Positions 1-64,000 of a stretch of 64,000 nucleotides of DNA are shown piece by piece. Numbering within the stretch: the first letter of the stretch is position 1; each line of letters begins with the position of its first letter. Position numbers and translations under genes: made by a program. This DNA comes from a virus. The notes beneath the pieces were generated by a model. That model searched no databases. It saw only the letters and a program-made list of their open reading frames with translations, and was not told where the DNA came from. Location: positions 45,552-109,551 of IMG/VR virus record IMGVR_UViG_3300042351_000704. One strand, 5' to 3'.

Positions 1-1
1 A

Positions 2-907
2 CTGGCGGATAACCCGCTTGTTGGTGTAGGTGTACAAATGATCTATGATAATACCAATGAGATTATCTACATCAGTAAGAAAGATTACAAGCCAAAGGTT
101 AGTAACCTACTTTATGATGATAAAGGATTCTATTCTCTGGTAGGCACTGTAAAAACTTACCGTCCGTTTACCGATTCAACTGCATGGGAAGACGCCAGCT
201 GGACTGTATCATATGATCCAAAATCAAAGACCTGGATCAGCTACCATGACTGGAAACCTACGTTCCTGATACCTGGTAAGAATCATTTTATGAGTGTAAA
301 CCGTAACAGCATTTGGAAACACAACATGCGTTGCGATCTGTTCTGTAACTACTACGGTGTTGACTATCCGTTTGAAGTGGAGTTTATTTCTTCTACCGGA
401 CAGCAAACGACTTCTCTTAGAAACATTGAGTTCCTGCTGGAAGCATACAAGTATCATAACAGCTGTGCAGATAAGTTCCATGTACTGGATGAAAACTTTG
501 ACCAGGCTATTGTCTATAACTCTGAGCAGATCTCCGGACTACTGGAGCTGAACTTAAAGAGCAAGACTAATCCGGTGTCGATGTTAAACTTCCCGCAAGT
601 GGGACCACAGTCTATCAAGATCCTATACGCAAAAGAAGAACAGAAGTACAGGTTTAACCAGTTCTGGGATATTACCAAGAACCGTGGAGAGTTCAGTGCA
701 ACAACCAATGTACCAATGTTTAATACCAGGGCTAACGGATATGAGTTCCCGATTAACCCTCAGTATGTAAACTATCAAAAGTCACCACTTGAGCATAAGA
801 AGTTTCGTCATAACGTGAACCGTGTATTACTCCGTAAACTGAAGAGTGCAGACGTGAAGCTACTATTCAAACTATCTAACCAGAAAATATTACAATCACC
901 GAGGTAA
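2..907 (+). CDS. C-terminal part of a crAss-like tail stabilisation/muzzle-type virion protein (5' truncated by window)
   Basis: Frame is open from nt 2. Contains WISYHDWKP and other aromatic-rich beta segments like crAss-like tail stabilisation proteins. Lies directly before the cargo genes, with a TAATG overlap at 905-909. Confidence 0.55.
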   Translation: MADNPLVGVGVQMIYDNTNEIIYISKKDYKPKVSNLLYDDKGFYSLVGTVKTYRPFTDSTAWEDASWTVSYDPKSKTWISYHDWKPTFLIPGKNHFMSVNRNSIWKHNMRCDLFCNYYGVDYPFEVEFISSTGQQTTSLRNIEFLLEAYKYHNSCADKFHVLDENFDQAIVYNSEQISGLLELNLKSKTNPVSMLNFPQVGPQSIKILYAKEEQKYRFNQFWDITKNRGEFSATTNVPMFNTRANGYEFPINPQYVNYQKSPLEHKKFRHNVNRVLLRKLKSADVKLLFKLSNQKILQSPR

Positions 908-3900
908 TGAGTCAGTTCCTAAAATATATTACTAAGAAGATGCGTGGTGGTGGAGACATTGGTTCTTTGCCAGGTGTTCTTTCTTTGTCTGCTATCCAGC
1001 AAAAGATCAAGCTTGAAAAGGACATTAAAAATCAGAAGGCTAGAAATGCTCAGGCTACTATTTCTCAGTACATTCCAAAGCCTGGAGATCAGCAGAGAAT
1101 GAACAGAGCCAAAGATGCTTACCGTGCAGACCTTGCTAAGCCTTTAAACAGGGCAGCAGAGTCTCAGCTGGCAGCCAATGCCTGGAGCAACATTGTAAAG
1201 CCTATGCTGGAAATGGAAGGGATTGCATCTGGTGTTAGTGGTGTACGCAGTATGCTGGCTAAACCAAAGAGAATACCTACCAGTTTTTATTCTGATCCGG
1301 TGATTACTAGAGGACCTATTCCTAACCCATGGGATGGTAAAGGAATACGCGTGGAGATGGAAGGATCTTTAGACGTACCAGAAGGTATGATGCCTTATAT
1401 AGGTAGGGAAGAGTGGGTTCCGACTACACCTGCAGAAAAGGTGTGGGCATCTTTTTTTAACGGAAAGGCAAGACCTATTCCTCCTCCATATAAAAAACAA
1501 AAAGGTGGAGCTTATGTAGACTCTGTCTTTAATGCTCCAAATAATAAACAACTAGAATGGGTTCAAAGACTCTATCAAAAAAATGGTAAGAGTATTATGG
1601 TACCTGGACAAACTGAACCGTCTACACATTATATGGAAAGTGGTGATGGTCGTGTGTATCCAACTGTAGTAACAATGCCTGACGGTAGTTTAAAATATTT
1701 AGGTAAAGGTGCTTATGATTATGCAGACTCTACTAAAACTTACATAAAATTTCCAACAGATAATCAAGCCAAGTGGTTTGGTAAGAACTATAAAAAAGGA
1801 ACTGGTGTACTAGCTAAGAAAAAAGGCGGTCCTATAGTAGACCCTCGTGGTCAGTGGGCACATCCTGGAAAGGTTACACGTATACCAGGATCTGACATCA
1901 CTATGCAAGGTGTACCTTATCCTGTATTAGGTGTAGGCTCTAATGGTCAACAGCAAATGATGTATCCTGGTGAAAACTATGATTTTGGTGGTGCTGCGTA
2001 TGTAGATGAGTACCCAATGATGCAGTTTGGTGGTGGAACATTACTTGGTCCTTCTGGAATGATAATGTCACTAGCTTCTAAAGTTGCTAACTATTTTTCT
2101 AAACCAAAAAGTTCGGGAACTAATAAACGCATGACGACATATGGTCAAATGAATGATAGTTATGCTAATAGAAATAAAACTTTCTATGATAAGTGGCAAG
2201 CTAATGATGCAATAAAGTATGATAGTTCAGTGAACCCTATTAATTTAACTTCTGGTCGTTTTAGAGGAGCTAAGGTAGCACCAGGAATGATTAATGATAT
2301 AGTTAACGCAGCTAAAACTAATAATGTAGATCCATGGTTAATGTTATCTCTTGTAGGTAGAGAATCTACTTTTGGCGCAGACAAGGAGTATATTGACCAC
2401 AGAGAAGGTAATAAACAAGACTTAATTTCAGGTTGGAATGTAGCAGAAGATTATCAACCATATGAAGTAAATAGATACTTAGCTGATAAAAAAGTACCAG
2501 GTATTAAAGTAATTAAAAATAGTGATGGTTGGAGTTATGAAGTAGAAGATGAACAAGCTATAGAAAGTTATCTAAAAAGTAATCCCAAACTTATAGATGA
2601 TTATTATAAAAAATTAGCATCTACACCTGATCTTGGTAAACTAGATAGTTTTTCTCTTGCTGCTCAAAGGATTAAAAAGAAAGGGGTTAAGAATTACAAT
2701 CCCGGTGATCCTAGATATTCTTCTATGGTAAATGAAGATATGAATCTTTTAAAGAATGATGCTGCATTAAAAGCATACATGAAAACTCTAGGATATAGAC
2801 AAGGTGGAGAATTTGGTGGTGTTGTTAAGATGCAACGTGGTGGTAGATCTATGTTTGATCCTATATTTAAGGAGGATCCAAAGCTTAATAAAAACAGAGG
2901 TGATATAGCATCCTACTTTCCTCAGATACAAAGGATGAAGGATGAACCTAAGATAAAGGAGGCAATCGTTAAAGCTGATCAGAAAAGACAACAACAAATA
3001 CTTGCAGAGGCAGTTGCTATAGGTAATAAAAACAGAACCACTGTTAAACAAGATAATAGAACATCTAGAGAAAAAGAGATTGCTCAACAACAAGTTGTTA
3101 ATGCATACTTGAATGAAGCTAAAGGTAAGTCTCCTTTTGCTCAAACATTAAGTTCTTTCACACCAACAGGATATAATCCAGAGGCTAGTAAGATAGCCGC
3201 TGAAAACATAGGACAAATGACTCCTATGATGGGAGCCACTAGATTATTTAACACTGTAAGAGATCCTGAAAATAACCCTTATGGTATTGGTCAAGGGAAT
3301 GGATTTCTAGCAAATACATTAGGTACAATAGGATTACTTGGAGATGTTTTTGATGTAGGTGCTGTAGCTGCTCCTGGTGTAAAAGCTGCAGGTAATTATC
3401 TTACCCAACAAACACCTTTAAGAAATGCTCATAAGTTAAATCCTTATGCTTTAACTGATGATATGTTGTTTAACAAAGAAGGAGTTGTTAACAGACAAAT
3501 GTTTGGAGATGATGCTTACAACAGTTTTTTAAAATTTGGTCCTACTACTAGACCAGGTGTTCCAGAAATGGATAAGTTTATGGAATTTATTAAAGCACCT
3601 AGATCACAAATAAGATCTGCAAATGATGAGGTGTTTGAGGTTGTAAACACTATGGAAGATGGAGTATTTAAATATCCATATTTTCAAGAAGGTAGTCTTT
3701 GGTATACAGGACAGCAAAGAAATAATCTTGCTAAGGAATTAGGAAAAGAAAGAATTATAACAACTCCTAAGTCAGATATTTGGTTTGCACCAGCTGGAGA
3801 AGCTACATTAATGGGTGGTGATGATCTTGTTTCAAAAGGTTTAATAGATAGGTACTCAAAAGGAAGAAGAGTGTTGATACCAGGAACTGAGTACGCCAAA

Positions 3901-6171
3901 CCATCTAAGTATTCTGTATTTGAACCACATTGGTGGAAAGGTTATAAACAACTACAAAAAGATGGTGGTCAGATTTTAAATGACTATGATATAATGCAAT
4001 TAGGAGGTCAGTCTGCAAAGAAAAGTCCGTATTTTTTTATGAACTTAAATGATGACTTTACTACAATGCTTAAAAATAGAGACTATGTAAAAAGTGAGTA
4101 TAACAAGGGTATGGATTTTCATACTAAGTGGCTTAACTCGCCTATGTACAAGAGTATGATTAATGCATCTGATCCTGTCAATGCAAAAAATATTACTGAC
4201 CAACGTAAAGATCGTCTTTCTGCTGTGACTATGAAATACGTTGATGACCCATATAATAAAGCTGGAGCTTCTGCTGATCAATTAGGAAATATAGAAGTAT
4301 ACCCAGAAGGAATTGGTGCTAAAGGTATAGGTGTTCATGAGATCTCTCATGTAACAGATACAGGTCCAGGTCAAAATCTTATACCTACTAAAGATAGGAT
4401 TGATATATCAAGATATAGTCTTGCTTCAGAAAATATCCCAAAGTATAATGCTTATAAAGAGTATTTTAATTATGTTACTCGACCTTCAGAAACAAGAGCT
4501 AGGTTAAATGAAATACGCCAAGGAGCTTCTGAAAATAAATTATATGATCCATTTACTGAGAAAGTAAGTCCAGCTATATATAATAAACTTAAAAACTTCA
4601 AGTTTAATAGTACACCTGGTAGTGATCCTCTTCAACAATTAAGGTCTGCTTACAGTGATGAACAGATTTTACAAATGCTTAATAGTGTTTCTAAATTAAG
4701 TACTAATAAAAATAATGATATGCAAAACATGATGAATGATGGTGGAGAAATGATACGTAGAGCTGATGGCACATACTCTCGTAGAGGTCTATGGGACAAC
4801 ATACGTGCTAACAAAGGATCTGGCAAGAAGCCTACAAACGAAATGCTGGAACAAGAACGTAAGATCAAAGCTAAAGAAATGAAATACGGTGGTGGCACCA
4901 ACAATCCTGGCTTTGAAGCTTTGCCTGATTATGTACAGGCTAAGATCCTTTCTAACATGGGATATGGTGGAATGACCTATCCGTTTATGCAAAAAGGTGG
5001 TGAACCTGATGGATCTATGGCTCTTGGTCAAATAGATGCTGCTATGGATAAACTACAAAAGCTTCGTCAGTTTATACAACCGGATTCTGATCTCGAACCA
5101 TGGATAAGTTCTAAACTTACTATGATGGATGACTATGCAGATGCTGTTTCTGACTACATGATGTATAATCCAGATGCTGAACTAGATGAACTAGACCAAA
5201 TGAGAAATGGCGGATATGTTGTTACAAGAAGTGATGACCGTAAAGGAAAGACACATAAAGTGACCGGACCTGATGGTACTGTAAAATACTTTGGTGATTC
5301 TAAGCTGGGTCAGCACCCGGGTGATCCCGAAAGAAAAGAAGCATTCTATGCACGCCATAAAAAGAATCTGGATGGTAATCCATACTTCAGAGCGTTTGCA
5401 AGAGAGACATGGGCAGATGGTGGTGCTCTAGAATATGGTATGGGTGGAATGCCTTGCTATGAGTGTGGTGGCGCTATGTATAAAGAAGGTGGAATGTACG
5501 ACTGTCCTGATCAGGAAAAAGATCCTGTAACAGGTAAATGTAAAGCTGAGGTTGTTCGTGGTAGAGAAGCAAATGCAGCTAACAAAGCAGCTAATGCAGA
5601 CATGAACGCATGGGCTAAGCAAGTTGCTGCTATGGATAAAGAAGTTGCTAAACAGAATGCTGCTCAGTATGCAGGACAAAGAAGTTTTGATTATGACTGG
5701 ATGCAATCTCCTGTAGATAAAGCAGAGAAGAAAGCAGCCATTGCTCAATACAAACAATTTATTCAGCAGAACCCTAACGTATTTGTAGCAGATGATTCAT
5801 CCGGGGTTAGCCCAGAACAGAAGTATATCATTGCTTCTAAGCTTAAGCAAAAGTCAAGCACTCCAATGGGGTCCAAAGCATTTCAGCAAAAGTTTAACCA
5901 GGATGCACGCTTACTAGATCTTGGACGTATACAGTCTGACATTGTTCCTTTAATGGGTGGCTGGAGTGGAATTCAGAACTGGCTTTTTGGTAATAAAAAA
6001 TTCGGTGGCTACATAGGACAAGACGGAAAACGTCACATGTCTAAAACACCTACCTGGTCTGGTAATGCCGGTTATAAACAAGGCGGTCCGGTTATAGGAG
6101 AAGAGATGGAAGTAACTCCGGAGCAACTGGAACAACTTCGCGCACAAGGCTATGAATTTGAAATAATCTAA
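907..6171 (+). CDS. 1754-aa modular virion cargo protein (SLT-like lysozyme, zincin HExxH, DUF5754-like and other small modules separated by xxxGG motifs)
   Basis: AAKTNNVDPWLMLSLVGRESTFG (SLT motif), GVHEISH...ETRARL (zincin), RKGKTHKVTGPDGTVKYFGD..H..D.ERKEAFYARH. About 19 MQxGG/YKxGG/KKxGG motifs. Confidence 0.75.
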   Translation: MSQFLKYITKKMRGGGDIGSLPGVLSLSAIQQKIKLEKDIKNQKARNAQATISQYIPKPGDQQRMNRAKDAYRADLAKPLNRAAESQLAANAWSNIVKPMLEMEGIASGVSGVRSMLAKPKRIPTSFYSDPVITRGPIPNPWDGKGIRVEMEGSLDVPEGMMPYIGREEWVPTTPAEKVWASFFNGKARPIPPPYKKQKGGAYVDSVFNAPNNKQLEWVQRLYQKNGKSIMVPGQTEPSTHYMESGDGRVYPTVVTMPDGSLKYLGKGAYDYADSTKTYIKFPTDNQAKWFGKNYKKGTGVLAKKKGGPIVDPRGQWAHPGKVTRIPGSDITMQGVPYPVLGVGSNGQQQMMYPGENYDFGGAAYVDEYPMMQFGGGTLLGPSGMIMSLASKVANYFSKPKSSGTNKRMTTYGQMNDSYANRNKTFYDKWQANDAIKYDSSVNPINLTSGRFRGAKVAPGMINDIVNAAKTNNVDPWLMLSLVGRESTFGADKEYIDHREGNKQDLISGWNVAEDYQPYEVNRYLADKKVPGIKVIKNSDGWSYEVEDEQAIESYLKSNPKLIDDYYKKLASTPDLGKLDSFSLAAQRIKKKGVKNYNPGDPRYSSMVNEDMNLLKNDAALKAYMKTLGYRQGGEFGGVVKMQRGGRSMFDPIFKEDPKLNKNRGDIASYFPQIQRMKDEPKIKEAIVKADQKRQQQILAEAVAIGNKNRTTVKQDNRTSREKEIAQQQVVNAYLNEAKGKSPFAQTLSSFTPTGYNPEASKIAAENIGQMTPMMGATRLFNTVRDPENNPYGIGQGNGFLANTLGTIGLLGDVFDVGAVAAPGVKAAGNYLTQQTPLRNAHKLNPYALTDDMLFNKEGVVNRQMFGDDAYNSFLKFGPTTRPGVPEMDKFMEFIKAPRSQIRSANDEVFEVVNTMEDGVFKYPYFQEGSLWYTGQQRNNLAKELGKERIITTPKSDIWFAPAGEATLMGGDDLVSKGLIDRYSKGRRVLIPGTEYAKPSKYSVFEPHWWKGYKQLQKDGGQILNDYDIMQLGGQSAKKSPYFFMNLNDDFTTMLKNRDYVKSEYNKGMDFHTKWLNSPMYKSMINASDPVNAKNITDQRKDRLSAVTMKYVDDPYNKAGASADQLGNIEVYPEGIGAKGIGVHEISHVTDTGPGQNLIPTKDRIDISRYSLASENIPKYNAYKEYFNYVTRPSETRARLNEIRQGASENKLYDPFTEKVSPAIYNKLKNFKFNSTPGSDPLQQLRSAYSDEQILQMLNSVSKLSTNKNNDMQNMMNDGGEMIRRADGTYSRRGLWDNIRANKGSGKKPTNEMLEQERKIKAKEMKYGGGTNNPGFEALPDYVQAKILSNMGYGGMTYPFMQKGGEPDGSMALGQIDAAMDKLQKLRQFIQPDSDLEPWISSKLTMMDDYADAVSDYMMYNPDAELDELDQMRNGGYVVTRSDDRKGKTHKVTGPDGTVKYFGDSKLGQHPGDPERKEAFYARHKKNLDGNPYFRAFARETWADGGALEYGMGGMPCYECGGAMYKEGGMYDCPDQEKDPVTGKCKAEVVRGREANAANKAANADMNAWAKQVAAMDKEVAKQNAAQYAGQRSFDYDWMQSPVDKAEKKAAIAQYKQFIQQNPNVFVADDSSGVSPEQKYIIASKLKQKSSTPMGSKAFQQKFNQDARLLDLGRIQSDIVPLMGGWSGIQNWLFGNKKFGGYIGQDGKRHMSKTPTWSGNAGYKQGGPVIGEEMEVTPEQLEQLRAQGYEFEII

Positions 6172-6174
6172 ACT

Positions 6175-9100
6175 ATGAGAATACGTATAACAAAGAAAGG
6201 GTTAGCTAGTTACCAGGGTGCCATTGGTTCAAGCCAGGTTGGTGATCCAAATGATGCATGGATTCGTAAGATCCTTGAATATGAAGCACAGAAAGGATCT
6301 GCTACAGGTAGTGGTTTGTCTAACTTTGGGTATAATAATTGGCAAAAGCTAGGTCATAAAAACCCTCCTCGTTCATTAGATGAAGCTGTAGAATTTTATA
6401 AACAAGACTTTCTTCCTAAAGTACAGCAGTATCCCATGGGTCTTCGTGAGCGTATGGGAGACTATATATTTAATACAGGTAGAAATCCTAATGACTTGCT
6501 TCTTTATAACGCAGGTAAGATTACACTAGATCAGTTAAATAGTCCAAGTACATTTACAAATGAGTGGAATCAGTTTGGTCCTGAGATTGAAAAACAGTAT
6601 AGTAAGCCTAGCTTTATTAATAGCTTAGATGCTAATAAAGAAAATGTTTATAAAACTACAGGAACTTATGATGCCCCTGATCCATTAGATCCTACAAAGA
6701 ACGTTAAGACTCGCTATTCTTTAGATAATCCTAATCCTGCTTTTACAGCTACTTGGCAAGGACGTACAAATATGTGGGGAAATTATTTAAACCCTAAAGC
6801 TACTACATTACCTACACGTAAACCTGTTACTAATCCTACTGCACCACAATCAATTAGTAGCAAAACATCATCTGCTGTTCTTCCACCTACTGCTACTGCT
6901 CAAACAATTGCAGGTGGGTTAAACAATGACCAGCTTATGTATGGAGCTAATCCATTTGTTGTAACACAAGCTGATACTGATATGGCTGACCTTGCATCAA
7001 ACAGTGCTGCGTCACCTATAACACCATCTCCTTCACTTCCTGCAATGAATATGACAGGGATGAATTATGCATGGACTAACTTTGGTCAGGCTCCTACAGT
7101 ACCTACACCACGTGTAACTACAGTGTCTCCAAGTGGTGCTAAGACAACTACCGGTAATGTTGGTAAACCAACCGTTCAGTATCAAACAAACAATAACGGT
7201 ACACCGGCTGCTCCTTTTAATGTGGTGCGACCGGGAAAAAAACCATCAAGATCTCCTTTTGACCTGGTAGACCTGGCTTTGCCTGTTGCCCGTTACTTTA
7301 ATGCAGAGGCTCAGGTGAAAGACGCACGTATTAAAGAAATGGAATCCCGTTTCAATACGCTGCAAGGTGCTCCTAAGTTTCGTGGCAACTTTACAATCAA
7401 CGAAGGTTTATTCAGACCTGATGACAGAGGTGTAAACGAAGGAATGTTTAGTAATGGATTTTACGCTCCTACCATGCAATATGGTGGAGATATGATAGAA
7501 GATACAACAATGAACTCTATGAAAATACGTATAACAGGTGCGCCACAGATGGCGTATGGCGGACAATCAAACTATGGTCTTGACTTAGGTCAGCGTAATG
7601 TGTATGAGAATATGCAGGACAGTCTTTCAGAAAACAGTTCTGAATCTATGTCTGAGCAATCTGAAGCATACGGACCTCATGTACTGGAAGCCGAAGGTGG
7701 TGAAACCATCCTGCGTCCGGACGGCACACATTTCAACATCTCAGGAGACAGACATCACTCAGGTGGTGTAAAGCTAAACCAGGACCAGGCTCCTTCAGGT
7801 TCATTTATATTTTCTGATACCAATAAGATGAAAATAAAAGATCCGGCTATACTGGCAAAGTTTGGCGTTGCCTATAAAAAAGGTGGCGTTACTCCGGCAC
7901 AGATTGCCAAGAAGTTTAAGCTGAATGATTTTAAAGCACGCCTGGAAGACCGCACCAGACAAACTGATTCTATCGGTATGAACTCTGATACCCAGATGAT
8001 GAAAAAGAACATGCGTTCACTGGCTGAACTGGCTATGATACAAGAAGCGATGAAAGGAGAACAAGCTCCTATGATCAGCCAGGCTATCCTGGGATCTTCT
8101 GAAATGGCATATGGCGGACATGTGATGCCTAAGTTCCAGGGAGCCAAAGGTTCTTCTACTGTAAAAGGTGGTCTGGGTGAATGGAGCGATGACTATGAAA
8201 CATTAAAGACATTACTGCAGGATCCTAAGAACGCAGGCCTAAGAAAGTCTATGTTCCAGAACTACCTGAAAGACTATTCTAAGTCTCCATTAAAGAATGA
8301 TCCAAAAGGAGAAGACAAGTTTATACAAAACTTCCTGGAAGCTCAGCGTCAGTTCATGGGTATCCGTGCTTCTTATGCTGATAAACCAGATCAGCTTACT
8401 TCAGAAGACTGGGATCGTACAGGTAAAAACAGACGTTACCAGGCAGAAGCTAAAAAGCTTGGATATACTCCTTTAGCAGAAACAGACATCAAACGTTTTC
8501 AGGGTGGTTACCGCGCACTTGCAAAAGCTTCCCGTAATCCTGAGTTCTTTGAGAACTTCTCTAAATACTTCAAGTTATCACCTATAGGTGTAAAAGATGA
8601 GGAGTATTTAGGTCAGCCTATTTCTAAAGATGATTCATGGGTAGGTAACACTACTCTGGGTCAGCTGGCTCAACTGCGTGATGTAAAACCTGGAGAGCAA
8701 CCAAAGCCTCGTTACATCTGTGATGCTAATGGTAAAATTGTTACCGTAGCAACAGGTGGTTACGCCACTGCAGATGAAGCACGTAAATATTGTCCTGAAA
8801 AGAAAAAACCAGGTTCTAAATATGTATGTATAGACGGACAGGTAATCACCACTGAATCAGGTGTAGGTTATGACACTCCGGAAGAAGCAGCACAAAACTG
8901 TGGTTCAGAGCAGGGTAAAGTACCTTTTGAATTCCTGGCTCCTGATAAGATGAACATGGCCTGGAAGTTTAATCGTGCCGTTCCAAATATCTATTTACCA
9001 GAGATGTATCAGTTACCTAGACGTCAGTATCCTCTGGCGCTCGATGATTGGTTTGCCCGTGTACAAAACAGACAATCCACATACAACACTGCTATGGACA

Positions 9101-9759
9101 CTGCAGCAAGAACTAACCAGTCTCAGGCTGTAGGATCTTTCCTTGCAGGACTGGTAGGCGCACAGGATGCAACTGATATTGCACAAGTAAACTCTGCTAA
9201 CCTGGATCGTGTAGACAGAAGACAATTAGTAGATATGGAAACAGATTTTAAAAATGATGTCTTCAACCTGGGTCAACGTCAGGAATACAGCAAAGGACTT
9301 GCAATTGCTCAACAGCAATTTGATAATGCACTTAACAAAGGTGTGGGAGATGCAATACAATCATTTGCTGATGCGTATGAAAACCGTGGTGATCTTTATG
9401 ACATCAACATGCGTGATCCGTATTTTTATCGTCATCCGGCTAACTACAAAACAATCTTCAAAGGTTCTACCGGAAACATTTTTAATGCTGGTACTATTGC
9501 TGGTATTGGTACTAATGGAGCTGGTGGGTTTTCAGGTGTTGGTGCTTCTGCTAATGCTGTTTACAAAGATATATATGATGGCTTGACAGATGTGAAAGAT
9601 GAAAAAGAGAGATCAGCATTTGCAAAACAGTTAGCAGCTAATTATATGGCTGGGTCTCGTCAGACTAATACTCGGTCTTACGATGCGTTTGGATTCCCAA
9701 GATCATCAAGTCGTAGATCATCTAGCTTAAACTTTTTTAACCAGGATGATGACCAGTAA
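6175..9759 (+). CDS. 1194-aa virion cargo protein with N-terminal GH108-like muramidase domain
   Basis: KILEYE...NFGY...LDEAVEFYKQDF..YPMGLRERMGDYIFNTGR follows the GH108 pattern. Also has an EAEGGE..G.RH..GGV..FIFSD module, MQYGG/MAYGG motifs and a Pro/Thr linker. Confidence 0.65.
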   Translation: MRIRITKKGLASYQGAIGSSQVGDPNDAWIRKILEYEAQKGSATGSGLSNFGYNNWQKLGHKNPPRSLDEAVEFYKQDFLPKVQQYPMGLRERMGDYIFNTGRNPNDLLLYNAGKITLDQLNSPSTFTNEWNQFGPEIEKQYSKPSFINSLDANKENVYKTTGTYDAPDPLDPTKNVKTRYSLDNPNPAFTATWQGRTNMWGNYLNPKATTLPTRKPVTNPTAPQSISSKTSSAVLPPTATAQTIAGGLNNDQLMYGANPFVVTQADTDMADLASNSAASPITPSPSLPAMNMTGMNYAWTNFGQAPTVPTPRVTTVSPSGAKTTTGNVGKPTVQYQTNNNGTPAAPFNVVRPGKKPSRSPFDLVDLALPVARYFNAEAQVKDARIKEMESRFNTLQGAPKFRGNFTINEGLFRPDDRGVNEGMFSNGFYAPTMQYGGDMIEDTTMNSMKIRITGAPQMAYGGQSNYGLDLGQRNVYENMQDSLSENSSESMSEQSEAYGPHVLEAEGGETILRPDGTHFNISGDRHHSGGVKLNQDQAPSGSFIFSDTNKMKIKDPAILAKFGVAYKKGGVTPAQIAKKFKLNDFKARLEDRTRQTDSIGMNSDTQMMKKNMRSLAELAMIQEAMKGEQAPMISQAILGSSEMAYGGHVMPKFQGAKGSSTVKGGLGEWSDDYETLKTLLQDPKNAGLRKSMFQNYLKDYSKSPLKNDPKGEDKFIQNFLEAQRQFMGIRASYADKPDQLTSEDWDRTGKNRRYQAEAKKLGYTPLAETDIKRFQGGYRALAKASRNPEFFENFSKYFKLSPIGVKDEEYLGQPISKDDSWVGNTTLGQLAQLRDVKPGEQPKPRYICDANGKIVTVATGGYATADEARKYCPEKKKPGSKYVCIDGQVITTESGVGYDTPEEAAQNCGSEQGKVPFEFLAPDKMNMAWKFNRAVPNIYLPEMYQLPRRQYPLALDDWFARVQNRQSTYNTAMDTAARTNQSQAVGSFLAGLVGAQDATDIAQVNSANLDRVDRRQLVDMETDFKNDVFNLGQRQEYSKGLAIAQQQFDNALNKGVGDAIQSFADAYENRGDLYDINMRDPYFYRHPANYKTIFKGSTGNIFNAGTIAGIGTNGAGGFSGVGASANAVYKDIYDGLTDVKDEKERSAFAKQLAANYMAGSRQTNTRSYDAFGFPRSSSRRSSSLNFFNQDDDQ

Positions 9760-9760
9760 A

Positions 9761-9814
9761 CCTGTTAAGTTTAGTTTTAAACTTACCAGATTTTAGTTTA
9801 TATTATATATGTAG
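9761..9814 (+). promoter_or_regulatory. Candidate promoter for the ejection-protein operon: palindrome plus TATATTATAT motif
   Basis: Only sizeable gap in the first 32 kb. TAAGTTTA-GTTT-TAAACTTA inverted repeat. TATATTATATATGTAG (9799-9814) resembles TATATTATATTGTAG at 49888-49902. Confidence 0.5.
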
Positions 9815-9820
9815 TATCCT

Positions 9821-11260
9821 ATGGCAACATTTATACAAGGCGTTACTGATGTCTTCTCAGACAGGCTAAACTTCAAACCGGATTGGAACCGGGTTGAGCG
9901 TGGTCTTATGCTCAGAAGTGCCGCTTATACAGAAGGTGCACGTAAAGTGAAATCACTGTATGAATCTGTATTCCAGTCAGCAATGATGAGGGAAGGCAAT
10001 ATTCAGAGACGTGATAACTATCTCAAAGAAATATCCCAGGGTTTGAAGAATGCTTCTACGCTGGATCTATCTATTCTGCAAAATCAGGAGAACGCTATGC
10101 GTTTGTTTGAACCATTACAAAATGACAGACAGATCATTAAAGACATCCTGTGGACCCGTAACTACGGCAAGCAGATGAGTATGGCTGAAGAGATGAAAAC
10201 ATCCAACGATCCGGAGACCAGACGTAAGTACTGGAACACTGGTATGAAGTATTTACAATACCAGGCGGAAGACTTTCAAAAAGCAGATGACAACACCGCA
10301 CTTTCTATGGGAAGTGCACGCTACGTTCCTAACGTGGATCTGGTAACGCTTGCTAACAAGATGTACAAAGACATGGGTATCAGTGTTGAGCAGGACGTTA
10401 TGAAAGGTGGTTACATCTGGACCAAGAAGAACGGAGATCTGGCTATACCACTCACGCAGTCTATGGTAAATACAATGTTTGCCGGTGATCCTGCTATACA
10501 AGATATGTTCCGTGTACAAGCTTATGTACAACGTAAAGACTTTGTAAAAGAGAACGCTACCAAATACGGCAGTGAAGAAGCAGCAGAAAGATTTTATAAC
10601 AACGAGATCTTATCTACTGTGGGTGCTGCTCAGAAAGACCAGGTGATTAATGATTCTGAAGAAGTAAAAACACTCAGAGCCCGCAAAGCATCATGGGATA
10701 AAATAATCACTACCAGAGGTATTATACCGGATAGTGATGAGCATAAAAAATACCTGACTGATTTGGAGAAACTAAAAGAAGCTGAAAGAGCTGCTAACAT
10801 CAGTCGTGGTCAGGCTACAGTACTTACTACAGTGGACCCCAATAACCTAGACGATTTACGTACAGCTGCTGATGCTGCTGTTGTTATGGCAAGTTATTCT
10901 AGCACAGCTAACAAAATTGCTACTATGCTGGCTTATAAAGATGCCAGCGCCACTGCAAAAGCAGATCCGATTTACATGGCTAAGCTTAACAGCTCTCTTG
11001 CTCTAAACCGATCTATGGTGATGGAGAACATTCGTCACATCAATAAGATTGCTTTTATGGACGAGCAGTTAAAGAGAGGTATTAAACCAGGTAGTGGTGG
11101 TGACAAGGATAAAAAAGAAGACCAGAAAAAACAGATGCTTCAACTGGGTGAATCACTGTTTGGTAATAGTGGCATCAAACCATCCGGAACCCTGAGTGTT
11201 GGTGGTGGTGGTGGCTCACTTGATCAGCAGTTAGATGAATTTTTAGATAACGATGATTAA
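9821..11260 (+). CDS. Helical virion internal/ejection protein (479 aa)
   Basis: Long ORF, helical composition, no Cys, first gene of the block leading to the RNAP. Confidence 0.6.
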   Translation: MATFIQGVTDVFSDRLNFKPDWNRVERGLMLRSAAYTEGARKVKSLYESVFQSAMMREGNIQRRDNYLKEISQGLKNASTLDLSILQNQENAMRLFEPLQNDRQIIKDILWTRNYGKQMSMAEEMKTSNDPETRRKYWNTGMKYLQYQAEDFQKADDNTALSMGSARYVPNVDLVTLANKMYKDMGISVEQDVMKGGYIWTKKNGDLAIPLTQSMVNTMFAGDPAIQDMFRVQAYVQRKDFVKENATKYGSEEAAERFYNNEILSTVGAAQKDQVINDSEEVKTLRARKASWDKIITTRGIIPDSDEHKKYLTDLEKLKEAERAANISRGQATVLTTVDPNNLDDLRTAADAAVVMASYSSTANKIATMLAYKDASATAKADPIYMAKLNSSLALNRSMVMENIRHINKIAFMDEQLKRGIKPGSGGDKDKKEDQKKQMLQLGESLFGNSGIKPSGTLSVGGGGGSLDQQLDEFLDNDD

Positions 11261-11270
11261 TAAATACTAG

Positions 11271-12992
11271 ATGGAACTTATAGAAGAAACACAAACGGGG
11301 CCAGGGGATCCTGTCAAAGGAAGCACCAGTACAAAGGTGGACAACACCCCTTTGTTTCAAGCTAATACCAGCTATCTGCAAGATAAACGCAACGGCTACA
11401 ATCAGCAGTTGAGTAAGTTTATTACAGAAGCATTCCAAGCTTCTAGAACCTTACCAAAGGTAAATGGCAAACCTATTGCCAGTATAGATCAACTTCCAAC
11501 TCTTATAGATAAATACGGACATGACTTTTATGAACAGGCTAAATCAGTGCTGAGCAATCCTGACATCTCTGATGAGCAGGCTATGTTTCTCATTGCCCGT
11601 CAGAAAAAAGTAGATGATGCTTTTGCCTACACCGCACAGGCGAGTAAGGTTATGTATGATGATATTAAGAATGCAGCTTCTACTATGGATGCAAAGATGA
11701 AAGTGAATGGCTGGCATAGCTTAATACTTAGTCCGAATGGTCAGTTTAAAGGACCTACTCAGGCTAGAAAAGATATTGAAGCGTTCAAAGCTCAACAGAT
11801 GAAAGAGCAAATGGAAGCTTGGAGAAAAGCCAATCCTATGCCGGAAAGAGGACCACTGTATTGGCAACGTACAGATATGCCTAACCCTATGCAAGGTCAA
11901 ATAGCCTGGGTTGATGGTAAACCAGTTATGCTAGATAGCAGACCAAAAATGGCCAACAGTGTGGAAGGTTATCTAGAAAAACAACAATTGCAACAAAGTC
12001 AGGTGACAAGACAGCTACAAAACCTGAACTATGATGACATATACAAAAGAGTGTTGCAAGAATATAACAAGAACCCCAAGACCCGTAAGATCAAAGCTGC
12101 TGAAGAAAACATTTTCAACCAGAATGCGGGTGGTGCCAAAGCAACCTTACAACAGCAGGAGTACCGTTTTGACGTAGACAACTACGTTGATGAAGATGAG
12201 CGTGGTAACATGAAGCTCAAACCAGAAATGGAATACACAGTAGATCTGTTAAAAAACATTACAAAGGAAAACCCTAAGATATTGTTTGCAAAAGGGTCTA
12301 TCAATGATAATCCGGTAATTCCTAGTGGATCTGATGTGACATCTATGAAGATGGTACAGACTATGCTACAGGCTTTACAAGAAGATCTTTTAAATGTTAA
12401 CCGTACCAAAGGAAGTAAGAAACGCTTTGCTGGTAGCATTTCATTTGTACCTGTTGCAGGGGGAGATGAAAACTATCATGCTTATCATATACAACCTAAC
12501 AGTTCTTTCTTTGATGACTACATAGGTACCAAAGAAAACCCTGGTATTGCTCGTGGTCAGAACTTTATCAATAGTGGTATTACTGTGTTTGTTCCGGTAG
12601 AAGAAAGCGGAAAGATGAAGATAGGAGCTCAGTCAATAAAGGGCACTAAGATATCTCCTGTAGAAGGTATGATTGGTCTTAGTGAAGACAACAGCTTTTC
12701 AAGAAGAGTGGATGACGCCATGGAGTATAAGATCAGCCTGGACAAAAATGCTAACCAATATGTTATCAGTGGTAACATGGTAGTATATAATCCGGAGACA
12801 TCTAAGATGGATACAGTAGATATCAATAAACTTGGTTTACAGAGCCGCTATGATCTCACTGTAGATATTGATAATATCGATAAGCAACTATTCAAACTTT
12901 CTCTTAACAGGTTTCAGATAAACAGAGACCGTAAAAGAAAGCATTCAGAAATAAACGGGGTAAGAGATCCTAAACAGTTATCTGGAAATTAA
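11271..12992 (+). CDS. Virion internal/ejection protein (573 aa)
   Basis: Long ORF, no Cys, N-terminal GPGDPVK shared with the next protein. Confidence 0.55.
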   Translation: MELIEETQTGPGDPVKGSTSTKVDNTPLFQANTSYLQDKRNGYNQQLSKFITEAFQASRTLPKVNGKPIASIDQLPTLIDKYGHDFYEQAKSVLSNPDISDEQAMFLIARQKKVDDAFAYTAQASKVMYDDIKNAASTMDAKMKVNGWHSLILSPNGQFKGPTQARKDIEAFKAQQMKEQMEAWRKANPMPERGPLYWQRTDMPNPMQGQIAWVDGKPVMLDSRPKMANSVEGYLEKQQLQQSQVTRQLQNLNYDDIYKRVLQEYNKNPKTRKIKAAEENIFNQNAGGAKATLQQQEYRFDVDNYVDEDERGNMKLKPEMEYTVDLLKNITKENPKILFAKGSINDNPVIPSGSDVTSMKMVQTMLQALQEDLLNVNRTKGSKKRFAGSISFVPVAGGDENYHAYHIQPNSSFFDDYIGTKENPGIARGQNFINSGITVFVPVEESGKMKIGAQSIKGTKISPVEGMIGLSEDNSFSRRVDDAMEYKISLDKNANQYVISGNMVVYNPETSKMDTVDINKLGLQSRYDLTVDIDNIDKQLFKLSLNRFQINRDRKRKHSEINGVRDPKQLSGN

Positions 12993-12994
12993 TT

Positions 12995-15900
12995 ATGACA
13001 GAGCAAGCATTAAATACCGTTGACACTGAGTCAATCAATACTGGTTTTGATCTGGAGGGTATTAATGACCCGATGGATGCACTGGGCAACTTTGACCTGG
13101 AACAAATGGAACAGGCAGACGGAGGTGGTCCTGGAGATCCTGTAAAGAAAAAGCCTGTGACTATGGCTGATCTGAAAAAGGATTACCAGATCGATATGCA
13201 GCAATCTAAAATGTTAGCAGAGATTGGTATTCCTAAGATGGCTGATGAAAGCCGTAATAAGTTTCAGGCTGCCAGAGTAGTTGAGTTTGATGCCAAGAAA
13301 CTAAACGTAGACCGTTACCTCGGTTATGGTAAAGAAACTTTTAATAAGGTGGGATTCTCTCCCTTTATAGATAACGAAGCAAAGTTTAATCAGAACACTA
13401 CGATCTGGCAGGACTTCGGTCGTATGAGTAGTGTGTTTGGAGCACTGGCCTATGAAGGTGGTGTATCAGGCTACCGATCTATTGGTGGCATGTTAAGTGG
13501 AGATAGTTTTTTTACTCCTGATGATGAGACAGCAGAAAACTTTGCGCGTTTGCAAAGTATTGGTATGTCTACCAAAGGAGGTATTAGCGCATTTGCCAAC
13601 AACTTTGCGTTGAACTCTGCTTATACAGTGGGGATTGGTATGAGCATTATAGCAGAAGAAGCTGCTCTTTTTGGTGCTACTGTATTGACAGAAGGTGCTA
13701 TGGGTGGTCTTGCTGCCATGAGAACATCAGCCAACGCAGCGCGTATGGGTAGAGCTTTGAAGCAAGCATTCAATACCAACGCTGTACAAAATATAGCCAC
13801 TGGAGGAATGCAACTGGCTAAATCACTATCTAAAGTGGGTGATGCAAAAAATTTCTACACTGCTGTAAAAACAGGAGCTACTACATTTGGTAAAGGAACT
13901 CTTCAATTTATCAATCCACTCACCCGTACAGTAGATGATCTCACTGACATTGCCAGAGGTAGTGCCAGTGTACGTAACATGAGCAACCTGGCAAAAGCCA
14001 AACAAACCTTTGGTTCTTTTTATCGTGATGTACGTGATACCAACCTGGCCCTTTCTGAATCAAAACTTGAGGGTGGTAGTGCAAAAATAGATAAGGTGAA
14101 CGAACTGCTGGCCCGTTATGAAAACGAAAACGGACGTCCTGCAGAAGGTAAAGATCTGGAAATGATCTACAAGCAGGCAGACGATACCGGACATGGTGTT
14201 ACGGCTGTTAACTTTCCTATTATATATATGACCAACCGTGTGGTGCTTGATGGTCTGTTTAAGTTCCGTGGATTAAAAACCCTGGATGAAGCAGGTACAC
14301 TGGCTACCAAAGGAATTGGTTTTAAAAAAGGCGTAGGCTTCTACGATGACCTGGGTAAAAGCTGGTTAAAGAATGGTGCCAAAAGCCTGCTTAAGCCGAA
14401 AGCTTACATCGGAATGGGTGTAGGTTATATCAGAAGAAACCTGATGGAAGGTGTGCAGGAAAACTTGCAGAACGTTACATCAGATGCAGTGGGTGCTTAC
14501 TATGATGGTGTATACAAAGATCGTACGTTAGGTGGATTTGAATATGCAGCCGGTCATGCATGGAACGCACTGGGTAAAGAAGTCACTTCTCTACGCGGAC
14601 TGGAAACCTTTGCATCCGGATTTTTAATGGGAGGTTTTATGGGTAAAGCCCAGAATCTTTTCTTAAAAGACGTACCGGGTATATATTACCGTGTTGGACA
14701 GCCTACCAAGTATGCAGAATACAAAGCAAACAAAGCAAAGACTAGACAAGAAGCAATTGCTGGTCTGAATGAACTATACAACAACCCGATGAAATATTTT
14801 AACTCCCGTAACGAAAGTGCGGTAGTACAAAAGCATACATCGGATGTAATGAACCAGGCAGAAGTTGAGGGTGACGCCAAGACATTCCAGGATGCTAAAG
14901 ACTTAAAGATGTTTGATCACATCTTTACTGCCCTGGATAACGGCACCTATGATAATTTACTAGGTGCTTACAAGGAACTATCTAAGATGGATTCCAAAGA
15001 CCTGGCTAATTTCCTGGGTATACCTGAAAGTGAAAAGTCGTCTGAGAAACTGCAGGAGATTCTGGGTCGTGCCGAGCAGATTAAAGAACGCTACGAAACT
15101 ATCAGCTCTCAGTTTAAAAACCCATTCACACCTACCAAACTTAAAAGAGGCACTCCTGAATTCACCAGGGAAGCTATTGCATTCAGAGCTTTTGAAAGTG
15201 CCAAGAAAACAGCAATTGCTTCACAGTACAACTTTGACAGAGCGCTGGAGAGAATGAATGGCCTGTATGATAACCTGGCTTCTGATCGTCCTATTGCCAA
15301 ATCATCTGCTTCTGATATCACTACCCTGACAAACATGGGTATTTTAGATGATGAGATCAGTTTGCTGGATAAAGAGATTAAGTCTTATGATGGCAGCTCT
15401 GATAAAAAACAACAGGAGCTGGTTGATCAAAAGAAAGAAAAGCTGGACAGGCTGATGGACTACAGAGACAAACTCCGTACGCACCTGGAAAATGCTAGCC
15501 AGGCAGAAACAGAAGAGGATGGTCAGATCAAGATTAACTTTGCACAAGACACAGTGGATCCGTTAAAGGAAAGTTACAAAGCTTACCTGCGTCATATTGC
15601 AAAGGTGAATGAAGACTACATGTTTAACGACAAGGTAGATGATTCATTTGCTAAACTACTAGACTACTATGGTCTGAATCAGGATGCAGCCAATTACAGC
15701 AAGGTGGTAAATACACTGCTGGATCCAACCAATCTATATAAACATGCAGAACAGTTGAACGCAAGATTTACTGATCTGTTTACCAACAAAGAAGCAGACA
15801 TCAACGATCGCGTAGAATCTGCACAGCGTATGATGGAAATGTCTGAGTTGGTAAAAGCTTTAGCTGCTCAGGGTGTCATGCTTGAACCTGCAGAACTCGA

Positions 15901-17887
15901 AGAGTTTGTAAAATCAGGTAAGAGACCTACTACATTTATTGATGCAGCTACACTAAAAGACCTGGAGCCTGGCAGCCAAAAGTTTATTGCAGCACAGGCT
16001 ATCATGAATATTGATCAGGAGATTACTACTCCAGATGTTACACCTGCTACGGAAACTGCCCCTGCTAGTACAGCAGCTGCACCAACCGCTGCTCCTGTGG
16101 AAGCTTCTGCATCCAATATAGATGTAGGCATAGAGCCTGAGTTACAGATCAAGCTGGAGGATGCGTTTAACCAGTTCGTAGAAGAGACCGGTTCAGAGAT
16201 GACTTTTGAGGACTTTGTAAAAGTATCACCAAGAGCAGCGCGTATCAAAACAGCATTCAATAAAGGTAAAGCCCCGGCTACCAAAACTACTACTGCTCCT
16301 GTTACAGAAACAACGCCTGCAGCTGCAGAGCCTGTAGCCGCTGATACAGAGGCTGATACACAGTTTGGAGAGAATATGTTAAGTGATTTAAAAAAGCTTA
16401 ACGATGATTTACAGCAAGGTGATACACAAGAAGAACAACCTGCTTCTACACCAGAAGCTCCTGTAAACTTAAATGCAGAGTTGGTAAAGACGTTAACAGA
16501 AGAAAGAGATCAAAAGCTTTCAGATCTAATGCCTCTCTACGCTACAGCTAGAAAGACTATGATGCAACTAGGGGATGAGGCTTTAGATCCAGAAGACCGT
16601 AATATTTTAGCAGATCCTGTTAAGTATTTAGAAGGTCGCATTGCACAAGGGGAATATAGCTTACAGCTAGATATAGATAAGTTAAAAGCACTTGATACTA
16701 ATAATCCTGATAATGCTAAGGAAGCTGAAAACTTACAACGTGATATTGATACAGAAAAAATTGTTTTAGAAAAGACAAACATTAAACTTGAAAAGATAAA
16801 AGCTGTAGTAGCTGAGTATAATGATAAGATGAGTAGAATAGGAGAAACTTCTGTTGCTACTACACCTACTCAAACAACTTCTGTAGAAATATCTTCTAAC
16901 GCCAAAGGTTTAGCTGCTGCTCTTACTAACCCAACCGAGCTGGCTAAAAAGAAAGGAAACTTAACAGCGTCTTATCCTGTAACTGTACGTGGAAAAGAAT
17001 ATGCTGATGCAGAGGCTGCTTACCAGGCGCTGAAAGGAACTGCTACCAAAGATGATGGTCCGAACAGCACCTACAATCTGATGGTGGAAATCTTGAAAGC
17101 TAAGCTAGAGCAACACCCTAGGCTTGTATCAGAAATAGATAAAGCTGGTGGTGAAAGCTGGTTGTCAAAAGCTACGCACCAACCTACTAATAAAAACACG
17201 GTTTGGGAAACAGGCGGTAAGAACTGGTTTATAAAAGCTCTTACAGAGGCGTATACTAGCACTAAAGAAACTCAGACTGTAGAAACAGCACCAACTGCTG
17301 CACAAAAAACTGGTGTCCAAACGGCCCAGGATCTAATAGATTCCGTATCTTCTATTAGGGACCTTCCTGACCTTAACAGAGCAGACAGCGGACCGGTTAC
17401 TATTGACCTGATAGAGCTAGTTTCTACCGGCCAAGTGAAGAGCAAGGACATCGTACCAATGCTTGTAAAAAAGCGTGCTGAACTTCTTAAGAACATTTCC
17501 CCAAGCGATCTACAAAAAGGTGATATTGTTACATTTGTAGACGGTAGAAAAGGCTTTGTAAAATCTGTTAGCCCTACAGAAGTCAGCGTAAAAATAGCAG
17601 GCTCCCCTTCAGGTGTTGCGGAGGTAATTTCCAGCCAAGCACTATCTTCTTCTATAGCAAATGTTGAACCCGGCAAAGCAATCTCAATGGAACCAACACC
17701 AGACATTGAAGTGACTCCTCAAGACAATACCGAGGTGAAAGCTTCTCAAGATACAAAGAGTGCCTTTACAGAAAACTCTGCTGCTGTAAAAGAAGCAGGA
17801 GACAAAGCTGCTAAGGCCGCAGGTACAGATAACCTGCAGAATCTAAATAACCTCATTCAGAACATAGGATGTAAAACAGGTAACTAA
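12995..17887 (+). CDS. Large ejection protein (1630 aa) with Gly/Ala-rich hydrophobic N-region and an inserted NADAR-like domain
   Basis: Hydrophobic GA-rich helices (VGIGMSIIAEEAALFGATVLTEGAMGGLAAM), coiled coils, NADAR-like segment at about 16880-17255. Sits immediately upstream of the RNAP. Confidence 0.7.
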   Translation: MTEQALNTVDTESINTGFDLEGINDPMDALGNFDLEQMEQADGGGPGDPVKKKPVTMADLKKDYQIDMQQSKMLAEIGIPKMADESRNKFQAARVVEFDAKKLNVDRYLGYGKETFNKVGFSPFIDNEAKFNQNTTIWQDFGRMSSVFGALAYEGGVSGYRSIGGMLSGDSFFTPDDETAENFARLQSIGMSTKGGISAFANNFALNSAYTVGIGMSIIAEEAALFGATVLTEGAMGGLAAMRTSANAARMGRALKQAFNTNAVQNIATGGMQLAKSLSKVGDAKNFYTAVKTGATTFGKGTLQFINPLTRTVDDLTDIARGSASVRNMSNLAKAKQTFGSFYRDVRDTNLALSESKLEGGSAKIDKVNELLARYENENGRPAEGKDLEMIYKQADDTGHGVTAVNFPIIYMTNRVVLDGLFKFRGLKTLDEAGTLATKGIGFKKGVGFYDDLGKSWLKNGAKSLLKPKAYIGMGVGYIRRNLMEGVQENLQNVTSDAVGAYYDGVYKDRTLGGFEYAAGHAWNALGKEVTSLRGLETFASGFLMGGFMGKAQNLFLKDVPGIYYRVGQPTKYAEYKANKAKTRQEAIAGLNELYNNPMKYFNSRNESAVVQKHTSDVMNQAEVEGDAKTFQDAKDLKMFDHIFTALDNGTYDNLLGAYKELSKMDSKDLANFLGIPESEKSSEKLQEILGRAEQIKERYETISSQFKNPFTPTKLKRGTPEFTREAIAFRAFESAKKTAIASQYNFDRALERMNGLYDNLASDRPIAKSSASDITTLTNMGILDDEISLLDKEIKSYDGSSDKKQQELVDQKKEKLDRLMDYRDKLRTHLENASQAETEEDGQIKINFAQDTVDPLKESYKAYLRHIAKVNEDYMFNDKVDDSFAKLLDYYGLNQDAANYSKVVNTLLDPTNLYKHAEQLNARFTDLFTNKEADINDRVESAQRMMEMSELVKALAAQGVMLEPAELEEFVKSGKRPTTFIDAATLKDLEPGSQKFIAAQAIMNIDQEITTPDVTPATETAPASTAAAPTAAPVEASASNIDVGIEPELQIKLEDAFNQFVEETGSEMTFEDFVKVSPRAARIKTAFNKGKAPATKTTTAPVTETTPAAAEPVAADTEADTQFGENMLSDLKKLNDDLQQGDTQEEQPASTPEAPVNLNAELVKTLTEERDQKLSDLMPLYATARKTMMQLGDEALDPEDRNILADPVKYLEGRIAQGEYSLQLDIDKLKALDTNNPDNAKEAENLQRDIDTEKIVLEKTNIKLEKIKAVVAEYNDKMSRIGETSVATTPTQTTSVEISSNAKGLAAALTNPTELAKKKGNLTASYPVTVRGKEYADAEAAYQALKGTATKDDGPNSTYNLMVEILKAKLEQHPRLVSEIDKAGGESWLSKATHQPTNKNTVWETGGKNWFIKALTEAYTSTKETQTVETAPTAAQKTGVQTAQDLIDSVSSIRDLPDLNRADSGPVTIDLIELVSTGQVKSKDIVPMLVKKRAELLKNISPSDLQKGDIVTFVDGRKGFVKSVSPTEVSVKIAGSPSGVAEVISSQALSSSIANVEPGKAISMEPTPDIEVTPQDNTEVKASQDTKSAFTENSAAVKEAGDKAAKAAGTDNLQNLNNLIQNIGCKTGN

Positions 17888-17889
17888 AC

Positions 17890-20800
17890 ATGGCTTGTAG
17901 ATTATCAGAAGATCAAATATCCGCATTATTCGGAGCTGTTCACGGTGACGTGATTGCTTCTAAGAACCGTGACGATAAGTTTAATGCATTACAAGCTATC
18001 AGAGACTTGTACAAAAAGTTAGTGGACGCTGGTGCCGAACCAGTAAATGCCCTAGATTATATCCAGCATATGCCTAGTATGCTATTGCTTAGCTATGCAA
18101 TGTTTGAAGACAGCAAAGCGCACATGCGTAAAAGCCAGGTGAACCTTTCTGAGCTGGATCAAATGGATGCAGACTTTACAGCCGATATACAAAACGTTGC
18201 CAAGTTCATCATGCCCGCTCAAGCCGGAGCTGAACTGGTAAAAGAGATCATAGAAGAAACTAATCCGTCTACCGGTGTACAACCTACCGAGGTGTATACA
18301 CAAGTAGAAGACCTGGACATACAAAAGAAAAAAGAGTTCTATCAATCAGAAACTTCTTTTGTGGCAGCTCCTGAAACAGCGCTGGCTGTATTTAACCAGG
18401 AAGCTAAAAACTATGATGGTGCTACCGCTGAACAAAACATCCCGGACCCTGATCCTATCAAGCGTGCTTACTATGCTGTGGTAAGAAAGCTGAACAACCT
18501 GATGAGCCAGTACAATCGCGAAACAGCGGACAACCTGACCCTGGGTAATGTAACCGGTATTTATTACAGACTGGTACCTGCCAGCAAGGTTGAATTTGAA
18601 GACCTGCAGCAATCAGATAAAGATTACTACTCTAAAGACGATAACCCGAACGCTCCGTTTGCAAAGACTTCCCAGCAAAAGATGGAAGCCCGCACTACAG
18701 GAGATGAAACCTATCTGGTATTCACCGACAAGGAAGGTAACATCCTTCGCTTCAATGAAGAAGGTGTACCGGTAGATAAGGCAAGTGGTGGTATGGTGGC
18801 ATACGGTAAACTCCGTAGACCTTACACACCAGCCAGAACCAACGAGGCTAAAGGCCAGGTGGCCGGTCAACGTATGGTGGGTCGTGTACAAACTGTCAAT
18901 GACCTTGTTCGTAAAGGACTGGGTACAATGGAAGAGCTTACCAAAGAGCGTGAGCAGGAAATGGACATCTTACAAAAGTCCAGAGAGTATGTGGTAAACA
19001 ATCCGGATGAAGTGTTACTGTTCTCTGTTATACCAGGTAAGAACGGTTACATAAAAGAAGACTTTTCTGCACCTAATCCTATCAGCTCTATCGAGCTCAC
19101 TGATGGCTTCAAACCGTTTGTTTCTAACCAGGATGCTGGTACACTGATTAAAGGTGGCGTATACTTCACTGTTCCTGGCTACGAGTTTCCATTACTGATC
19201 CGCAGACCAAAGTTTCAAAACATTCCGAACCTGGTAGATAACCTGGCGGATATGCTTTTTGGTTCAGAGGCTTCTAATAATGACAAGATCAAAACCGTTA
19301 AGCAGTTTACTTTTTCTAATGATACCAACGTGTATGAAGTAGAAGGCAAGCTGATGTTCAAACAAAACGGTAAAGAGCTGGAGGTAACACCAGAAAACAA
19401 AGAGGCGTTTATCAATACGCTGAATGGTCAAACCATTAACATCAATAAAGACCTGGTTGGTACAACGATTAACATGCCTGTCAACATGGACGGCAAGGTG
19501 ACTTTGCAACCAGAGCGTTACAATAACTTTTTATCAGATAACTTCTTTACGTTCCTGGCTAAAAACGATGATGGTAAGATTGTTAGCCTGAATGCATATA
19601 ATGTAATTGCTCCAACCGAGCAAACACAAACCAAGTTATTTGGTGAGGTGGCAACACCTGAAACCACTGCAAAAGAGTCTGCTTTAGAACAAGCTACTCC
19701 TTCTGATAACAGCATTGCTGATTTTAAGAGTTTACTGGAAAGCACAGACTTCAGTTTAAAGAAGTCTATGATGCTGGATAGCACCGCTACTCAGGAGCAG
19801 ATTGATGCTGCAGAGAAATGGTACAACAGTTCTCCTTACAGTAAGGTGGTGCCGTTTAGCGTTATGTTCAATGTAGTGAACTCAAATGCACTGGCTGAAT
19901 TCACAGTATCGGGCATTACACTTTACTCCGGATCTAACTTTACAGATCTTTACCACGAAGCATGGCACGCGTTTTCTCAGATGTTCTTAACCAAGGACCA
20001 GAAGAAAGCGTTGTACAACGAAGCACGTAAACTTACCGGCAGCTTCAAAACAGTAAGCGGGCAAACAGTTAAATATAGTGCTGCTTCTGACATGCAACTT
20101 GAAGAGTTTATGGCAGAAGATGTACGTAAGTATATTCTGTCTGATCGTCAGAACGTAATCAACGGACGCCCGGTACGTAATACATTATTCAGAAAGATCT
20201 TTACTTTTTTAAAGCAACTATTCAGCGGGTATAGTTTAAAAGACATTGCTGCTGACCGTACGGCTGTAAAAGGCATACAGGAGCTTTATGATAAGTTTTA
20301 TGTAGGTAATGTCAATGACTATACTCCTTCTATCAGGAACGTACAATTTGGTATTCTTAACAAAGGGGTAGAAGCGTTAGACACTGCTACAGACCAATCA
20401 CTGAACTACCAGGATTCTATGACCATGGTAGAAACCATTGACTCATTGATGGCATCGATTATCTCTGATGCAGGCAAGAGTGTGGGTTCTATATTTACCC
20501 GCCCTGAACTGATGGGTCCTTTATACAAGACCATAAAGAGTAAGTTACAGGATATAAAAAACAATACACCTGCTGAACAAGCCAATGTAAATCGTATCCT
20601 GGACTTTGCTTTAGCTAACTGGGGAGATTTCTCTAAGGTGGCTAATGGCGAAGAAGCTACTGGTATGATTGCTTTCCATAAGAAGAGAAGCTCTTACTTC
20701 ACGTTTGAAGACAGGATGGCTGAGATGGATGGCTTTGACCAGAAAGAAAATGAGCAGGCTGCAGACCAAAAAGATGCAGACAACCCACTGGCTAAAACCG

Positions 20801-23800
20801 AGCAGGAGCTTCGTGAAGATTATGGAGCCAATGTATTTGAACGTAAGGGTAATGAACTCTCTGTACGTGAACTGGCTTCTAATGAAATAGTATACTTAAT
20901 CAAGAGTCTGCCTCAGCTGGACAAGCAAGGTAAGCCGGTGCTGAATGCACTGGGTGTACCAAAGCTAGTAGACTTCAACAGGACCTGGGGTATTGTGATC
21001 AACACCGTAGCCGGTTCTAATACCACTAACCAGATGTATGGTAAGTTACTGGACGCAGCAACGCGTTTCCCGGAACTAAAAACATTGGTGGCACGCTTAG
21101 GTAATCCAATGGATTATAAAGAGACCAAGCACTGGCCTTATATGAAAATGTGGATTAACTTCTTCAGAGACTTCTCTGTATACCGTGTACCGGTGAAAGA
21201 GGGACGTTTAATCAACAGCGATGGTAAGTTCCGTTTTGAGTTCAGTGAAGTGAACCCGCAGTTCCGCCAGGTAGAAAAAACCTTTGGCGCACAGTTTCAG
21301 TCACAGACTAACAATCCATATGTAACCAAGTCTGCAGCAGGTAATCAACTGAACACTGTAAAGGTGATGCAGGATTTCCCGTACAGTCAGATCTTTGGTA
21401 AAGACTATACAATCATCAACCAGGATAAAGCCATGGACTTTTTAAAAGCCATTGGTCTATACATGACAGATAACGGAGCGATCAGAGAGCAGATTGAAAA
21501 GAACTACAGTGCTGTAAGCTATTTACACAAAGCTGTAAAAGACATGGCAGCAAAAAAGACCATGCCGTCTAATCCGGTGGAAGCTTTACGTAAAGTGGAA
21601 GCTACCAGCATCAGACGTTTGCTTACAATAGAAGCTGCCGACAGTGGTAAGTATTCTAACAATGCGGTGTTGAACGTAAACGGTGATGTAATCTTTGATC
21701 TGAGCTTAAATAACTCTATCACTAAACTGCTGAATGATCTGAACGATGCTTCTAAAGATTATTCTATGATGCAGTTACCACACCTGCAGCACCTGGACTA
21801 CCGCAGAAACCCGTTTGCTAAATACTCTATCTGGTTAAACTCCATGTTCAGTATTCCGAGCGGCAAGATGGTAGATCAGAAAAATATCAACCAGCGTATC
21901 AAGACAGATACTAACTATGCCAGCGGCATGGTAACGCTTGACATTGTAAACCTGGATGGTATTAAAAGTGTACAGGAAAGAATTGCAGGTGGTCAGTCTG
22001 TAGAAGCTGGTATTAAAACTACCAACCTGGATCCGGTATCTAAGTTTATACTGGACCTGCACACCATGTTATCTCAAGGTGTGATGGAACTTCCAAGACA
22101 TGCTTCTAAGTCTACAGCTTATGGAGTGTCTGTTTCCAAGATTAACAGTCCGTTTAACACAGACAAGACTCGTCATTTATATATCAGTCCTGGTCATTTT
22201 GCAGACAAGACCCGTGGTTTAACGTATACAGTAGACCTGATGTTACCAAAGATCGCTGCTGAAATGGAGCGTATCGCTATGGTAAACCAGGGCGTGGGTG
22301 CCAACATTCCAGGCTTTAATCAGCGTGGTAAAGAGTTCATGATGTTTGATGACATCTTAAGTGATGCTACCAAGACTGAACTGAAAGGTATGGTAAGTGC
22401 AGATGATTCACTTTCTCCAATCAGTACACCTGAGATCAAGCAAAAGATTACTGCAGATATCCAAAGCTATTTAAACAAACTGGTTACTGAAAACACCAAT
22501 CTGTTTAATGAGATGCCTTTCATCTCTGACGAACTGTTACATAGCTCAAGAGATGGCAAGAGTGATATTGCTTCTTACATCCGTAAAGATCTGGGAATAG
22601 CGGTGGGTGATGATCAGCAGGCAATGCTTCGTGATGTAGCTATCAAAGCTTTCACTGTAAACGCCTTGATACATAACATGGAAACCATCTCTGTACTATA
22701 CGGAGACCTAGCCATGTATAACCATGATAAAGAAGAGTTCCACAAGCGTAATGCTGCGATCGGTTCTACCGGTAGAATCTTTGCCAGCGATGAAGCGGTA
22801 AACCAGTTTATTGATAACTTGGGTGGCGCGTATGCCCGTAAGATTGGAGCTAACCAAAGAAGCTTTGATGGTGTGCTTAGAAGCGTGGTGTTCAAAGACA
22901 ACAACGTTTCTTCCGTATACTACAATGAATACCTGGAAGCACTCACCGGTAAATATGGTGCAGAGAAAGCAGCCAGCATTCTAAAGCCATACAAGAAGAT
23001 GACTGAAGGAGATGCACAAGGGTGGATCACCTTTGACTCTTACAGAAAACTTTCTTTGTTAGAGGGAGCCTGGTCAGAAAAGCAAAACGAACTTTACAAT
23101 AAAGTGGTAGCCGGAGAACAGATCGATCCTTCAGAGATCAGTGAGTTTTTTCCTACCAAGAAGTTTCAGTATGCAGGACCTGTAAAAACAGATAAGCTGC
23201 ATGTACAGGCGTTTCATAAGTTCTCTTTAGTGCCACTTGTACCAAGCCTGGTGAAAGGAACCAACATGGAAACCCTTCATGATAACCTGACCAAGCAAGG
23301 AGTAGACTACGCCCTGTTTGAATCAGGATCTAAGATGGCCACCCTGACCGCTAACGGTACACCGGATTCTTTATACGAGAACGATGACTATACAAACAGA
23401 AACATCAAACCTTGGAATGAGGGAGATGCTACCTATACACCGAATGATGTGTTCATTCAGTATTTAAAAGATCAGGTGGATATTCAATCTACTTGGAAGA
23501 ACAAGACTATCTTTTCTACCCAGCTTCGTAAGCTTATTATCAATGACACATTCAAGCAAGGAATGGCATTGGCAGGTTTTGAAGGCTTGGTAAAAGATTT
23601 TGAGGGCTTATTGGACACCCTGCAGGAGAATAAGAAAAAAGAACTTTTGAAGGAAGTAGGCTGGACAGAAAATGCTTCTGGTGAATTAAGTGGAAGTGTA
23701 AAGAACCTAATGGAGTTTGTGATACGTGAAATGGAGCGTCTGGAATTACCAGAGCATGACATTGACTACGTACGTGAAGGTGTTCAGAACGGTACGTTTA

Positions 23801-26800
23801 CTGACCTGAGCTTTTCACTAAATGCAGAGATGATCGAGAAGATGCTTAACAACATTGTAGTGAAGCGTCTGGTAAAACAAAAGATGAACGGTGAGCAGTT
23901 AGTACAAGTATCTGGTGCTGGTTTTGAAAGGCCAGGTTTTGTAAAAGCTACCGAAGAAGATGCTGTAAAGTATGGTACAAACGATTTACCTACATACCGT
24001 CCAGGTAAAGGCAAAGATGGTAAGACATCTGCCATGAAAGTAAAGATCTCTATGAAAGGAGATTACTACAAGCTTCTGAACCTCAAGCATAATGACGGTG
24101 AAAAGATTGGAACCAGAGAGCGTCTTAATGAAATGATCAAAGACGATCAGTGGTTGGATAAAAGCGATCACCGTAAGATGATTACGATGGTGGGGGTACG
24201 TATTCCGGTACAGGGATTAAACTCTATGGAGTTTATGGAAGTGTATGAATTCCTGCCTGAAGAAGCCGGATCTATTATCATACCACCTGCTGAGATTGTT
24301 GCCAAGAGTGGATCTGACTTTGATATTGATAAGCTCACTATATTCCAACCGAACATCAAGACGGCTAAAGACGGTGTGCCTTCATTCATTAGTGCCAACA
24401 ACACCAAGGGTACAGAAAACAAGATCATTGAAAAGATCCGTGAGATTCTGGAGCACCCAGATAACTTTGATGCCCTCATTCGTCCAAACGATACTGACCT
24501 GGTAAAAGGTGTGGCAGATGAACTGGCTGGTGAAAACATCCAAGGCTATGATCCACTAGCTGTAAAGACCGGTGAGAAACGCAGTGGTAAGGGGAAACAA
24601 GTAATTTCCCCGACACGTGTACTGGAGCCAAGATATAATCTATATAAACACGAAAGTAATAACGTAGGTAAAAAGACTTTAGGTATTGGTGCGGTGGATA
24701 ATGCTTACTCTTCTATATTTAAAAGAGTTGGTGCACGCCTTGAGAAGTCATACACTCATTATAAGAGAGAAGATGGACAGATCAACTTTGAAAAAGAACC
24801 ACAGATCCGTCCTATTAATATTCGCATGGATCATAACACCATGACAGAATCAGGTAAAGAGTACATCTCTTTATCAGATATCAATACTGTTACCATGGAT
24901 AAGGTGAGTGACCTGATTGGTCAGCTCATGAACGGATGGGTGGATATTGAAAAAGATGCCTGGATCTTTAACATCAACGGTAACAACGTTGCCGGACCGG
25001 TGCTGTTATTCTTACTCGAAACTGGTGTAGACTTTAAGACCGCTGCTTATTTTGTATCACAGCCTTTAGTGGTTGACTACATTAAAGAAATCTACAAGGT
25101 GGAAAGCCCGTTTTATAATGCGGCTAATCCTTCCAGTCCGGTGGATTCAGAAAAAGGTCTGAGGAAGTTCAACGTAAAGAAAGATTTCTATATCAAATAT
25201 CAGATGGGTGCCCTGACTAAAAAGGGTAACCTAAACAATGAATTGTTGTATGGTGCTATAGAAGACTATAACAAAAACCGTACGTACGATGTAGCATCTT
25301 TACAAAAAGTAATCAAGTCTAAAGACAGGGACAGTGATGACGCGATTGCCGGACTCCTGCACTTTATAGAACTAGAAGAGCTTACTAAGCAGTTGACTAA
25401 TATCAAGCTTACCGTGAACGTAGATACAGCTCCTTCTAAGAGTCTGTTTGCTGCTACTGAGCGTTTGGATAAGATTGAAGGACTAGAGTATGTTGATGCC
25501 GTACCGAAGAGTACGATCAATAATATCCTGACAGATTCTCCAATTAGTTCATTCCTGGTACAAAAGTTCCAGCTGGCTATCTTAAAGCCACTGATGAAGC
25601 TCAGAGGAGATGTAGAGGTAAATGCATTCTTGTTAAGAAAGATACAGGCCCGTAACTATACCAGAGCGTTTGCAACTGCAGAGAAGTTTGTAGCTGCTTT
25701 CCACAACGACCTTCCGTTATACATGATGCAGAACTACCTGAAAAGTGTAGATCTTAAAAACTTAAAAGAGTACAAAGGACTTGCTATTGAGCAGGCTGTA
25801 CCAGTGAAGGGAGTTACACTCAGACAAGGTGCTTTTGTAAGAGACGGAGTGATGTATGTAGATATGGCTCAGATTGAAGATGATTTTGAAAACAATCATT
25901 ACACTGGTCCTGTATACAAATCACAAGGACTGGCTACGCTGGACCCGGGAACATTTAGCATGGGTACCAAATTCCAGAACCTGCAGGAGTATGCACACTT
26001 TGTAATAGAGCGTGAGTATCTAAGATCTGTTACTCCGGTGGGTAATGCATCCAGGGAAGTGTATGAGCAAAAGATCGCTAATCGTTCTTTAGAGCGTACG
26101 TTTAACTTTTATCACATGTTAAAAGCACCGGGTGTAAGTATTGCTGACCAGTTCCTGGACATCAAAACTAAATACGGTAAAGAGCTGACTGACCAGTACA
26201 TGATTTTCTCAGAACTTGGATATGTCAACGAAGGTGCTAAAGTAGATGAAGAAGGTAATGTATCTCAGGGTAACAACAAAAAGCTCAGAACTTTAAAGCT
26301 GAACTCTGCCCGCCTGGATACAGATTTGATCAATGTACTGCATGAAAACCTGGTGCGTCTGGCAGATCCTATGACCGTAAAGGTGGACAACCCTGCACAA
26401 AATGCGGAGATTAGTAAGTTCTTTAACCGCATGATCATAGCAGAATATTTAAGAGCAGGTATCACCAAGAGTGGAGACAACCTGGCTAAGATCCTGCCAA
26501 AAGAAACTTTACTGAAGCTGATGGCAGAGCCGTTACAAGAGCTGTCAAACAAGCAAAATAAAACAGAGCTGCTCGATCAGTACTATGATCAGTTCATAAG
26601 TCTTTGGGATTCAAAGAATTCTAGCACTCGTTTAAAGTATCGTAACTACCTGAAGCGTTCTGATATGGAAGGAACCTCACCGGCAACAGTGCGTACACTG
26701 GAAGATGTGGTAGAAGGAGAAGGTCTGAACGTAAATGCACAAGACCTGATGGTGTATCCTGCATTACCAGGAGGAGCTAGTGCTACTAAGATGCTGGCTA

Positions 26801-27228
26801 ATAATAACAACATCATGTTTGTATATCCAAACTTCAAGGATACTATGGGTATCTCTGCTAAGATGGATAAGGCAGACAACACGATCGCTTTCCCGCTGAC
26901 TACAGATGGCAAGACTGCACTTACAGATGAGAACTTTGAAGAGAATGCCAAGAAGATTAATGACGCTATTACAGCCATAGAAACTCAGTTTGAAAATGGC
27001 AACGAGGTAGCGTTTCCAGAAGCAGGTATTACCATGGTAAATGGCAAAGATCTGCTGGAAAATGCACCACGTACCAAGAGTTATATGGCTACTGAATTAT
27101 ACAAAAGATTAAACTACCTCACTCCAGGTATGCAGTATGACGCTAATGTGCGTACTGAACTGCAGAAGAACCAGGAAATCACCGATGAACAGGTGGAGGA
27201 GTTTATGAGAAAATGCTTTGGAGAATAA
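17890..27228 (+). CDS. Virion-packaged crAss-like DNA-dependent RNA polymerase with N-terminal zincin domain (3112 aa)
   Basis: GVRIPVQG...SGSDFDIDKL (DFDID at 24316-24330), EGDAQGWI and GWVDIEKD motifs as in phi14:2 gp66-type RNAPs. HEAWH...LEEFMAE zincin at 19954-19968. Confidence 0.93.
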   Translation: MACRLSEDQISALFGAVHGDVIASKNRDDKFNALQAIRDLYKKLVDAGAEPVNALDYIQHMPSMLLLSYAMFEDSKAHMRKSQVNLSELDQMDADFTADIQNVAKFIMPAQAGAELVKEIIEETNPSTGVQPTEVYTQVEDLDIQKKKEFYQSETSFVAAPETALAVFNQEAKNYDGATAEQNIPDPDPIKRAYYAVVRKLNNLMSQYNRETADNLTLGNVTGIYYRLVPASKVEFEDLQQSDKDYYSKDDNPNAPFAKTSQQKMEARTTGDETYLVFTDKEGNILRFNEEGVPVDKASGGMVAYGKLRRPYTPARTNEAKGQVAGQRMVGRVQTVNDLVRKGLGTMEELTKEREQEMDILQKSREYVVNNPDEVLLFSVIPGKNGYIKEDFSAPNPISSIELTDGFKPFVSNQDAGTLIKGGVYFTVPGYEFPLLIRRPKFQNIPNLVDNLADMLFGSEASNNDKIKTVKQFTFSNDTNVYEVEGKLMFKQNGKELEVTPENKEAFINTLNGQTININKDLVGTTINMPVNMDGKVTLQPERYNNFLSDNFFTFLAKNDDGKIVSLNAYNVIAPTEQTQTKLFGEVATPETTAKESALEQATPSDNSIADFKSLLESTDFSLKKSMMLDSTATQEQIDAAEKWYNSSPYSKVVPFSVMFNVVNSNALAEFTVSGITLYSGSNFTDLYHEAWHAFSQMFLTKDQKKALYNEARKLTGSFKTVSGQTVKYSAASDMQLEEFMAEDVRKYILSDRQNVINGRPVRNTLFRKIFTFLKQLFSGYSLKDIAADRTAVKGIQELYDKFYVGNVNDYTPSIRNVQFGILNKGVEALDTATDQSLNYQDSMTMVETIDSLMASIISDAGKSVGSIFTRPELMGPLYKTIKSKLQDIKNNTPAEQANVNRILDFALANWGDFSKVANGEEATGMIAFHKKRSSYFTFEDRMAEMDGFDQKENEQAADQKDADNPLAKTEQELREDYGANVFERKGNELSVRELASNEIVYLIKSLPQLDKQGKPVLNALGVPKLVDFNRTWGIVINTVAGSNTTNQMYGKLLDAATRFPELKTLVARLGNPMDYKETKHWPYMKMWINFFRDFSVYRVPVKEGRLINSDGKFRFEFSEVNPQFRQVEKTFGAQFQSQTNNPYVTKSAAGNQLNTVKVMQDFPYSQIFGKDYTIINQDKAMDFLKAIGLYMTDNGAIREQIEKNYSAVSYLHKAVKDMAAKKTMPSNPVEALRKVEATSIRRLLTIEAADSGKYSNNAVLNVNGDVIFDLSLNNSITKLLNDLNDASKDYSMMQLPHLQHLDYRRNPFAKYSIWLNSMFSIPSGKMVDQKNINQRIKTDTNYASGMVTLDIVNLDGIKSVQERIAGGQSVEAGIKTTNLDPVSKFILDLHTMLSQGVMELPRHASKSTAYGVSVSKINSPFNTDKTRHLYISPGHFADKTRGLTYTVDLMLPKIAAEMERIAMVNQGVGANIPGFNQRGKEFMMFDDILSDATKTELKGMVSADDSLSPISTPEIKQKITADIQSYLNKLVTENTNLFNEMPFISDELLHSSRDGKSDIASYIRKDLGIAVGDDQQAMLRDVAIKAFTVNALIHNMETISVLYGDLAMYNHDKEEFHKRNAAIGSTGRIFASDEAVNQFIDNLGGAYARKIGANQRSFDGVLRSVVFKDNNVSSVYYNEYLEALTGKYGAEKAASILKPYKKMTEGDAQGWITFDSYRKLSLLEGAWSEKQNELYNKVVAGEQIDPSEISEFFPTKKFQYAGPVKTDKLHVQAFHKFSLVPLVPSLVKGTNMETLHDNLTKQGVDYALFESGSKMATLTANGTPDSLYENDDYTNRNIKPWNEGDATYTPNDVFIQYLKDQVDIQSTWKNKTIFSTQLRKLIINDTFKQGMALAGFEGLVKDFEGLLDTLQENKKKELLKEVGWTENASGELSGSVKNLMEFVIREMERLELPEHDIDYVREGVQNGTFTDLSFSLNAEMIEKMLNNIVVKRLVKQKMNGEQLVQVSGAGFERPGFVKATEEDAVKYGTNDLPTYRPGKGKDGKTSAMKVKISMKGDYYKLLNLKHNDGEKIGTRERLNEMIKDDQWLDKSDHRKMITMVGVRIPVQGLNSMEFMEVYEFLPEEAGSIIIPPAEIVAKSGSDFDIDKLTIFQPNIKTAKDGVPSFISANNTKGTENKIIEKIREILEHPDNFDALIRPNDTDLVKGVADELAGENIQGYDPLAVKTGEKRSGKGKQVISPTRVLEPRYNLYKHESNNVGKKTLGIGAVDNAYSSIFKRVGARLEKSYTHYKREDGQINFEKEPQIRPINIRMDHNTMTESGKEYISLSDINTVTMDKVSDLIGQLMNGWVDIEKDAWIFNINGNNVAGPVLLFLLETGVDFKTAAYFVSQPLVVDYIKEIYKVESPFYNAANPSSPVDSEKGLRKFNVKKDFYIKYQMGALTKKGNLNNELLYGAIEDYNKNRTYDVASLQKVIKSKDRDSDDAIAGLLHFIELEELTKQLTNIKLTVNVDTAPSKSLFAATERLDKIEGLEYVDAVPKSTINNILTDSPISSFLVQKFQLAILKPLMKLRGDVEVNAFLLRKIQARNYTRAFATAEKFVAAFHNDLPLYMMQNYLKSVDLKNLKEYKGLAIEQAVPVKGVTLRQGAFVRDGVMYVDMAQIEDDFENNHYTGPVYKSQGLATLDPGTFSMGTKFQNLQEYAHFVIEREYLRSVTPVGNASREVYEQKIANRSLERTFNFYHMLKAPGVSIADQFLDIKTKYGKELTDQYMIFSELGYVNEGAKVDEEGNVSQGNNKKLRTLKLNSARLDTDLINVLHENLVRLADPMTVKVDNPAQNAEISKFFNRMIIAEYLRAGITKSGDNLAKILPKETLLKLMAEPLQELSNKQNKTELLDQYYDQFISLWDSKNSSTRLKYRNYLKRSDMEGTSPATVRTLEDVVEGEGLNVNAQDLMVYPALPGGASATKMLANNNNIMFVYPNFKDTMGISAKMDKADNTIAFPLTTDGKTALTDENFEENAKKINDAITAIETQFENGNEVAFPEAGITMVNGKDLLENAPRTKSYMATELYKRLNYLTPGMQYDANVRTELQKNQEITDEQVEEFMRKCFGE

Positions 27229-27244
27229 ATAAAGAACATACCCT

Positions 27245-30200
27245 ATGTTAACATGCCCTAACAAAAGCTCGGCAGAGTGGAAACTATTAGTCAATGAAGT
27301 GGGAGAAAGAGAAGCTTTCAGAGCCTATCTCGCTAAAGGAGATGGATCGATTCCTACTGTCCCTATGATGGAAATACCTACCGAGCAGGAACAAAAGACC
27401 CAGATAGGTCAGAACATTGCGCGTGCTATGGCAGATACTATAGCGCAGAACATGGGTATTCCCTATAGCCTGGTAACACCTGTACAGGCAGCTGATTTAA
27501 CCAAAGACTCTACCAATCCGTGGAAAGGAGAAAAAGCATTCTTCTTTAACGGCAAGGTGTATTTTACAGAAGGTGGTTTTACTACAGAAAATGTGCTGCA
27601 TGAATATGCTCACCCGATGGTTGCAGCGGTGGCTATCCAAAACCCTACGTTGTTTAATAACTTATACAAGCAATTAGAATCTACACCAGAAGGTGCTAGC
27701 ATTATACAAGAAGTAAAAGATTTATACCCGGAGGCGGAAACTACACCTGGTAAGATACAGGAAGAAGCGCTGGTAAGAGCCTTAAGTGCACAGGCACAAA
27801 ATAAGATCAATGGTGTAAAGAGCTCTACAGGCTTTACTGATTTTTTAAATAAGCTGGTGTTTGCATTTAAGCAACTGTTACGTAAAGTGTTTGGTACAAC
27901 CGTAAAGGTGGAGAAGCTTTCTACAGATACAACACTGAGCGAGCTGGCAGAAATGCTTAGAGGAGATAAGTTTGATATTCCTACAGATATTATTTCAGAG
28001 CAGGACTATGTAGATTACCTGCGTGACATCAGCAACTTTACCAAAGAACTAAACAATGTGGAGTTTAGTGGCATTTCTTCTTCTGTAAGACGTTTCTATG
28101 ATGTAGTAACTAACCATATCAGGCGTATACAGGAAAACAAGAACTACACAGAAGCCCGTAAGTTCCTGGTAGATGAAACAGGACGCGGTCAGTTACAGGA
28201 ATTAAAAGCTACACTCTCTAACTCAGAGATCGATCAGCGTTTGGCTGAGATCTTTGACCAGGTAACCCTGGATGCTAAAACTACACAAAGCTTTGTACAC
28301 TCTATTCTGCGTTTACAAAAGCTGACTGATAGTATATTCAATCATACCAAAGAGCTGGCTAAGCAAGGCTCCTCTAAAGAGGTGATCGGTAATATATTTT
28401 ATTACGACATGTTGGTGCGTAACTGGAACAAGTACATCAGTGAGACTGTGGATCACCTGAGTGACAAAGGTCTTAACCCGAACTCGGAGTTTGGTCGTGT
28501 GCTTTCCGGTATTCAAAACACTATCGCTCAAACAGACCGTACGATCTCTAAGATTTATGCAGACAATGTCAATGATGTGATATATGAATCACTGGAGCCG
28601 CTTGCAAAAGACATAGACCGTTACTTTAGTGAATACATTACACAACTGGAAGCCAAGAATGCAGATCCTAAAAAGATTGCTGAAGTGAAAGACCAGTATG
28701 AAAAAATGAAAATTACCAAGGATAAGCTCAAAGACATGATCAGTGGTAAGCTAGGTGATACTAACCAGTACTCTGCTTTACTTGAAGCTTACACCAACTC
28801 TCCCGATCCGGTGATTGGTGGTTTTGCTATGTTTATTAAGAATGCGTACAATGATGTAGACACACAGGCTCAGCGTAACATGAATGACTTTGCCCGTGAC
28901 CTGGAGCCGTTACTAATGGCAGCAGGATACAGCCGTACTAATTATAGTAAGCTGATGTCAAAGCTTGTCACTACAGAGAAAGTACCTTATATAGATGAGA
29001 AAGGAAACTTTGCTACCCGTGAAGTGTTTGCCTTTAAAGATAAGTTTAATGACTTCACTTCAGAGAGTGCCGAGTTAAAGCATAAGCTTGACCTGGCAAT
29101 TGATAATGGAGACACTGCACTGGCAGATCAACTGCTTCGTGATATGCGTAAGTTGCGCAGGGACTACTTCCACCAGGAATATGTACCGGCTTACTACGAG
29201 CGTGAGAAGATCTATGACTCTGAAATCGGTCGTGAAACGTTTAGGCGTAAGCAAACAATCTTAAACAAAGTGGCTGAACTGGATGCACAGAGTTATGATG
29301 ATGATTCCCTGGATGAGATTGCAGAAGAGAAAAAACTTTTATGGAGAGAGTATGCTCAGCTTGCTAGTCTCACTGACCTGAATGGTAATCAAAAGCAGGG
29401 TCGTGAACTGGAGATAGCCAAGACAGAAAAAGAATATAGAAAAGCCAGCCGTGAGTTTTTTGAATGGGTGCCTATTAAGGGTTTATTTGAATCTAACCTC
29501 AGACGTTTTGAACAAGGACTGGTAGATAATAATATTGATCCTGCTTCTGATGAATACAAAGAGAAGCGTGATAAGTGGATCAAGAATAACACCGTGATTG
29601 CTTATACACAAGAGTTCTTTGAAGAGCGTAACCAGGTGCTGGAAGACCTGAAAGAACTAATGAGCGGACTGAGCGATCAGATCCGTAGTGCTGTGGATTC
29701 TTCTGAAGAAATGGAAGCAATGCTGGATATTGCTACAGGATTTCGTGACCAGGATGGTCAGGTGATTGGTACCGATATATCAGAAACTAGTAAAGAAAAA
29801 GTAAGAAAGCTGCAGAAAGCTACTATTGATAAGCGTAACTCAATGGCAGGCTTTAGTGGTCTGACCAGGGAAGAGATGGATGAACTCAGCGGTTATTTCC
29901 AAAAGATTGTAGCCAGGGAAAAACTTACAGCCGAAGAGCGTAACCGTATGGATGAGTTGATGGAGCGTAAAAGTAACCTAGGTGTAGATAAATTTACCAA
30001 AACAGAAATGCAGGCATTGTATGCCAAGCTGGGTGGTTTACAAAGTAAGGAAGCAACAGACTACTATGTAGATATTGTAAACAACTACATGGAAAAGATT
30101 GGTCAGCCGTTAATAGATAATGAATCAGCTGGTAATCTTTTACAGCCAGAACTATATGTCAAGCTGTTTAGTGAAAGTCCGGAGTTTGAGCAGTGGTTTA

Positions 30201-32530
30201 AAGAAAACCATATTGCCAAAGAAGTATATGATAGCGCTAAGGGTACAACAAAAATGACGTATGAGCGTCTGTTTATCTGGAACCGTACGCGTCCTAATAA
30301 CGAAGATCATTATGAAAAGATCACACTCTCTGATGGAGAAGTGGTGATGGGTAAACCAAACAATTCTTACTTCTACCGTTCTGTAAAAAAAGAACACCGT
30401 ACCGAGCGTAAGGTGGGGGTTACTGTAGACAACCGTGGTAACTGGTTACCAAAAACACTTGAAGAAGGAGCGGTAGATGATAAATATTACAACCAGGATT
30501 ATGAAAAGCTACGCAGGGAAGACCCGGCTGCTTTTGCTGTACTGGAGAAGATGAAAGAATACCACCTGAAGTTCCAGGAAGGGTTTGCTAAAGAGAGTAA
30601 ACTGTACATGCAGATACCTCGTTACCGTAAACCTTCTTTAGAAACACTAAAGAGTGGTGGAGTGACAAGTAAATGGGAAGAGTGGTCTACGCGTGTCAAG
30701 CAATTCTTTACTAAAGCACCCGATGATGTACAGGATGGATTAAACTTCAAGCCTGAGCAGCTGATATATGCTGACATGTTTGATGAAGAGATCAACAAGG
30801 TTCCTATAACAGGACTTTATGCGCTGGACCAAAGTCAGGTGAGTATGAACATTGCTGACAGTATGTTGCGTTATATGCACTCTGGTCTGAAGCAGCGTAA
30901 ACTAATTGAGCTAAATCCGATGGCACAAGCTTTAAAGAAAGCAGTGAGCAGCCCGGACAGTGCGATTAAGGACATGACCAAGATTAACAAGTGGCAGTAT
31001 CAGAACACAGGTATAAAGAGTCATCTTACCAAAAAAGGTATGAGCGTAAGAGCAAAAGCTATCAATAATTTATACGAGCGTGAATTTGAGGGCAAGGCCC
31101 TAGCAGGTATGTTCAGTGACTCTCCTGGAATTCAGAAGTTCATTAGCGGTCTTTTAAAAATGTCAAGCAGTGCTATGTTCGCGTTGAACATTTTACCGAG
31201 TGCTGTTAAGAACCGCCAGTCTGCTATTGTGCAGTTACAGAATGAAGCAACTGCAGGCAGATATATAAACTGGAATTCATACCTGCGTGGTAAAGGTCGT
31301 GCTGTATCTATGATGGCGGCTTACTCGTTCCAGTTATATAAGACAGGTAACCGCAGCATGGATGTACAACTTTTGCAGGTATTTGATCCTACACAGGATA
31401 TATTAAAGTCAACCTTTGGTGATGCACACGCCAGCGATATGGGTGGCCAGTTTGGTCGCTCGGTAGCTGCAGATGCGGCAAGCCTTGGGTTTTTAATGTC
31501 TACTCGTAAGTTCTTAGAAGTAGAATCAGTAGTGGAACTCTTTAGTGGTATGATGCATCACGTAAAAGTGGAGCAAACTATTAACGATGAGACTAACGAG
31601 ATCCGTTATATTGATGCGTTTGAAGTAGTCAATGGCCAGCTGGAACTCAAAGCTGGTATTGATAAAGAGTGGGCACCAGGTGGTGCAAAATTCAACGAGT
31701 TTAAAAATCGTGTACATGAACTGGGCAACCGTCTGTATGGTACCTATGCACGTATGGATCAGCCGGAAGCGCAGCGTTACGTTGCATTCAAAGTGGCCTC
31801 TTTCTTGAAGCGTTTCTTTACCTCTATGTTAATGAACCGTCTGGGCGCTACCCGTGGTAGTGCAGCTTTAGGTGGTGTAAGCACTGGTTATTACAGATCG
31901 GTATTACAAGTAGCTAAAGGCTTTGCTAAGTACGGGGTGAAGAACTACTACTGGATGAGTGATGAACAACGTTCGAATCTGCTAAAGTTCACTTCTGACA
32001 TGGCTCACCAGATGGCGCTGTTGTTTATACTGACTGCTGTGTTTGGATACAACGACAGTGATCCGGACCGTTTTGAAAAAATGAGACAGCGTAGTGGAGC
32101 ACTAAATGAAGAAGACTTTAACCTGCAAGGTTGGTTATTCAACCATGGACTGGTGGCAACACTGGGTACACTAACGGAAACAGAAACCTTTGGTAGCTGG
32201 AGTCCGGTGACTATGGGTGCTGATGGTGATCTAGATGTTGCAATCCTGGGACGTAACTGGAAAACACTAAAGAATACAGCCGGCCAGATGCTTGATCCTA
32301 GAACACTGTATGCTACAACGATTAAAAGACAACTGGAACTCTTAGGTCACGTGAGTCAGTTTATTGATGATGATCCTGCAGGCTTTTACAAGAAAGATGC
32401 TGGTCCTTACTGGTTCCAGAAAGAAGGATCTCCTAAGTTCTTAAATGATGCGGGTGGTATTTTAGGCTTCACCGGATCGCAAGTGGATCCAGTGAAGGCA
32501 CTAAAAGGTATGGAATTGGGCCGTAGATAA
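27245..32530 (+). CDS. Large ejection protein (1761 aa) with N-terminal zincin-like domain
   Basis: MLTCPNKSSAEWKLLVNEVGE N-terminus, VLHEYAHP...QEEALV (27599-27613), helical body, hydrophobic segment near the C-terminus. Confidence 0.75.
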   Translation: MLTCPNKSSAEWKLLVNEVGEREAFRAYLAKGDGSIPTVPMMEIPTEQEQKTQIGQNIARAMADTIAQNMGIPYSLVTPVQAADLTKDSTNPWKGEKAFFFNGKVYFTEGGFTTENVLHEYAHPMVAAVAIQNPTLFNNLYKQLESTPEGASIIQEVKDLYPEAETTPGKIQEEALVRALSAQAQNKINGVKSSTGFTDFLNKLVFAFKQLLRKVFGTTVKVEKLSTDTTLSELAEMLRGDKFDIPTDIISEQDYVDYLRDISNFTKELNNVEFSGISSSVRRFYDVVTNHIRRIQENKNYTEARKFLVDETGRGQLQELKATLSNSEIDQRLAEIFDQVTLDAKTTQSFVHSILRLQKLTDSIFNHTKELAKQGSSKEVIGNIFYYDMLVRNWNKYISETVDHLSDKGLNPNSEFGRVLSGIQNTIAQTDRTISKIYADNVNDVIYESLEPLAKDIDRYFSEYITQLEAKNADPKKIAEVKDQYEKMKITKDKLKDMISGKLGDTNQYSALLEAYTNSPDPVIGGFAMFIKNAYNDVDTQAQRNMNDFARDLEPLLMAAGYSRTNYSKLMSKLVTTEKVPYIDEKGNFATREVFAFKDKFNDFTSESAELKHKLDLAIDNGDTALADQLLRDMRKLRRDYFHQEYVPAYYEREKIYDSEIGRETFRRKQTILNKVAELDAQSYDDDSLDEIAEEKKLLWREYAQLASLTDLNGNQKQGRELEIAKTEKEYRKASREFFEWVPIKGLFESNLRRFEQGLVDNNIDPASDEYKEKRDKWIKNNTVIAYTQEFFEERNQVLEDLKELMSGLSDQIRSAVDSSEEMEAMLDIATGFRDQDGQVIGTDISETSKEKVRKLQKATIDKRNSMAGFSGLTREEMDELSGYFQKIVAREKLTAEERNRMDELMERKSNLGVDKFTKTEMQALYAKLGGLQSKEATDYYVDIVNNYMEKIGQPLIDNESAGNLLQPELYVKLFSESPEFEQWFKENHIAKEVYDSAKGTTKMTYERLFIWNRTRPNNEDHYEKITLSDGEVVMGKPNNSYFYRSVKKEHRTERKVGVTVDNRGNWLPKTLEEGAVDDKYYNQDYEKLRREDPAAFAVLEKMKEYHLKFQEGFAKESKLYMQIPRYRKPSLETLKSGGVTSKWEEWSTRVKQFFTKAPDDVQDGLNFKPEQLIYADMFDEEINKVPITGLYALDQSQVSMNIADSMLRYMHSGLKQRKLIELNPMAQALKKAVSSPDSAIKDMTKINKWQYQNTGIKSHLTKKGMSVRAKAINNLYEREFEGKALAGMFSDSPGIQKFISGLLKMSSSAMFALNILPSAVKNRQSAIVQLQNEATAGRYINWNSYLRGKGRAVSMMAAYSFQLYKTGNRSMDVQLLQVFDPTQDILKSTFGDAHASDMGGQFGRSVAADAASLGFLMSTRKFLEVESVVELFSGMMHHVKVEQTINDETNEIRYIDAFEVVNGQLELKAGIDKEWAPGGAKFNEFKNRVHELGNRLYGTYARMDQPEAQRYVAFKVASFLKRFFTSMLMNRLGATRGSAALGGVSTGYYRSVLQVAKGFAKYGVKNYYWMSDEQRSNLLKFTSDMAHQMALLFILTAVFGYNDSDPDRFEKMRQRSGALNEEDFNLQGWLFNHGLVATLGTLTETETFGSWSPVTMGADGDLDVAILGRNWKTLKNTAGQMLDPRTLYATTIKRQLELLGHVSQFIDDDPAGFYKKDAGPYWFQKEGSPKFLNDAGGILGFTGSQVDPVKALKGMELGRR

Positions 32531-32737
32531 TTATGGTTTACTGATATGGGTTAAGTCCAGGGTGATGAATATCAATCCCAGGCGTAACCTGGTAAAAGGT
32601 AACCATGTGTTTTTCTTTACTTCTACTTCTCCAGTGTCTACCATGACACCAAACAATACTTCTGATTTACTAATCAGGGTTAACTTGAATTCAAACATAG
32701 AGGGATTATTTATCAGTGGTGAAGGGATGTTTGCCAA
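32531..32737 (-). CDS. Small hypothetical protein
   Basis: ORF ends the - strand block; its stop abuts the stop of the 1761-aa gene. True start may be the MFEF Met. Confidence 0.5.
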   Translation of the reverse strand: MANIPSPLINNPSMFEFKLTLISKSEVLFGVMVDTGEVEVKKNTWLPFTRLRLGLIFITLDLTHISKP

Positions 32738-33137
32738 TATAGCAATCTTCGTCCCAGCCCATGTGTTTTTTAAAACCGTTTATAAAACTGTGAATGTTAG
32801 CTGCACCCACTGGGTTATGGCTATGCACTGAAACTCTTTTCAACACCAGATTGTTTTTCTGGATATGATCTACTAAGAACCGGGCCGAGTCGAGTCCGGT
32901 TTTTTCTTTATAAGACTCGTAGTCCGGGATCTGATACCCCTTCTGTGCAAGCTGGTTGAAGTAATCATCTACGTGTTCTTTTCCCAGGTCGTGATCAAAC
33001 GAGATGAGATCCGGGATAGAGTTTTGCGTAATGTAATCAACGAACTCCTGATGGTTACGTACAACCACCCAAGGATCGTATCCCGGAATAGTGTCCGTAG
33101 GTGTACGTACATCGTCAAGGTAAAGCGCTGTTTTCAT
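32706..33137 (-). CDS. Cyclic-phosphate-processing receiver-domain (cREC) protein
   Basis: LYLDDVRTP, ISFDHDLG, TGLD and VHSHNPVG motifs. Start refined to MKTALY (ATGA overlap with the upstream gene). Confidence 0.8.
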   Translation of the reverse strand: MKTALYLDDVRTPTDTIPGYDPWVVVRNHQEFVDYITQNSIPDLISFDHDLGKEHVDDYFNQLAQKGYQIPDYESYKEKTGLDSARFLVDHIQKNNLVLKRVSVHSHNPVGAANIHSFINGFKKHMGWDEDCYIGKHPFTTDK

Positions 33138-33544
33138 GGTTTTTGTTTTAGTTGAGAGATCTCGTTCATACAAGCAGACAGTTCTGTTTGCATAAAAGAA
33201 ATCTTGTTAACAAGACTGGCAATCAGCTGCTCTTGTTGTTCTCTATGTTCTAAAAGTTTATAAAACACTTCAATATTAGCCATCATAGATACAGTGCTGC
33301 CATGCTTTCCTGTAATGGGCTGACCTCCTATATAAACAGTTGTTTCTGTAGTTACACCACCAATAAGCTGGTTATAAATATTTATTTTTTGAAGTCCGTT
33401 TACTAGAGAATAATCTGTAACATGATGAGGTACCAGTACGCTACGTACTTCCAGGTTATCTGAAAGCCATGCAGTCATTTCATCATGCAGGAAGAACCGG
33501 GGCTTCTGATCCGCTGTCCGGTCTTTGAGTATTTCTGTTATCAT
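33134..33544 (-). CDS. Hypothetical protein with C-terminal coiled coil
   Basis: ORF tightly packed in the operon. Confidence 0.55.
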   Translation of the reverse strand: MITEILKDRTADQKPRFFLHDEMTAWLSDNLEVRSVLVPHHVTDYSLVNGLQKINIYNQLIGGVTTETTVYIGGQPITGKHGSTVSMMANIEVFYKLLEHREQQEQLIASLVNKISFMQTELSACMNEISQLKQKP

Positions 33545-33707
33545 AGGTTGGATTTAAAATAGTGTTACCGTGTGTAGCACGCGGTTCATAGGGACAGTGT
33601 CTGCAGCCATTGCCACAGCAGCTGCCCCTGTTAATATGAAACTCCGGTGTGAAGATCACCCGGTCACCGTCTATATAATAGTCTTTGTTAAGCTCAATTG
33701 GTTTCAT
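33483..33707 (-). CDS. DUF5522-like small Cys-rich protein
   Basis: DYYI...IFTPEFHINRGSCCGNGCRHCPY; start refined to MKPIEL. Confidence 0.75.
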   Translation of the reverse strand: MKPIELNKDYYIDGDRVIFTPEFHINRGSCCGNGCRHCPYEPRATHGNTILNPTYDNRNTQRPDSGSEAPVLPA

Positions 33708-34155
33708 CTGAAGGAATTTCTGCCCCAAGCCAGATCTGGATGAGACGTTCACACTTTTGTTTCCATGAGTTGCTTTCTACCTGAATCATAGGTACTGAAC
33801 AATCGTTGGTTTTGGCGTGAGAAAACTCTTCAGGGTTGTCATCAAGATGCCAGGTAAACTTTGTTCCTTTTAGGTAAGTCCACTTCCAGTCCATACACGT
33901 AAAACGTACATGGTGCTTAGGTATACCTAGCTTTTCTGCCACACCCCATACATTGAAGTTGGGGTCTCCGTCATGACGGTCATAGATTTCTGCCCACTCT
34001 GCATCAGGAAACTTGTGGATCCACTTATGCATGTGGTTTGCATCGTAACGTGTGGTGACGATCCACACTTCTATACCTCGTTTGATGAGTTCTTTAGCGT
34101 ACTCCTGGACATGTTCGTGTTCCAGGGTGCCGTCAAAATCGAATGATACTTTCAT
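33694..34155 (-). CDS. HAD-superfamily phosphatase
   Basis: SFDFDGTL (motif I), IVTTR (II), K (III), HLDDN (IV). Confidence 0.8.
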   Translation of the reverse strand: MKVSFDFDGTLEHEHVQEYAKELIKRGIEVWIVTTRYDANHMHKWIHKFPDAEWAEIYDRHDGDPNFNVWGVAEKLGIPKHHVRFTCMDWKWTYLKGTKFTWHLDDNPEEFSHAKTNDCSVPMIQVESNSWKQKCERLIQIWLGAEIPSDETN

Positions 34156-34256
34156 AGGTTATCGGATATAAGATTAAGCAACCACCTCCATAAGCAGTAA
34201 GTGATTGTAAAGATGAGTGTCCAGGTCAGGATAAAGGACCAGTTATACTTTTTCAT
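34152..34256 (-). CDS. 34-aa single-TM peptide (not in ORF track)
   Basis: MKKYNWSFILTWTLIFTITYCLWRWLLNLISDNL fills the gap exactly, with an ATGA overlap onto the HAD gene. Confidence 0.6.
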   Translation of the reverse strand: MKKYNWSFILTWTLIFTITYCLWRWLLNLISDNL

Positions 34257-34533
34257 CTTGGGTAAGGGTTAATTTCTTGTTACAGTGAGCAATTTGTTTA
34301 CGCTCAGTCTCTCCTAAAGCGCCAATGCGTGGGGCTATTTCTATTTGTAGCAACTTAGAAAAGGTCCTTCCTCTTCTTGCACAGGCGTGTTGCATAGCAG
34401 CAGGCGTTACTCCGAGTTTCACGCCTGCTCTTTTAAAGTTTTCAAATACGGCTATTAGCTTTTGTTGAGAGGGGTCGTAGATCTTTATACATGTGTCATC
34501 ATAGACCTGGTTAACACTGATCTTTTGCAGCAT
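34243..34533 (-). CDS. Small protein with NUMOD1-like HTH
   Basis: KIYDP..KLIAVFENFKRAGVKLGV pattern; start refined to MLQK. Confidence 0.45.
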   Translation of the reverse strand: MLQKISVNQVYDDTCIKIYDPSQQKLIAVFENFKRAGVKLGVTPAAMQHACARRGRTFSKLLQIEIAPRIGALGETERKQIAHCNKKLTLTQDEKV

Positions 34534-34601
34534 AGTTTCAATAGGATTTGGAAAAAGTAAAGATATACAACTTGTAGAACTTGGCAAAAATACTGGAGAG
34601 C

Positions 34602-34847
34602 TTATTTCTCCAGACTTTCGTAATAAAGCTTTCGCACTTTGATGCCGAGCTCCATGTCATTGGGAGTGGATCTTACTGTGTACATAGGTACCAGAAAGTG
34701 GGAAAGATGATCGAGCTCACCACTGGTAAGTCTATAACAGTTAATACATAACTGTCCGGCACCTTCAATGTAACCCACACGCAAATCAATGTGGGTTGTT
34801 TCATCATACGCAGTTTCAGCTGCGCACCTGATACATTTGTCTTTCAT
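34602..34847 (-). CDS. Small zinc-ribbon protein
   Basis: CIRC...YIEGAGQLCINC. Confidence 0.65.
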   Translation of the reverse strand: MKDKCIRCAAETAYDETTHIDLRVGYIEGAGQLCINCYRLTSGELDHLSHFLVPMYTVRSTPNDMELGIKVRKLYYESLEK

Positions 34848-34861
34848 AGGGGTATTGTTGG

Positions 34862-35086
34862 TTATTGGTTTCTATATCTTTGCTTTAGGTCTTCCCAGTA
34901 TCCATCTTCAAAGTTGTAGCGGTTACATACGTCAACCAGTTCAGGGTAGCCCAGTGCAATCTTTTCACGGTTCTTAGTGTCTAGTTTGAATATTGTGTTT
35001 ATAAGTGCGGACATACCGCTGCCAGCCATGCCTAGTTTATAGTGCATAAATGTTTCTTCTGCTGCTGTAAGTGTTTCTGTTGTCAT
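34862..35086 (-). CDS. Hypothetical protein
   Basis: ORF in operon; start refined to MTTE. Confidence 0.55.
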   Translation of the reverse strand: MTTETLTAAEETFMHYKLGMAGSGMSALINTIFKLDTKNREKIALGYPELVDVCNRYNFEDGYWEDLKQRYRNQ

Positions 35087-35090
35087 AATG

Positions 35091-35783
35091 TTATAAGTTA
35101 AATTTGTTACCATAGGATACAAGTCCTAAATCAAAGCGACCATCAAATACGCAGGCTGCGTTAGAGAAAGCCGTGTTAGTGTGCGCAAACCGGGATATAC
35201 CCTGGTTGGTTTCTATAGTGTCCATGTTATGGATGTGTCCAAAGCATACAAGCTTCAGGTTGTCTTTTAGCTGCATGCATCTTTTATACAGTGATACATC
35301 TCCGCAGAACTCCAGCTGACCGTGCCTGTCATAAGAAAGATCACGGATGGTCTTTGGCGGACCATGTACTACCAGTACGTCTGTGTCATCTGGTACAGCT
35401 TGCCATACCTGGTGCATTTTGTCCCTGGCTTTCATAAAAGCCCACTGACCAAATGTTGGTGTAATAGGAGATCCGTAGAACTTGACACCTTCAATAGTAG
35501 CAGCTGCATTTTCCAGGTAGGTAATACCACGCTGGGCAAAGTCAGCAGGTGTAACTCTTCTTCTTTCTATAGAAGTGTCATGGTTACCGGCTACATAGAT
35601 CTTGTGCTTCACAGGAATCTGTTCATACCAGTTCATGAAGTTGATCACTTCCTGTTCGTTACGGATAACATCGTAGTAGTTGGAGCAGTCACCACTGTGT
35701 ACCACAACATCTACATCTTTGAACCTTTCTGGTTGTAAGTCATTGTGAAACCCGTGGGTGTCGGATAGGTGCAGGATTTTCAT
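35091..35783 (-). CDS. Calcineurin-like metallophosphoesterase
   Basis: SDTHG, HSGD, AGNHD, HGPP and GHIH motifs. Confidence 0.9.
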   Translation of the reverse strand: MKILHLSDTHGFHNDLQPERFKDVDVVVHSGDCSNYYDVIRNEQEVINFMNWYEQIPVKHKIYVAGNHDTSIERRRVTPADFAQRGITYLENAAATIEGVKFYGSPITPTFGQWAFMKARDKMHQVWQAVPDDTDVLVVHGPPKTIRDLSYDRHGQLEFCGDVSLYKRCMQLKDNLKLVCFGHIHNMDTIETNQGISRFAHTNTAFSNAACVFDGRFDLGLVSYGNKFNL

Positions 35784-35791
35784 AGGTTGTG

Positions 35792-36646
35792 TTAGAATAT
35801 ATACCGGATACCAGCCGGGTTAAAGAATTCACTGTACAGGTTGGTGAATTCCTGTATCATTTGTTTTTTCAGCTGCCACTGGTAACGTATATTATCCGGT
35901 GCATACTGAGAGTCTTTAGCTTCTTGTATCTCAGGACGCCATAATAGCTCTTGCACTTCAGCACTGTTGCGCTCGTGCTGCTGAATGTTGTGGGTCAAGA
36001 AGATGCACTCGCTTTTGGTTTCTATATCTGCAGCTTTAAGTTGTTCAAAGAGTTTGCGATATTCATCTAACCATCCTTCTGTATAGATAATAGGTGAGAA
36101 ATTAATATGCACTTCCATATACTGCTGCAGTCTTGGTATGCTTGCTATACGGTCTGCTATGCTGTCTGTACCTGGTTCTAATACATCAGAGTATATTTGA
36201 GGCATCAGGCTTACACGTATGCGGTGCTTGTCCGGATGTATTATAAATTTTTCAGTAGGACGGAACATTGTGGGATACTTAGTAGCAAAGGTGCTCTTGG
36301 CCATCTTGTGAGAATCAAACCAGTTAAATACCAGTTCCCAGTTATAGTGTTTACTCATCAGCGCTACATCGGTACTGCAGCCAATATCTATAGTGTAATA
36401 CTGCTCGTCACATTGATTGGGTACTTTAGGCCAGGGTTTATCTACCAGCCAGTTATAGACCGATGATAAAATATCAATTGTGTTTTCATTGACATACACC
36501 TTGTCGTGGTTGTATCTTCCTACATAGCAGTAGGATTTCATACAACCACCCAGGCACCCGTATATAAAGTTTGGACTGATAGCATCTGCTGATCGTCCGT
36601 TATCACGCGTAATGAGCGTTTTAGTTTTTTGTTTGATGATCTGCAT
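35792..36646 (-). CDS. Spore photoproduct lyase-like radical SAM protein
   Basis: GRSADAISPNFIYGCLGGCMKSYCYV, YTIDIGCSTD, FATKY, RIRVSLMPQ, VHINFSPII and IRY motifs of SplB-family proteins. Confidence 0.75.
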   Translation of the reverse strand: MQIIKQKTKTLITRDNGRSADAISPNFIYGCLGGCMKSYCYVGRYNHDKVYVNENTIDILSSVYNWLVDKPWPKVPNQCDEQYYTIDIGCSTDVALMSKHYNWELVFNWFDSHKMAKSTFATKYPTMFRPTEKFIIHPDKHRIRVSLMPQIYSDVLEPGTDSIADRIASIPRLQQYMEVHINFSPIIYTEGWLDEYRKLFEQLKAADIETKSECIFLTHNIQQHERNSAEVQELLWRPEIQEAKDSQYAPDNIRYQWQLKKQMIQEFTNLYSEFFNPAGIRYIF

Positions 36647-37373
36647 GTGCTTCAGTTTGTAGTAAGCCCTCTTTTAACAGTATTTGTTTTACATCTTTAG
36701 TGAGCTTACTGATATCACCATCATTAATAATTGTGTAATCAAACATCCAGTGATCAAGTGCGGTTTCAGAAGGATGAGCGTTTACAGCTGTAACACCCGG
36801 ACGCCCTACACGTATCGTGATACCATTGGCATTCTTAACTGCATTTGCTTCATTAGGAAAACGTGTATCTGTAATGATCCAGTTTGAACAGTCCCATCCA
36901 TTAGGAGCACGATCTGCAGGAACACAGTTGTAGTCAGCCATAAGAGCATTGACCCAAGTGTTAGTGTGAAGACCTTCACGCAGGCCATCAGTACCTAGTT
37001 TCTGTAAGAAGTCTCTTACTATCATAGGAACAGATTCCATGTCTACTTTCTTTGGAAAGATTCCATCTTGGCGTTTACCCGGTTTCATCTTCAGGACGTT
37101 CCACTCAGGACCCAGATTGGTCTTCTTGAATTCTTGGTCTTCAAACTTTTCTACAGGAATTCCTGTAAGTAAAGAGGCTATAGTCTTGAGCTTCCCTGCC
37201 CATTTTTTTATGGCCCAGCCAGACTGTGCTTCTATCCACCACTGGTGATGAACATGGTCTTCTATAGTTTCTTCAAAGGTTATGCTTCCTGTGTTGTAAC
37301 AGTTCAGCAGTTGTATAATCTTTCCTACTGTGTCTTTACCAGACCCAGCGTATCCGGATACAGATATAATCAT
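36621..37373 (-). CDS. Deoxynucleoside monophosphate kinase
   Basis: GYAGSGKDT P-loop, RDFLQKLGTD..R, ITDTRFPNE, HPSE (T4 gp1-like). Confidence 0.88.
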   Translation of the reverse strand: MIISVSGYAGSGKDTVGKIIQLLNCYNTGSITFEETIEDHVHHQWWIEAQSGWAIKKWAGKLKTIASLLTGIPVEKFEDQEFKKTNLGPEWNVLKMKPGKRQDGIFPKKVDMESVPMIVRDFLQKLGTDGLREGLHTNTWVNALMADYNCVPADRAPNGWDCSNWIITDTRFPNEANAVKNANGITIRVGRPGVTAVNAHPSETALDHWMFDYTIINDGDISKLTKDVKQILLKEGLLQTEAHADHQTKN

Positions 37374-37684
37374 AAGTTAGGGTTTATACCTTCTTTCAGG
37401 CAGTTAACAATACGTTCGTGACCGGCTTTGGCTTCGTTCCATGTAGTATAGCGCCACATGTCGTTATCATACTCGCCACCAAAGATCATAGTCTCAAATA
37501 GCAAGGGCTGTCCATCCGGATCCCAGTTGTGATCTAGTTGTATAAACACGGTTGATACTCTGATATCGTTTACAGTGTTATCACCGACTCTTCTGTTTTC
37601 ATCTGTGCAGTCTTCATAGCTGGGGTAAGTGCCTTCAGGCAGTTGTTCTGTGGTTTTATCATCGTTAATTTTATACCAGTTCAT
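37370..37684 (-). CDS. Conserved phage hypothetical protein
   Basis: VSTVF..LDH...PLLFETMIFGG...RY.T..EA..GH, a pattern seen in diverse phages. Confidence 0.65.
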   Translation of the reverse strand: MNWYKINDDKTTEQLPEGTYPSYEDCTDENRRVGDNTVNDIRVSTVFIQLDHNWDPDGQPLLFETMIFGGEYDNDMWRYTTWNEAKAGHERIVNCLKEGINPNL

Positions 37685-38040
37685 TGGTCATTGGTTTTTT
37701 CATTAGGAAAAGGAAGCCCATTGGCTTTCCAGGCTGCGGCTTGTTCTTTAGTCAGTACAAGACCTTCAGTGGATCTTATGCGTTGTAGGTGTTGTTTTTC
37801 TATAGTGAGCTGTGAAATGGCAGTTGAACTACTGGTCAGATGGTATCCTTTACAGAGCTTACAGTAATAGTGTCTGCACTGGTCAGGCTTCCCGCTGCGT
37901 CTTTTGATACGCTTGAGAGTGGTGCTTTCATAAGCGTTTTTCTTATACTTGATTCTAAGAATGGCTTGTCTTGCATCACCGGGAGTTTGATACCTTGTCT
38001 TACCAGATGCATTGCATTTACTAATCGGTAGCGGGTCCAT
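37681..38040 (-). CDS. Small zinc-finger protein
   Basis: C..SGK.RY...YYCKLCKGYHLTS. Confidence 0.65.
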   Translation of the reverse strand: MDPLPISKCNASGKTRYQTPGDARQAILRIKYKKNAYESTTLKRIKRRSGKPDQCRHYYCKLCKGYHLTSSSTAISQLTIEKQHLQRIRSTEGLVLTKEQAAAWKANGLPFPNEKTNDQ

Positions 38041-38374
38041 ACTTGTTATTGATATGTGTTTCGATCATGTCTGTTACTTCCTGCAGGTCTTCTTCAGGTA
38101 GTGCGTAAAGCTGTTCTGTTATTACCATCAGGTAAACCAAGTCAGTTTTATCCAATGCCTTCTTAACATCCAGTACCATTTGACTGTCACCAAGCAGACC
38201 ACAGATGTGATCGATTGCTACTTTTACTTTTAACAGGGCGTTGTTTATGGCATACTTCTGTTTTTGTGTGGTGGCAGCTCTGGCATAGTCAAGTCTTACT
38301 TCCATGCATTTCATGTGCTGCAGCAGGTTCATAAACAATTCACCTATGGTGTCTTTGCTTAGTTCTTGGGACAT
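38021..38374 (-). CDS. Hypothetical helical protein
   Basis: ORF in operon. Confidence 0.6.
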   Translation of the reverse strand: MSQELSKDTIGELFMNLLQHMKCMEVRLDYARAATTQKQKYAINNALLKVKVAIDHICGLLGDSQMVLDVKKALDKTDLVYLMVITEQLYALPEEDLQEVTDMIETHINNKYGPATD

Positions 38375-38380
38375 ATGAGA

Positions 38381-38411
38381 ATATTAAAGGGGAAGCTGTT
38401 ACACTTCCCCT
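38381..38411 (-). terminator. Probable intrinsic terminator
   Basis: AGGGGAAG/CTTCCCCT stem with an AT-rich tail on the - strand, just past the stop at 38420. Confidence 0.55.
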
Positions 38412-38419
38412 GATAATGA

Positions 38420-39253
38420 TTATAAGAAGGTCACTCCAAATGCATTCATTGGAGCTTCCACTTCTTCTTCTATAAAGAGAGCTTCTGTTTCTACTATCAC
38501 TTCTTCTTCCTGCTCTTCTTCCTGTACAGGCGTAATCAGCTGACCATATTCATTGATAAAGAAATCATGAACATGCTCGTGATCCTGCAAGAAACTGGAA
38601 GGGTGTGATTCTTTTAGAGCAAGGGTAATGTGATTGTACATGGCCCATGCACTGTCGGGGTGACAGTTGTACTGGTGAGACGGTTTATCTAACTCACGCT
38701 TTACAATACCCACTTGTGTAAGAGTAAGGATCTCCTGTTCTGCAAACAAGCGTCCCAGAATAGTTCCTTTTTCTTTGGTTGTTAAGTGAACATTCTTAAG
38801 CAGGGTTTTATCTTCTACCAGTCTGTTGAAATACTGCTTTGCATTTCCAATCTGTTCCTGGATAGAGATCTCAGCATCGTACAAAGCTGAACCGGTGTGT
38901 TTACGCACGAAACTTCCCATGTCACCTCTTACCACTCCGTTCATGCATACAAATACATGACCGCCAACAGCACACTTGAAACGCATGCTTTTGTTGTAAG
39001 AGTTGGACCAGGCAAACATGAGCCCCATGTCGGGATCATTACCAAAGTCGAGGTGATAAATACCTTGTGCAATCTGACCGTCCATGCTGCACTTGTATAA
39101 CTCGGTCTTCACTTGAAAACCGGATGCTACTAATTCTTTCTTAGTAGCGTCTATAACATGCCCGTGAGGGATAACTGTATATGTCTTCCCGTGTTGGGGA
39201 AGCGCTGTCTGCCTGATATGCTGTTCGGTAACAAATGATGTTTTAACTGGCAT
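38420..39253 (-). CDS. DUF932/DUF945-like protein
   Basis: YTVIPH, NSYNKSM...GGHVFVCMNG...RKHTG, SAWAMYN..T..LK; acidic tail. Confidence 0.7.
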   Translation of the reverse strand: MPVKTSFVTEQHIRQTALPQHGKTYTVIPHGHVIDATKKELVASGFQVKTELYKCSMDGQIAQGIYHLDFGNDPDMGLMFAWSNSYNKSMRFKCAVGGHVFVCMNGVVRGDMGSFVRKHTGSALYDAEISIQEQIGNAKQYFNRLVEDKTLLKNVHLTTKEKGTILGRLFAEQEILTLTQVGIVKRELDKPSHQYNCHPDSAWAMYNHITLALKESHPSSFLQDHEHVHDFFINEYGQLITPVQEEEQEEEVIVETEALFIEEEVEAPMNAFGVTFL

Positions 39254-39262
39254 ATGATTGGT

Positions 39263-41203
39263 TTAAAAAAGTAATAATTGTGTAAAGGATTTGGGTCTGA
39301 TTTTCTCAATACCCTCTATCTGCTTGTTGATCTCTTCCAGATAGTAAGTGAAGTTGATGTCGTACTGATCAATAGGGATTGCAGGATCCAGTTTGTTGAC
39401 CACGGTTTGTAACCACTGGCCACTCTCTACCTGGATCTCCCGTCCATCCGGATGACGCTTGACAATCTTGCCGCCACTGTTAGATATGAAGTAGCGTACA
39501 ATCTTTTGCAAACGGGTAAGATTAAACACACCTTCATTTAGTTCAGCGTTGTAAAGCTTCCATTCTCCTTTAGACTTGACACCGGCACAATAATCATGTA
39601 CATCTGTGTTGTCTCTGAGAAAGTCTTCCGGTTCCACTCCGTTTACAAAGTAGGCGTAGATGGCTTTTGGAATAATCAGAAAGCTCTTGTTCTTATGGAA
39701 CATGGCTACTTTCTTTTTCTCCAGGTCTTCCCATTCGAAAGCACCTTTGCACTTTACCTTGTCTTTTTTGGAGATGGCTATGTAGTTGTTGACATCACGA
39801 ATGATCATTTTCTTATACTCATCATGCTCCAGGGATAGCTTGGTAAGCTTCTCCCAGTCAGAACATATCTTCATATAAGTATCTACACACTCTGATGGAA
39901 TCATCATCTCCAGGCCGTCCGTGTTCTGCATCAGCGGTACTGCTGCAGGGATGGCCAGGGTGAGCATTTCATAGAGCATAGTCAGTAACAGTTGTCCGTT
40001 TACAGTGATCTGCATGGTCATCTTTGGATCATACAGAAAACTATTCTCGTCACCTGTCAAACCATAGGTAGAGTTTAGAATGATCTTGTATACGTAGTTC
40101 TTAGGATCGGTCTTAGGTATCTTCTTTCTTTCTTCAAAGAACCACTCGTACAGTTCCAGGAACTCTTTTTGTGGAAGATGTTCCGGGGCAAAGCCGTTCT
40201 TGATAGCCAGGTTAGGGTAGAAGCTGGTAACGTCAGAGGTCATAATAGTCCATCCTGGTTTTGCTTCATACACACCGGCTTCACGGGCTCCGTGAATACC
40301 ACCTAGTCCGTAGTCTGTTTTGACACCCCTGTAATCAACGCGGTACTTGAATCCATCTTTAGTGGATGTAATTACGGTTTTACGGAAGTAGTCGATCATT
40401 TTCTGAAACTCCGGTGTCTGGAACTGGACATAATCCAGGATGCAGTCACCCAGCACAATGTGTGTACGAGGGGTACGCAAACGTTTGAGTTCTGCTTTTT
40501 CTATACCAGTCTTTTGTTCCAGGAAATAAAGGAACAGTTCTTTAGATATCCTGGGCTCTGATGCAGAGTAGAGGTCAATGCCGTATTCTTTGGTAAGCAC
40601 CTGACGAAGACGGATCTGTTCTTTGCTATGCTCCAGGATCTGCTTGGTGCTCATGACGTCATTGATACAATAACTGATCACGTCACGCAGGTCCTGCGGG
40701 TTTTGGATGGGTTCAAAGTGGGGATGTGGCATCTCTTCCACGTTTTCCCAATCCATGGCATACTGTACCCATTTAAGAGAGCTGCTCTTGGCTTTGTTAT
40801 CCCAGTGATTCATCCTAAACAGATCAATCTGCCGGATCCACAACTTGTAGGGAGCATAGTCCAGGAACTCACCTCTGTTCTTTTTAGAGATGACCTCTTG
40901 AGCATAGGCATAGATCTTCTCCGCGATCAGTTCACCAGACATCTTTACCAACACAGGTTGGTTCTTCATTACATGCTGGGTGATCTGCGCGTCAAAGTCC
41001 AGACCGTTATAAGAAATGTGCCATTGATTCTTGGCTCTGCATTCAGCCAGAAAACTGCAGAAGGCTACGATGTCATTCTGATCCTTGTTGATCACAAAGA
41101 CCCGTTTGACGTTATCATCTTTGTAATGGACAAACACCGCAACAAACGTGTTGCAGATAGTTTCATAATCCATTACCCAGTGAATTGGTGGCTGTGCTGT
41201 CAT
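39263..41203 (-). CDS. polB: Family B DNA polymerase with 3'-5' exonuclease (crAss-like type)
   Basis: ExoI DYET, ExoII YNG..FD, ExoIII YCINDV; polymerase motifs DVTSFYPN, KIILNSTYG, NTDG. Start refined to MTAQ. Confidence 0.93.
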   Translation of the reverse strand: MTAQPPIHWVMDYETICNTFVAVFVHYKDDNVKRVFVINKDQNDIVAFCSFLAECRAKNQWHISYNGLDFDAQITQHVMKNQPVLVKMSGELIAEKIYAYAQEVISKKNRGEFLDYAPYKLWIRQIDLFRMNHWDNKAKSSSLKWVQYAMDWENVEEMPHPHFEPIQNPQDLRDVISYCINDVMSTKQILEHSKEQIRLRQVLTKEYGIDLYSASEPRISKELFLYFLEQKTGIEKAELKRLRTPRTHIVLGDCILDYVQFQTPEFQKMIDYFRKTVITSTKDGFKYRVDYRGVKTDYGLGGIHGAREAGVYEAKPGWTIMTSDVTSFYPNLAIKNGFAPEHLPQKEFLELYEWFFEERKKIPKTDPKNYVYKIILNSTYGLTGDENSFLYDPKMTMQITVNGQLLLTMLYEMLTLAIPAAVPLMQNTDGLEMMIPSECVDTYMKICSDWEKLTKLSLEHDEYKKMIIRDVNNYIAISKKDKVKCKGAFEWEDLEKKKVAMFHKNKSFLIIPKAIYAYFVNGVEPEDFLRDNTDVHDYCAGVKSKGEWKLYNAELNEGVFNLTRLQKIVRYFISNSGGKIVKRHPDGREIQVESGQWLQTVVNKLDPAIPIDQYDINFTYYLEEINKQIEGIEKIRPKSFTQLLLF

Positions 41204-41245
41204 AATGTACGTGTTCAGTTTAGCTGTTCCCCCTTGGTTCAAGAG

Positions 41246-41273
41246 AAAAAAAAAGGCAGCGTAAACTGCCTTT
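41246..41273 (-). terminator. Intrinsic terminator
   Basis: AAAGGCAG-TTTACG-CTGCCTTT followed by a T run on the - strand. Confidence 0.75.
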
Positions 41274-41301
41274 CTTAGTTGGTTTTCATAGAATCGGTTG
41301 A

Positions 41302-41709
41302 TTAAACCGTGATAATCTTGCCAGCAGTAGTGTCAATAACATTACTTGCTGACAGGTATTGGTTGTAGTCAAATGTATCTGCGTTGATAGCAAGTACATC
41401 TATAACCGCTTTGATCTCTTCTGGAAGATCCAGGTAGTACTCATAGTAAGTCTCTAAGATTTTACGCTCTTCTGCGTAATCTTTACCGTTAGTACGTTTA
41501 CCGACCTTCATCGGTTTTACATCACCAAAGTCGTCCAGCTTGGCAACCATATGCATACTCTGCTTCTTTTCCTTACCGATAAGTGCAAGTACTTTAGAAT
41601 CAGGGTCGTATATAGCTTCGTTATATGGACTCTCAGGCGTTACCGGGATGAGCTTGAAAGTCTTTTTCTGACCCCAGCTACCGGTGATTAACATCATTGT
41701 TTTTGTCAT
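41302..41709 (-). CDS. Hypothetical protein
   Basis: ORF flanked by a promoter-like element and a terminator. Confidence 0.65.
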   Translation of the reverse strand: MTKTMMLITGSWGQKKTFKLIPVTPESPYNEAIYDPDSKVLALIGKEKKQSMHMVAKLDDFGDVKPMKVGKRTNGKDYAEERKILETYYEYYLDLPEEIKAVIDVLAINADTFDYNQYLSASNVIDTTAGKIITV

Positions 41710-41723
41710 GGGTTTGTTGGATT

Positions 41724-41739
41724 GAGTTCTACAAAGTTA
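41724..41739 (-). promoter_or_regulatory. Bacteroidetes -7 promoter element TAACTTTG overlapping a GAGTTCTACA box
   Basis: CAAAGTTA at 41732-41739 is TAnnTTTG on the - strand. Confidence 0.55.
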
Positions 41740-42297
41740 GAGAACTTTCTTCAAGTTCTCCAAATGTTCTACAGGTATTTTTAAAGTTTCTTTCTCCAGG
41801 TCACAGGGATCGCACAGTTCTCCTACCTGTGTAAGCAGTTCAGGTTCTATACCAAGGAGCTTGGCATAAACATCTACATACTTTTCCGGGTATAAATAAG
41901 AGTCGATGTACTTGTACTCTGAGCTCTGCTCTCCGTAATACTGCTTGATAGCACGCTTCAGGGGATTAGTAAACTTGGAGTAGTGACCCATGATAAAGTT
42001 GAACCAGTCATTCTGGTATCCTGAATAATCGAAGGTGTATACACTGTAATCTTCTACATGCACGATCTTTTCAAACAACGGGTTGGTTATCAACAGTTGT
42101 TGTTCAAAGCTTCTGAATCCTTCTGAGTTGTCTTCTTTAAATGTGCAAACCAGTTTCATATCCTCGGGGTTGATCAGCCCCTCCAGCGCGATGTACGTGC
42201 CGGAAGGAGCATGGACCGAAGTCCGCTTGATCCCCAGTGCCGGATATAGAAACGATCTTGATTTCTGAAAGTACTTCGTATACAAACTATCTATCAT
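41737..42297 (-). CDS. Conserved hypothetical protein of the replication module
   Basis: YFQKSRSFLYPALGI...G.YSK pattern; adjacent to the nuclease gene. Confidence 0.6.
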   Translation of the reverse strand: MIDSLYTKYFQKSRSFLYPALGIKRTSVHAPSGTYIALEGLINPEDMKLVCTFKEDNSEGFRSFEQQLLITNPLFEKIVHVEDYSVYTFDYSGYQNDWFNFIMGHYSKFTNPLKRAIKQYYGEQSSEYKYIDSYLYPEKYVDVYAKLLGIEPELLTQVGELCDPCDLEKETLKIPVEHLENLKKVL

Positions 42298-42308
42298 TGA
42301 TTACCATT

Positions 42309-43352
42309 TTATAGAGCAGCCAGACCTTTTGCAAATTGGTAAGGCAGCTCAAAGCTTCTATTAGTGTAATGCCAATCGGCAATGTCTAGTGTTTCTTTAA
42401 ATCGTTCCATCCAGCTGTTAAGCGTACTCTCCTTTACAGGATAAGCATACGTCTGGAAGAAACGGTCAATTACTACAAAGTGAAACTTGTAGTTGTATCC
42501 ATTTTTGAGCAGATCACCATACTGAAGAGCAACCAGGATTGAGTATACGGCTGCCTGCATCCAGTAAGAGTAATACTCTACTGATTCTGCAAAGTCCTTC
42601 AGATCTTTAGAAGTTGTCTTGATATCATTTACGTAGATGATTTTGTTGTCATGATCTATTACGATGTTATCAATGATGCCTTTTAATCCAAAGGAACGGT
42701 TAGCCAGATCACTCTGGAAGAAACATTCGTTGATTACTTCCAGGTTGTCAAACTCGGTGCTGTTAGTACCAATGAGCTGGCAGATCTGCTTGTTAGTCTT
42801 GATCAGGTCCACTGCGTTCTTACAGAACTCAAATGTTTCCTGGTCAATAAGTACCTTGGATCCTTTGCTCTTCAAGAACTGAAAGCAGTTCTCGGTTTCT
42901 GTAGACAGCACTTTGTCCAGGCGCTGCTGGTCAGTCTTTAAACTTTGGTGGTAGTTGATCTCTTTCATCACGTCCAGGATTTCGTCCTGTAGATCTGAGA
43001 GTTTTTCTACACCAAGAGCATCATAAGATGCACGGTTGTTTTGAAACTGTGCGTGCACCTTGTCAATCACTGTACGCAGCGTACCGGTAGGAAGGTTAGC
43101 CGGAGAGACCACGAACTGGTCTTTGAACTTTTCTTCTTCCAGTAACAAAGCATGAATGATTTTGCCCTGCACCAGGTGGGTGTCCAGGCGTTCTTCCTTC
43201 ATACCCATTACATAGAGCTGATAAAATACAGCCGGGCTATACAGCAGCTTGTTTAAAGAGCTGTAACTGAAATAGAACTTCTTATCATAGAAGTCCTTTT
43301 CTATAAACTTGACTGACTCTTCCATCAGTTCTTCAAATAATACTTCACTCAT
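42309..43352 (-). CDS. PD-(D/E)xK (RecB/Cas4-like) nuclease
   Basis: FSYSSL, G..IH, KGIIDN...NDIKTT, YWMQAAVY. Confidence 0.85.
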   Translation of the reverse strand: MSEVLFEELMEESVKFIEKDFYDKKFYFSYSSLNKLLYSPAVFYQLYVMGMKEERLDTHLVQGKIIHALLLEEEKFKDQFVVSPANLPTGTLRTVIDKVHAQFQNNRASYDALGVEKLSDLQDEILDVMKEINYHQSLKTDQQRLDKVLSTETENCFQFLKSKGSKVLIDQETFEFCKNAVDLIKTNKQICQLIGTNSTEFDNLEVINECFFQSDLANRSFGLKGIIDNIVIDHDNKIIYVNDIKTTSKDLKDFAESVEYYSYWMQAAVYSILVALQYGDLLKNGYNYKFHFVVIDRFFQTYAYPVKESTLNSWMERFKETLDIADWHYTNRSFELPYQFAKGLAAL

Positions 43353-43355
43353 GTT

Positions 43356-43601
43356 TTAGGATTTTGGTTTCCACACACCTTCCAGGGTAAGAAAGTGCTG
43401 GATGCGTTTGGCCGTAGCCTGGTCGTATGTAAGGGCTTCTGTCATTTCTATAAAGTGATAGAGCTCTTCTATTTTTTCCTTGTCATCCGCTGCTGTGTTT
43501 TTTTCCATAGCGTTTGCTACTCTTTCAAGCTGACGTGCTATTTCAGGCAGCGTATGTTGTATAAGTTTTTGACCCATTACGGTCTCATGTAGTTCCGGCA
43601 T
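43356..43601 (-). CDS. Hypothetical protein
   Basis: ORF in operon (LHET.MG.K....LP.IA..L..A). Confidence 0.6.
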   Translation of the reverse strand: MPELHETVMGQKLIQHTLPEIARQLERVANAMEKNTAADDKEKIEELYHFIEMTEALTYDQATAKRIQHFLTLEGVWKPKS

Positions 43602-43604
43602 GTG

Positions 43605-43871
43605 TTATGGATTTAGCGGGTTAGTACCATCTTCATTGAGTGGCAGTTCTTCTATGTCATCGTACCAGATCTGGAGAGAGCCCAGTTCTTGTTCACATAG
43701 CTCTGCATCAAAAGTCTCTATAATAACACCAAGACCATCATCGGTCTGCTTGATTTCTACATCAAGTTTACCAACTCTGACCCACAGTGTACCGGTGTCG
43801 GGTTTTAGTGATAGAGTAAAGTCTGGACCACCTTCGTTATACTCTGTTATTTTAAAGGGTAAGTACTCCAT
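43605..43871 (-). CDS. Hypothetical acidic protein
   Basis: Start refined to MEYLPF. Confidence 0.55.
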   Translation of the reverse strand: MEYLPFKITEYNEGGPDFTLSLKPDTGTLWVRVGKLDVEIKQTDDGLGVIIETFDAELCEQELGSLQIWYDDIEELPLNEDGTNPLNP

Positions 43872-44256
43872 TTTTTTCTGCTTTTGTTTTCTTGTCATGG
43901 CAGGTGCAGCATAACACCTGCAGGTTGTCTTGCTCACAGAAAAGTCGTTCAATAAAACCGGGTAAATCATTTGCACAGTTCAGAGAACCGGCTGGTATGA
44001 TGTGGTCTACGTTGATCTTCTTTTCCGGGAAATATGCTTTACATTCAGCACAGAGATACTCGTACTGTTGTCTCTTATTAGGACCTTTATATTTTCTGCG
44101 TGCGGCCATCTTTGCCTGCGTGATAGGTTTCCACCAGCGGGACTTCTGGCGCAGTGCAGACCGGATAAAACTCCAGAAAGCAGACTCGGTCATAGTGCCT
44201 GCGTTACGGGTTTTGGCAACTCTGGGTTTCTTGGGAGCGGTAGTTTTCCTAGGCAT
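43852..44256 (-). CDS. HNH endonuclease
   Basis: FIRSALR...W, CAEC, VDHIIP, NLQVLCCTCH..KT. Confidence 0.85.
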   Translation of the reverse strand: MPRKTTAPKKPRVAKTRNAGTMTESAFWSFIRSALRQKSRWWKPITQAKMAARRKYKGPNKRQQYEYLCAECKAYFPEKKINVDHIIPAGSLNCANDLPGFIERLFCEQDNLQVLCCTCHDKKTKAEKNGVLTL

Positions 44257-44257
44257 A

Positions 44258-44293
44258 TTGTAGATTAAGGTCTACAAATATACTGTAGAACTT
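44258..44293 (-). promoter_or_regulatory. Promoter TATATTTG with adjacent AAGTTCTACA box and TTGTAGA/TCTACAA palindrome
   Basis: CAAATATA 44275-44282; TGTAGAACTT 44284-44293; TTGTAGA-N6-TCTACAA 44258-44277. Confidence 0.6.
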
Positions 44294-45278
44294 ATGAGTT
44301 CTCTAACTTTTTATTCAACAAGGGTACCAGGCGCAGGAATACCTGCTTGGCACCAAAGTCTTTAATAGAGTCAGATGGATCTTTACTCATAGGTAATACA
44401 CAGGTTTCTACATCGGGATAGGTTTCCCTGTACTTTTCCATGGCTTTGATACCGGGCTCATCGTAGTCAAACAGGATCACCACCTTTTGATAGTCTTTGA
44501 TGTACTGCTGCATGAGCTCTTTACGAATGACAGAGTTTTCTGAGTCCGGGGCTATAACATCCATAGAAAGCTTTAGGCTTTTTAGTGCCATGATGTCTTT
44601 TAGGGATGATGTGATAACCAGGAACTTATGACCTTTAAGCTGTTCAGAACCTTGTACATAGTCGCTGATCTTCAGGAACTTTTTGTCTACGGTCTTGGGC
44701 TGATAGATCTTATAGAGCGTCCCATCCTTTTTAAAATAGCCATATAGGTAGTTACCGGTGATGGTCAGTGAATTGACTTTACCATCCACGTCCTTTTCGA
44801 GGGTGTAATTCTCTAATGGACGGACATTGTACTCGTCCAGTAAACGAGACCCGATGTTAAACTGGGTCCAGAAGTACTGATCTTTAGTATTCCAGGATCG
44901 GAACACGTACTGTGATATCTTATACTTGCTAGCTTGTTTGAATTCCTGCACATCATACCCGCCATTGTTATGTAGTACATAGTCGTTATACTTTTCTATA
45001 ACCGTATTACAAGTTTTGTGATACGGCATTTGAGTAATCTCTTTGACCAGGTCAATGGCAGAGCCCTGTTTACCAGACGAGAAGTCTTTATACTTATAAG
45101 TATTCTTGCTTGCGTCATAGTAGATGCACATAGATGGGGTACGTTCCTTTGCGTTGAACATACTCTTGATCTTGACATCCTGACCGCTCAGCTTTTCTTT
45201 AAGTTTACAATAGTGTTCAAAGATCCAGGAGACAGGAACATCCTTGACATCGTGCACCAGATTTTTAGTTGTAAACAT
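44292..45278 (-). CDS. DNA primase (crAss-like, TOPRIM)
   Basis: ERTPSM..Y...YKDFSSG N-domain; ITSSLKD, APDSE, FDYDEPG, KDPSD. Confidence 0.88.
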   Translation of the reverse strand: MFTTKNLVHDVKDVPVSWIFEHYCKLKEKLSGQDVKIKSMFNAKERTPSMCIYYDASKNTYKYKDFSSGKQGSAIDLVKEITQMPYHKTCNTVIEKYNDYVLHNNGGYDVQEFKQASKYKISQYVFRSWNTKDQYFWTQFNIGSRLLDEYNVRPLENYTLEKDVDGKVNSLTITGNYLYGYFKKDGTLYKIYQPKTVDKKFLKISDYVQGSEQLKGHKFLVITSSLKDIMALKSLKLSMDVIAPDSENSVIRKELMQQYIKDYQKVVILFDYDEPGIKAMEKYRETYPDVETCVLPMSKDPSDSIKDFGAKQVFLRLVPLLNKKLENS

Positions 45279-45298
45279 GATCTACGGGTTAAGTGTGT

Positions 45299-45329
45299 AA
45301 AAAAATGGGGGAGAGTAGAAACCCTCCCC
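45299..45329 (-). terminator. Probable intrinsic terminator
   Basis: GGGGAG/CTCCCC stem followed by a T-rich run on the - strand. Confidence 0.6.
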
Positions 45330-45370
45330 GCTATTCTCATTTTTTACAGATCTACTTGTAAAAGAGTTTC

Positions 45371-45985
45371 TTACATGTCAAAGTCATTGTTGACAGGCTC
45401 AAAGCTTCCCACCGGCTTTGCAGATGCAAGCGGCTTAAAGTGGTAAGGATTGTTTTTGTCAAACTTTTCAAGCTTGGCTTCATCAACAGAGCAGAACTTG
45501 TACTTCGGTAGCGCCAGCTTTAAGATGGTCTTACCGTTGTATTCTTCTTCCTTACCGTTTAAGAACCAGTAAGCATCGTGACCTTTTAACAGGTTCACTG
45601 CCTGAGCAACCCAGTCTTCCAGTGAAGAAGCCTGTATGTTGTCTACAGCGTCACGAAGACCGATCTCTTGTGCGATCACCAGGATCTTGTACATGATCTC
45701 GTTCTTAGTAGCATTGGTTTCTGCGTGCTGATCTGTCCAGATCGTTGCAGTTACACGGGCGGACAAGCCTTTGAACTTTGGACCATCCTGGTCATTTTTG
45801 TCTATACTCCATCCTTCAAAATCAGGAATAGCCGGGCCTTCTAATACAAGCTCCAAACTCTTCTTGTCTCCATTCTTGGATGTTCTTACTTGCCCGCTGA
45901 AGATGTGGGCATACACTACACCTGGTTGGAATGATTTTTGATTTCCACCACCAGTTTTTACTTCTTGTCCTTTTGTACTGAACAT
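45371..45985 (-). CDS. Putative single-stranded DNA-binding protein
   Basis: Lies between primase and AAA_24 ATPase; beta-rich with acidic-aromatic tail NNDFDM. Confidence 0.5.
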   Translation of the reverse strand: MFSTKGQEVKTGGGNQKSFQPGVVYAHIFSGQVRTSKNGDKKSLELVLEGPAIPDFEGWSIDKNDQDGPKFKGLSARVTATIWTDQHAETNATKNEIMYKILVIAQEIGLRDAVDNIQASSLEDWVAQAVNLLKGHDAYWFLNGKEEEYNGKTILKLALPKYKFCSVDEAKLEKFDKNNPYHFKPLASAKPVGSFEPVNNDFDM

Positions 45986-46017
45986 AGGTTGTTATTTAAA
46001 AATTAATATGTGAGGGG

Positions 46018-46701
46018 TTAGTTTTCGTAAGCAAGGATTGATTGTCTTACCAGCTCCAGATCGTTGACAATCTCGAAGTCAGGGAACATATCCTTGGGTG
46101 CCTTGCAGGTGTTTTCACCATTGTTGCGGGTTTCAAAAACGTGGCGGATGTTACCGTCCTTGTCTTTTTTCACTTTGCCAAATAATACCACGGAGAACAA
46201 GCCTTCTAGTGTGAGCTTTTCGTCCACCATTTTACCGATGGTTTTAGCTTTGAACTTGCGCTTGCCTTCCATGTCAGTGGATTCTTCTGCATGGGTTAAA
46301 AAGAATACCATCAGATCATCTCTGAGGTCTTTAGGCATACGAGCGATGCGGGCCAGATGGGCACCGATCTGCGTAAACTTCTCATAGCCTTTCTCGTCTA
46401 CACGGTCAAAGAACTCAAAAGAGCTCATATACTGAAAGTCATCAATAATGAGGTTCTTGATCTCTTTGCGTTTTTCATTTACATACTTAATGCATGCCTC
46501 TATATTCTGAGGAGAGTTTCCATAGTACATATTACCCTGGGGATTGTCTTTACCCCAGATTGTATACTTCTTCTTCCATCCCTTGAAGGGGAGGGCTTTA
46601 TTAGCTACATTGATAATGAATGTTTCTGCCGGATTCAGGTTTTCAATTGCTGTGGATTTACCTGCACCGGATTCTGCGATCACGAGGATTCCGTTTGCCA
46701 T
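46018..46701 (-). CDS. AAA_24 / Sak4-like ATPase
   Basis: AESGAGKST, IIDDFQY, KTIGKMVDEK..EGLFSVVL, TCKAP. Confidence 0.85.
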   Translation of the reverse strand: MANGILVIAESGAGKSTAIENLNPAETFIINVANKALPFKGWKKKYTIWGKDNPQGNMYYGNSPQNIEACIKYVNEKRKEIKNLIIDDFQYMSSFEFFDRVDEKGYEKFTQIGAHLARIARMPKDLRDDLMVFFLTHAEESTDMEGKRKFKAKTIGKMVDEKLTLEGLFSVVLFGKVKKDKDGNIRHVFETRNNGENTCKAPKDMFPDFEIVNDLELVRQSILAYEN

Positions 46702-46703
46702 AG

Positions 46704-47336
46704 TTAAAATGGAGGTTTATTGTTCTGGGTAACGAGTCTGTTAACCCAGTCTTTTGAACTGACAGGCTGCCTGGTCTGAATCGCGATGTAGTCTCTAAGG
46801 GTCATTTCTGAATAGGGTACATCAGGCTCAGCTACCGGGGCCTGTGGTTTAGAAGTAAAGAGCTGCTGAGGTTTTGGTTCAACCGGTGCTGTATTCTTAG
46901 AAAAGAATCGGTCGTTGCTGAGAACGGCTGAGTCTTTAGAGATAGCTACCGATTGCGCGTTAACAAGCCTGAGCTCGTCTACGGGAACTAGATAGGATGT
47001 TCCTTTCTCGTTCATCTCATACTCTTCTTCAAAGTTGTCGTTACGGGCAATCCGATACACTTTGCGGTCGTTTTCCATTGGATCTAAATCCCTGGTGACC
47101 AGTTCAAAGAAAAATCCTTTGTCCTTCTTGAACTCTGAAGCAAACACTCCTACGACATAGCGTCCATGACGGTCGTAGAAAGCCATCTTCATGTTGAAGT
47201 CCAACGGTGAAATACCCAGGTCACCGATCAGCGGCATATGGTATGCACGGATCTGATCAAGCTTCTGTTTCTTCCATTCTTTGGGGTTGCCGTACCTGTC
47301 TACTTCGGGTTGTTGTAGTACGTTTTCGTTTGACAT
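46704..47336 (-). CDS. Hypothetical protein
   Basis: Start refined to MSNE; C-terminal MTLRDYIAI motif. Confidence 0.6.
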   Translation of the reverse strand: MSNENVLQQPEVDRYGNPKEWKKQKLDQIRAYHMPLIGDLGISPLDFNMKMAFYDRHGRYVVGVFASEFKKDKGFFFELVTRDLDPMENDRKVYRIARNDNFEEEYEMNEKGTSYLVPVDELRLVNAQSVAISKDSAVLSNDRFFSKNTAPVEPKPQQLFTSKPQAPVAEPDVPYSEMTLRDYIAIQTRQPVSSKDWVNRLVTQNNKPPF

Positions 47337-47349
47337 TGTACGTTGATTT

Positions 47350-48423
47350 TTAAAGTTCTTCTCCAACATCAGCCGATATAGGTCTGCGTCCTCCGTTACC
47401 GGAAGGATTACCAGATGCACGGCTTTGATTAAATGGCACATAGTTGGAGCCTCCTTGTGCCATCTGTGGTTCTACGGTCTCAATCATGCGCTGCCTGTTA
47501 AACTCCGCATCAAAGAACAGGACGTTGTCGTCACTGCCTCCGTTACGGGCTTTTAAGATGTGCAGGAAGATCTGGTTCTTGTGCGTGATCCATTTCTTGG
47601 GACCGTAAAGATTGATGTTAGCTCTGAAGGGACGGTTAACAGCGACCACCATGTCTGAAGATTGCATCAGGGCGTCACCGCCAAAGATGTCACCGGACGT
47701 GGGATAGTTTGCCACCTGACCCGGATGGGTGCGGGAAGCTTCTTCCATAGTGCGGTTCATCTGTGTAATCATCAGTACGATGATAGGTAGTTCGTTCTTA
47801 AGCTGCATCAGCATTTCCGCTGTGTTGTATAAGACATCAAACTTGTCCTTGTCACCGGTTCCTTTCTTGATCAGCCAGCTGTGATCAATCGTTACCACCA
47901 TGGGTTTTGCTCCCATAGCTTCGTAGTAATACCGGATGGCCTTTTCTATTTCCGGTACAGGGATAGGCTTCTTAATAAGCTTACGCTGCACACCGGTCTT
48001 TTCCAGGGCCACTGTATCTGCCAGATGTTTTTGCATTTGTCCGTATACAAAATCATCCAGTTGTTTATAAGAGCTGAGGACATGGTTGTAATCCATGGCC
48101 ACTTCAGCTGCAAACTGACGCGCTGCATACTGTTTGTCACCCATCTCAAACTGGAACTCCAGGATAGAAAAATCCTGGTCAGGATTGTGAAGGCGTGACT
48201 CCCTCAGTATCTGGGAGACTATCATGGTCTTACCGGAACCAGGTCTAGCTCCAATAGTGAGCATCGATCCCCATTCCAGTCCACCTATACCGGCATAATT
48301 CAGCCCGGTCCAGGGAGTCTTGAAAGACTTTACCCGGCCTGTTCTGCGGTCGTCTATATAACGGAGACCTTCTGCAAGGACCTCCGACATGTTTTTTGCC
48401 CCATAGGGCATAGTTGTACTCAT
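47350..48423 (-). CDS. SF4 DnaB-like replicative helicase (lacks DnaB N-terminal domain)
   Basis: GARPGSGKT, FEM, IDH, QMNR, D..G.D...Q..D, ILKARNG. Confidence 0.9.
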   Translation of the reverse strand: MSTTMPYGAKNMSEVLAEGLRYIDDRRTGRVKSFKTPWTGLNYAGIGGLEWGSMLTIGARPGSGKTMIVSQILRESRLHNPDQDFSILEFQFEMGDKQYAARQFAAEVAMDYNHVLSSYKQLDDFVYGQMQKHLADTVALEKTGVQRKLIKKPIPVPEIEKAIRYYYEAMGAKPMVVTIDHSWLIKKGTGDKDKFDVLYNTAEMLMQLKNELPIIVLMITQMNRTMEEASRTHPGQVANYPTSGDIFGGDALMQSSDMVVAVNRPFRANINLYGPKKWITHKNQIFLHILKARNGGSDDNVLFFDAEFNRQRMIETVEPQMAQGGSNYVPFNQSRASGNPSGNGGRRPISADVGEEL

Positions 48424-48626
48424 AGCTCTCGGTTAAAAACCTTCTCTATAATAGTCTCTGCCGAGGCGATGCTTTCCTGGCAGCCCATATAGTAGGCCTT
48501 GTTCATCATTTGTTCTATCGCTTGTGAAAAACCGTTCAGCTTTATGATCCGTAGATCATCGCTGCCGGGTAGAGCTACGGTCACCTGTTCAAACAAATCT
48601 TTAACGTCCTGTTCGTGAAGGGTCAT
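48420..48626 (-). CDS. Hypothetical protein
   Basis: Overlaps the helicase start (ATGA). Confidence 0.6.
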   Translation of the reverse strand: MTLHEQDVKDLFEQVTVALPGSDDLRIIKLNGFSQAIEQMMNKAYYMGCQESIASAETIIEKVFNREL

Positions 48627-48807
48627 CTAGTCTCAATTTTTGGATTGTAAATATAGAGAACTTCATGCATAAAACAACAGTAAGTTCTATAAAAATATAT
48701 CTTACAGCTGATACCTCTACAATTAAGTTATCTATAATAACCCAGGTTACCAAAGAAAATAGCAGGCTGATGATTAGCCGGTGTATACCTTTTTCTGTAC
48801 GTGACAT
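48601..48807 (-). CDS. Small two-TM membrane protein
   Basis: Two hydrophobic segments. Confidence 0.55.
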   Translation of the reverse strand: MSRTEKGIHRLIISLLFSLVTWVIIDNLIVEVSAVRYIFIELTVVLCMKFSIFTIQKLRLDDPSRTGR

Positions 48808-48810
48808 TCA

Positions 48811-49404
48811 TTACGGGTTAAAAGGTTGTTCTTTAAAGACGATATCTGGATCGTCCTGAAGCAGCTGACAGTAATCTGCCAGGGTAGACTTTACAGTCTT
48901 GGTTTTAGGGTCGGTCTTTTGTATAAAGTAAGAGCTGGTGGCCATAAACTTAAGGTTATCCTTAAGCTTGATAAACTTGTAATAGTTAGTGGCTTCATGG
49001 ATCAGGGGCCAGTCAAAGTTTGGATAGGCTTTAAAGAACCAGATAAACTTGATCTTGAGCTCCTCGATGTTCTGGCGCGCCACTTCACCTGTAGGCAGTA
49101 ACCCTGTAGGGAAGATGTCACGGTAAGTCTTTATCTGTTGTAAGAAATCATCACCGAGTACATCAGTAGTCACTTTCTTCTTAGTCTTAACCAGGAAGGT
49201 TTCAAAATCATCCAGTACTGTGAGTGCCTGCTCGGTAACAATACCTTCCGGACTCAACAGTCCCAGGGATTTAGCCAGTGCTCGCTCTGCATCTATGTCT
49301 ATAATGGGGGAAGGAGCTATACGGTTCCTGGTGCAATCAAGAAAGTAAAGCATGTTGGGACTCATCTGGTACTTGATAAGCGACTTCCAAAGCTGGTGAC
49401 TCAT
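48811..49404 (-). CDS. Hypothetical protein, possibly replication initiator/helicase loader
   Basis: Position upstream of the helicase; Y..IFP...PTG..AR...YFIQK pattern. Confidence 0.45.
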   Translation of the reverse strand: MSHQLWKSLIKYQMSPNMLYFLDCTRNRIAPSPIIDIDAERALAKSLGLLSPEGIVTEQALTVLDDFETFLVKTKKKVTTDVLGDDFLQQIKTYRDIFPTGLLPTGEVARQNIEELKIKFIWFFKAYPNFDWPLIHEATNYYKFIKLKDNLKFMATSSYFIQKTDPKTKTVKSTLADYCQLLQDDPDIVFKEQPFNP

Positions 49405-49834
49405 GGTTTTGTTTTATATAGGTGAGGATACTGTAATACTTCTCGCGGAAGCTGTCTGATGTTTCCATCAGGATACCAAACATGTGGATGTTGTGCACGA
49501 TTGTGGTGTGATCCCGGCCACCTAAGAATTCACCTACTCTTTCACAAGTGTACTTCATGGTGCGGGCAATGTACACGAACATCATACGCAGTTCTACCAA
49601 ATCCCTTTTCCGTGACTTGCTGCCCAAAGGGACTTTTTTGCCAAACCGGACGGGTAAAAAGGAGTCAAAGTATGACTCTAAAGTCTCAAGACTCATCAGT
49701 GGAATTCCATACTCATCCACCGTAATCTTGGTTAACACAATGGGGTCATAGCCCATTTTTAGCCTGAACTTGTTCTTAAACTCAACGATGAGCTTCTTTT
49801 CCAAGGTCGAGGCATAGATTGCGGATTCTATCAT
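49337..49834 (-). CDS. Protein with DnaA domain IV (Bac_DnaA_C) helix-turn-helix
   Basis: SKSRKRDLVELRMMFVYIAR...VGEFLGGRDHTTIVH matches the DnaA signature; no AAA+ domain. Confidence 0.85.
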   Translation of the reverse strand: MIESAIYASTLEKKLIVEFKNKFRLKMGYDPIVLTKITVDEYGIPLMSLETLESYFDSFLPVRFGKKVPLGSKSRKRDLVELRMMFVYIARTMKYTCERVGEFLGGRDHTTIVHNIHMFGILMETSDSFREKYYSILTYIKQNHESPALEVAYQVPDESQHALLS

Positions 49835-49956
49835 ATACCTGAGATTATTTACTTGTGCAAATGTATTGAAAGTTCTACAAAAAGTAGTATATTATATTGT
49901 AGAGTGTTTAGAAGTTCTACAGTATTTTTTCTTTATATATCCTAACCTTACTTGCC
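49835..49956. promoter_or_regulatory. Divergent control region
   Basis: TACATTTG on the - strand (49858-49865); AAGTTCTACA direct repeats at 49870 and 49912; TATATTATATTGTAG at 49888; AT-rich. Confidence 0.7.
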
Positions 49957-50691
49957 ATGGCAAAAAAGTTTTACGCCCAGACAGACGCCCTAGGTTTCCC
50001 TATTCCGGGTACCATGATGTCACATATAGAAGTTCCTGTAGTTGATAACATATTGGAAATCACTACAAATATGCATCTTCCAGCTCATCCTGGGGGTCTT
50101 AGATACTACATACGCCTGGACGAGAAAGGGGCTATTTTACCTAATAGCCTGTTTATTCACTTTGATGTGATTGATCAGTCAGATGTAGTTAGCCTGCAAC
50201 AACCAAATGTAGTAATCTACACAGTTGGCCAGTCAGCATTGGGTGGTGTAATAGCCTACATTTTACAGCCAGGTGATGCTGGATATGATCCTAATGTACA
50301 GCACGGTTTGGTAACTACCAGTGGGAATGTGGATACCGGAGCTATATGGGGTTGTGTTGGAACTGCTATTCCTGGCGCTGCTGGTACAGCTATAGGAACT
50401 GGTTACCAAAATACACTGGACATAGTAGCTGGATGTAATTTTCCTTTTAGTGCAGCTGCCATCTGTAATGATTTAGACGAAGGTGGTTATACAGACTGGT
50501 TCTTACCTAGTAAAGATGAATTAAACAAGCTATACCTTAACAGAACACCTATCGGTGGCTTTGTTTCTTTCTACTTAAGTTCTACAGAAGCTGGTGATGA
50601 TACAGCGTGGGGTCAAAACTTTACCAATGGTGTACAGTTTGGCTATCCAAAAGATCAACCAATGTTTGTAAGAGCAATTAGAACTTACTAA
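49957..50691 (+). CDS. DUF1566 (Lcl C-terminal)-domain protein, probably virion-associated
   Basis: GGVIAYI, AIGTGYQNT, GGYTDWFLPSKDELNKLY, SSTE..AW..VRAIR. Confidence 0.75.
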   Translation: MAKKFYAQTDALGFPIPGTMMSHIEVPVVDNILEITTNMHLPAHPGGLRYYIRLDEKGAILPNSLFIHFDVIDQSDVVSLQQPNVVIYTVGQSALGGVIAYILQPGDAGYDPNVQHGLVTTSGNVDTGAIWGCVGTAIPGAAGTAIGTGYQNTLDIVAGCNFPFSAAAICNDLDEGGYTDWFLPSKDELNKLYLNRTPIGGFVSFYLSSTEAGDDTAWGQNFTNGVQFGYPKDQPMFVRAIRTY

Positions 50692-50707
50692 ACCCACCTT
50701 CTAAGCA

Positions 50708-51031
50708 ATGGCATCACCACTTTTAGACAAGATCAAACTCTATTTGTTTCCTGGTCTGGCTTCTTTATTAGGGCTACTGATCTGGACTGCGGTGAACGAT
50801 GTAAAACAAGAACTAAAAGCTGTACGTGAGGACATGAAAATCCTGATGGCACAGTCTAACATAGATAAGACACGTATCGATAACCTTGAACGTGTGGTAT
50901 ATGGGAACATGACGACCAACCGTCTTCCTGAAAAAAAGCCTGCAGCCCAACCTGCATTCCTGCAGATCATCGCGGTAAAGCCCGAAGATCGCATCAGCCC
51001 TCAAGCAGATCCTGCTAAAAGAGCACTTTAA
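50708..51031 (+). CDS. Single-TM coiled-coil protein (lysis module)
   Basis: N-terminal TM followed by heptad repeats. Confidence 0.55.
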   Translation: MASPLLDKIKLYLFPGLASLLGLLIWTAVNDVKQELKAVREDMKILMAQSNIDKTRIDNLERVVYGNMTTNRLPEKKPAAQPAFLQIIAVKPEDRISPQADPAKRAL

Positions 51032-51042
51032 AAAATCAACAT

Positions 51043-51297
51043 ATGACCTTTAAACAATGGGTCCTCGACTTGTTAAAAGACGAGAGGGGGGCCACATCTA
51101 TCAAACCGGTAGTGGCTTTGGCGTGTACTATATTTCTTTGTCTCGCCCTTGTTGCAAACGCTTTTAACCGCACAGGTATATCACCATCTGACGCTTTGGT
51201 AGATGCCGTGATGTATGTATGTATCGCAGCCATGATTGGAGACACCGGTGATAAGTTCTCCTTACGTAAAAAACAAGAAAAACCTGAAGATGAATAG
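51043..51297 (+). CDS. Holin-like two-TM protein
   Basis: Two TM helices and a charged C-terminus, upstream of the endolysin. Confidence 0.5.
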   Translation: MTFKQWVLDLLKDERGATSIKPVVALACTIFLCLALVANAFNRTGISPSDALVDAVMYVCIAAMIGDTGDKFSLRKKQEKPEDE

Positions 51298-51916
51298 AGT
51301 AATAACCATCATCGTGATTGCTGTTGCAGTCATATTCTTCTTACAGCAAAACGGCTGTAATCCGATGAAGAACTACGGTCCTCCGAAGAGTGACACCATT
51401 ACGGTGCACGATACTGCGTGGAAGATCCACGACAGTTTGATATTCAGAAAGGTCGAGGTGTTAAAGACACTGCCGCCTATTCATGATACACTTCCGCCAC
51501 AGCTGATACCGGATACAAACTATGCTAAGCTTAAAGCTCAGTATGAGCATTTGTTAAACCAGCTTTATGCTATGAATATCTCTATAGATACCCTCAAGCT
51601 GGATACGATCGGTTGGGTTGCTATTACAGACACTGTAGAGCAAAACAAGATCAAAACTCGTTCTTATAAATATAACTACAAGGTTCCTACTATCACCAAG
51701 ACGACCACTATTACACACTATGCTGCTCCTAAAAGACAGATGTATGTAGGTGGAGGTATTGACATGAACTCTACCCTGGGTGTAAATGGCGTACACGGTG
51801 GTTTCCTGTATAAGAACAGGAAGGACCAAATTTTTGGACTAAACATCGGTACCACTGTAAATGGCGGTATCAATTACGGCTTCCAATCATATTGGAAGAT
51901 CAAACTAAAACAATAA
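51290..51916 (+). CDS. Membrane-anchored protein, possible spanin
   Basis: N-terminal TM, DT-rich periplasmic part, beta-strand C-terminus (YGFQSYWKI); in the lysis module. Confidence 0.45.
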   Translation: MNRVITIIVIAVAVIFFLQQNGCNPMKNYGPPKSDTITVHDTAWKIHDSLIFRKVEVLKTLPPIHDTLPPQLIPDTNYAKLKAQYEHLLNQLYAMNISIDTLKLDTIGWVAITDTVEQNKIKTRSYKYNYKVPTITKTTTITHYAAPKRQMYVGGGIDMNSTLGVNGVHGGFLYKNRKDQIFGLNIGTTVNGGINYGFQSYWKIKLKQ

Positions 51917-51918
51917 CT

Positions 51919-52206
51919 ATGAAAAAGATCATTGCTATCATTACAAAAATCGTTGCTACTGTAAAGAGCATCGTTGCTATCGTAAAAAAAGCATTAGGAC
52001 TGGTAAAAACCATCACTCCTGAACAAAAGAAAGAAGCTGAAACCATTGTCAAAGATGTTATCAAAGCAGTGGAAGAAGTAAAAGTTAAGCAAGCTGAAGC
52101 TCCTGTTGCACCTAAAGGCAACTTGATACCACTTGAAAGTGCTCCTGCAGCTCCTAAAAAGAAAAAGAAGTACTACAAGCCAAAGGCTAAGAGTAACTCT
52201 CTGTAA
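51919..52206 (+). CDS. Amphipathic, Lys-rich small protein
   Basis: MKKIIAIITKIVATVKSIVAIVKK amphipathic helix; KKKKKYYK tail. Confidence 0.55.
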   Translation: MKKIIAIITKIVATVKSIVAIVKKALGLVKTITPEQKKEAETIVKDVIKAVEEVKVKQAEAPVAPKGNLIPLESAPAAPKKKKKYYKPKAKSNSL

Positions 52207-52220
52207 TAAACTTATACTAT

Positions 52221-52838
52221 ATGAATATTGATCGACTAAAGGGACATGTCCCTGACTCTATTATTGCACAAATACCCGGAGTGATGGAGAAGTTTGGTGT
52301 GAACACACCGCTACGACTTTCACACTTCCTGGCACAGTGTGGCCATGAGTCTGGTGGCTTTAGAGTGTTCTCTGAAAACCTGAACTACTCGGCTAAAGGC
52401 CTGGTAGGCATCTTTAAAAAATACTTTAAGCGTGCAGACGGCACTGTAGATGAGCCAAAAGCTGCAGCGTATGCGCGTCAGCCTATTAAAATAGCAAACC
52501 TGGTGTATGGTAACCGTATGGGTAATGGTCCGGAATCATCTGGTGATGGTTACAAATACCGTGGTCGCGGAGCAATCCAGCTGACTGGTAAAAGTAACTA
52601 TACAGCTTTCTTTAAAGCGGCAGGACTTCCACCGGAAACCAATCCGGATGTAGTGAGTACACAGTATGCTTTGTTATCTGCTGCCTGGTTCTGGAGCAGC
52701 AACGGTTTGAATAAACTGGCTGATGGTGGCGCCACTGATGCAGTGGTAACATCTATTACTAAAAGAGTGAACGGTGGCACCATTGGTTTGCCGGACCGTA
52801 TTAAGCACTTTAAAGAATACCACGCATTACTCGTATAA
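52221..52838 (+). CDS. GH19 (chitinase-fold) endolysin
   Basis: HFLAQCGHESGG...ENLNYS, DGYKYRGRGAIQLTGKSNY, SAAWFW, TKRVNGGTIGLPDR. Confidence 0.93.
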   Translation: MNIDRLKGHVPDSIIAQIPGVMEKFGVNTPLRLSHFLAQCGHESGGFRVFSENLNYSAKGLVGIFKKYFKRADGTVDEPKAAAYARQPIKIANLVYGNRMGNGPESSGDGYKYRGRGAIQLTGKSNYTAFFKAAGLPPETNPDVVSTQYALLSAAWFWSSNGLNKLADGGATDAVVTSITKRVNGGTIGLPDRIKHFKEYHALLV

Positions 52839-52858
52839 CCCTATAAAACATAAAACCA

Positions 52859-52987
52859 ATGGCTGTTAAAAAATCTACAACAGGATCACGTAAAGTTTCC
52901 TTTGGGAAACGAAAAGGAGGCAAGGCTAAAAAGTCTAGCGGACCTAAAGACAAGCCTGTGAAAAAGTATCAAGGACAAGGAAGATAA
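52859..52987 (+). CDS. 42-aa highly basic peptide ending KKYQGQGR (not in ORF track)
   Basis: MAVKKSTTGSRKVSFGKRKGGKAKKSSGPKDKPVKKYQGQGR, with an A-rich leader. Confidence 0.7.
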   Translation: MAVKKSTTGSRKVSFGKRKGGKAKKSSGPKDKPVKKYQGQGR

Positions 52988-53017
52988 TATCTTCCTTTTC
53001 TTTTAATATATAACTCT

Positions 53018-53650
53018 ATGACACTGATTAATCGTATAAAAGAAAAACTGGTACTGATCCCAATCTACCTGGCTCTCACCTGGGTAATACTGGCTGTAAT
53101 ATTCCAGATGTTTATGGTTGGACTTCATTTTGCAGGTCAGGAAGAAACCATCCGCACTATTGTAAACTGGTTTGACTGGAAGTTTGACGGACGTTTTAAG
53201 AACTCTCCCGGTAATATTTGGTACGAAGAGCCTAAAGTGATTCATGTAGGCAGTGTCACTAACGCTGTGGTGGTAGGTCCACTTACCGGCAATCGCAAGC
53301 TAGAGTTTGGTGTGAAGAATGTAATAGAAGAAGTGCTGCAGGATAAAGAATATAACCTGGACAGTACAGCTTCTATGAAACTTACAGCAGAGATTATCTA
53401 CCTGGATGTATTAAAGACAGAGTCAAGTTTTTCTGTGATACATAAAAACAAAGAGTCTGTTGTTATCAGATTAAGGGGTCAATTACTCAAAGATGGTAAG
53501 GTAAAAAAGAAAGCTACCGTTGAAGAGTCTGCAGATGAGATCTCTTTGAGTACACTCGCCATTGACCAGGGCGGTAAGTTCAACCAGCAGAACCTGAGCT
53601 CTGCATTAAAAAAAGCTTCAGAATCTTTAGTTAACAAGTTGATCAACTAA
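53018..53650 (+). CDS. N-terminally anchored CsgG/TolB-N-like protein
   Basis: TM segment, then LEFGVKNVIEEVL...AEIIYLD..VVIRLRG..KFNQQNLSSALKKA, which parallels the 57410 protein (KFNQSTISIATKKA). Confidence 0.55.
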   Translation: MTLINRIKEKLVLIPIYLALTWVILAVIFQMFMVGLHFAGQEETIRTIVNWFDWKFDGRFKNSPGNIWYEEPKVIHVGSVTNAVVVGPLTGNRKLEFGVKNVIEEVLQDKEYNLDSTASMKLTAEIIYLDVLKTESSFSVIHKNKESVVIRLRGQLLKDGKVKKKATVEESADEISLSTLAIDQGGKFNQQNLSSALKKASESLVNKLIN

Positions 53651-53651
53651 T

Positions 53652-55760
53652 ATGAAAAGAACGTTCTTATTTCTACTGATCTTACTCAGTGTGACTATGT
53701 CATCTTTTGCCCAGATTAAGTTCAGGGCTTTATCGTCTGTAGGGGGTGTTACACTTGCTAGAGGAGGAGAGTTTGACTATATTATTCAAGCCAATGGTAA
53801 TGGTAACACTAGTACTCGTCAGTTATTATTTGATGTACAGTATGATAAAGACAACTTTGAAATTGTTTCTGTCAATCATACCGGTACAGGAGGAAATGGT
53901 GGCGTGCTTCCTCAAAACTCTAACCCACAAATTTCCTGGACCAACTACCCGTTGTATAATTTTGTAACTTCTGCACAGAACACCACTGCTAATGGTACTA
54001 CTAACTACCAGTTTGCTAACTATAATTATTCTACAAGCAATGTGTATGCCATCTTAAGAGCTACACTTACCTGGTCTACTAACAGTGGTATGCCTTATAC
54101 AGGTTATGACCGCATGATTGTTATTAAGTTCAGACTAAGAGCTAATTCTACAGCTTTCAGTTTTAATCCGATCAGATTAAACTTTGTAGCAGGCTGGACC
54201 GGAGCTGGTCAGTGGGATAATACTATTATGGAAAGTCCATTATCTACATCTGTTATAATGAACCAAAACTTTGGTAAGTATATCAGCGCCAAGGTGGACC
54301 TGAACACAAACCTTTTTAATCTTTCTAATGTAAGAGTATCTTTTAGAGATACTGCTACCAATACAGGCGTGATATTCCCTGTTACTTCTACAGGAGAAGT
54401 AGATATCAACCAGTCTCAACTGGCTGCCAATAAAGTGTATGACATCACAGTTATGCATGAGCTGGATAAGCTTTACACTATATACAATAATGCAATTACT
54501 ATATCAGATTTTACAACGTCTCAATCAGAGTTTACTTCTATGGGTCTTGATGGCTCAAAAGGTGTAACACTCAAGACTGGTCAGTCCCTATATGCTGCAG
54601 ATATCAACAGGAATAGGTCATTGGATGGTGGAGATCTTCCACGTTTACTGTCACAAGTGACGGGTATTGATACTTTGATAACACTACCTGCGGGATATGT
54701 TGCCGGCAGTGGCGGATTTATGAGTCTTCCTACCTGGCTTGGTACAGATGCTATAACAACTGCAGGACAAGTAGAGTGGTGTGTAATTACACCAAACGCT
54801 TATGGACAGGGAGTGAGCCGTATCCAGGTAGATATGAGAGAGTTTAACGGAACAGGTGTAACACCTGCTGATATAAAAAGTATACAGTTATTTGACATCT
54901 TTTCTGGTGTTGTAGAGTTTATGAGCAATGATGCTACATGGGCTACTTATAAGGTGGTGAGTAACTTATCTAAAGCCACTGATGGATCTTCTGTGAACTT
55001 ATCAAACATACGTAACATCAACGGTTCTTCTGATTATGGCTTACAGGCAGAGTTTACATTTAATACTTCTCCTGGTGCTTCATGGAACTCGATCACTACC
55101 TCTAACTGGAAGAACATCACTGCACCAAAAGTATTTTACAGAACAGGTGCACTTGGAACTAATCAGTTCCTGGACCTGAAATATTTATTATGGGGTGATG
55201 TGAACAGATCACACTCTTCTCAAGTGGTAGTAAGCAGCGCTGGTACAAATACTGTACAGACTAATGCTGCAGTGAGTATGCAAACAAATACTGCATTCAG
55301 AAATGAAGCGTCTTTATACGTGAATAATCCTGGACCAGTGAGTGAATCGATCGATGTAAATCTTACTAATCTTACAGTAACATCAAACAGTGTTGAGATA
55401 CCGGTGAGTGTAGATCCAAAAGGAGCTTTAGTAAGTGGATTACAGTTTGAGTTTACGTTTGATCCTGCTAAGATAAAATTTGAAGAGCTTCTAGCTAACG
55501 TACCTAATACATGGTATGTATTTGCCAGCTGTAAAGACGGACGTGTAAAGTTTGGAGCATTGGATCAGAACAAGACTACAAGTCTGTCTACTACTACAGT
55601 GCCGTTCAAGTTAAAGTTCTCAACTATTGGAGAGGGTGTAAACATTATTACATCTGTAAAAGTATCTGCACTGATGGACGCCAGTGATGCCAAAGGCAAT
55701 CAGCTGGGTATGAATCTGAACACTACACAAATCAAGTTAACCGGTTATAATAATTTCTAA
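53652..55760 (+). CDS. Secreted cohesin/dockerin-like protein (702 aa)
   Basis: Signal peptide ending SFA-Q. Cohesin-like N- and C-domains (LLFDVQYD; VSGLQFEFTFDPAKIKF). Dockerin/EF-hand-like AADINRNRSLDGGD and WGDVNRS. Confidence 0.65.
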   Translation: MKRTFLFLLILLSVTMSSFAQIKFRALSSVGGVTLARGGEFDYIIQANGNGNTSTRQLLFDVQYDKDNFEIVSVNHTGTGGNGGVLPQNSNPQISWTNYPLYNFVTSAQNTTANGTTNYQFANYNYSTSNVYAILRATLTWSTNSGMPYTGYDRMIVIKFRLRANSTAFSFNPIRLNFVAGWTGAGQWDNTIMESPLSTSVIMNQNFGKYISAKVDLNTNLFNLSNVRVSFRDTATNTGVIFPVTSTGEVDINQSQLAANKVYDITVMHELDKLYTIYNNAITISDFTTSQSEFTSMGLDGSKGVTLKTGQSLYAADINRNRSLDGGDLPRLLSQVTGIDTLITLPAGYVAGSGGFMSLPTWLGTDAITTAGQVEWCVITPNAYGQGVSRIQVDMREFNGTGVTPADIKSIQLFDIFSGVVEFMSNDATWATYKVVSNLSKATDGSSVNLSNIRNINGSSDYGLQAEFTFNTSPGASWNSITTSNWKNITAPKVFYRTGALGTNQFLDLKYLLWGDVNRSHSSQVVVSSAGTNTVQTNAAVSMQTNTAFRNEASLYVNNPGPVSESIDVNLTNLTVTSNSVEIPVSVDPKGALVSGLQFEFTFDPAKIKFEELLANVPNTWYVFASCKDGRVKFGALDQNKTTSLSTTTVPFKLKFSTIGEGVNIITSVKVSALMDASDAKGNQLGMNLNTTQIKLTGYNNF

Positions 55761-55764
55761 GACT

Positions 55765-56139
55765 ATGAAAGAAACAAGCAAACTACTACTGATCTATTTG
55801 TTCTGTATCGTATTAGCCATCATTGCGTGCACTAAGATCGCTATGGAACCCGCACCAGTGATTGACCTGGGTGTACAGTCTACATCTACAGGTATCAAGA
55901 CTATTGTACAAACTGGAAACACTTTGGATGTAGAGTTTACAACTACACCAGGTGCAAAGTATTCTGTACAAGTGGTGCCTTTTGGAAAAGAAGAACCTGT
56001 TAAGAAAGAAGGCTTCACTGCAGTGAGTGAAATTACAAAGAAGTCTTATGACCTGTCTGCGTTACCAAAGCGTGACTATGATTTTGTCTTTATAGACATC
56101 AATGGTAAAGAAGTAAAATATCCTATAGTTATTAAATAA
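55765..56139 (+). CDS. Lipoprotein with T9SS-CTD-like Ig fold
   Basis: Lipobox IIA-C; C-terminus YDLSALPKRDYDFVFIDINGKEVKYPIVIK. Confidence 0.6.
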   Translation: MKETSKLLLIYLFCIVLAIIACTKIAMEPAPVIDLGVQSTSTGIKTIVQTGNTLDVEFTTTPGAKYSVQVVPFGKEEPVKKEGFTAVSEITKKSYDLSALPKRDYDFVFIDINGKEVKYPIVIK

Positions 56140-56154
56140 TAAAAACAACACACT

Positions 56155-56460
56155 ATGTCAGAAGAACAAGCAAGCACCGGTGGTTCTTTAAAGAACATTC
56201 TCATCGGTTTAGTATCAACCGTCACCCTAGGTGTGGGTGGATGGTTTACCAGTAAACTTACTGGTGAAGACGAAAAAGAAGCAGCTCCTGCTGCCGCGGC
56301 TCCTGTAATCAACATTACCAACTCTAACCAACAAGCACAGCAAGCTGCTGCAGGTGGTAAGACCGTTATCATCAAGGAAAAAGAAGTTGCAGCTAAACCA
56401 GCTCCAGCTAAAGTTAAAAAAGACGGTGATGAGTTTAAAGAAGAAGCCCCTAAATGGTAA
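56155..56460 (+). CDS. Single-TM protein with Ala/Pro-rich tail
   Basis: ILIGLVSTVTLGVGGWF TM segment. Confidence 0.65.
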   Translation: MSEEQASTGGSLKNILIGLVSTVTLGVGGWFTSKLTGEDEKEAAPAAAAPVINITNSNQQAQQAAAGGKTVIIKEKEVAAKPAPAKVKKDGDEFKEEAPKW

Positions 56461-56463
56461 GTT

Positions 56464-56571
56464 ATGGCAAATGCTAAGAAGAAAAAAAGAGCCATGCGAT
56501 CGATCCGCTCAGGCCGTAAGACGACAGCTCAGATTAAGAAAAACCAGGAAATATTAAAAACTTATGAGTAA
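56464..56571 (+). CDS. 35-aa basic peptide (not in ORF track)
   Basis: MANAKKKKRAMRSIRSGRKTTAQIKKNQEILKTYE fills the gap and overlaps the next start. Confidence 0.5.
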   Translation: MANAKKKKRAMRSIRSGRKTTAQIKKNQEILKTYE

Positions 56572-57163
56572 TCAAGAACCAAACACAGGCTTCAGGGAAC
56601 TCCTGAATGCCATGATGCAAAGACGTTGGTACATCACTGCAGGTGTACTCGGTGGATTTATACTAATTATTGCAGGAATCTTTACAGCTGTATCCAATAA
56701 CGCCACTATGGCGGGTGAATGGAAAGAGTTGTTAATGCTTTTACTGGGTGCCTTTATTGGCTCTTACGGTAAGATCATTGACTACTGGTTCTCTGATACA
56801 GATAAAGATAAGATGCTGGTACAGAAGATGGATGAAGAAGATGGAGTTTCTATGGGTCATACTAATGACATGAAAGAAACTAACAGACCTTTTACACCAA
56901 TTGTACCGGATGCTTTTGTTGCCGGAGCACAAGCTGCCCGTGAACTGGCTGTTGTAGAAAACAAACAACGCTATGACCTGCAAAAAGATGAGCAGGAACA
57001 CAGACAAATTCTTGAAGCTGACCAACAAGAACACGAACAAGAAATGGAAAAGCTGGAATTTGAACACCAGGAGCACCGTCAGTGCGAACATGTATGGGGT
57101 GACTCAGATCATGATGGTGAACTTGAATGCCAGAAATGTGGTAGGATTAAAGATCCGCACTAA
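56564..57163 (+). CDS. Two-TM membrane protein with coiled coil and C-terminal Cys/His motif
   Basis: TMs ending LLGAFIGSYGKIIDYWF; CEHVW...ECQKCG. Confidence 0.7.
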   Translation: MSNQEPNTGFRELLNAMMQRRWYITAGVLGGFILIIAGIFTAVSNNATMAGEWKELLMLLLGAFIGSYGKIIDYWFSDTDKDKMLVQKMDEEDGVSMGHTNDMKETNRPFTPIVPDAFVAGAQAARELAVVENKQRYDLQKDEQEHRQILEADQQEHEQEMEKLEFEHQEHRQCEHVWGDSDHDGELECQKCGRIKDPH

Positions 57164-57194
57164 TTGTTAACGTAACCCTTCTACATGGACACTG

Positions 57195-57413
57195 ATGACC
57201 AAAAGAAACAGACTAAAACTATTACGTTCCTGTCGGGATGCCAGCTTAATGGCTGCCATGTTCTTCCTGCCGCTGGGGTACGATCTCTTGTTCAAGACGC
57301 TTTTAGATTACACTGGGAGCTTCTGGGCCACCGATATCATATTCTACTCGCTGTCAGGGGTGTTCTGGCTGTCCTACTTCTTGCTGTCCAGATATTTAAA
57401 ACCTAAGACATGA
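57195..57413 (+). CDS. Small membrane protein
   Basis: MFFLPLGYD...FYSLSGVFW hydrophobic segments; ATGA overlap with the next gene. Confidence 0.6.
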   Translation: MTKRNRLKLLRSCRDASLMAAMFFLPLGYDLLFKTLLDYTGSFWATDIIFYSLSGVFWLSYFLLSRYLKPKT

Positions 57414-58138
57414 AAAAATTCTTATTGATACTGCTGTTTATAACGCTGATGCTTATCAACGGGATAAATGCACAGCAGATTGCGGCTACCAAGACAGAGC
57501 AGTATAAAGCCAGCTTTGAAAAAGCTATTGACATTTCACAGTTCCTGGACTATGATGGTCCACAGATTCCTGTGCAGATACTCAAGTGCGGTATATCAGA
57601 TGAGATGTATGAACTCTATCCGGAGCTCAAAGAGAAACGAGTAGGCCTTGGTGTGGCCAATATTTCTATGGAATATTTAGAGAACCTAAACAGGTTCAAG
57701 TTTACAGAAGATAAAACAGAGATCAAGAACCGTATGGTAAAACAGTTCCAGGCATCACAAGCCGGGATCTCCGAGAACAAATTAGATGGACGTGGCAAGA
57801 TCAACCTTGCCAAGTACTTTGTTACTATAGAATGTTATGATTACTCTGTATCAGAAGATGAAACGATTTCACTTAAGGATGGTACAAAGCAACTCATGGT
57901 TACGCGTATTGGTTTACAGGTCAGATTCACTGATGCTGAAACTGGTGTGGTGTTTTCAGGTTCTGGTCTTGGCGATGCAAAAACTACGAAAGAAGTAGCC
58001 GGCATCACCTCTGACGCTACCCTGGACCCGGTTAAGTTTAACCAGTCTACTATCTCCATTGCTACAAAAAAAGCTCTTGACATAGCGTGCGCCAGGATCC
58101 TGGATCGCATGATCAAGAAAGGAATCTTTACGAAGTAA
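57410..58138 (+). CDS. CsgG-family (curli assembly/transport-like) exported protein
   Basis: Signal peptide INA-Q; GLGVANI..EYL..LNRF, AKYFVTIECYDY, RIGLQVRFTDAETGVVF.G.G follow the CsgG/TolB-N pattern. Confidence 0.72.
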   Translation: MKKFLLILLFITLMLINGINAQQIAATKTEQYKASFEKAIDISQFLDYDGPQIPVQILKCGISDEMYELYPELKEKRVGLGVANISMEYLENLNRFKFTEDKTEIKNRMVKQFQASQAGISENKLDGRGKINLAKYFVTIECYDYSVSEDETISLKDGTKQLMVTRIGLQVRFTDAETGVVFSGSGLGDAKTTKEVAGITSDATLDPVKFNQSTISIATKKALDIACARILDRMIKKGIFTK

Positions 58139-59421
58139 TGTGGAGGGGCCTATGTGTTGTTTTGTTCATATTATTTTCTAGCGCTTATGCTAACGGCCAG
58201 GTCATTGTACAAACGTTCACAGACCCTTGTACTAAAACAGTTTCTACGTTTACAATCCCTCTTACTGGCAGCACTGTCATTATTTTTTACAATAAGTCTA
58301 GGACTTTTACTGCTGCTGATGTACAGTCTGGTGAATTTACTAGGTGGATCAATCAGGTGTATGAAGACTACCGCAAATTATCTCCGTGTTCTGTGGCTCA
58401 AGCTGCAGCTACTAGCACTCAAATTACAGCCACTGCTGTATCTGCTGCAGTAAGTTCAGCAGCCAGTGCCGCTGCGTCAACAGCAGCCGCTTCTGCAGCG
58501 TCTTCTGCTGCTTCCAGTGCTGCCTCATCGGCAGCCAGCTCTGCGGGCAGTTCTGCCGCAAGTTCAGCTTCTTCCTCCGCCAGTAGCTCTGCCGCTAGTT
58601 CAAGCAATTCTCAAGGATCGAGCTCAGAGTCTAGCAGCAGCAGCTCTAGCAGCGGGGAAAGTTCTTCAAGTTCAGAGTCTTCTTCAAGTTCAGACTCTAA
58701 GAGTGAATCTAAAAGTGAAAGTAAGTCAGAGTCTAAGAGCTCTTCTAAAGGCTCTTCTAAAGGGGGTGGTAGGGCAGCTGCCCGTGTAAACCCAATATTG
58801 TTTAATTCCGACTTTACAGGGGGTCAATCCCTGGACAAGTCTGTGAATGTTATTGCTACGTTTGGAATGTCCCAGTCATCTATGACCGGACAGTCATCCT
58901 GGGGTGTAACCGGGATGGTATGGAGTAACCTGCAACAGTTTGCACTGAGCTCCAGGTATACTAAAATGAATTTTCAGGAAGGTAAACTACAGAGCATCTC
59001 CAACTGGGGTGCTACGGTTGCTTCCGCCTTTGGGAGCCATTTTGGCTTTATTACTTATGCCTACATTTATCCCAACAAGTGGGGTGTAGCTGGTGTCAAC
59101 ACTACAATATCTGTTGCCAAGGCTGAAGACGAGTATAGTGTTACTAACTCTATGCTTTTTTTCTTTACCAAGTCTTTTCCTATTAATAAAAAGCTCAGTA
59201 TTTCTCCGGATATCTACATGTCCGGAAGTCCGCTTACGTATCTGACTAAACAGCGAGCATTTGTGGAGTCTCCTGACATGGGATTCATGACAGGTGCTGC
59301 TGTAGATTATGCACTGACTAAGCGGTTTAAGTTTAACATAGGTGTCCGGACCAGTATCTCTACTAATCCGGACTTACCCATATTAATTTTTGGTGTCATA
59401 GGCTCTAAGATGAACCTATAA
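58138..59421 (+). CDS. Exported protein: Cys-paired N-domain, Ser/Ala linker, C-terminal outer-membrane beta-barrel-like domain
   Basis: Signal peptide ANG-Q, DPC...SPC, long low-complexity linker, alternating beta strands. Start refined to 58138 (TAATG overlap). Confidence 0.65.
   Translation: MWRGLCVVLFILFSSAYANGQVIVQTFTDPCTKTVSTFTIPLTGSTVIIFYNKSRTFTAADVQSGEFTRWINQVYEDYRKLSPCSVAQAAATSTQITATAVSAAVSSAASAAASTAAASAASSAASSAASSAASSAGSSAASSASSSASSSAASSSNSQGSSSESSSSSSSSGESSSSSESSSSSDSKSESKSESKSESKSSSKGSSKGGGRAAARVNPILFNSDFTGGQSLDKSVNVIATFGMSQSSMTGQSSWGVTGMVWSNLQQFALSSRYTKMNFQEGKLQSISNWGATVASAFGSHFGFITYAYIYPNKWGVAGVNTTISVAKAEDEYSVTNSMLFFFTKSFPINKKLSISPDIYMSGSPLTYLTKQRAFVESPDMGFMTGAAVDYALTKRFKFNIGVRTSISTNPDLPILIFGVIGSKMNL
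58400..58765 (+). repeat. Low-complexity coding tract (AASS)n, poly-S, (SKSE)n
   Basis: Direct translation; synonymous codons vary, so the repeat is at protein level. Confidence 0.85.
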
Positions 59422-59730
59422 CTATTTTATTCTCCACACTCTTCTCTCTCCATTTAGCTGCATACGTGATGTCAGCGTAAACCCTGGTCTTATGCGTGCA
59501 AATTGCTTTGCTGCATAATGTAGGGTGTTGGGTTTCTTTGCAACAGGGTCTTTAGATGGTACAATAAAACTGTCTCCTGGCTTCATTATCTCAAAGGGGA
59601 ACTTGTCTCTCAATGACGATAAACGTATGCCAGTAATTTCTACGCCATGCTCTACAAGATATGCCCAGTTCTTACTGGATTTTGCAGAGCCATTGTTGTT
59701 TTTGGGTGTTCTTTTTTTTGGTGTATTCAT
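59422..59730 (-). CDS. Small basic DNA-binding-like phage protein
   Basis: KFPFEIMKPGDSFIVP...RRVWRIK, a common small phage protein pattern. Confidence 0.7.
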   Translation of the reverse strand: MNTPKKRTPKNNNGSAKSSKNWAYLVEHGVEITGIRLSSLRDKFPFEIMKPGDSFIVPSKDPVAKKPNTLHYAAKQFARIRPGFTLTSRMQLNGERRVWRIK

Positions 59731-59820
59731 ACTGTATTTTTTGATGGCTCAATATAAAATGCATCCTGAAAACACCCCATAAAACCTTTTTTGCAGGTAA
59801 TTAGGTAACGAGTTGGTTAC

Positions 59821-61326
59821 CTAGACAGCTTTTCCATCTAACCCTACTTGATATATACGTGATCCGTTAAATATGATACATTGTCCTTTATCCATGTACT
59901 TCTCGTCAAAGGAGTTAAACCTTGCTCCTTCTACACCAATAAAGAATGCTTTTTCTGAGTAGATGCTGCAATGATCTTCTGCATCAGTAATCACTAAAGC
60001 GTTGTTACCTATAAGTTCAATGTTACGTACTGCGTTGTCAATAGTTGTACCGCCACCACAATCTATCATAGAGATAGATATCAGGTCGTTGCGGTATTTC
60101 TTAACGCGTGTATCAAACAAGTAGACATCGTTTAGCATGTCCAGTTGTTTTAGTTTAGCAACCATAGACTTAGCAAAATCTATCTTGGAGATATACCTGT
60201 CTTCTGTATTCACTACACCACAGCTGCTGGACATAGATCCTGATACATCTATATAGACATCGATCTTGCCCACATACTTGTAGTCTTTGATCTGGATGTC
60301 TTCTAAAAATATCGTACGTAGCTTGGGATGCAGTAGTATATAATCTTCAAGTCCGGAAACATCCTGGGAGTTAAGCAGATCATCATAGATGGTTTCTTTG
60401 CGTGCAGAAAAATATGCAGCACTCTTGTCCAAAAGCTTTTGTAACTTTTCTTTGAGTGAACCCATAGAGATATTAATACGCTCGAGTCTTTCAGCAACTT
60501 TTCGGAAATAATCCGGAGAGAGCTTTGCAGGTTGACCGCTACCACCTTTATAGGAGTCTTCAAAAAGTTTTTCCTGGGTTTCTTTATCAACGTGCTGGTC
60601 CATCATATTACAGGTATCCTGTGCATCTTTCATAGCTTTATCCAGCATGTTCTTGCTCAGCTGATTGTTGAGCATTTTATCCATGGCATTGTCGATATCG
60701 TCTTGGTTGAACTGATTATCGTCACCACCACCCAGACCGTTCTGCATTTGCTGATGAGCTTCCGGATCAATGTATTCCATCATGGTCATCTGCATCATGT
60801 AGTAGAGCATCATCTGTTTGGTAAAGATGGCGCTTTTTAGGTTGGACCCTTCAGACATAATCTTACCTACAGGATTGTTAGCTTTCTCTAGGAACTTGTA
60901 ACGCGTATTGTTTTTATCAGTACGCTCTTCAAATTCAAGCTTGTCGATCTTGTTGTAATACATCTTGTGAATGTCATACTTCATGTGCTCAGGAAACTTT
61001 CTATAGTTCTGTTGCAGCTTGGTATGAAATGCATTCATGTCAGGTTTTTTATCCTGGTCTAGTTTATCAAAAGCTGTACTGCGGGCAAACCGGTTGTAGT
61101 ATTCTTTGATAGACTCCATGCTGTAGATCTCTTTATTCACAATGCTTGAGATCTTGGTCTCATCTATGTAATGGATGTATGGCTTGATAAGATCTGCTTT
61201 TTTATAAAAGTTCAGCTTACCAAACAAACCACCATCATCGGCTTTATAGTGTGATTGTATTTCACCCTTCTTGACTTTCTCAAGGATGGTGTATACGTTT
61301 TTATATTGTTTGCTTTTAGCAGCCAT
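59821..61326 (-). CDS. VWA (MIDAS) domain protein, ViaA-like
   Basis: YIDVSGSMS, GGGTTID, VITDAED; follows a RavA-like ATPase. Confidence 0.85.
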   Translation of the reverse strand: MAAKSKQYKNVYTILEKVKKGEIQSHYKADDGGLFGKLNFYKKADLIKPYIHYIDETKISSIVNKEIYSMESIKEYYNRFARSTAFDKLDQDKKPDMNAFHTKLQQNYRKFPEHMKYDIHKMYYNKIDKLEFEERTDKNNTRYKFLEKANNPVGKIMSEGSNLKSAIFTKQMMLYYMMQMTMMEYIDPEAHQQMQNGLGGGDDNQFNQDDIDNAMDKMLNNQLSKNMLDKAMKDAQDTCNMMDQHVDKETQEKLFEDSYKGGSGQPAKLSPDYFRKVAERLERINISMGSLKEKLQKLLDKSAAYFSARKETIYDDLLNSQDVSGLEDYILLHPKLRTIFLEDIQIKDYKYVGKIDVYIDVSGSMSSSCGVVNTEDRYISKIDFAKSMVAKLKQLDMLNDVYLFDTRVKKYRNDLISISMIDCGGGTTIDNAVRNIELIGNNALVITDAEDHCSIYSEKAFFIGVEGARFNSFDEKYMDKGQCIIFNGSRIYQVGLDGKAV

Positions 61327-61337
61327 ATACTTGATTT

Positions 61338-61372
61338 AAAAAGATGACCGGAGTGTTTAGTTCCGGTCATCT
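61338..61372 (-). terminator. Intrinsic terminator/attenuator between ATPase and VWA genes
   Basis: AGATGACCGGA/TCCGGTCATCT 11-bp stem plus T run on the - strand. Confidence 0.7.
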
Positions 61373-61379
61373 GTGTTAT

Positions 61380-62975
61380 TTAGAATGTTGCTTCAACTGG
61401 CATATCTGATACAACAGATTCTGCAATCATCTGGTCAAACTCTTCTGAAGTTTGATAGTCTTTACGTGCAGGGTGAGTAGAGATGATGTACTGCATGCTC
61501 ATTTCGATTTCTTCCACCTGTCCTTCGTCCATCATATTGCGTGATGTATACGTGTTGATCAGGCTTTCGATCTCAGCTACTGCCAGCTCGAGCTGTTCGT
61601 TGCTGGTGTAAGAATGTAACATCTCCACTTTGCTCATCACAGTCTTTACTTCCGGTGACATCAGTTTATTCTGAAGCTCTGAACCTGCGTTCTGAGAGAT
61701 CATGATCTGTGCTGTCTTTACAAGGGCTTTGTCTGTTGATACATCCCAGATGTAGCTCACTGCTTTGGTAAGCGTTGGTACAAATGTTAGAGTACGGTCA
61801 GAGCTGTGCTGGTAACCCACTTCTAAATACTTTTCCAGCTTGTTGGTTGGTATCTCTACAGCATTGATTTCTGTTTTGGTAGGAATGCCAATCTTGTAGC
61901 TTTCTTTGTATTCGCGTGCACCTTTGTTGTAGTACTTAACTAACTCACCGGCAGATACACGGTTTACAGTGTGTTTCAGCATGAAGCGGTCCCAGAAAGG
62001 AGAGTTTGCTTCTTCTTTAGGAATCTCGTTACAGGTAGCAACAAAAAGCTTCCACTTACATGGGATTTTGTTTTTACCGTTGAAGAGAAACTTCTCGTTC
62101 ATAACACCAAGCATGGCATTACGGATAGCAGAGCTTGCTTTGTCCACCTCGTTGATGATAACGATCTCTGCATCGGCAATCGGTGCATGGATCTCATACT
62201 GGTTCTCGGTGAATAGTTTGTCAAGAGCAGGCATACCCTTGATCTCAGATGCCTTGGTACCTTCATCGGTCTCAAGGATATATATTTTGTTGTTAAAATC
62301 TGCAGCAGACATTTTACCGTCTCTGTTCAACCAGGCTTTTGCATAGTCGAGTACTGATTTGGTTTTAGCAACCCCGGGCTGACCCACTAATAATAATGGC
62401 AGACCGGTACTCTCTGCAAGAGCAAGCATCTTAAATACTTCTTCCTTGTTGATCAAAGAGGTGTCAATACTACGCACTTCCTGTGCTGATTTCTTGTTGA
62501 TTGTCTTAACTTTAGACATGTTCTGATTGAGTTTAAAAGTTTGTGGAGAGTTTTCTGCAGGCATGGGCCTGATAACGAGTTTGAAAGATTCACAAGCAAT
62601 AAACCCGCTGTGAAAGCTGGTATGTTTATTGCCGTTTTCTATATAAGATTTGGTATTACCGATATGAGGGTGCACTTTGACGCCAGCAACGCCTGGATAA
62701 TACATACCCAGTTCAGTGACAGTGGCCTGTATACCGATTTCGTCCTGGCCGCAACCAGAACCGCTTTTGACTACTTCCACTATGTCTCCCACTTCAAATG
62801 GGTTTATCTTTATCATAGTAGAAGAAAGATTAAGTGGTTGAAAGGGTACTTTGGCCCGGACCCATCGCTGTACACCATTAGAAGTTGCAACAATTTCCCA
62901 AGGCATTCCATCATTGCCGTTCATACGTGTACCTACCGGATAACTGGTAGCACTTGCTGTTGGTGATGGTCTCAT
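61380..62975 (-). CDS. RavA/MoxR-type AAA+ ATPase with N-terminal extra domains
   Basis: LLVGQPGVAKT, AEIVIINEVDKASSAIRNAMLGVMNEK, ATCNEIP, FWDRF. Start 62975 follows the upstream stop; possible internal start at 62520. Confidence 0.85.
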   Translation of the reverse strand: MRPSPTASATSYPVGTRMNGNDGMPWEIVATSNGVQRWVRAKVPFQPLNLSSTMIKINPFEVGDIVEVVKSGSGCGQDEIGIQATVTELGMYYPGVAGVKVHPHIGNTKSYIENGNKHTSFHSGFIACESFKLVIRPMPAENSPQTFKLNQNMSKVKTINKKSAQEVRSIDTSLINKEEVFKMLALAESTGLPLLLVGQPGVAKTKSVLDYAKAWLNRDGKMSAADFNNKIYILETDEGTKASEIKGMPALDKLFTENQYEIHAPIADAEIVIINEVDKASSAIRNAMLGVMNEKFLFNGKNKIPCKWKLFVATCNEIPKEEANSPFWDRFMLKHTVNRVSAGELVKYYNKGAREYKESYKIGIPTKTEINAVEIPTNKLEKYLEVGYQHSSDRTLTFVPTLTKAVSYIWDVSTDKALVKTAQIMISQNAGSELQNKLMSPEVKTVMSKVEMLHSYTSNEQLELAVAEIESLINTYTSRNMMDEGQVEEIEMSMQYIISTHPARKDYQTSEEFDQMIAESVVSDMPVEATF

Positions 62976-62976
62976 A

Positions 62977-63324
62977 CTAGAGGTTTGCGAAGGCTGCGAA
63001 TGAATCAGTTTCCACTTCTGTTGTGTTGTGCTCCACAGGTAATAATTGTTCAGGTGTATTATTCCCTGACCCTTGAGGTGCGGGTTGGCTGGTTTCCAAA
63101 GTGGTTTCATTTTTTGTGTCGTCTATGATTACAAATACTCTTGCTGTAGTTTCCAGGTCTCTTAGAGCCGGGTGTTTACGGATGGTGTTGATTTGTATAT
63201 CAGACGCCAAATACTTTTCCTGAATAGAGCCAAAGCCCAGATCGTCCTTCTTAAACCAGGTATAGCCGGTTGCTAATAATTCTTTTATCGTTGTTACGCC
63301 CAGTTGTACTTGTTCTACTGCCAT
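62977..63324 (-). CDS. Hypothetical protein
   Basis: Start refined to MAVEQ. Confidence 0.6.
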   Translation of the reverse strand: MAVEQVQLGVTTIKELLATGYTWFKKDDLGFGSIQEKYLASDIQINTIRKHPALRDLETTARVFVIIDDTKNETTLETSQPAPQGSGNNTPEQLLPVEHNTTEVETDSFAAFANL

Positions 63325-63346
63325 AATAATAGATTTTGTGAGTGTG

Positions 63347-64000
63347 TTACCACTCGATTTTAAACTGAGGACCGTTGTTTTGAGAAATGATTCTGTTGGC
63401 CTCGTTAAACAGATCATTGCAATCCCACATGCTTTTGGTGTAGGCTGCACTTGCAGGGTGTGAAGCTTTGAGTATATAATGACTTTGGTTGATACAACTT
63501 TCGATCTCCTGGGCTTTTTGTCCCAGTAAAACGAATATCAGTCCGGAGTTAGTGAAGTTCAAGATGTCAATAACATACATGATAAAGTCATTCCAGATGT
63601 CGTAGTGTGACCCCACCTTGTCTACCTGGCAAGTCAATGCTTTGTTCAGCATTAAAATGCCCTGGTTGGACCAGCGCTGCAGGTTTGGATCCATATGTGT
63701 AGGATACTCCTGGTATACTGTATGCTCGATAGCTTCAAACATCTTTTGCAAACTGGGTTGCACCTTGGTTCCTTTACTGCAGGAAAAAGCAATACCATCT
63801 GCTACGTCCAGGTAAGGATAAGGATCCTGACCTATCATGACGATACGCAGTTTGTCTACCGGGCACTCTTCAAATGCACGGAACACGTCTCTTAGTGGAG
63901 GAGTGAAACGTTTACCAGCTTCCCGCTCATTGTAGAGTGCTTCCAGGATCTGGTCAAAATGCGTGCTGTTGATAAAGGAACGGAGCTTGGTAGCCCAGCC
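63347..64000 (-). CDS. ung: Uracil-DNA glycosylase, family 1 (5' truncated by window)
   Basis: IGQDPYP, GIAFS, PSL, WSNQGILMLN, SHPAS. Frame stays open to the window edge (GWATKLRSFI...). Confidence 0.93.
   Translation of the reverse strand, partial: GWATKLRSFINSTHFDQILEALYNEREAGKRFTPPLRDVFRAFEECPVDKLRIVMIGQDPYPYLDVADGIAFSCSKGTKVQPSLQKMFEAIEHTVYQEYPTHMDPNLQRWSNQGILMLNKALTCQVDKVGSHYDIWNDFIMYVIDILNFTNSGLIFVLLGQKAQEIESCINQSHYILKASHPASAAYTKSMWDCNDLFNEANRIISQNNGPQFKIEW

Follow-up and report, generated by a model that had tools for sequence, protein, structure and literature searches.

A Gly-Gly seam motif at the joints of a cassette-built, probable virion-cargo protein of a divergent crAss-like phage

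Nearly every joint in P0001, a large modular protein of a divergent crAss-like phage, carries the short seam peptide [M/Y/F/W]-x-x-G-G, and we tentatively read this peptide, with a probability of roughly 0.4, as working mainly as an uncut standard joint between cassettes. On our own weighing, this reading ranks ahead of proteolytic processing sites, and these in turn ahead of a packaging tag. The seam pattern itself is genuine; Pro is frequent at -5, as is doubling of the motif, and we found no paper in the literature describing a Met/Tyr-x-x-Gly-Gly joint pattern. Few known viruses are as common as the crAss-like phages. A standard joint by which unrelated modules are strung together and exchanged would explain the rapid diversification of their early-infection toolkit, and it offers a simple rule for dividing giant 'hypothetical' proteins into units for separate expression and assay. 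Were the joints cut, they would represent a new maturation system in tailed phages; were they left uncut, they would be a natural portable linker for proteins that unfold and refold in translocation.

Results and discussion

P0001 occupies the position of a crAss-type cargo protein

P0001 lies in a window of 64,000 nucleotides (the whole stretch of DNA analysed here) from a genome of 109.5 kb (~110 kb, ~85% complete, 93 ORFs), in which a CrAss_Ring_1 match is found. The gene order runs from a gp43-like ORF through a short 136-aa ORF and a muzzle-position virion protein of 1523 aa to P0001 and P0002 (Table 1), with a gp50-like vRNAP of 3112 aa further downstream. This slot is that of the crAss001 cargo protein C1 (gp45; Bayfield et al., 2023, PMC10172136; PDB 7QOG and related entries), which likewise follows the muzzle-position protein and precedes the C2 and vRNAP genes. 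Judged by this placement beside tail and vRNAP genes of crAss type, P0001 is probably carried inside the phage particle as cargo. BLASTP finds nothing significant between P0001 and gp45; the GG dipeptide occurs 21 times in the latter, in aromatic-x-x-GG contexts, and one copy lies 17-21 residues from the N-terminus. P0001 differs from C1 in being twice as long and in bearing enzyme-like modules, and nothing in the genome matches crAss_CARG1 (PF25725, the portal-binding domain), even with the threshold relaxed to E <= 10.

In architecture, P0001 resembles the 'polyvalent' proteins of phages and conjugative elements described by Iyer, Burroughs, Anand, de Souza and Aravind (2017; PMC5512222), which are large and highly mosaic, with many unrelated domains strung together (lysozyme, zincin peptidase, ART and 'LPD' among them), are encoded with virion genes by phages that have a portal-terminase system, and are predicted to be packaged and injected; the gene context of P0001 agrees with this. 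P0001 too has several unrelated globular domains in one chain, the polyvalent criterion. Its homologs carry ART-PolyVal (51.8 bits in P0010), ADPrib_exo_Tox, Amidase_2 and YkuD, and its own modules match no Pfam PolyVal or LPD model. The words 'glycine' and 'linker' are absent from the text of PMC5512222, which apparently describes no joint motif.

Table 1. Features of P0001 and the adjoining P0002 (nucleotide positions refer to the window, residue numbers to the protein).
Feature	Position	Strand	Remarks
P0001	907..6171	+	frame open, 1754 aa; cassette-built cargo-position protein of 'polyvalent' type
N-terminal cap MSQFLKYITKK and first seam MRGGG, aa 1-16	907..954	+	
Module aa 17-201, ends KQKGG	955..1509	+	26 breakpoints clustered at aa 194-203
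Module aa 202-308, ends KKKGG	1510..1830	+	103 breakpoints clustered at aa 293-326
Most widespread module, aa 309-377, PIVDPRGQWAHPG...EYPMMQFGG	1831..2037	+	covered by ~120 of 414 HSPs
Candidate lysozyme-like module aa 378-634 (GRESTFG, NYNPGDPRY), ends YRQGG	2038..2808	+	
Paired seam YRQGG-EFGGVVK-MQRGG, aa 630-646	2794..2844	+	34 breakpoints at aa 631-648
Module aa 647-1034, Gly/Ala-rich hydrophobic stretch 804-822, ends QKDGG...MQLGG	2845..4008	+	
Zincin-like HExxH module aa 1035-1280, HEISH at ~1144-1148	4009..4746	+	disordered tail with MMNDGG
Small helical modules aa 1281-1436, with seams MKYGGG, MGYGG, MQKGG and MRNGG between them	4747..5214	+	AF2: helices between linkers, pLDDT <50
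DUF5754-like 70-aa cassette aa 1437-1506, ends WADGG	5215..5424	+	
Cys4 mini-module CYECGG-AMYKEGG-MYDC-x11-C, aa 1515-1548	5449..5550	+	retained by 34 of the 119 homologs
Rest of module, aa 1549-1701, ends NWLFGNKKFGG	5551..6009	+	
C-terminal cap behind YKQGG: PVIGEEMEVTPEQLEQLRAQGYEFEII and stop codon	6088..6171	+	
P0002, next cargo-position protein	6175..9759	+	seams MQYGG 434-438, MAYGG 459-463 and 644-648, YKKGG 567-571

The seam motif is enriched and specific in pattern

All 19 of the xxxGG strings that a first-pass annotation had listed in P0001 are present in the order given, as are the MQYGG and two MAYGG that it had placed in the next gene, where YKKGG occurs in addition. Four further GG runs in P0001 were absent from that list (YDFGG, 358-362; EFGG, 635-638; TLMGG, 967-971; PLMGG, 1681-1685). 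GG dipeptides number 26 in P0001, against 15.8+-3.6 in shuffled sequences (p ~0.006), and [MYW]xxGG is observed 16 times where 1.7+-1.3 are expected, the maximum in 20,000 shuffles being 8; 30% of the gaps between GG runs are those of close pairs, compared with an expected 15%. When the 93 ORFs of the genome are compared, [MYWF]xxGG occurs 16 times in P0001 and four times in P0002, every one of these four in a seam-like context. A glycine-rich tail-fibre ORF of 1425 aa also has four, in an unrelated context, and the remaining ORFs have 0-3 each. At orthologous joints, the M and the GG are conserved at 0.8-1.0, giving a pattern of conserved, variable, variable, Gly, Gly. About five GGs of P0001 are intramodular rather than joints, namely YDFGG, TLMGG, PLMGG and, because both lie inside the conserved Cys4 element that holds all four cysteines of the protein, YECGG and YKEGG.

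Seams coincide with module boundaries and points of exchange

The earlier proposal that P0001 is modular, with its motifs at domain boundaries, is borne out: the protein consists of 11 or more modules, free of internal repeats, and breakpoints, DNA tract ends and model linkers coincide with GG. P0001 has 505 mosaic homologs, among which module order is shuffled. Internal BLASTP breakpoints (n=731, from 119 homologs) fall within 5 aa of a GG in 60% of cases, versus 13% of the length; none of 244 circular shifts equalled the observed fraction, and each breakpoint cluster with at least 20 endpoints sits 0-7 aa from a GG. The ortholog comparison that had been suggested for module gain or loss at GG gave a clear answer: among relatives, it is precisely at these points that modules are gained, lost, reordered, split and fused. 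The module that follows the N-terminal cap in P0001 is internal in the homolog P0005, behind MQRGG; the module at aa 202-308 stands alone in three loci (L005, L007 and L008); and the module at aa 309-377 is found in 11 of 11 related loci, with DNA tracts that begin 1-4 codons from KKKGG and stop at MQFGG. A 742-nt tract with 92% DNA identity to L005 begins 3 codons past WADGG. In P0004 and P0005, PIVDP comes straight after the counterpart of the module at aa 1549-1701. The 70-aa cassette is found in 289 cluster representatives at 79-94% identity and at any position in the protein, beside at least 28 types of upstream and at least 45 types of downstream neighbour; GG stands immediately before it in 127 of 146 representatives, and in 116 of these 127 the -3 position holds M, Y or F. 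In an AF2 model of aa 1262-1560, which is of low confidence (mean pLDDT 54), all nine seam GGs lie in stretches with pLDDT <50, and a helix ends 1-4 residues ahead of the GG at three of the nine joints.

The same exchange data bear on whether the motif has any role in the protein. DNA identity tracts stop 0-4 codons from GG, and GGT encodes the first Gly in 17 of 21 seams, as against 57% of Gly codons overall; both observations favor the motif being mainly a by-product of cassette recombination, a DNA microhomology of the form ATG CAA nnn GGT GGW that plays no part at the protein level. We consider this very improbable, however, as no more than ~8-10 of the 15 bases are invariant and different codons serve for the second Gly, and the Y/F/W alternatives at -3, together with the variable middle codons, point to peptide-level selection.

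Dedicated caps and enzyme-like modules

The ends of P0001 are distinctive. KYITKK in its N-terminal cap resembles RIRITKK at the start of P0002, so that a (+)-hydrophobic-ITKK signature is common to the two proteins. The C-terminal cap gives a weak match to DUF7210 (18.2 bits), and all 47 occurrences of its signature, G[YF]x[FLIV]E[IVLMR] (of the QGY[EQ]FEI[IL] type), are terminal, with none internal.

The assignment of a zincin holds at the level of the fold for aa 1035-1280, a putative zincin metallopeptidase. Its AF2 model (pLDDT 86.5, pTM 0.82) aligns by VIA-align mostly with zinc metallopeptidases, ECE-1 being the best match at Z 7.6 over 174 aa (rmsd 4.4), a score that is moderate only (Z <8); PepO, neprilysin, LF, PPEP and thermolysin follow. 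Foldseek matches are weak (E ~0.2), the top ones belonging to the same families, and the nearest language-model clusters, a lead only, are those of LPD23 (score 0.85). Of 26 homologous HSPs, 24 retain the HExxH motif (HEISH), with H110, E111, H114 and E161 nearly invariant, and we infer that E161 is the third zinc ligand. The DUF5754-like assignment of the 70-aa cassette is probable, by transitive homology: the P0001 segment itself scores 12.3 bits against a cut-off of 27.4 for DUF5754 (PF19058), and a region of P0007 that is 61% identical to it reaches 28.6 bits, above that cut-off. The SLT/lysozyme-like identity of aa 378-634 is a lead only; the language model places it closest to clusters of glucosaminidase, SLT and tail lysozyme (0.85-0.87) and an E-S motif can be seen by eye, with no Pfam match and no PDB match by sequence or profile.

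How the seams might work

In our tentative view P0001 is a virion-cargo 'polyvalent' protein in which dedicated N- and C-terminal caps frame a string of at least 11 unrelated, independently folding cassettes, with the seams in flexible linkers. If the seams are uncut joints, as we prefer, each would combine a short hydrophobic anchor, or the end of a helix, with a Gly-Gly break behind it; the break would insulate adjacent cassettes, and each of these could unfold and refold alone during threading through the tail. In-frame exchange at any seam would then yield a working protein, which would account for the combinatorial diversity of the relatives. The shuffled module order, the strictly terminal caps and one gene pair in which only the fused form has the motif (see below) are in keeping with such joints. 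Structural evidence comes from a single site in a protein without detectable sequence similarity to P0001, crAss001 C1, which was modelled from residue 425 straight across the GG at 427-428 and is described by its authors as a single chain bridging tail and capsid (PMC10172136). Three observations count against a plain hinge: a conserved Met/Tyr/Phe at -3 after unrelated folds is not obviously needed by one, no more than three of the nine modelled joints come after a helix, and the motif copies found 12-21 residues from true N-termini in P0001, in a split ORF of locus L009 and in crAss001 gp45 look like a leader signal that something recognises.

A doubtful but more far-reaching possibility is that the seams are protease sites. 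The precursor would be packaged via its caps, and cleavage at [M/Y/F]-x-x-G-G, either inside the head or once ejected, would free many small effectors, the protease being an in-cis zincin, the zincin of another cargo protein, or a host or unrecognised enzyme. If this were true, this crAss-like lineage would release a customisable set of ~10 small effectors into the host, as a tailed-phage counterpart of adenovirus/ASFV Gly-Gly polyprotein maturation in which cassettes are swapped at the cleavage sites. Like protease sites, the motif is sequence-specific and exposed in linkers, and its middle positions vary; its leader-like copies near N-termini and its appearance where separate genes are fused (see below) would fit as well. 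The same chain also contains a zincin-like module, confidently modelled and with HExxH conserved; the structures that it matches, such as M13 and PPEP, are those of endopeptidases acting on peptides or linkers, and HExxH is far commoner among homologs than by chance (48 of 120, or 40%, versus ~0.008 expected per protein). Iyer et al. (2017; PMC5512222) also propose that an MPTase cuts polyvalent proteins into units.

Cutting at GG, as the first-pass annotation had considered, is nevertheless not borne out. No protease is universal: HExxH is absent from 60% of homologs and from the cargo genes of three of seven distinct related loci, and seam-motif density is no higher in the homologs that have it. 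Transfer takes place without cleavage for N4 vRNAP and for several proteins that bear an MPTase (PMC5512222), and the crAss001 C1 model is continuous across one GG. The suggested search for a CE-clan or other protease detected none by Pfam in this ~85%-complete genome, where remote homologs could escape: there was no prohead or CE-clan protease, and no peptidase family in the 75 smaller ORFs or the giant ORFs. At the commonest joint, Pro immediately follows GG, two motif copies lie inside the Cys4 element, and the capsid and portal proteins have no seam-like copies at plausible sites.

Known maturation systems offer partial parallels. Adenovirus adenain, and ASFV pS273R with pp220 and pp62, are Gly-Gly-specific maturation proteases and polyproteins whose sites, like the seams of the probable cargo P0001, are short motifs ending in Gly-Gly, with a hydrophobic residue a few positions upstream, that recur in virion-internal precursors. 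The adenain consensus is (M/I/L)-X-G-G↓X, and the seams depart from it in register by one position, with the hydrophobic residue at -3 from the first Gly rather than at -2. The T4 internal proteins and Alt carry a capsid-targeting leader that is removed by gp21; like P0001 as the proposed cargo, they reside inside the head, are injected and have a short leader at the N-terminus that ends in a defined motif. The dedicated T4 prohead protease, however, also cuts capsid and scaffold, whereas here we detected no such enzyme, and the motif is missing from plausible sites in the capsid protein.

Alternatively, the seam could be a tag that is bound and not cut, a repeated short linear motif with an additional version in the N-terminal leader, through which a capsid, portal, scaffold or tail part would recognise the cargo, loading it or ordering its ejection; we regard this as unlikely. 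That the -3 residue and GG are conserved implies one shared partner, the leader-position copies and the N-terminal signature common to P0001 and P0002 are in keeping with one, and paired or tandem copies would add avidity. In crAss001 C1, moreover, GG motifs at 209, 263, 427 and 562 flank the two resolved segments (214-245 and 425-552). Against this, the ordered, bound parts of that protein are modules and not linkers (residue ranges in PMC10172136). Split genes cut both ways for the docking-tag idea. In 17 phages, a fused form reads ...RRKE[YD]GGExxExDMANKPN..., and in others the split form has ...INYNHKRN and a stop codon, then MANKPN...; the motif exists only in the fused form and neither new end keeps it, which speaks against a tag. 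In L009, where the P0002 equivalent is split in two and the second ORF begins MKTYKVRIKKSPESMAYGG, the motif is kept within the N-terminal leader, which speaks for one. A good copy of the motif also stands directly after the domain of a DnaB-type helicase, a non-virion protein, and this too argues against a packaging role.

Cassettes of the cargo-position protein are joined at a conserved peptide

The first-pass annotation had described the cargo-position protein (P0001) as punctuated by some 19 xxxGG strings that might serve as cut sites, docking tags or recombination joints. All 19 strings were recovered in the same order, together with four GG runs that had been missed (YDFGG, EFGG, TLMGG and PLMGG). 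GG dipeptides are moderately enriched in P0001 (26 observed against 15.8±3.6 in shuffled sequences), and [MYW]xxGG occurs 16 times against 1.7±1.3, with a maximum of 8 in 20,000 shuffles; the signal lies in the context of these glycines rather than in their number. Among the 93 ORFs of the genome, [MYWF]xxGG is found 16 times in P0001, four times in the following ORF (P0002), always in a seam-like context, four times in a glycine-rich tail-fibre ORF, in an unrelated context, and 0–3 times elsewhere. The consensus across homologs has P at -5, M, Y, F or W at -3, Q, A, K or E at -2, any residue, and then the two glycines, after which E, Y, I or V is favoured. At orthologous joints, conservation of the -3 residue is 0.76–1.00 and that of both glycines about 0.9–1.0 (0.67 at one poorly aligned joint), whereas positions -2 and -1 mostly reach only 0.24–0.52, a pattern indicating selection on a specific peptide, here termed the seam, beyond mere flexibility. 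Paired seams are common, with gaps of 15 residues or fewer between GG runs making up 30% of the total as compared to an expected 15%.

A search of 5.8 billion proteins returned 505 homologs of P0001, each covering just 5–52% of its length. Their Pfam content (precomputed and re-scanned) includes ART-PolyVal, ADPrib_exo_Tox, Amidase_2, YkuD, Glucosaminidase, DUF5754, DUF5872, DUF3597 and DUF7210, an architecture of the 'polyvalent protein' type (Iyer et al., 2017; PMC5512222). Megablast and tblastn searches of 50,697 phage records with P0001 gave no match, and neither P0001 nor P0002 matched a Pfam or PHROGs model when scanned whole; ten segments scanned one by one yielded sub-threshold matches only, and a PDB sequence search with P0001 only chance antibody matches. 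Neither internal repeats in P0001 or P0002 nor modules common to both were found.

Comparison of P0001 with 119 homologs placed 60% of 731 internal BLASTP breakpoints within five residues of a GG, a zone that accounts for 13% of the protein length, and none of 244 circular shifts of the motif set reached the observed value; every cluster of at least 20 endpoints lies 0–7 residues from a GG. Module order also differs among homologs, as the module that ends in NWLF..K..GG is followed by YIGQDG in P0001 and by PIVDPRG in the homologs P0004 and P0005. At the DNA level, tracts of identity to related loci start and end 0–4 codons from GG, and one of 742 nt (92% identity) begins three codons past WADGG. 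The suggestion that GG motifs mark module boundaries, with modules gained, lost or exchanged there, is thus borne out by breakpoints, shuffled cassette order and DNA tracts alike: the seam marks the joints of a protein built from cassettes, which have been exchanged at seams during evolution. A literature search found no paper describing the motif.

One cassette illustrates this behavior across many proteins. The 70-residue DUF5754-like cassette (aa 1437–1506), searched against 1.84 billion cluster representatives, is present in 289 of them at 79–94% identity, at positions ranging from residue 16 to residue 1817 of proteins 115–2231 aa long. Among 146 full matches, 127 have GG immediately before the cassette and the remaining 19 a lone G; the residue three before this GG is M in 78 cases, Y in 26 and F in 12, and TWxxGG closes every copy. 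Upstream, the cassette adjoins at least 28 kinds of sequence, and downstream at least 45. A search for free-standing copies of 38–123 aa turned up just three, each on a contig of 1–2 kb and probably a fragment.

Protein ends, gene splits and gene fusions

The signature G[YF]x[FLIV]E[IVLMR], of the QGY[EQ]FEI[IL] type, lies at the C-terminus in all 47 of its occurrences in homologs, and the N-termini fall into a few conserved types; shuffling is confined to the protein interior. The P0001 tail, LRAQGYEFEII, which weakly matches Pfam DUF7210, may serve as a signal for packaging or docking. At the other end, P0001 and P0002 share a signature (KYITKK and RIRITKK, respectively) that may act as a packaging or ejection leader; P0002 also carries an internal repeat of it, MKIRITGAPQMAYGG.

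In three related phage loci (L005 7604-13335, L007 8375-11988 and L009 623-6354), the P0001 region is divided between two neighbouring genes separated by about 10 nt, the first ending in SSERINYNHKRN(K)* and the second beginning MANKPNNPALW. Seventeen homologs have the fused form, INYQHRRKE[YD]GGExxExDMANKPN, in which the former start Met is retained and the fusion point itself coincides with a seam; in this case the motif is part of the joint and of neither module. A second split points the opposite way: the start of an L009 ORF, MKTYKVRIKKSPESMAYGG, matches internal residues 446–463 of P0002, such that a true N-terminus keeps the motif in its leader. Leader-position copies are likewise seen in P0001 (KKMRGGG, residues 10–16) and in gp45, the cargo protein C1 of Bacteroides phage crAss001 (IFDTGG, residues 16–21).

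Structure of individual modules

The HExxH module (aa 1035–1280) is predicted to adopt a confident fold (pLDDT 86.5, pTM 0.82) with disorder at both ends, including the MMNDGG-bearing tail. Nearly all of the structures closest to it are zinc metallopeptidases, among them ECE-1 (Z 7.6, 174 aa, rmsd 4.4), PepO, neprilysin, Zmp1, lethal factor, PPEP and thermolysin; Foldseek gave weak matches to the same families. Of 26 homologous HSPs, 24 retain HExxH; a Glu downstream of it is almost invariant. Together, the modelled fold, its neighbours and these conserved residues support the earlier zincin call at the fold level, any peptidase activity being putative. For the candidate lysozyme-like module, PDB searches with the sequence alone or as a 17-sequence profile found nothing, and its SLT identity is a lead only.

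Inspection of a model of aa 1262–1560, low in overall confidence (54), shows all nine seam GGs within stretches of pLDDT below 50, which comprise 42% of residues; the DUF5754-like core scores 63–83, and at three of the nine joints a helix ends 1–4 residues before GG. Most of the listed motifs are joints, but YECGG and YKEGG are not, since both lie inside a small Cys4 element that contains all four cysteines of P0001. This element, conserved in 34 of 119 homologs, is probably a zinc-binding mini-module. A Gly/Ala-rich hydrophobic stretch, TLGTIGLLGDVFDVGAVAA (mean hydropathy 1.4), recalls a glycine-rich predicted membrane helix in crAss001 gp45.

Coordinates of features in the window
Feature	Position (nt)	Strand	Length or residues	Detail
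P0001	907..6171	+	1754 aa	cargo-position protein
P0002	6175..9759	+	1194 aa	next ORF
N-terminal signature, P0001	907-954			KYITKK
N-terminal signature, P0002	6175-6200			RIRITKK
Gly/Ala-rich stretch, P0001	3316-3372		aa 804-822	
Cys4 element, P0001	5449-5550			CYECGG..YKEGG..C..C (CxxC-x12-C-x11-C)
C-terminal tail, P0001	6088-6168			LRAQGYEFEII
gp50-like ORF	17890-27228	+	3112 aa	
DnaB-type helicase	47350-48423	-		DnaB_C at aa 46-310

Role of the seam

We consider the seam most likely to be an uncut, standard, flexible joint, a tentative assignment to which we give a probability of about 0.4. Its use as a processing site, though less likely, would account for a sequence-specific motif in exposed linkers and for copies in leader position. 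A zincin module also resides within the same chain, and Iyer et al. expressly predict that peptidases of this kind split polyvalent proteins into units (PMC5512222); however, HExxH modules occur in 48 of 120 homologs (chance expectation about 0.008 per protein), which makes them common but not nearly universal, and where they are present the motif is no denser. The genome-wide protease search that had been proposed, which took the form of Pfam scans covering 75 smaller ORFs as well as the giant ones, detected no peptidase family. Cutting is further disfavored by a Pro immediately after GG at the commonest joint, by capsid and portal proteins that lack a seam-like copy at a plausible site, and by a hydrophobic residue displaced by one position relative to the adenain consensus. 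In addition, crAss001 C1, treated by its authors as a single chain bridging tail and capsid, was modelled from 425 to 552, through an NAFGG motif at 427–428 (PMC10172136).

Beside the uncut joint, a tag bound during packaging or ejection is an unlikely role for the seam, and a mere by-product of recombination a very unlikely one. A purely nucleotide-driven origin was rejected because the DNA-level signal is weak, amounting to a modest GGT preference. A Shine-Dalgarno-like GGAGG was also rejected, as GGA GGT occurs in just 1 of 21 seams, and translation initiated internally, at the Met of a seam, would leave Y, F or W in that position unexplained.

Genomic setting

The window forms the final 64 kb of a single virus record of 109,551 bp, with completeness put at about 85%. 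The large terminase of this genome shares about 25% identity with the terminases of crAss-like phages of Bacteroides, Flavobacterium and Cellulophaga; portal and capsid proteins match PHROG families, and one ORF matches Pfam CrAss_Ring_1. Upstream of P0001, a 298-aa ORF matches crAss001 gp43, and downstream, the 3112-aa ORF matches gp50, the putative RNA polymerase of crAss001 (E 6e-18). With a further match to DUF7831 at its C-terminus, the 3112-aa protein is probably the virion RNA polymerase. The gene order (gp43-like, a 136-aa short ORF, 1523 aa, P0001, P0002, 479, 573, 1630, 3112 and 1761 aa) parallels crAss001 gp43 to gp50, placing P0001 where crAss001 has C1. The two sequences show no detectable similarity, and the crAss_CARG1 model (the Pfam domain of C1) matched nothing in the roughly 85% complete record.

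Pfam matches among the other ORFs (G000:C1 1-45551 and window 32700-63900), recorded for the set rather than by ORF, include ATE_C (arginine-tRNA-protein transferase C-terminus; E 2e-10), spore photoproduct lyase (E 2e-11), bpMoxR, cREC_REC, a cohesin domain, Glyco_hydro_19, a DnaA C-terminal domain and a family B DNA polymerase. The sole non-virion protein with a strong seam copy is the DnaB-type helicase (Pfam DnaB_C, E 5e-21), in which EPQMAQGG (aa 318–325) directly follows the domain and is itself followed by a 30-residue tail that terminates in acidic residues.

Follow-up and report, generated by a model that had tools for sequence, protein, structure and literature searches.

How can three giant proteins of a crAss-like phage, one of them a predicted virion RNA polymerase, share only four cysteines, and why do these lie at the ends with which the proteins face each other in gene order? 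The window, i.e. the whole stretch of DNA analysed here, comprises 64,000 nt (positions 45,552-109,551 of IMG/VR record IMGVR_UViG_3300042351_000704) and encodes five proteins of 7,555 aa in total at 9821-32530. In an earlier note the cysteines of these proteins had been counted by eye; all of its counts and coordinates proved correct on recounting by script. Four Cys were found in the 7,555 aa, where ~89 would be expected at the rate of 1.18% observed in control proteins of the same phages. The features are as follows; the three largest proteins are referred to as A, B and C.

9821..11260, + strand: 479-aa protein upstream of the proposed chain, 0 Cys, in the position of crassvirus cargo protein C1/C2
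11271..12992, + strand: 573-aa protein upstream of the proposed chain, 0 Cys
12995..17887, + strand: protein A, 1630 aa, proposed first link, 1 Cys
17870..17872, + strand: codon TGT of A Cys1626, fifth residue from the C-terminus (..NIGCKTGN)
17890..27228, + strand: protein B, 3112 aa, proposed middle link, predicted virion RNA polymerase, 2 Cys
17896..17898, + strand: codon TGT of B Cys3, N-terminus MACRL..
19954..19968, + strand: HEAWH motif (HExxH, zincin-like) of B, residues 689-693 (motif scan)
24316..24330, + strand: predicted catalytic motif DFDID of B, residues 2143-2147 (motif scan)
26785..27090, + strand: DUF7831 (PF25176), residues 2966-3067 near the C-terminus of B (Pfam, E 4.4e-7, 30.2 bits, cut-off 27)
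27214..27216, + strand: codon TGC of B Cys3109, fourth residue from the C-terminus (..RKCFGE)
27245..32530, + strand: protein C, 1761 aa, proposed last link, 1 Cys
27254..27256, + strand: codon TGC of C Cys4, N-terminus MLTCPN..

Cysteine content and identity of the predicted cargo proteins

The outer ends of A and C hold no Cys in the window (checked by script). That all four Cys lie no more than 5 residues from the four ends with which A, B and C face inward has a chance probability of ~24 x (5/6503)^4, roughly 8e-12 (about 1e-11). As A, B and C are read in different frames and are separated by spacers of 2 nt (A/B) and 16 nt (B/C), they are separate genes. The junction between the 573-aa protein and A has Cys on neither side, like 49 junctions of related loci (see below); the 479-aa protein has counterparts with a matching MATF/YI.G N-terminus upstream of A in related loci, which are Cys-poor as well.

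Residues 1485-2197 of B match PDB 6VR4, the virion RNA polymerase (vRNAP) of phi14:2 (E 1.8e-24). D2143, F2144, D2145 and D2147 are invariant in an alignment of 32 homologs (alignment A1), and DFDID is also found in phi14:2 gp077 (1361) and crAss001 gp50 (1483); by homology we assign B as a crAss-type virion RNA polymerase of the two-barrel kind with a DFDxD catalytic motif. H689, E690 and H693 of the zincin-like motif, whose region is N-terminal in B, are likewise invariant in alignment A1. The A-family profile matches crAss001 gp47 (E 1.6e-13) and the C-family profile matches crAss001 gp49 (E 2.3e-32) and phi14:2 gp076 (E 2.9e-23), which identifies A, by profile, as an ortholog of gp47 over its N-terminal and middle part, and C as an ortholog of gp49 and gp076. 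C contains an HEYAH motif at residues 119-123. Searches of the region by megablast against GenBank phages gave no match, PHROGs gave none for A, B, C or the two upstream proteins, and in Pfam DUF7831 on B was the sole match, with none for the 479-aa protein. Since gp47, gp49 and gp50 have been detected in the crAss001 virion by mass spectrometry (PMC10172136), and the phi14:2 block proteins are annotated as virion proteins on the same kind of evidence, membership in the Crassvirales RNAP cargo block predicts that A, B and C are cargo, packed and then injected. In the AF2 model of A, a long terminal helix is followed by an unstructured tail that holds Cys1626; in that of B, residues 1-6 form a coil followed by a confident helical domain. 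Confidence is low for both tails.

Terminal cysteines across homologs, loci and gene boundaries

Of 120 B homologs (identity from 99% down to 30%, length 3,000-4,700 aa), about 115 carry Cys at both ends, at residue 3-6 from the N-terminus and 1-7 residues from the C-terminal end, and most of these proteins have no other; nearly all B homologs have a Cys 1-8 residues before the C-terminus. A C-terminal Cys is found in 79 of 80 A homologs from the database, along with 5 interior Cys in 144,442 residues; an N-terminal Cys occurs in 45 of 46 C homologs and a C-terminal one in none of the 46. Cys3 of B is invariant in alignment A1 and Cys is the sole invariant column in the N-terminal 350 aa of B (30 homologs). 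The column of A Cys1626 is invariant in a 20-sequence alignment (alignment A2), and in the C-terminal 300 aa of A, too, no column other than Cys is invariant (20 sequences, alignment A4).

When related loci were searched for, the N-terminus of B as query returned none and the C-terminal query two. Adjacent large ORFs in 76 IMG/VR loci form 168 non-redundant junctions: both facing ends have Cys in 119, neither has one in 49, and 0 are discordant, these counts being phylogenetically non-independent and the adjacent termini physically linked on the DNA. Interior Cys make up 24 of 498,003 residues (0.005%) in the proteins of related loci compared with 1.18% in 134 control proteins, a purge of ~250-fold. 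The terminal Cys all lie within 10 residues of an end, at varying positions (3-6 from the N-terminus, 1-10 from the C-terminus). An N-terminal Cys is always absent from the first protein of a chain, as is a C-terminal Cys from the last; sets of 2, 4 and 6 terminal Cys occur in relatives with chains of 2, 3 and 4 proteins, respectively. The types of tail and head motif co-vary, with ..CFGE accompanying ML.CPN and ..ESKNCN accompanying MACSIIRN; we do not count this as evidence, because the two ends are ~20-60 nt apart on the DNA and would be transferred together anyway.

Natural gene fusions lack the pair at the fused junction. An A+B fusion of 4,470 aa (P0097) has its sole Cys as the last residue, and the pair is absent at the fused junction of two others (L054, 4,665 aa; FpV4 gp32, 4,287 aa). 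A+B fusions retain exactly the Cys of the B C-terminus and the C N-terminus, while B+C fusions retain exactly those of the A C-terminus and the B N-terminus; crAss002 gp33 and its counterpart in crAssphage ZA, both B+C fusions, have no C-terminal Cys. Conversely, splits and inserted link proteins carry a Cys pair at the new junctions. In L014, a protein of 583 aa bears Cys at its N- and C-terminal ends and corresponds to 1-563 of a C that is not split (40% identity, E 6e-117); in L055, one of 396 aa corresponds to 1-349 of unsplit C proteins, whose interiors are free of Cys. Inserted links are e.g. a 506-aa protein with the pair (L077) and a 252-aa protein whose two Cys are both terminal, with no others (L025). 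These variants fall on separate branches of the B-core tree, from which FpV4, crAss002 and crAssphage ZA are absent as they lie below the core-domain threshold.

The cultured crassviruses phi14:2, crAss001, DAC15, crAss002 and FpV4 all obey the terminal-Cys rule. The orthologous set gp078-gp077-gp076 of Cellulophaga phage phi14:2 (g067-g066-g065; gp66 = PDB 6VR4) shows the same pattern as the window: the single Cys of gp078 (1,797 aa) is its last residue, gp077 (vRNAP, 2,180 aa) has Cys3 and a penultimate Cys, and gp076 (1,421 aa) has a single Cys at residue 3. The same holds for the orthologous crAss001 set gp47-gp50-gp49 (Bayfield 2023, PMC10172136). In crAss001 and DAC15 the pattern is intact although A is encoded on the strand opposite to B and C, whereas A, B and C of the window are all on the + strand. 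Gut isolates tolerate 1-9 interior Cys. Some smaller cargo proteins (crAss002 gp30, a 795-aa protein of crAssphage ZA, FpV4 gp30) have a terminal Cys and no evident partner.

In crAss001 the A/B boundary appears to lie ~700-900 residues further along the homologous sequence, and the Cys pair has moved with it. The zincin HExxH motif is found in gp47 near the C-terminus (HEAFH 2157) and not in B, whereas in the window it is in B. The placement derives from a blastp match (E 1e-5) with the shared HExxH and from the A profile, which ends at about residue 2120 of gp47; the full B profile did not detect gp47. The shift is supported, if not precise. Judged from all these sequences, the Cys pair tracks protein boundaries rather than homologous positions and survives a broken gene order, and the terminal-Cys rule is kept across the whole phage order, far beyond chance.

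Proposed pairing of neighbouring proteins and its probable chemistry

The earlier note had proposed to test whether terminal-only Cys is conserved in syntenic crAss-like homologs and whether it is lost at the junctions of fused genes. Both tests came out in favour of its idea: the pattern is kept to ~25% identity and in cultured crassviruses, and natural A+B and B+C fusions are without the pair. On this comparative evidence, a head-to-tail tether from the C-terminus of A to the N-terminus of B and from the C-terminus of B to the N-terminus of C is strongly supported. The tether would be end-to-end and is probably a disulfide, joining A-B-C into a thread of ~6,500 residues. Of the earlier reading, the pairing of neighbours is thus the part that conservation and the fusions uphold; the disulfide chemistry, the time of its formation, the ordered passage through the tail and the reductive release are what we infer beyond it.

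The note had known of no description of such a mechanism, which needs correction in one respect: a single C-to-N disulfide between two ejection proteins is known from cyanopodophage A4, where cryo-EM found gp27 Cys1715 bonded to gp26 Cys5 in the virion (PNAS 2025, PMC12002296). In Anabaena phage A-4L, gp27 has a single Cys (Cys1715 of 1,717 aa, 3 residues from the C-terminus), and gp26, the product of the next gene, has a single Cys at residue 5. A, B and C of the window show the same signature of one Cys per facing end with interiors that are (nearly) Cys-free, and A is likewise predicted to end in a long helix followed by the Cys. However, A4 is a T7-like podophage with one link between two proteins and no RNA polymerase in the chain, and its bond has been interpreted as a stabiliser of a folded ring rather than as an instance of a conserved chaining rule (PMC12002296). 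The window has two putative links (up to three in relatives), found order-wide, tracking gene fusion and fission and known here from sequences. A, B and C gave no blastp match below E 0.05 and no profile match with gp27 and gp26 of A4; the resemblance is an analogy of mechanism, not family membership. In the literature on crassviruses we found no description of terminal-Cys chaining, and the publications on the crAss001 and phi14:2 cargo blocks mention neither terminal Cys nor a cargo disulfide. What appears new with respect to A4 is a multi-link rule, conserved across crassviruses and following gene boundaries.

The A4 precedent also lends itself to a different use of the bonds. The disulfides may be real and serve assembly, locking a folded cargo complex (pre-ejectosome) and fixing a 1:1:1 ratio, and be broken or irrelevant at ejection. 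Above the A4 portal, the bonded pair is indeed part of a folded pentameric ring, such a role has been proposed for gp27-gp26 (PMC12002296), and the boundary-tracking data would fit equally well. A role in assembly alone, however, explains neither the exclusive C-to-N links nor the confinement of the Cys to 10 residues from the ends nor the ~250-fold interior purge, and in crAss001 the cargo faces constrictions under 50 Å, for which partial unfolding is thought to be needed for tail passage (PMC10172136). We consider this reading unlikely.

The comparative data show that two thiols act as a pair, and a metal ion between them, or some other thiol chemistry, could form the tether instead of a disulfide, which would be workable in anoxic habitats. 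As no conserved His, Asp or extra Cys accompanies the pair, Cys being the sole invariant column, and as the one solved case with this signature (A4) is a disulfide, such chemistry is quite improbable. Slightly less credible still is that the terminal Cys act singly or in another topology, e.g. an internal bond in B combined with one between A and C, homodimers, or anchors to portal, capsid or DNA. The unpaired terminal Cys in some cargo proteins of other lineages would agree with this, but the Cys-free outer ends of first and last proteins, the joint gain and loss of facing Cys at each junction (0 of 168 discordant) and the Cys left in A+B and B+C fusions, which fit neighbour pairing without re-pairing and nothing else, all speak against it. 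Chance, composition or a DNA-level junction signal that creates Cys codons, with gene adjacency as its one argument, can practically be dismissed given the ~1e-11 for this window, the conservation to 25-30% identity, its persistence in two phages whose A and B genes are not neighbours (crAss001 and DAC15), and the varying Cys positions, which imply no fixed nucleotide motif.

Further candidates were tried and rejected. A lipoprotein lipobox was discarded as there is no signal peptide and the Cys is at residue 3-6; a split intein with trans-splicing, as no intein-like sequence was found; a single polyprotein made by read-through or frameshifting, as the frames differ and the pattern persists with genes on opposite strands; and a single shared Cys4 metal site, as the number of terminal Cys in relatives is 2, 4 or 6 and not always four.

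A proposed cargo thread and its release

Taken together, we regard as reasonably likely the whole explanation in which A, B and C form a cargo thread through terminal disulfides that is ejected by threading and released by reduction. The three giant cargo proteins would be packed into the capsid and later injected, each inward-facing end carrying one Cys in a short flexible tail. Before bonding, the C-terminal helix of one protein would probably dock non-covalently on the N-terminal domain of the next, as in phage A4. After assembly, outside the reducing cytoplasm, Cys1626 of A would bond to Cys3 of B, and Cys3109 of B to Cys4 of C. Such C-to-N linkage would preserve a single N-to-C polarity with side stubs of at most ~10 residues, so that A, B and C would be, topologically, one unbranched polypeptide of ~6,500 residues. 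Partly unfolded, the thread would cross the narrow channel of portal and tail, each protein pulling the next, at 1:1:1; any other disulfide would form a loop or branch that could not be threaded, which would be why interior Cys are purged. Once inside the host, whose cytoplasm is reducing, the links would break and the polymerase would be set free. Since recombinant vRNAP of phi14:2 shows activity by itself in DTT, the polymerase would be functional when reduced and released.

Many crassviruses inhabit the anoxic gut, where it is not evident what would oxidise thiols to disulfides. Among the window ORFs, a simple scan for CxxC motifs found no thioredoxin-like WCGPC or CPYC. Disulfides in purified virions could arise on air exposure. 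Virions of crAss001 hold other disulfides; in the crAss001 maps the cargo is not resolved and no cargo disulfide is reported (PMC10172136).

Large virion-internal proteins that exit via portal and tail, either before the DNA or together with it, are also known from T7 (gp14/15/16), P22 (gp7/16/20) and N4 (virion RNA polymerase), for which the publications consulted report no covalent head-to-tail chaining. In some crAss-like phages the three proteins occur as fused 'polyprotein' forms (Drobysheva et al., bioRxiv 10.1101/2020.03.07.982082), with the same modules in one continuous chain, joined by peptide bonds that are assumed to be cleaved. Unlike the junctions in the window, their fused junctions have no Cys, which suggests that the Cys pair is a reversible substitute for the peptide bond and that the fused and split forms are equivalent. 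More broadly, and as a tentative proposal, crassviruses and, independently, at least one cyanopodophage may use terminal disulfides as such substitutes, so that a cargo thread is pulled in fixed order and uncoupled by the reducing cytoplasm, in a modular system whose rule is obeyed by fusions, homing-endonuclease splits and effector-like inserts.

Among phages of the human gut, crassviruses rank first in abundance. The findings bear on how podophage-like viruses such as these transfer megadaltons of protein, including an RNA polymerase of 250-350 kDa, through a channel a few nm wide, and the terminal-Cys rule turns this into a testable mechanism of covalent concatenation and redox release. Such a chain would explain the near-total absence of Cys from about 7,500 cargo residues and predicts the order of the proteins and their 1:1:1 stoichiometry. 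The rule may also serve as a sequence-only marker for members of cargo chains and for the correction of start codons in metagenomic crAss-like genomes.

Cysteine content of the giant cargo proteins

A scripted recount of the translations upheld every number in the cysteine tally of the earlier note: the five consecutive + strand proteins encoded from 9821 to 32530 sum to 7,555 aa and contain four cysteines, all located in three consecutive giant cargo proteins, referred to here as A, B (the virion RNA polymerase) and C, while the two proteins upstream of A contain none.

12995-17887, + strand: A, 1630 aa; sole cysteine Cys1626 (codon TGT at 17870), 5th from the end
17890-27228, + strand: B, 3112 aa; only Cys3 (17896) and Cys3109 (TGC at 27214, 4th from the end)
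27245-32530, + strand: C, 1761 aa; sole cysteine Cys4 (27254)

The three genes lie in different frames and are separated by spacers of 2 nt and 16 nt. Other proteins of this phage and of related phages contain 1.18% cysteine, so that roughly 89 would be expected in 7,555 aa. According to our own arithmetic, the probability that four cysteines all fall within 5 residues of the four inward-facing ends by chance is ~8e-12; the terminal-cysteine pattern in the window is confirmed as real and far from chance.

B matches the sequence of the crystallised phi14:2 virion RNA polymerase (6VR4; E 1.8e-24) and carries a DFDID catalytic motif (residues 2143-2147) and a HEAWH zincin-type motif (residues 689-693), both invariant in 32 homologs. 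Profiles built from homologs match crAss001 gp47 in the case of A (E 1.6e-13) and both crAss001 gp49 (E 2.3e-32) and phi14:2 gp076 (E 2.9e-23) in the case of C, and mass spectrometry places relatives of A, B and C among the virion proteins (phi14:2 annotation; crAss001, PMC10172136). Taken together, these matches identify A, B and C as the RNA-polymerase cargo block of a crAss-like phage. The window forms the 3'-terminal 64 kb of an IMG/VR virus record 109.5 kb long, and the closest relatives are uncultured; megablast against GenBank phages gave no match at the DNA level, and the best tblastn match has ~25% identity.

Just upstream of the cysteine-free cargo, a large protein of 1194 aa (6175-9759, + strand) contains four cysteines at 849, 873, 885 and 909 (spacing 24-12-24). 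It occupies the place of the muzzle protein gp44 in crAss001 and has no match in Pfam or PHROG.

Terminal cysteines in homologs and cultured phages

Among the 120 top-ranking homologs of B (identity 99% to 30%), ~115 have a cysteine at residue 3-6 plus one 1-7 residues from the end, and most lack any further cysteine; the few that deviate seem to be either truncated gene models or a fusion. The C-terminal cysteine is present in 79 of 80 A homologs and an N-terminal one in 4 of 80, and these four align with A over just one short domain (8-9% coverage). C homologs have the N-terminal cysteine in 45 of 46 cases and a C-terminal one in none of the 46. We also surveyed non-redundant junctions of adjacent large ORFs in 76 loci with flanks, obtained by a profile-guided scan of IMG/VR: 119 of the 168 junctions have cysteines on both sides, 49 on neither side and none is discordant (counts that, like those of the homologs, are not phylogenetically independent). 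In these loci only 24 interior cysteines occur in 498,003 residues. The N-terminal cysteine is always found at position 3-6, and the C-terminal one lies 1-10 residues (mostly 1-3) from the end. Cysteine is the sole invariant column both in the N-terminal 350 aa of B (30 sequences; 24% mean identity) and in the C-terminal 300 aa of A (20 sequences; 22% identity). AF2 modelling of B 1-350 (pLDDT 77) gives a coil for residues 1-6 and then a confident helical domain; for the C-terminal 300 aa of A (pLDDT 70) it gives a long terminal helix (piece residues 245-293) and, after this, a seven-residue unstructured tail holding the cysteine. The models thus predict that both thiols are exposed and lie outside any internal fold or site.

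The cultured phages display the same arrangement. In phi14:2, gp078 ends in its only cysteine, the polymerase that was crystallised (gp077) has Cys3 and a penultimate cysteine, and gp076 has Cys3 only. In crAss001, single cysteines are found in gp47 (3 from the end) and gp49 (Cys5), and gp50 has Cys5, Cys1334 and one 9 from the end; DAC15 follows the crAss001 pattern. As gp47 is encoded on the strand opposite gp50-gp49 in crAss001 and DAC15, the pattern is independent of gene adjacency or any junction DNA motif. Interior cysteines in chain proteins number 0-1 in isolates from aerobic habitats (phi14:2, FpV4) and 1-9 in gut isolates (six genomes), a tentative trend that agrees with a disulfide-linked thread.

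Some smaller cargo-region proteins contain a single terminal cysteine 8 or 2 residues from the C-terminus or at residue 5 (crAss002 gp30, crAssphage ZA 4880-7267, FpV4 gp30). They have no obvious partner terminus, and may be further links or homodimers. Close CX7-8C pairs, which could form small loops, are the only cysteines of C1-type cargo proteins (crAss001 gp45 Cys390/398; phi14:2 gp080 Cys369/378; DAC15_59 211/219 and 273/281).

Fused, split and shifted protein boundaries

The strongest argument for pairing between neighbours, based on sequence comparison, is that the cysteine pair tracks the protein boundaries. The check proposed in the earlier note, whether homologs with fused genes lose the cysteine at that junction, gave the predicted answer. 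The natural A+B fusion P0097 has its last residue as sole cysteine; the 4,665-aa A+B protein of locus L054 lacks N-terminal and interior cysteines; and FpV4 gp32 (4,287 aa) has a single cysteine 2 from the end, and gp33 begins MAC. In crAss002 and crAssphage ZA, where B and C are fused, A retains its C-terminal cysteine, and the fusion begins MSC at the presumed true start and has no C-terminal cysteine. These in-frame MSC starts lie downstream of the annotated ones (L082:15774-28049, crAssphage ZA 'RNAP subunit'; L083:15945-28682, crAss002 gp33); the annotated starts should probably be moved downstream by 21 and 32 codons, respectively, and the MSC starts would fit the family rule.

Conversely, split and inserted proteins bring a cysteine pair with them. 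A 583-aa protein in L014 with cysteines at both ends aligns over its full length to residues 1-563 of an unsplit C (E 6e-117), and a 396-aa protein in L055 corresponds in alignment to residues 1-349 of C proteins that are unsplit and lack interior cysteines. The chain of L077 includes a 506-aa link protein and that of L025 a 252-aa link whose only two cysteines are residue 3 and the last residue. In L032, B is 6,381 aa long (L032:7386-26531) and contains a tandem pair of RNA-polymerase-like modules, with residues 773-3179 and 5137-5923 each matching B of the window; its only cysteines are residue 5 and the last residue, and the following ORF (L087, reverse strand; 1,298 aa) begins MSC. As the variants covered by the polymerase-core tree sit on separate branches, several independent events obey the rule. 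The A/B boundary itself appears to have moved between lineages, and each lineage carries the pair where its own boundary falls: the zincin-motif region is close to the C-terminal end of gp47 in crAss001 vs residue 689 of B in the window, and the starts of crAss001 gp50 and phi14:2 gp077 correspond to about profile position 700-750.

Free-standing GIY-YIG homing-endonuclease genes (PF01541) are located exactly at junctions between chain genes in three loci:

L055:21952-22545, E 2.6e-7
L059:12361-13050, E 4e-11
L077:10024-10641, E 1e-7

In L055 and L077 this gene adjoins the split-off N-terminal piece of C, and the new ends carry the cysteine pair. Furthermore, the last 26 residues of the L014 link (L014:19021-20772) are 77% identical to the last 26 of B in its sister phage L076, which has no link protein (L076:10001-19534); the tail preceding C is retained regardless of which protein bears it.

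A putative disulfide chain and its alternatives

We propose a C-to-N disulfide chain, A-S-S-B-S-S-C, that would keep one polarity with short stubs only, so that A, B and C would topologically be one thread; selection would act against interior cysteines, since these would give rise to loops or branches, and cytoplasmic reduction would free the parts. The head-to-tail tether is strongly supported by the comparisons of sequences, and ordered ejection and reductive release are plausible. The same disulfides might instead serve assembly and stoichiometry rather than ordered threading.

As to the chemistry of the link, a metal or other thiol bridge is conceivable; a disulfide is the likely one, by analogy to the cyanopodophage A4, where cryo-EM shows a disulfide joining gp27 Cys1715, at the end of the C-terminal long helix, to gp26 Cys5 (PMC12002296). 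In the Anabaena phage A-4L genome, gp27 (1,717 aa) and gp26 (1,114 aa) have exactly one cysteine each, i.e. the same terminal signature as the window proteins, although no homology is detectable. Thus one experimental case ties this signature to a real inter-protein disulfide. Other pairing topologies can be envisaged, but the fusion patterns are compatible with neighbour pairing alone, and a single Cys4 clasp is excluded by chains with 2, 4 or 6 terminal cysteines.

The structural atlas of crAss001 describes disulfides in tail and portal-vertex proteins, lists gp45, 46, 47, 49 and 50 as cargo and states that partial unfolding is needed, with no mention of cargo cysteines or a cargo disulfide (PMC10172136). 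The phi14:2 polymerase paper, in which active enzyme was purified in DTT, mentions neither cysteine nor disulfide, and full-text literature searches turned up no account of such a chain for crassvirus cargo. In crAssphage ZA, two genes annotated as thioredoxin (L082:30221-30514 and 31231-31500) are found on the other strand, several kb downstream of the block encoding the RNA polymerase, and may be relevant to how the redox state of the chain is controlled; when the window was scanned for plain CxxC motifs, none was thioredoxin-like.

Chain proteins of relatives contain varied accessory Pfam domains, including HATPase_c_3 (PF13589, in long C forms), PF18760, LysM, PDDEXK_1 (PF12705), 2OG-Fe(II) oxygenase (PF13532) and AAA_30/helicase (PF13604), found in homologs P0023, P0052, P0061, P0096, P0100, P0164, P0193, P0204-P0208, P0232 and P0245. 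This suggests that the chain also delivers assorted enzymes. The crassvirus tether would extend to several links, and across a whole phage order, a type of bond observed a single time before, in a podophage that is not related; the hypothesis is directly testable in cultured phages.
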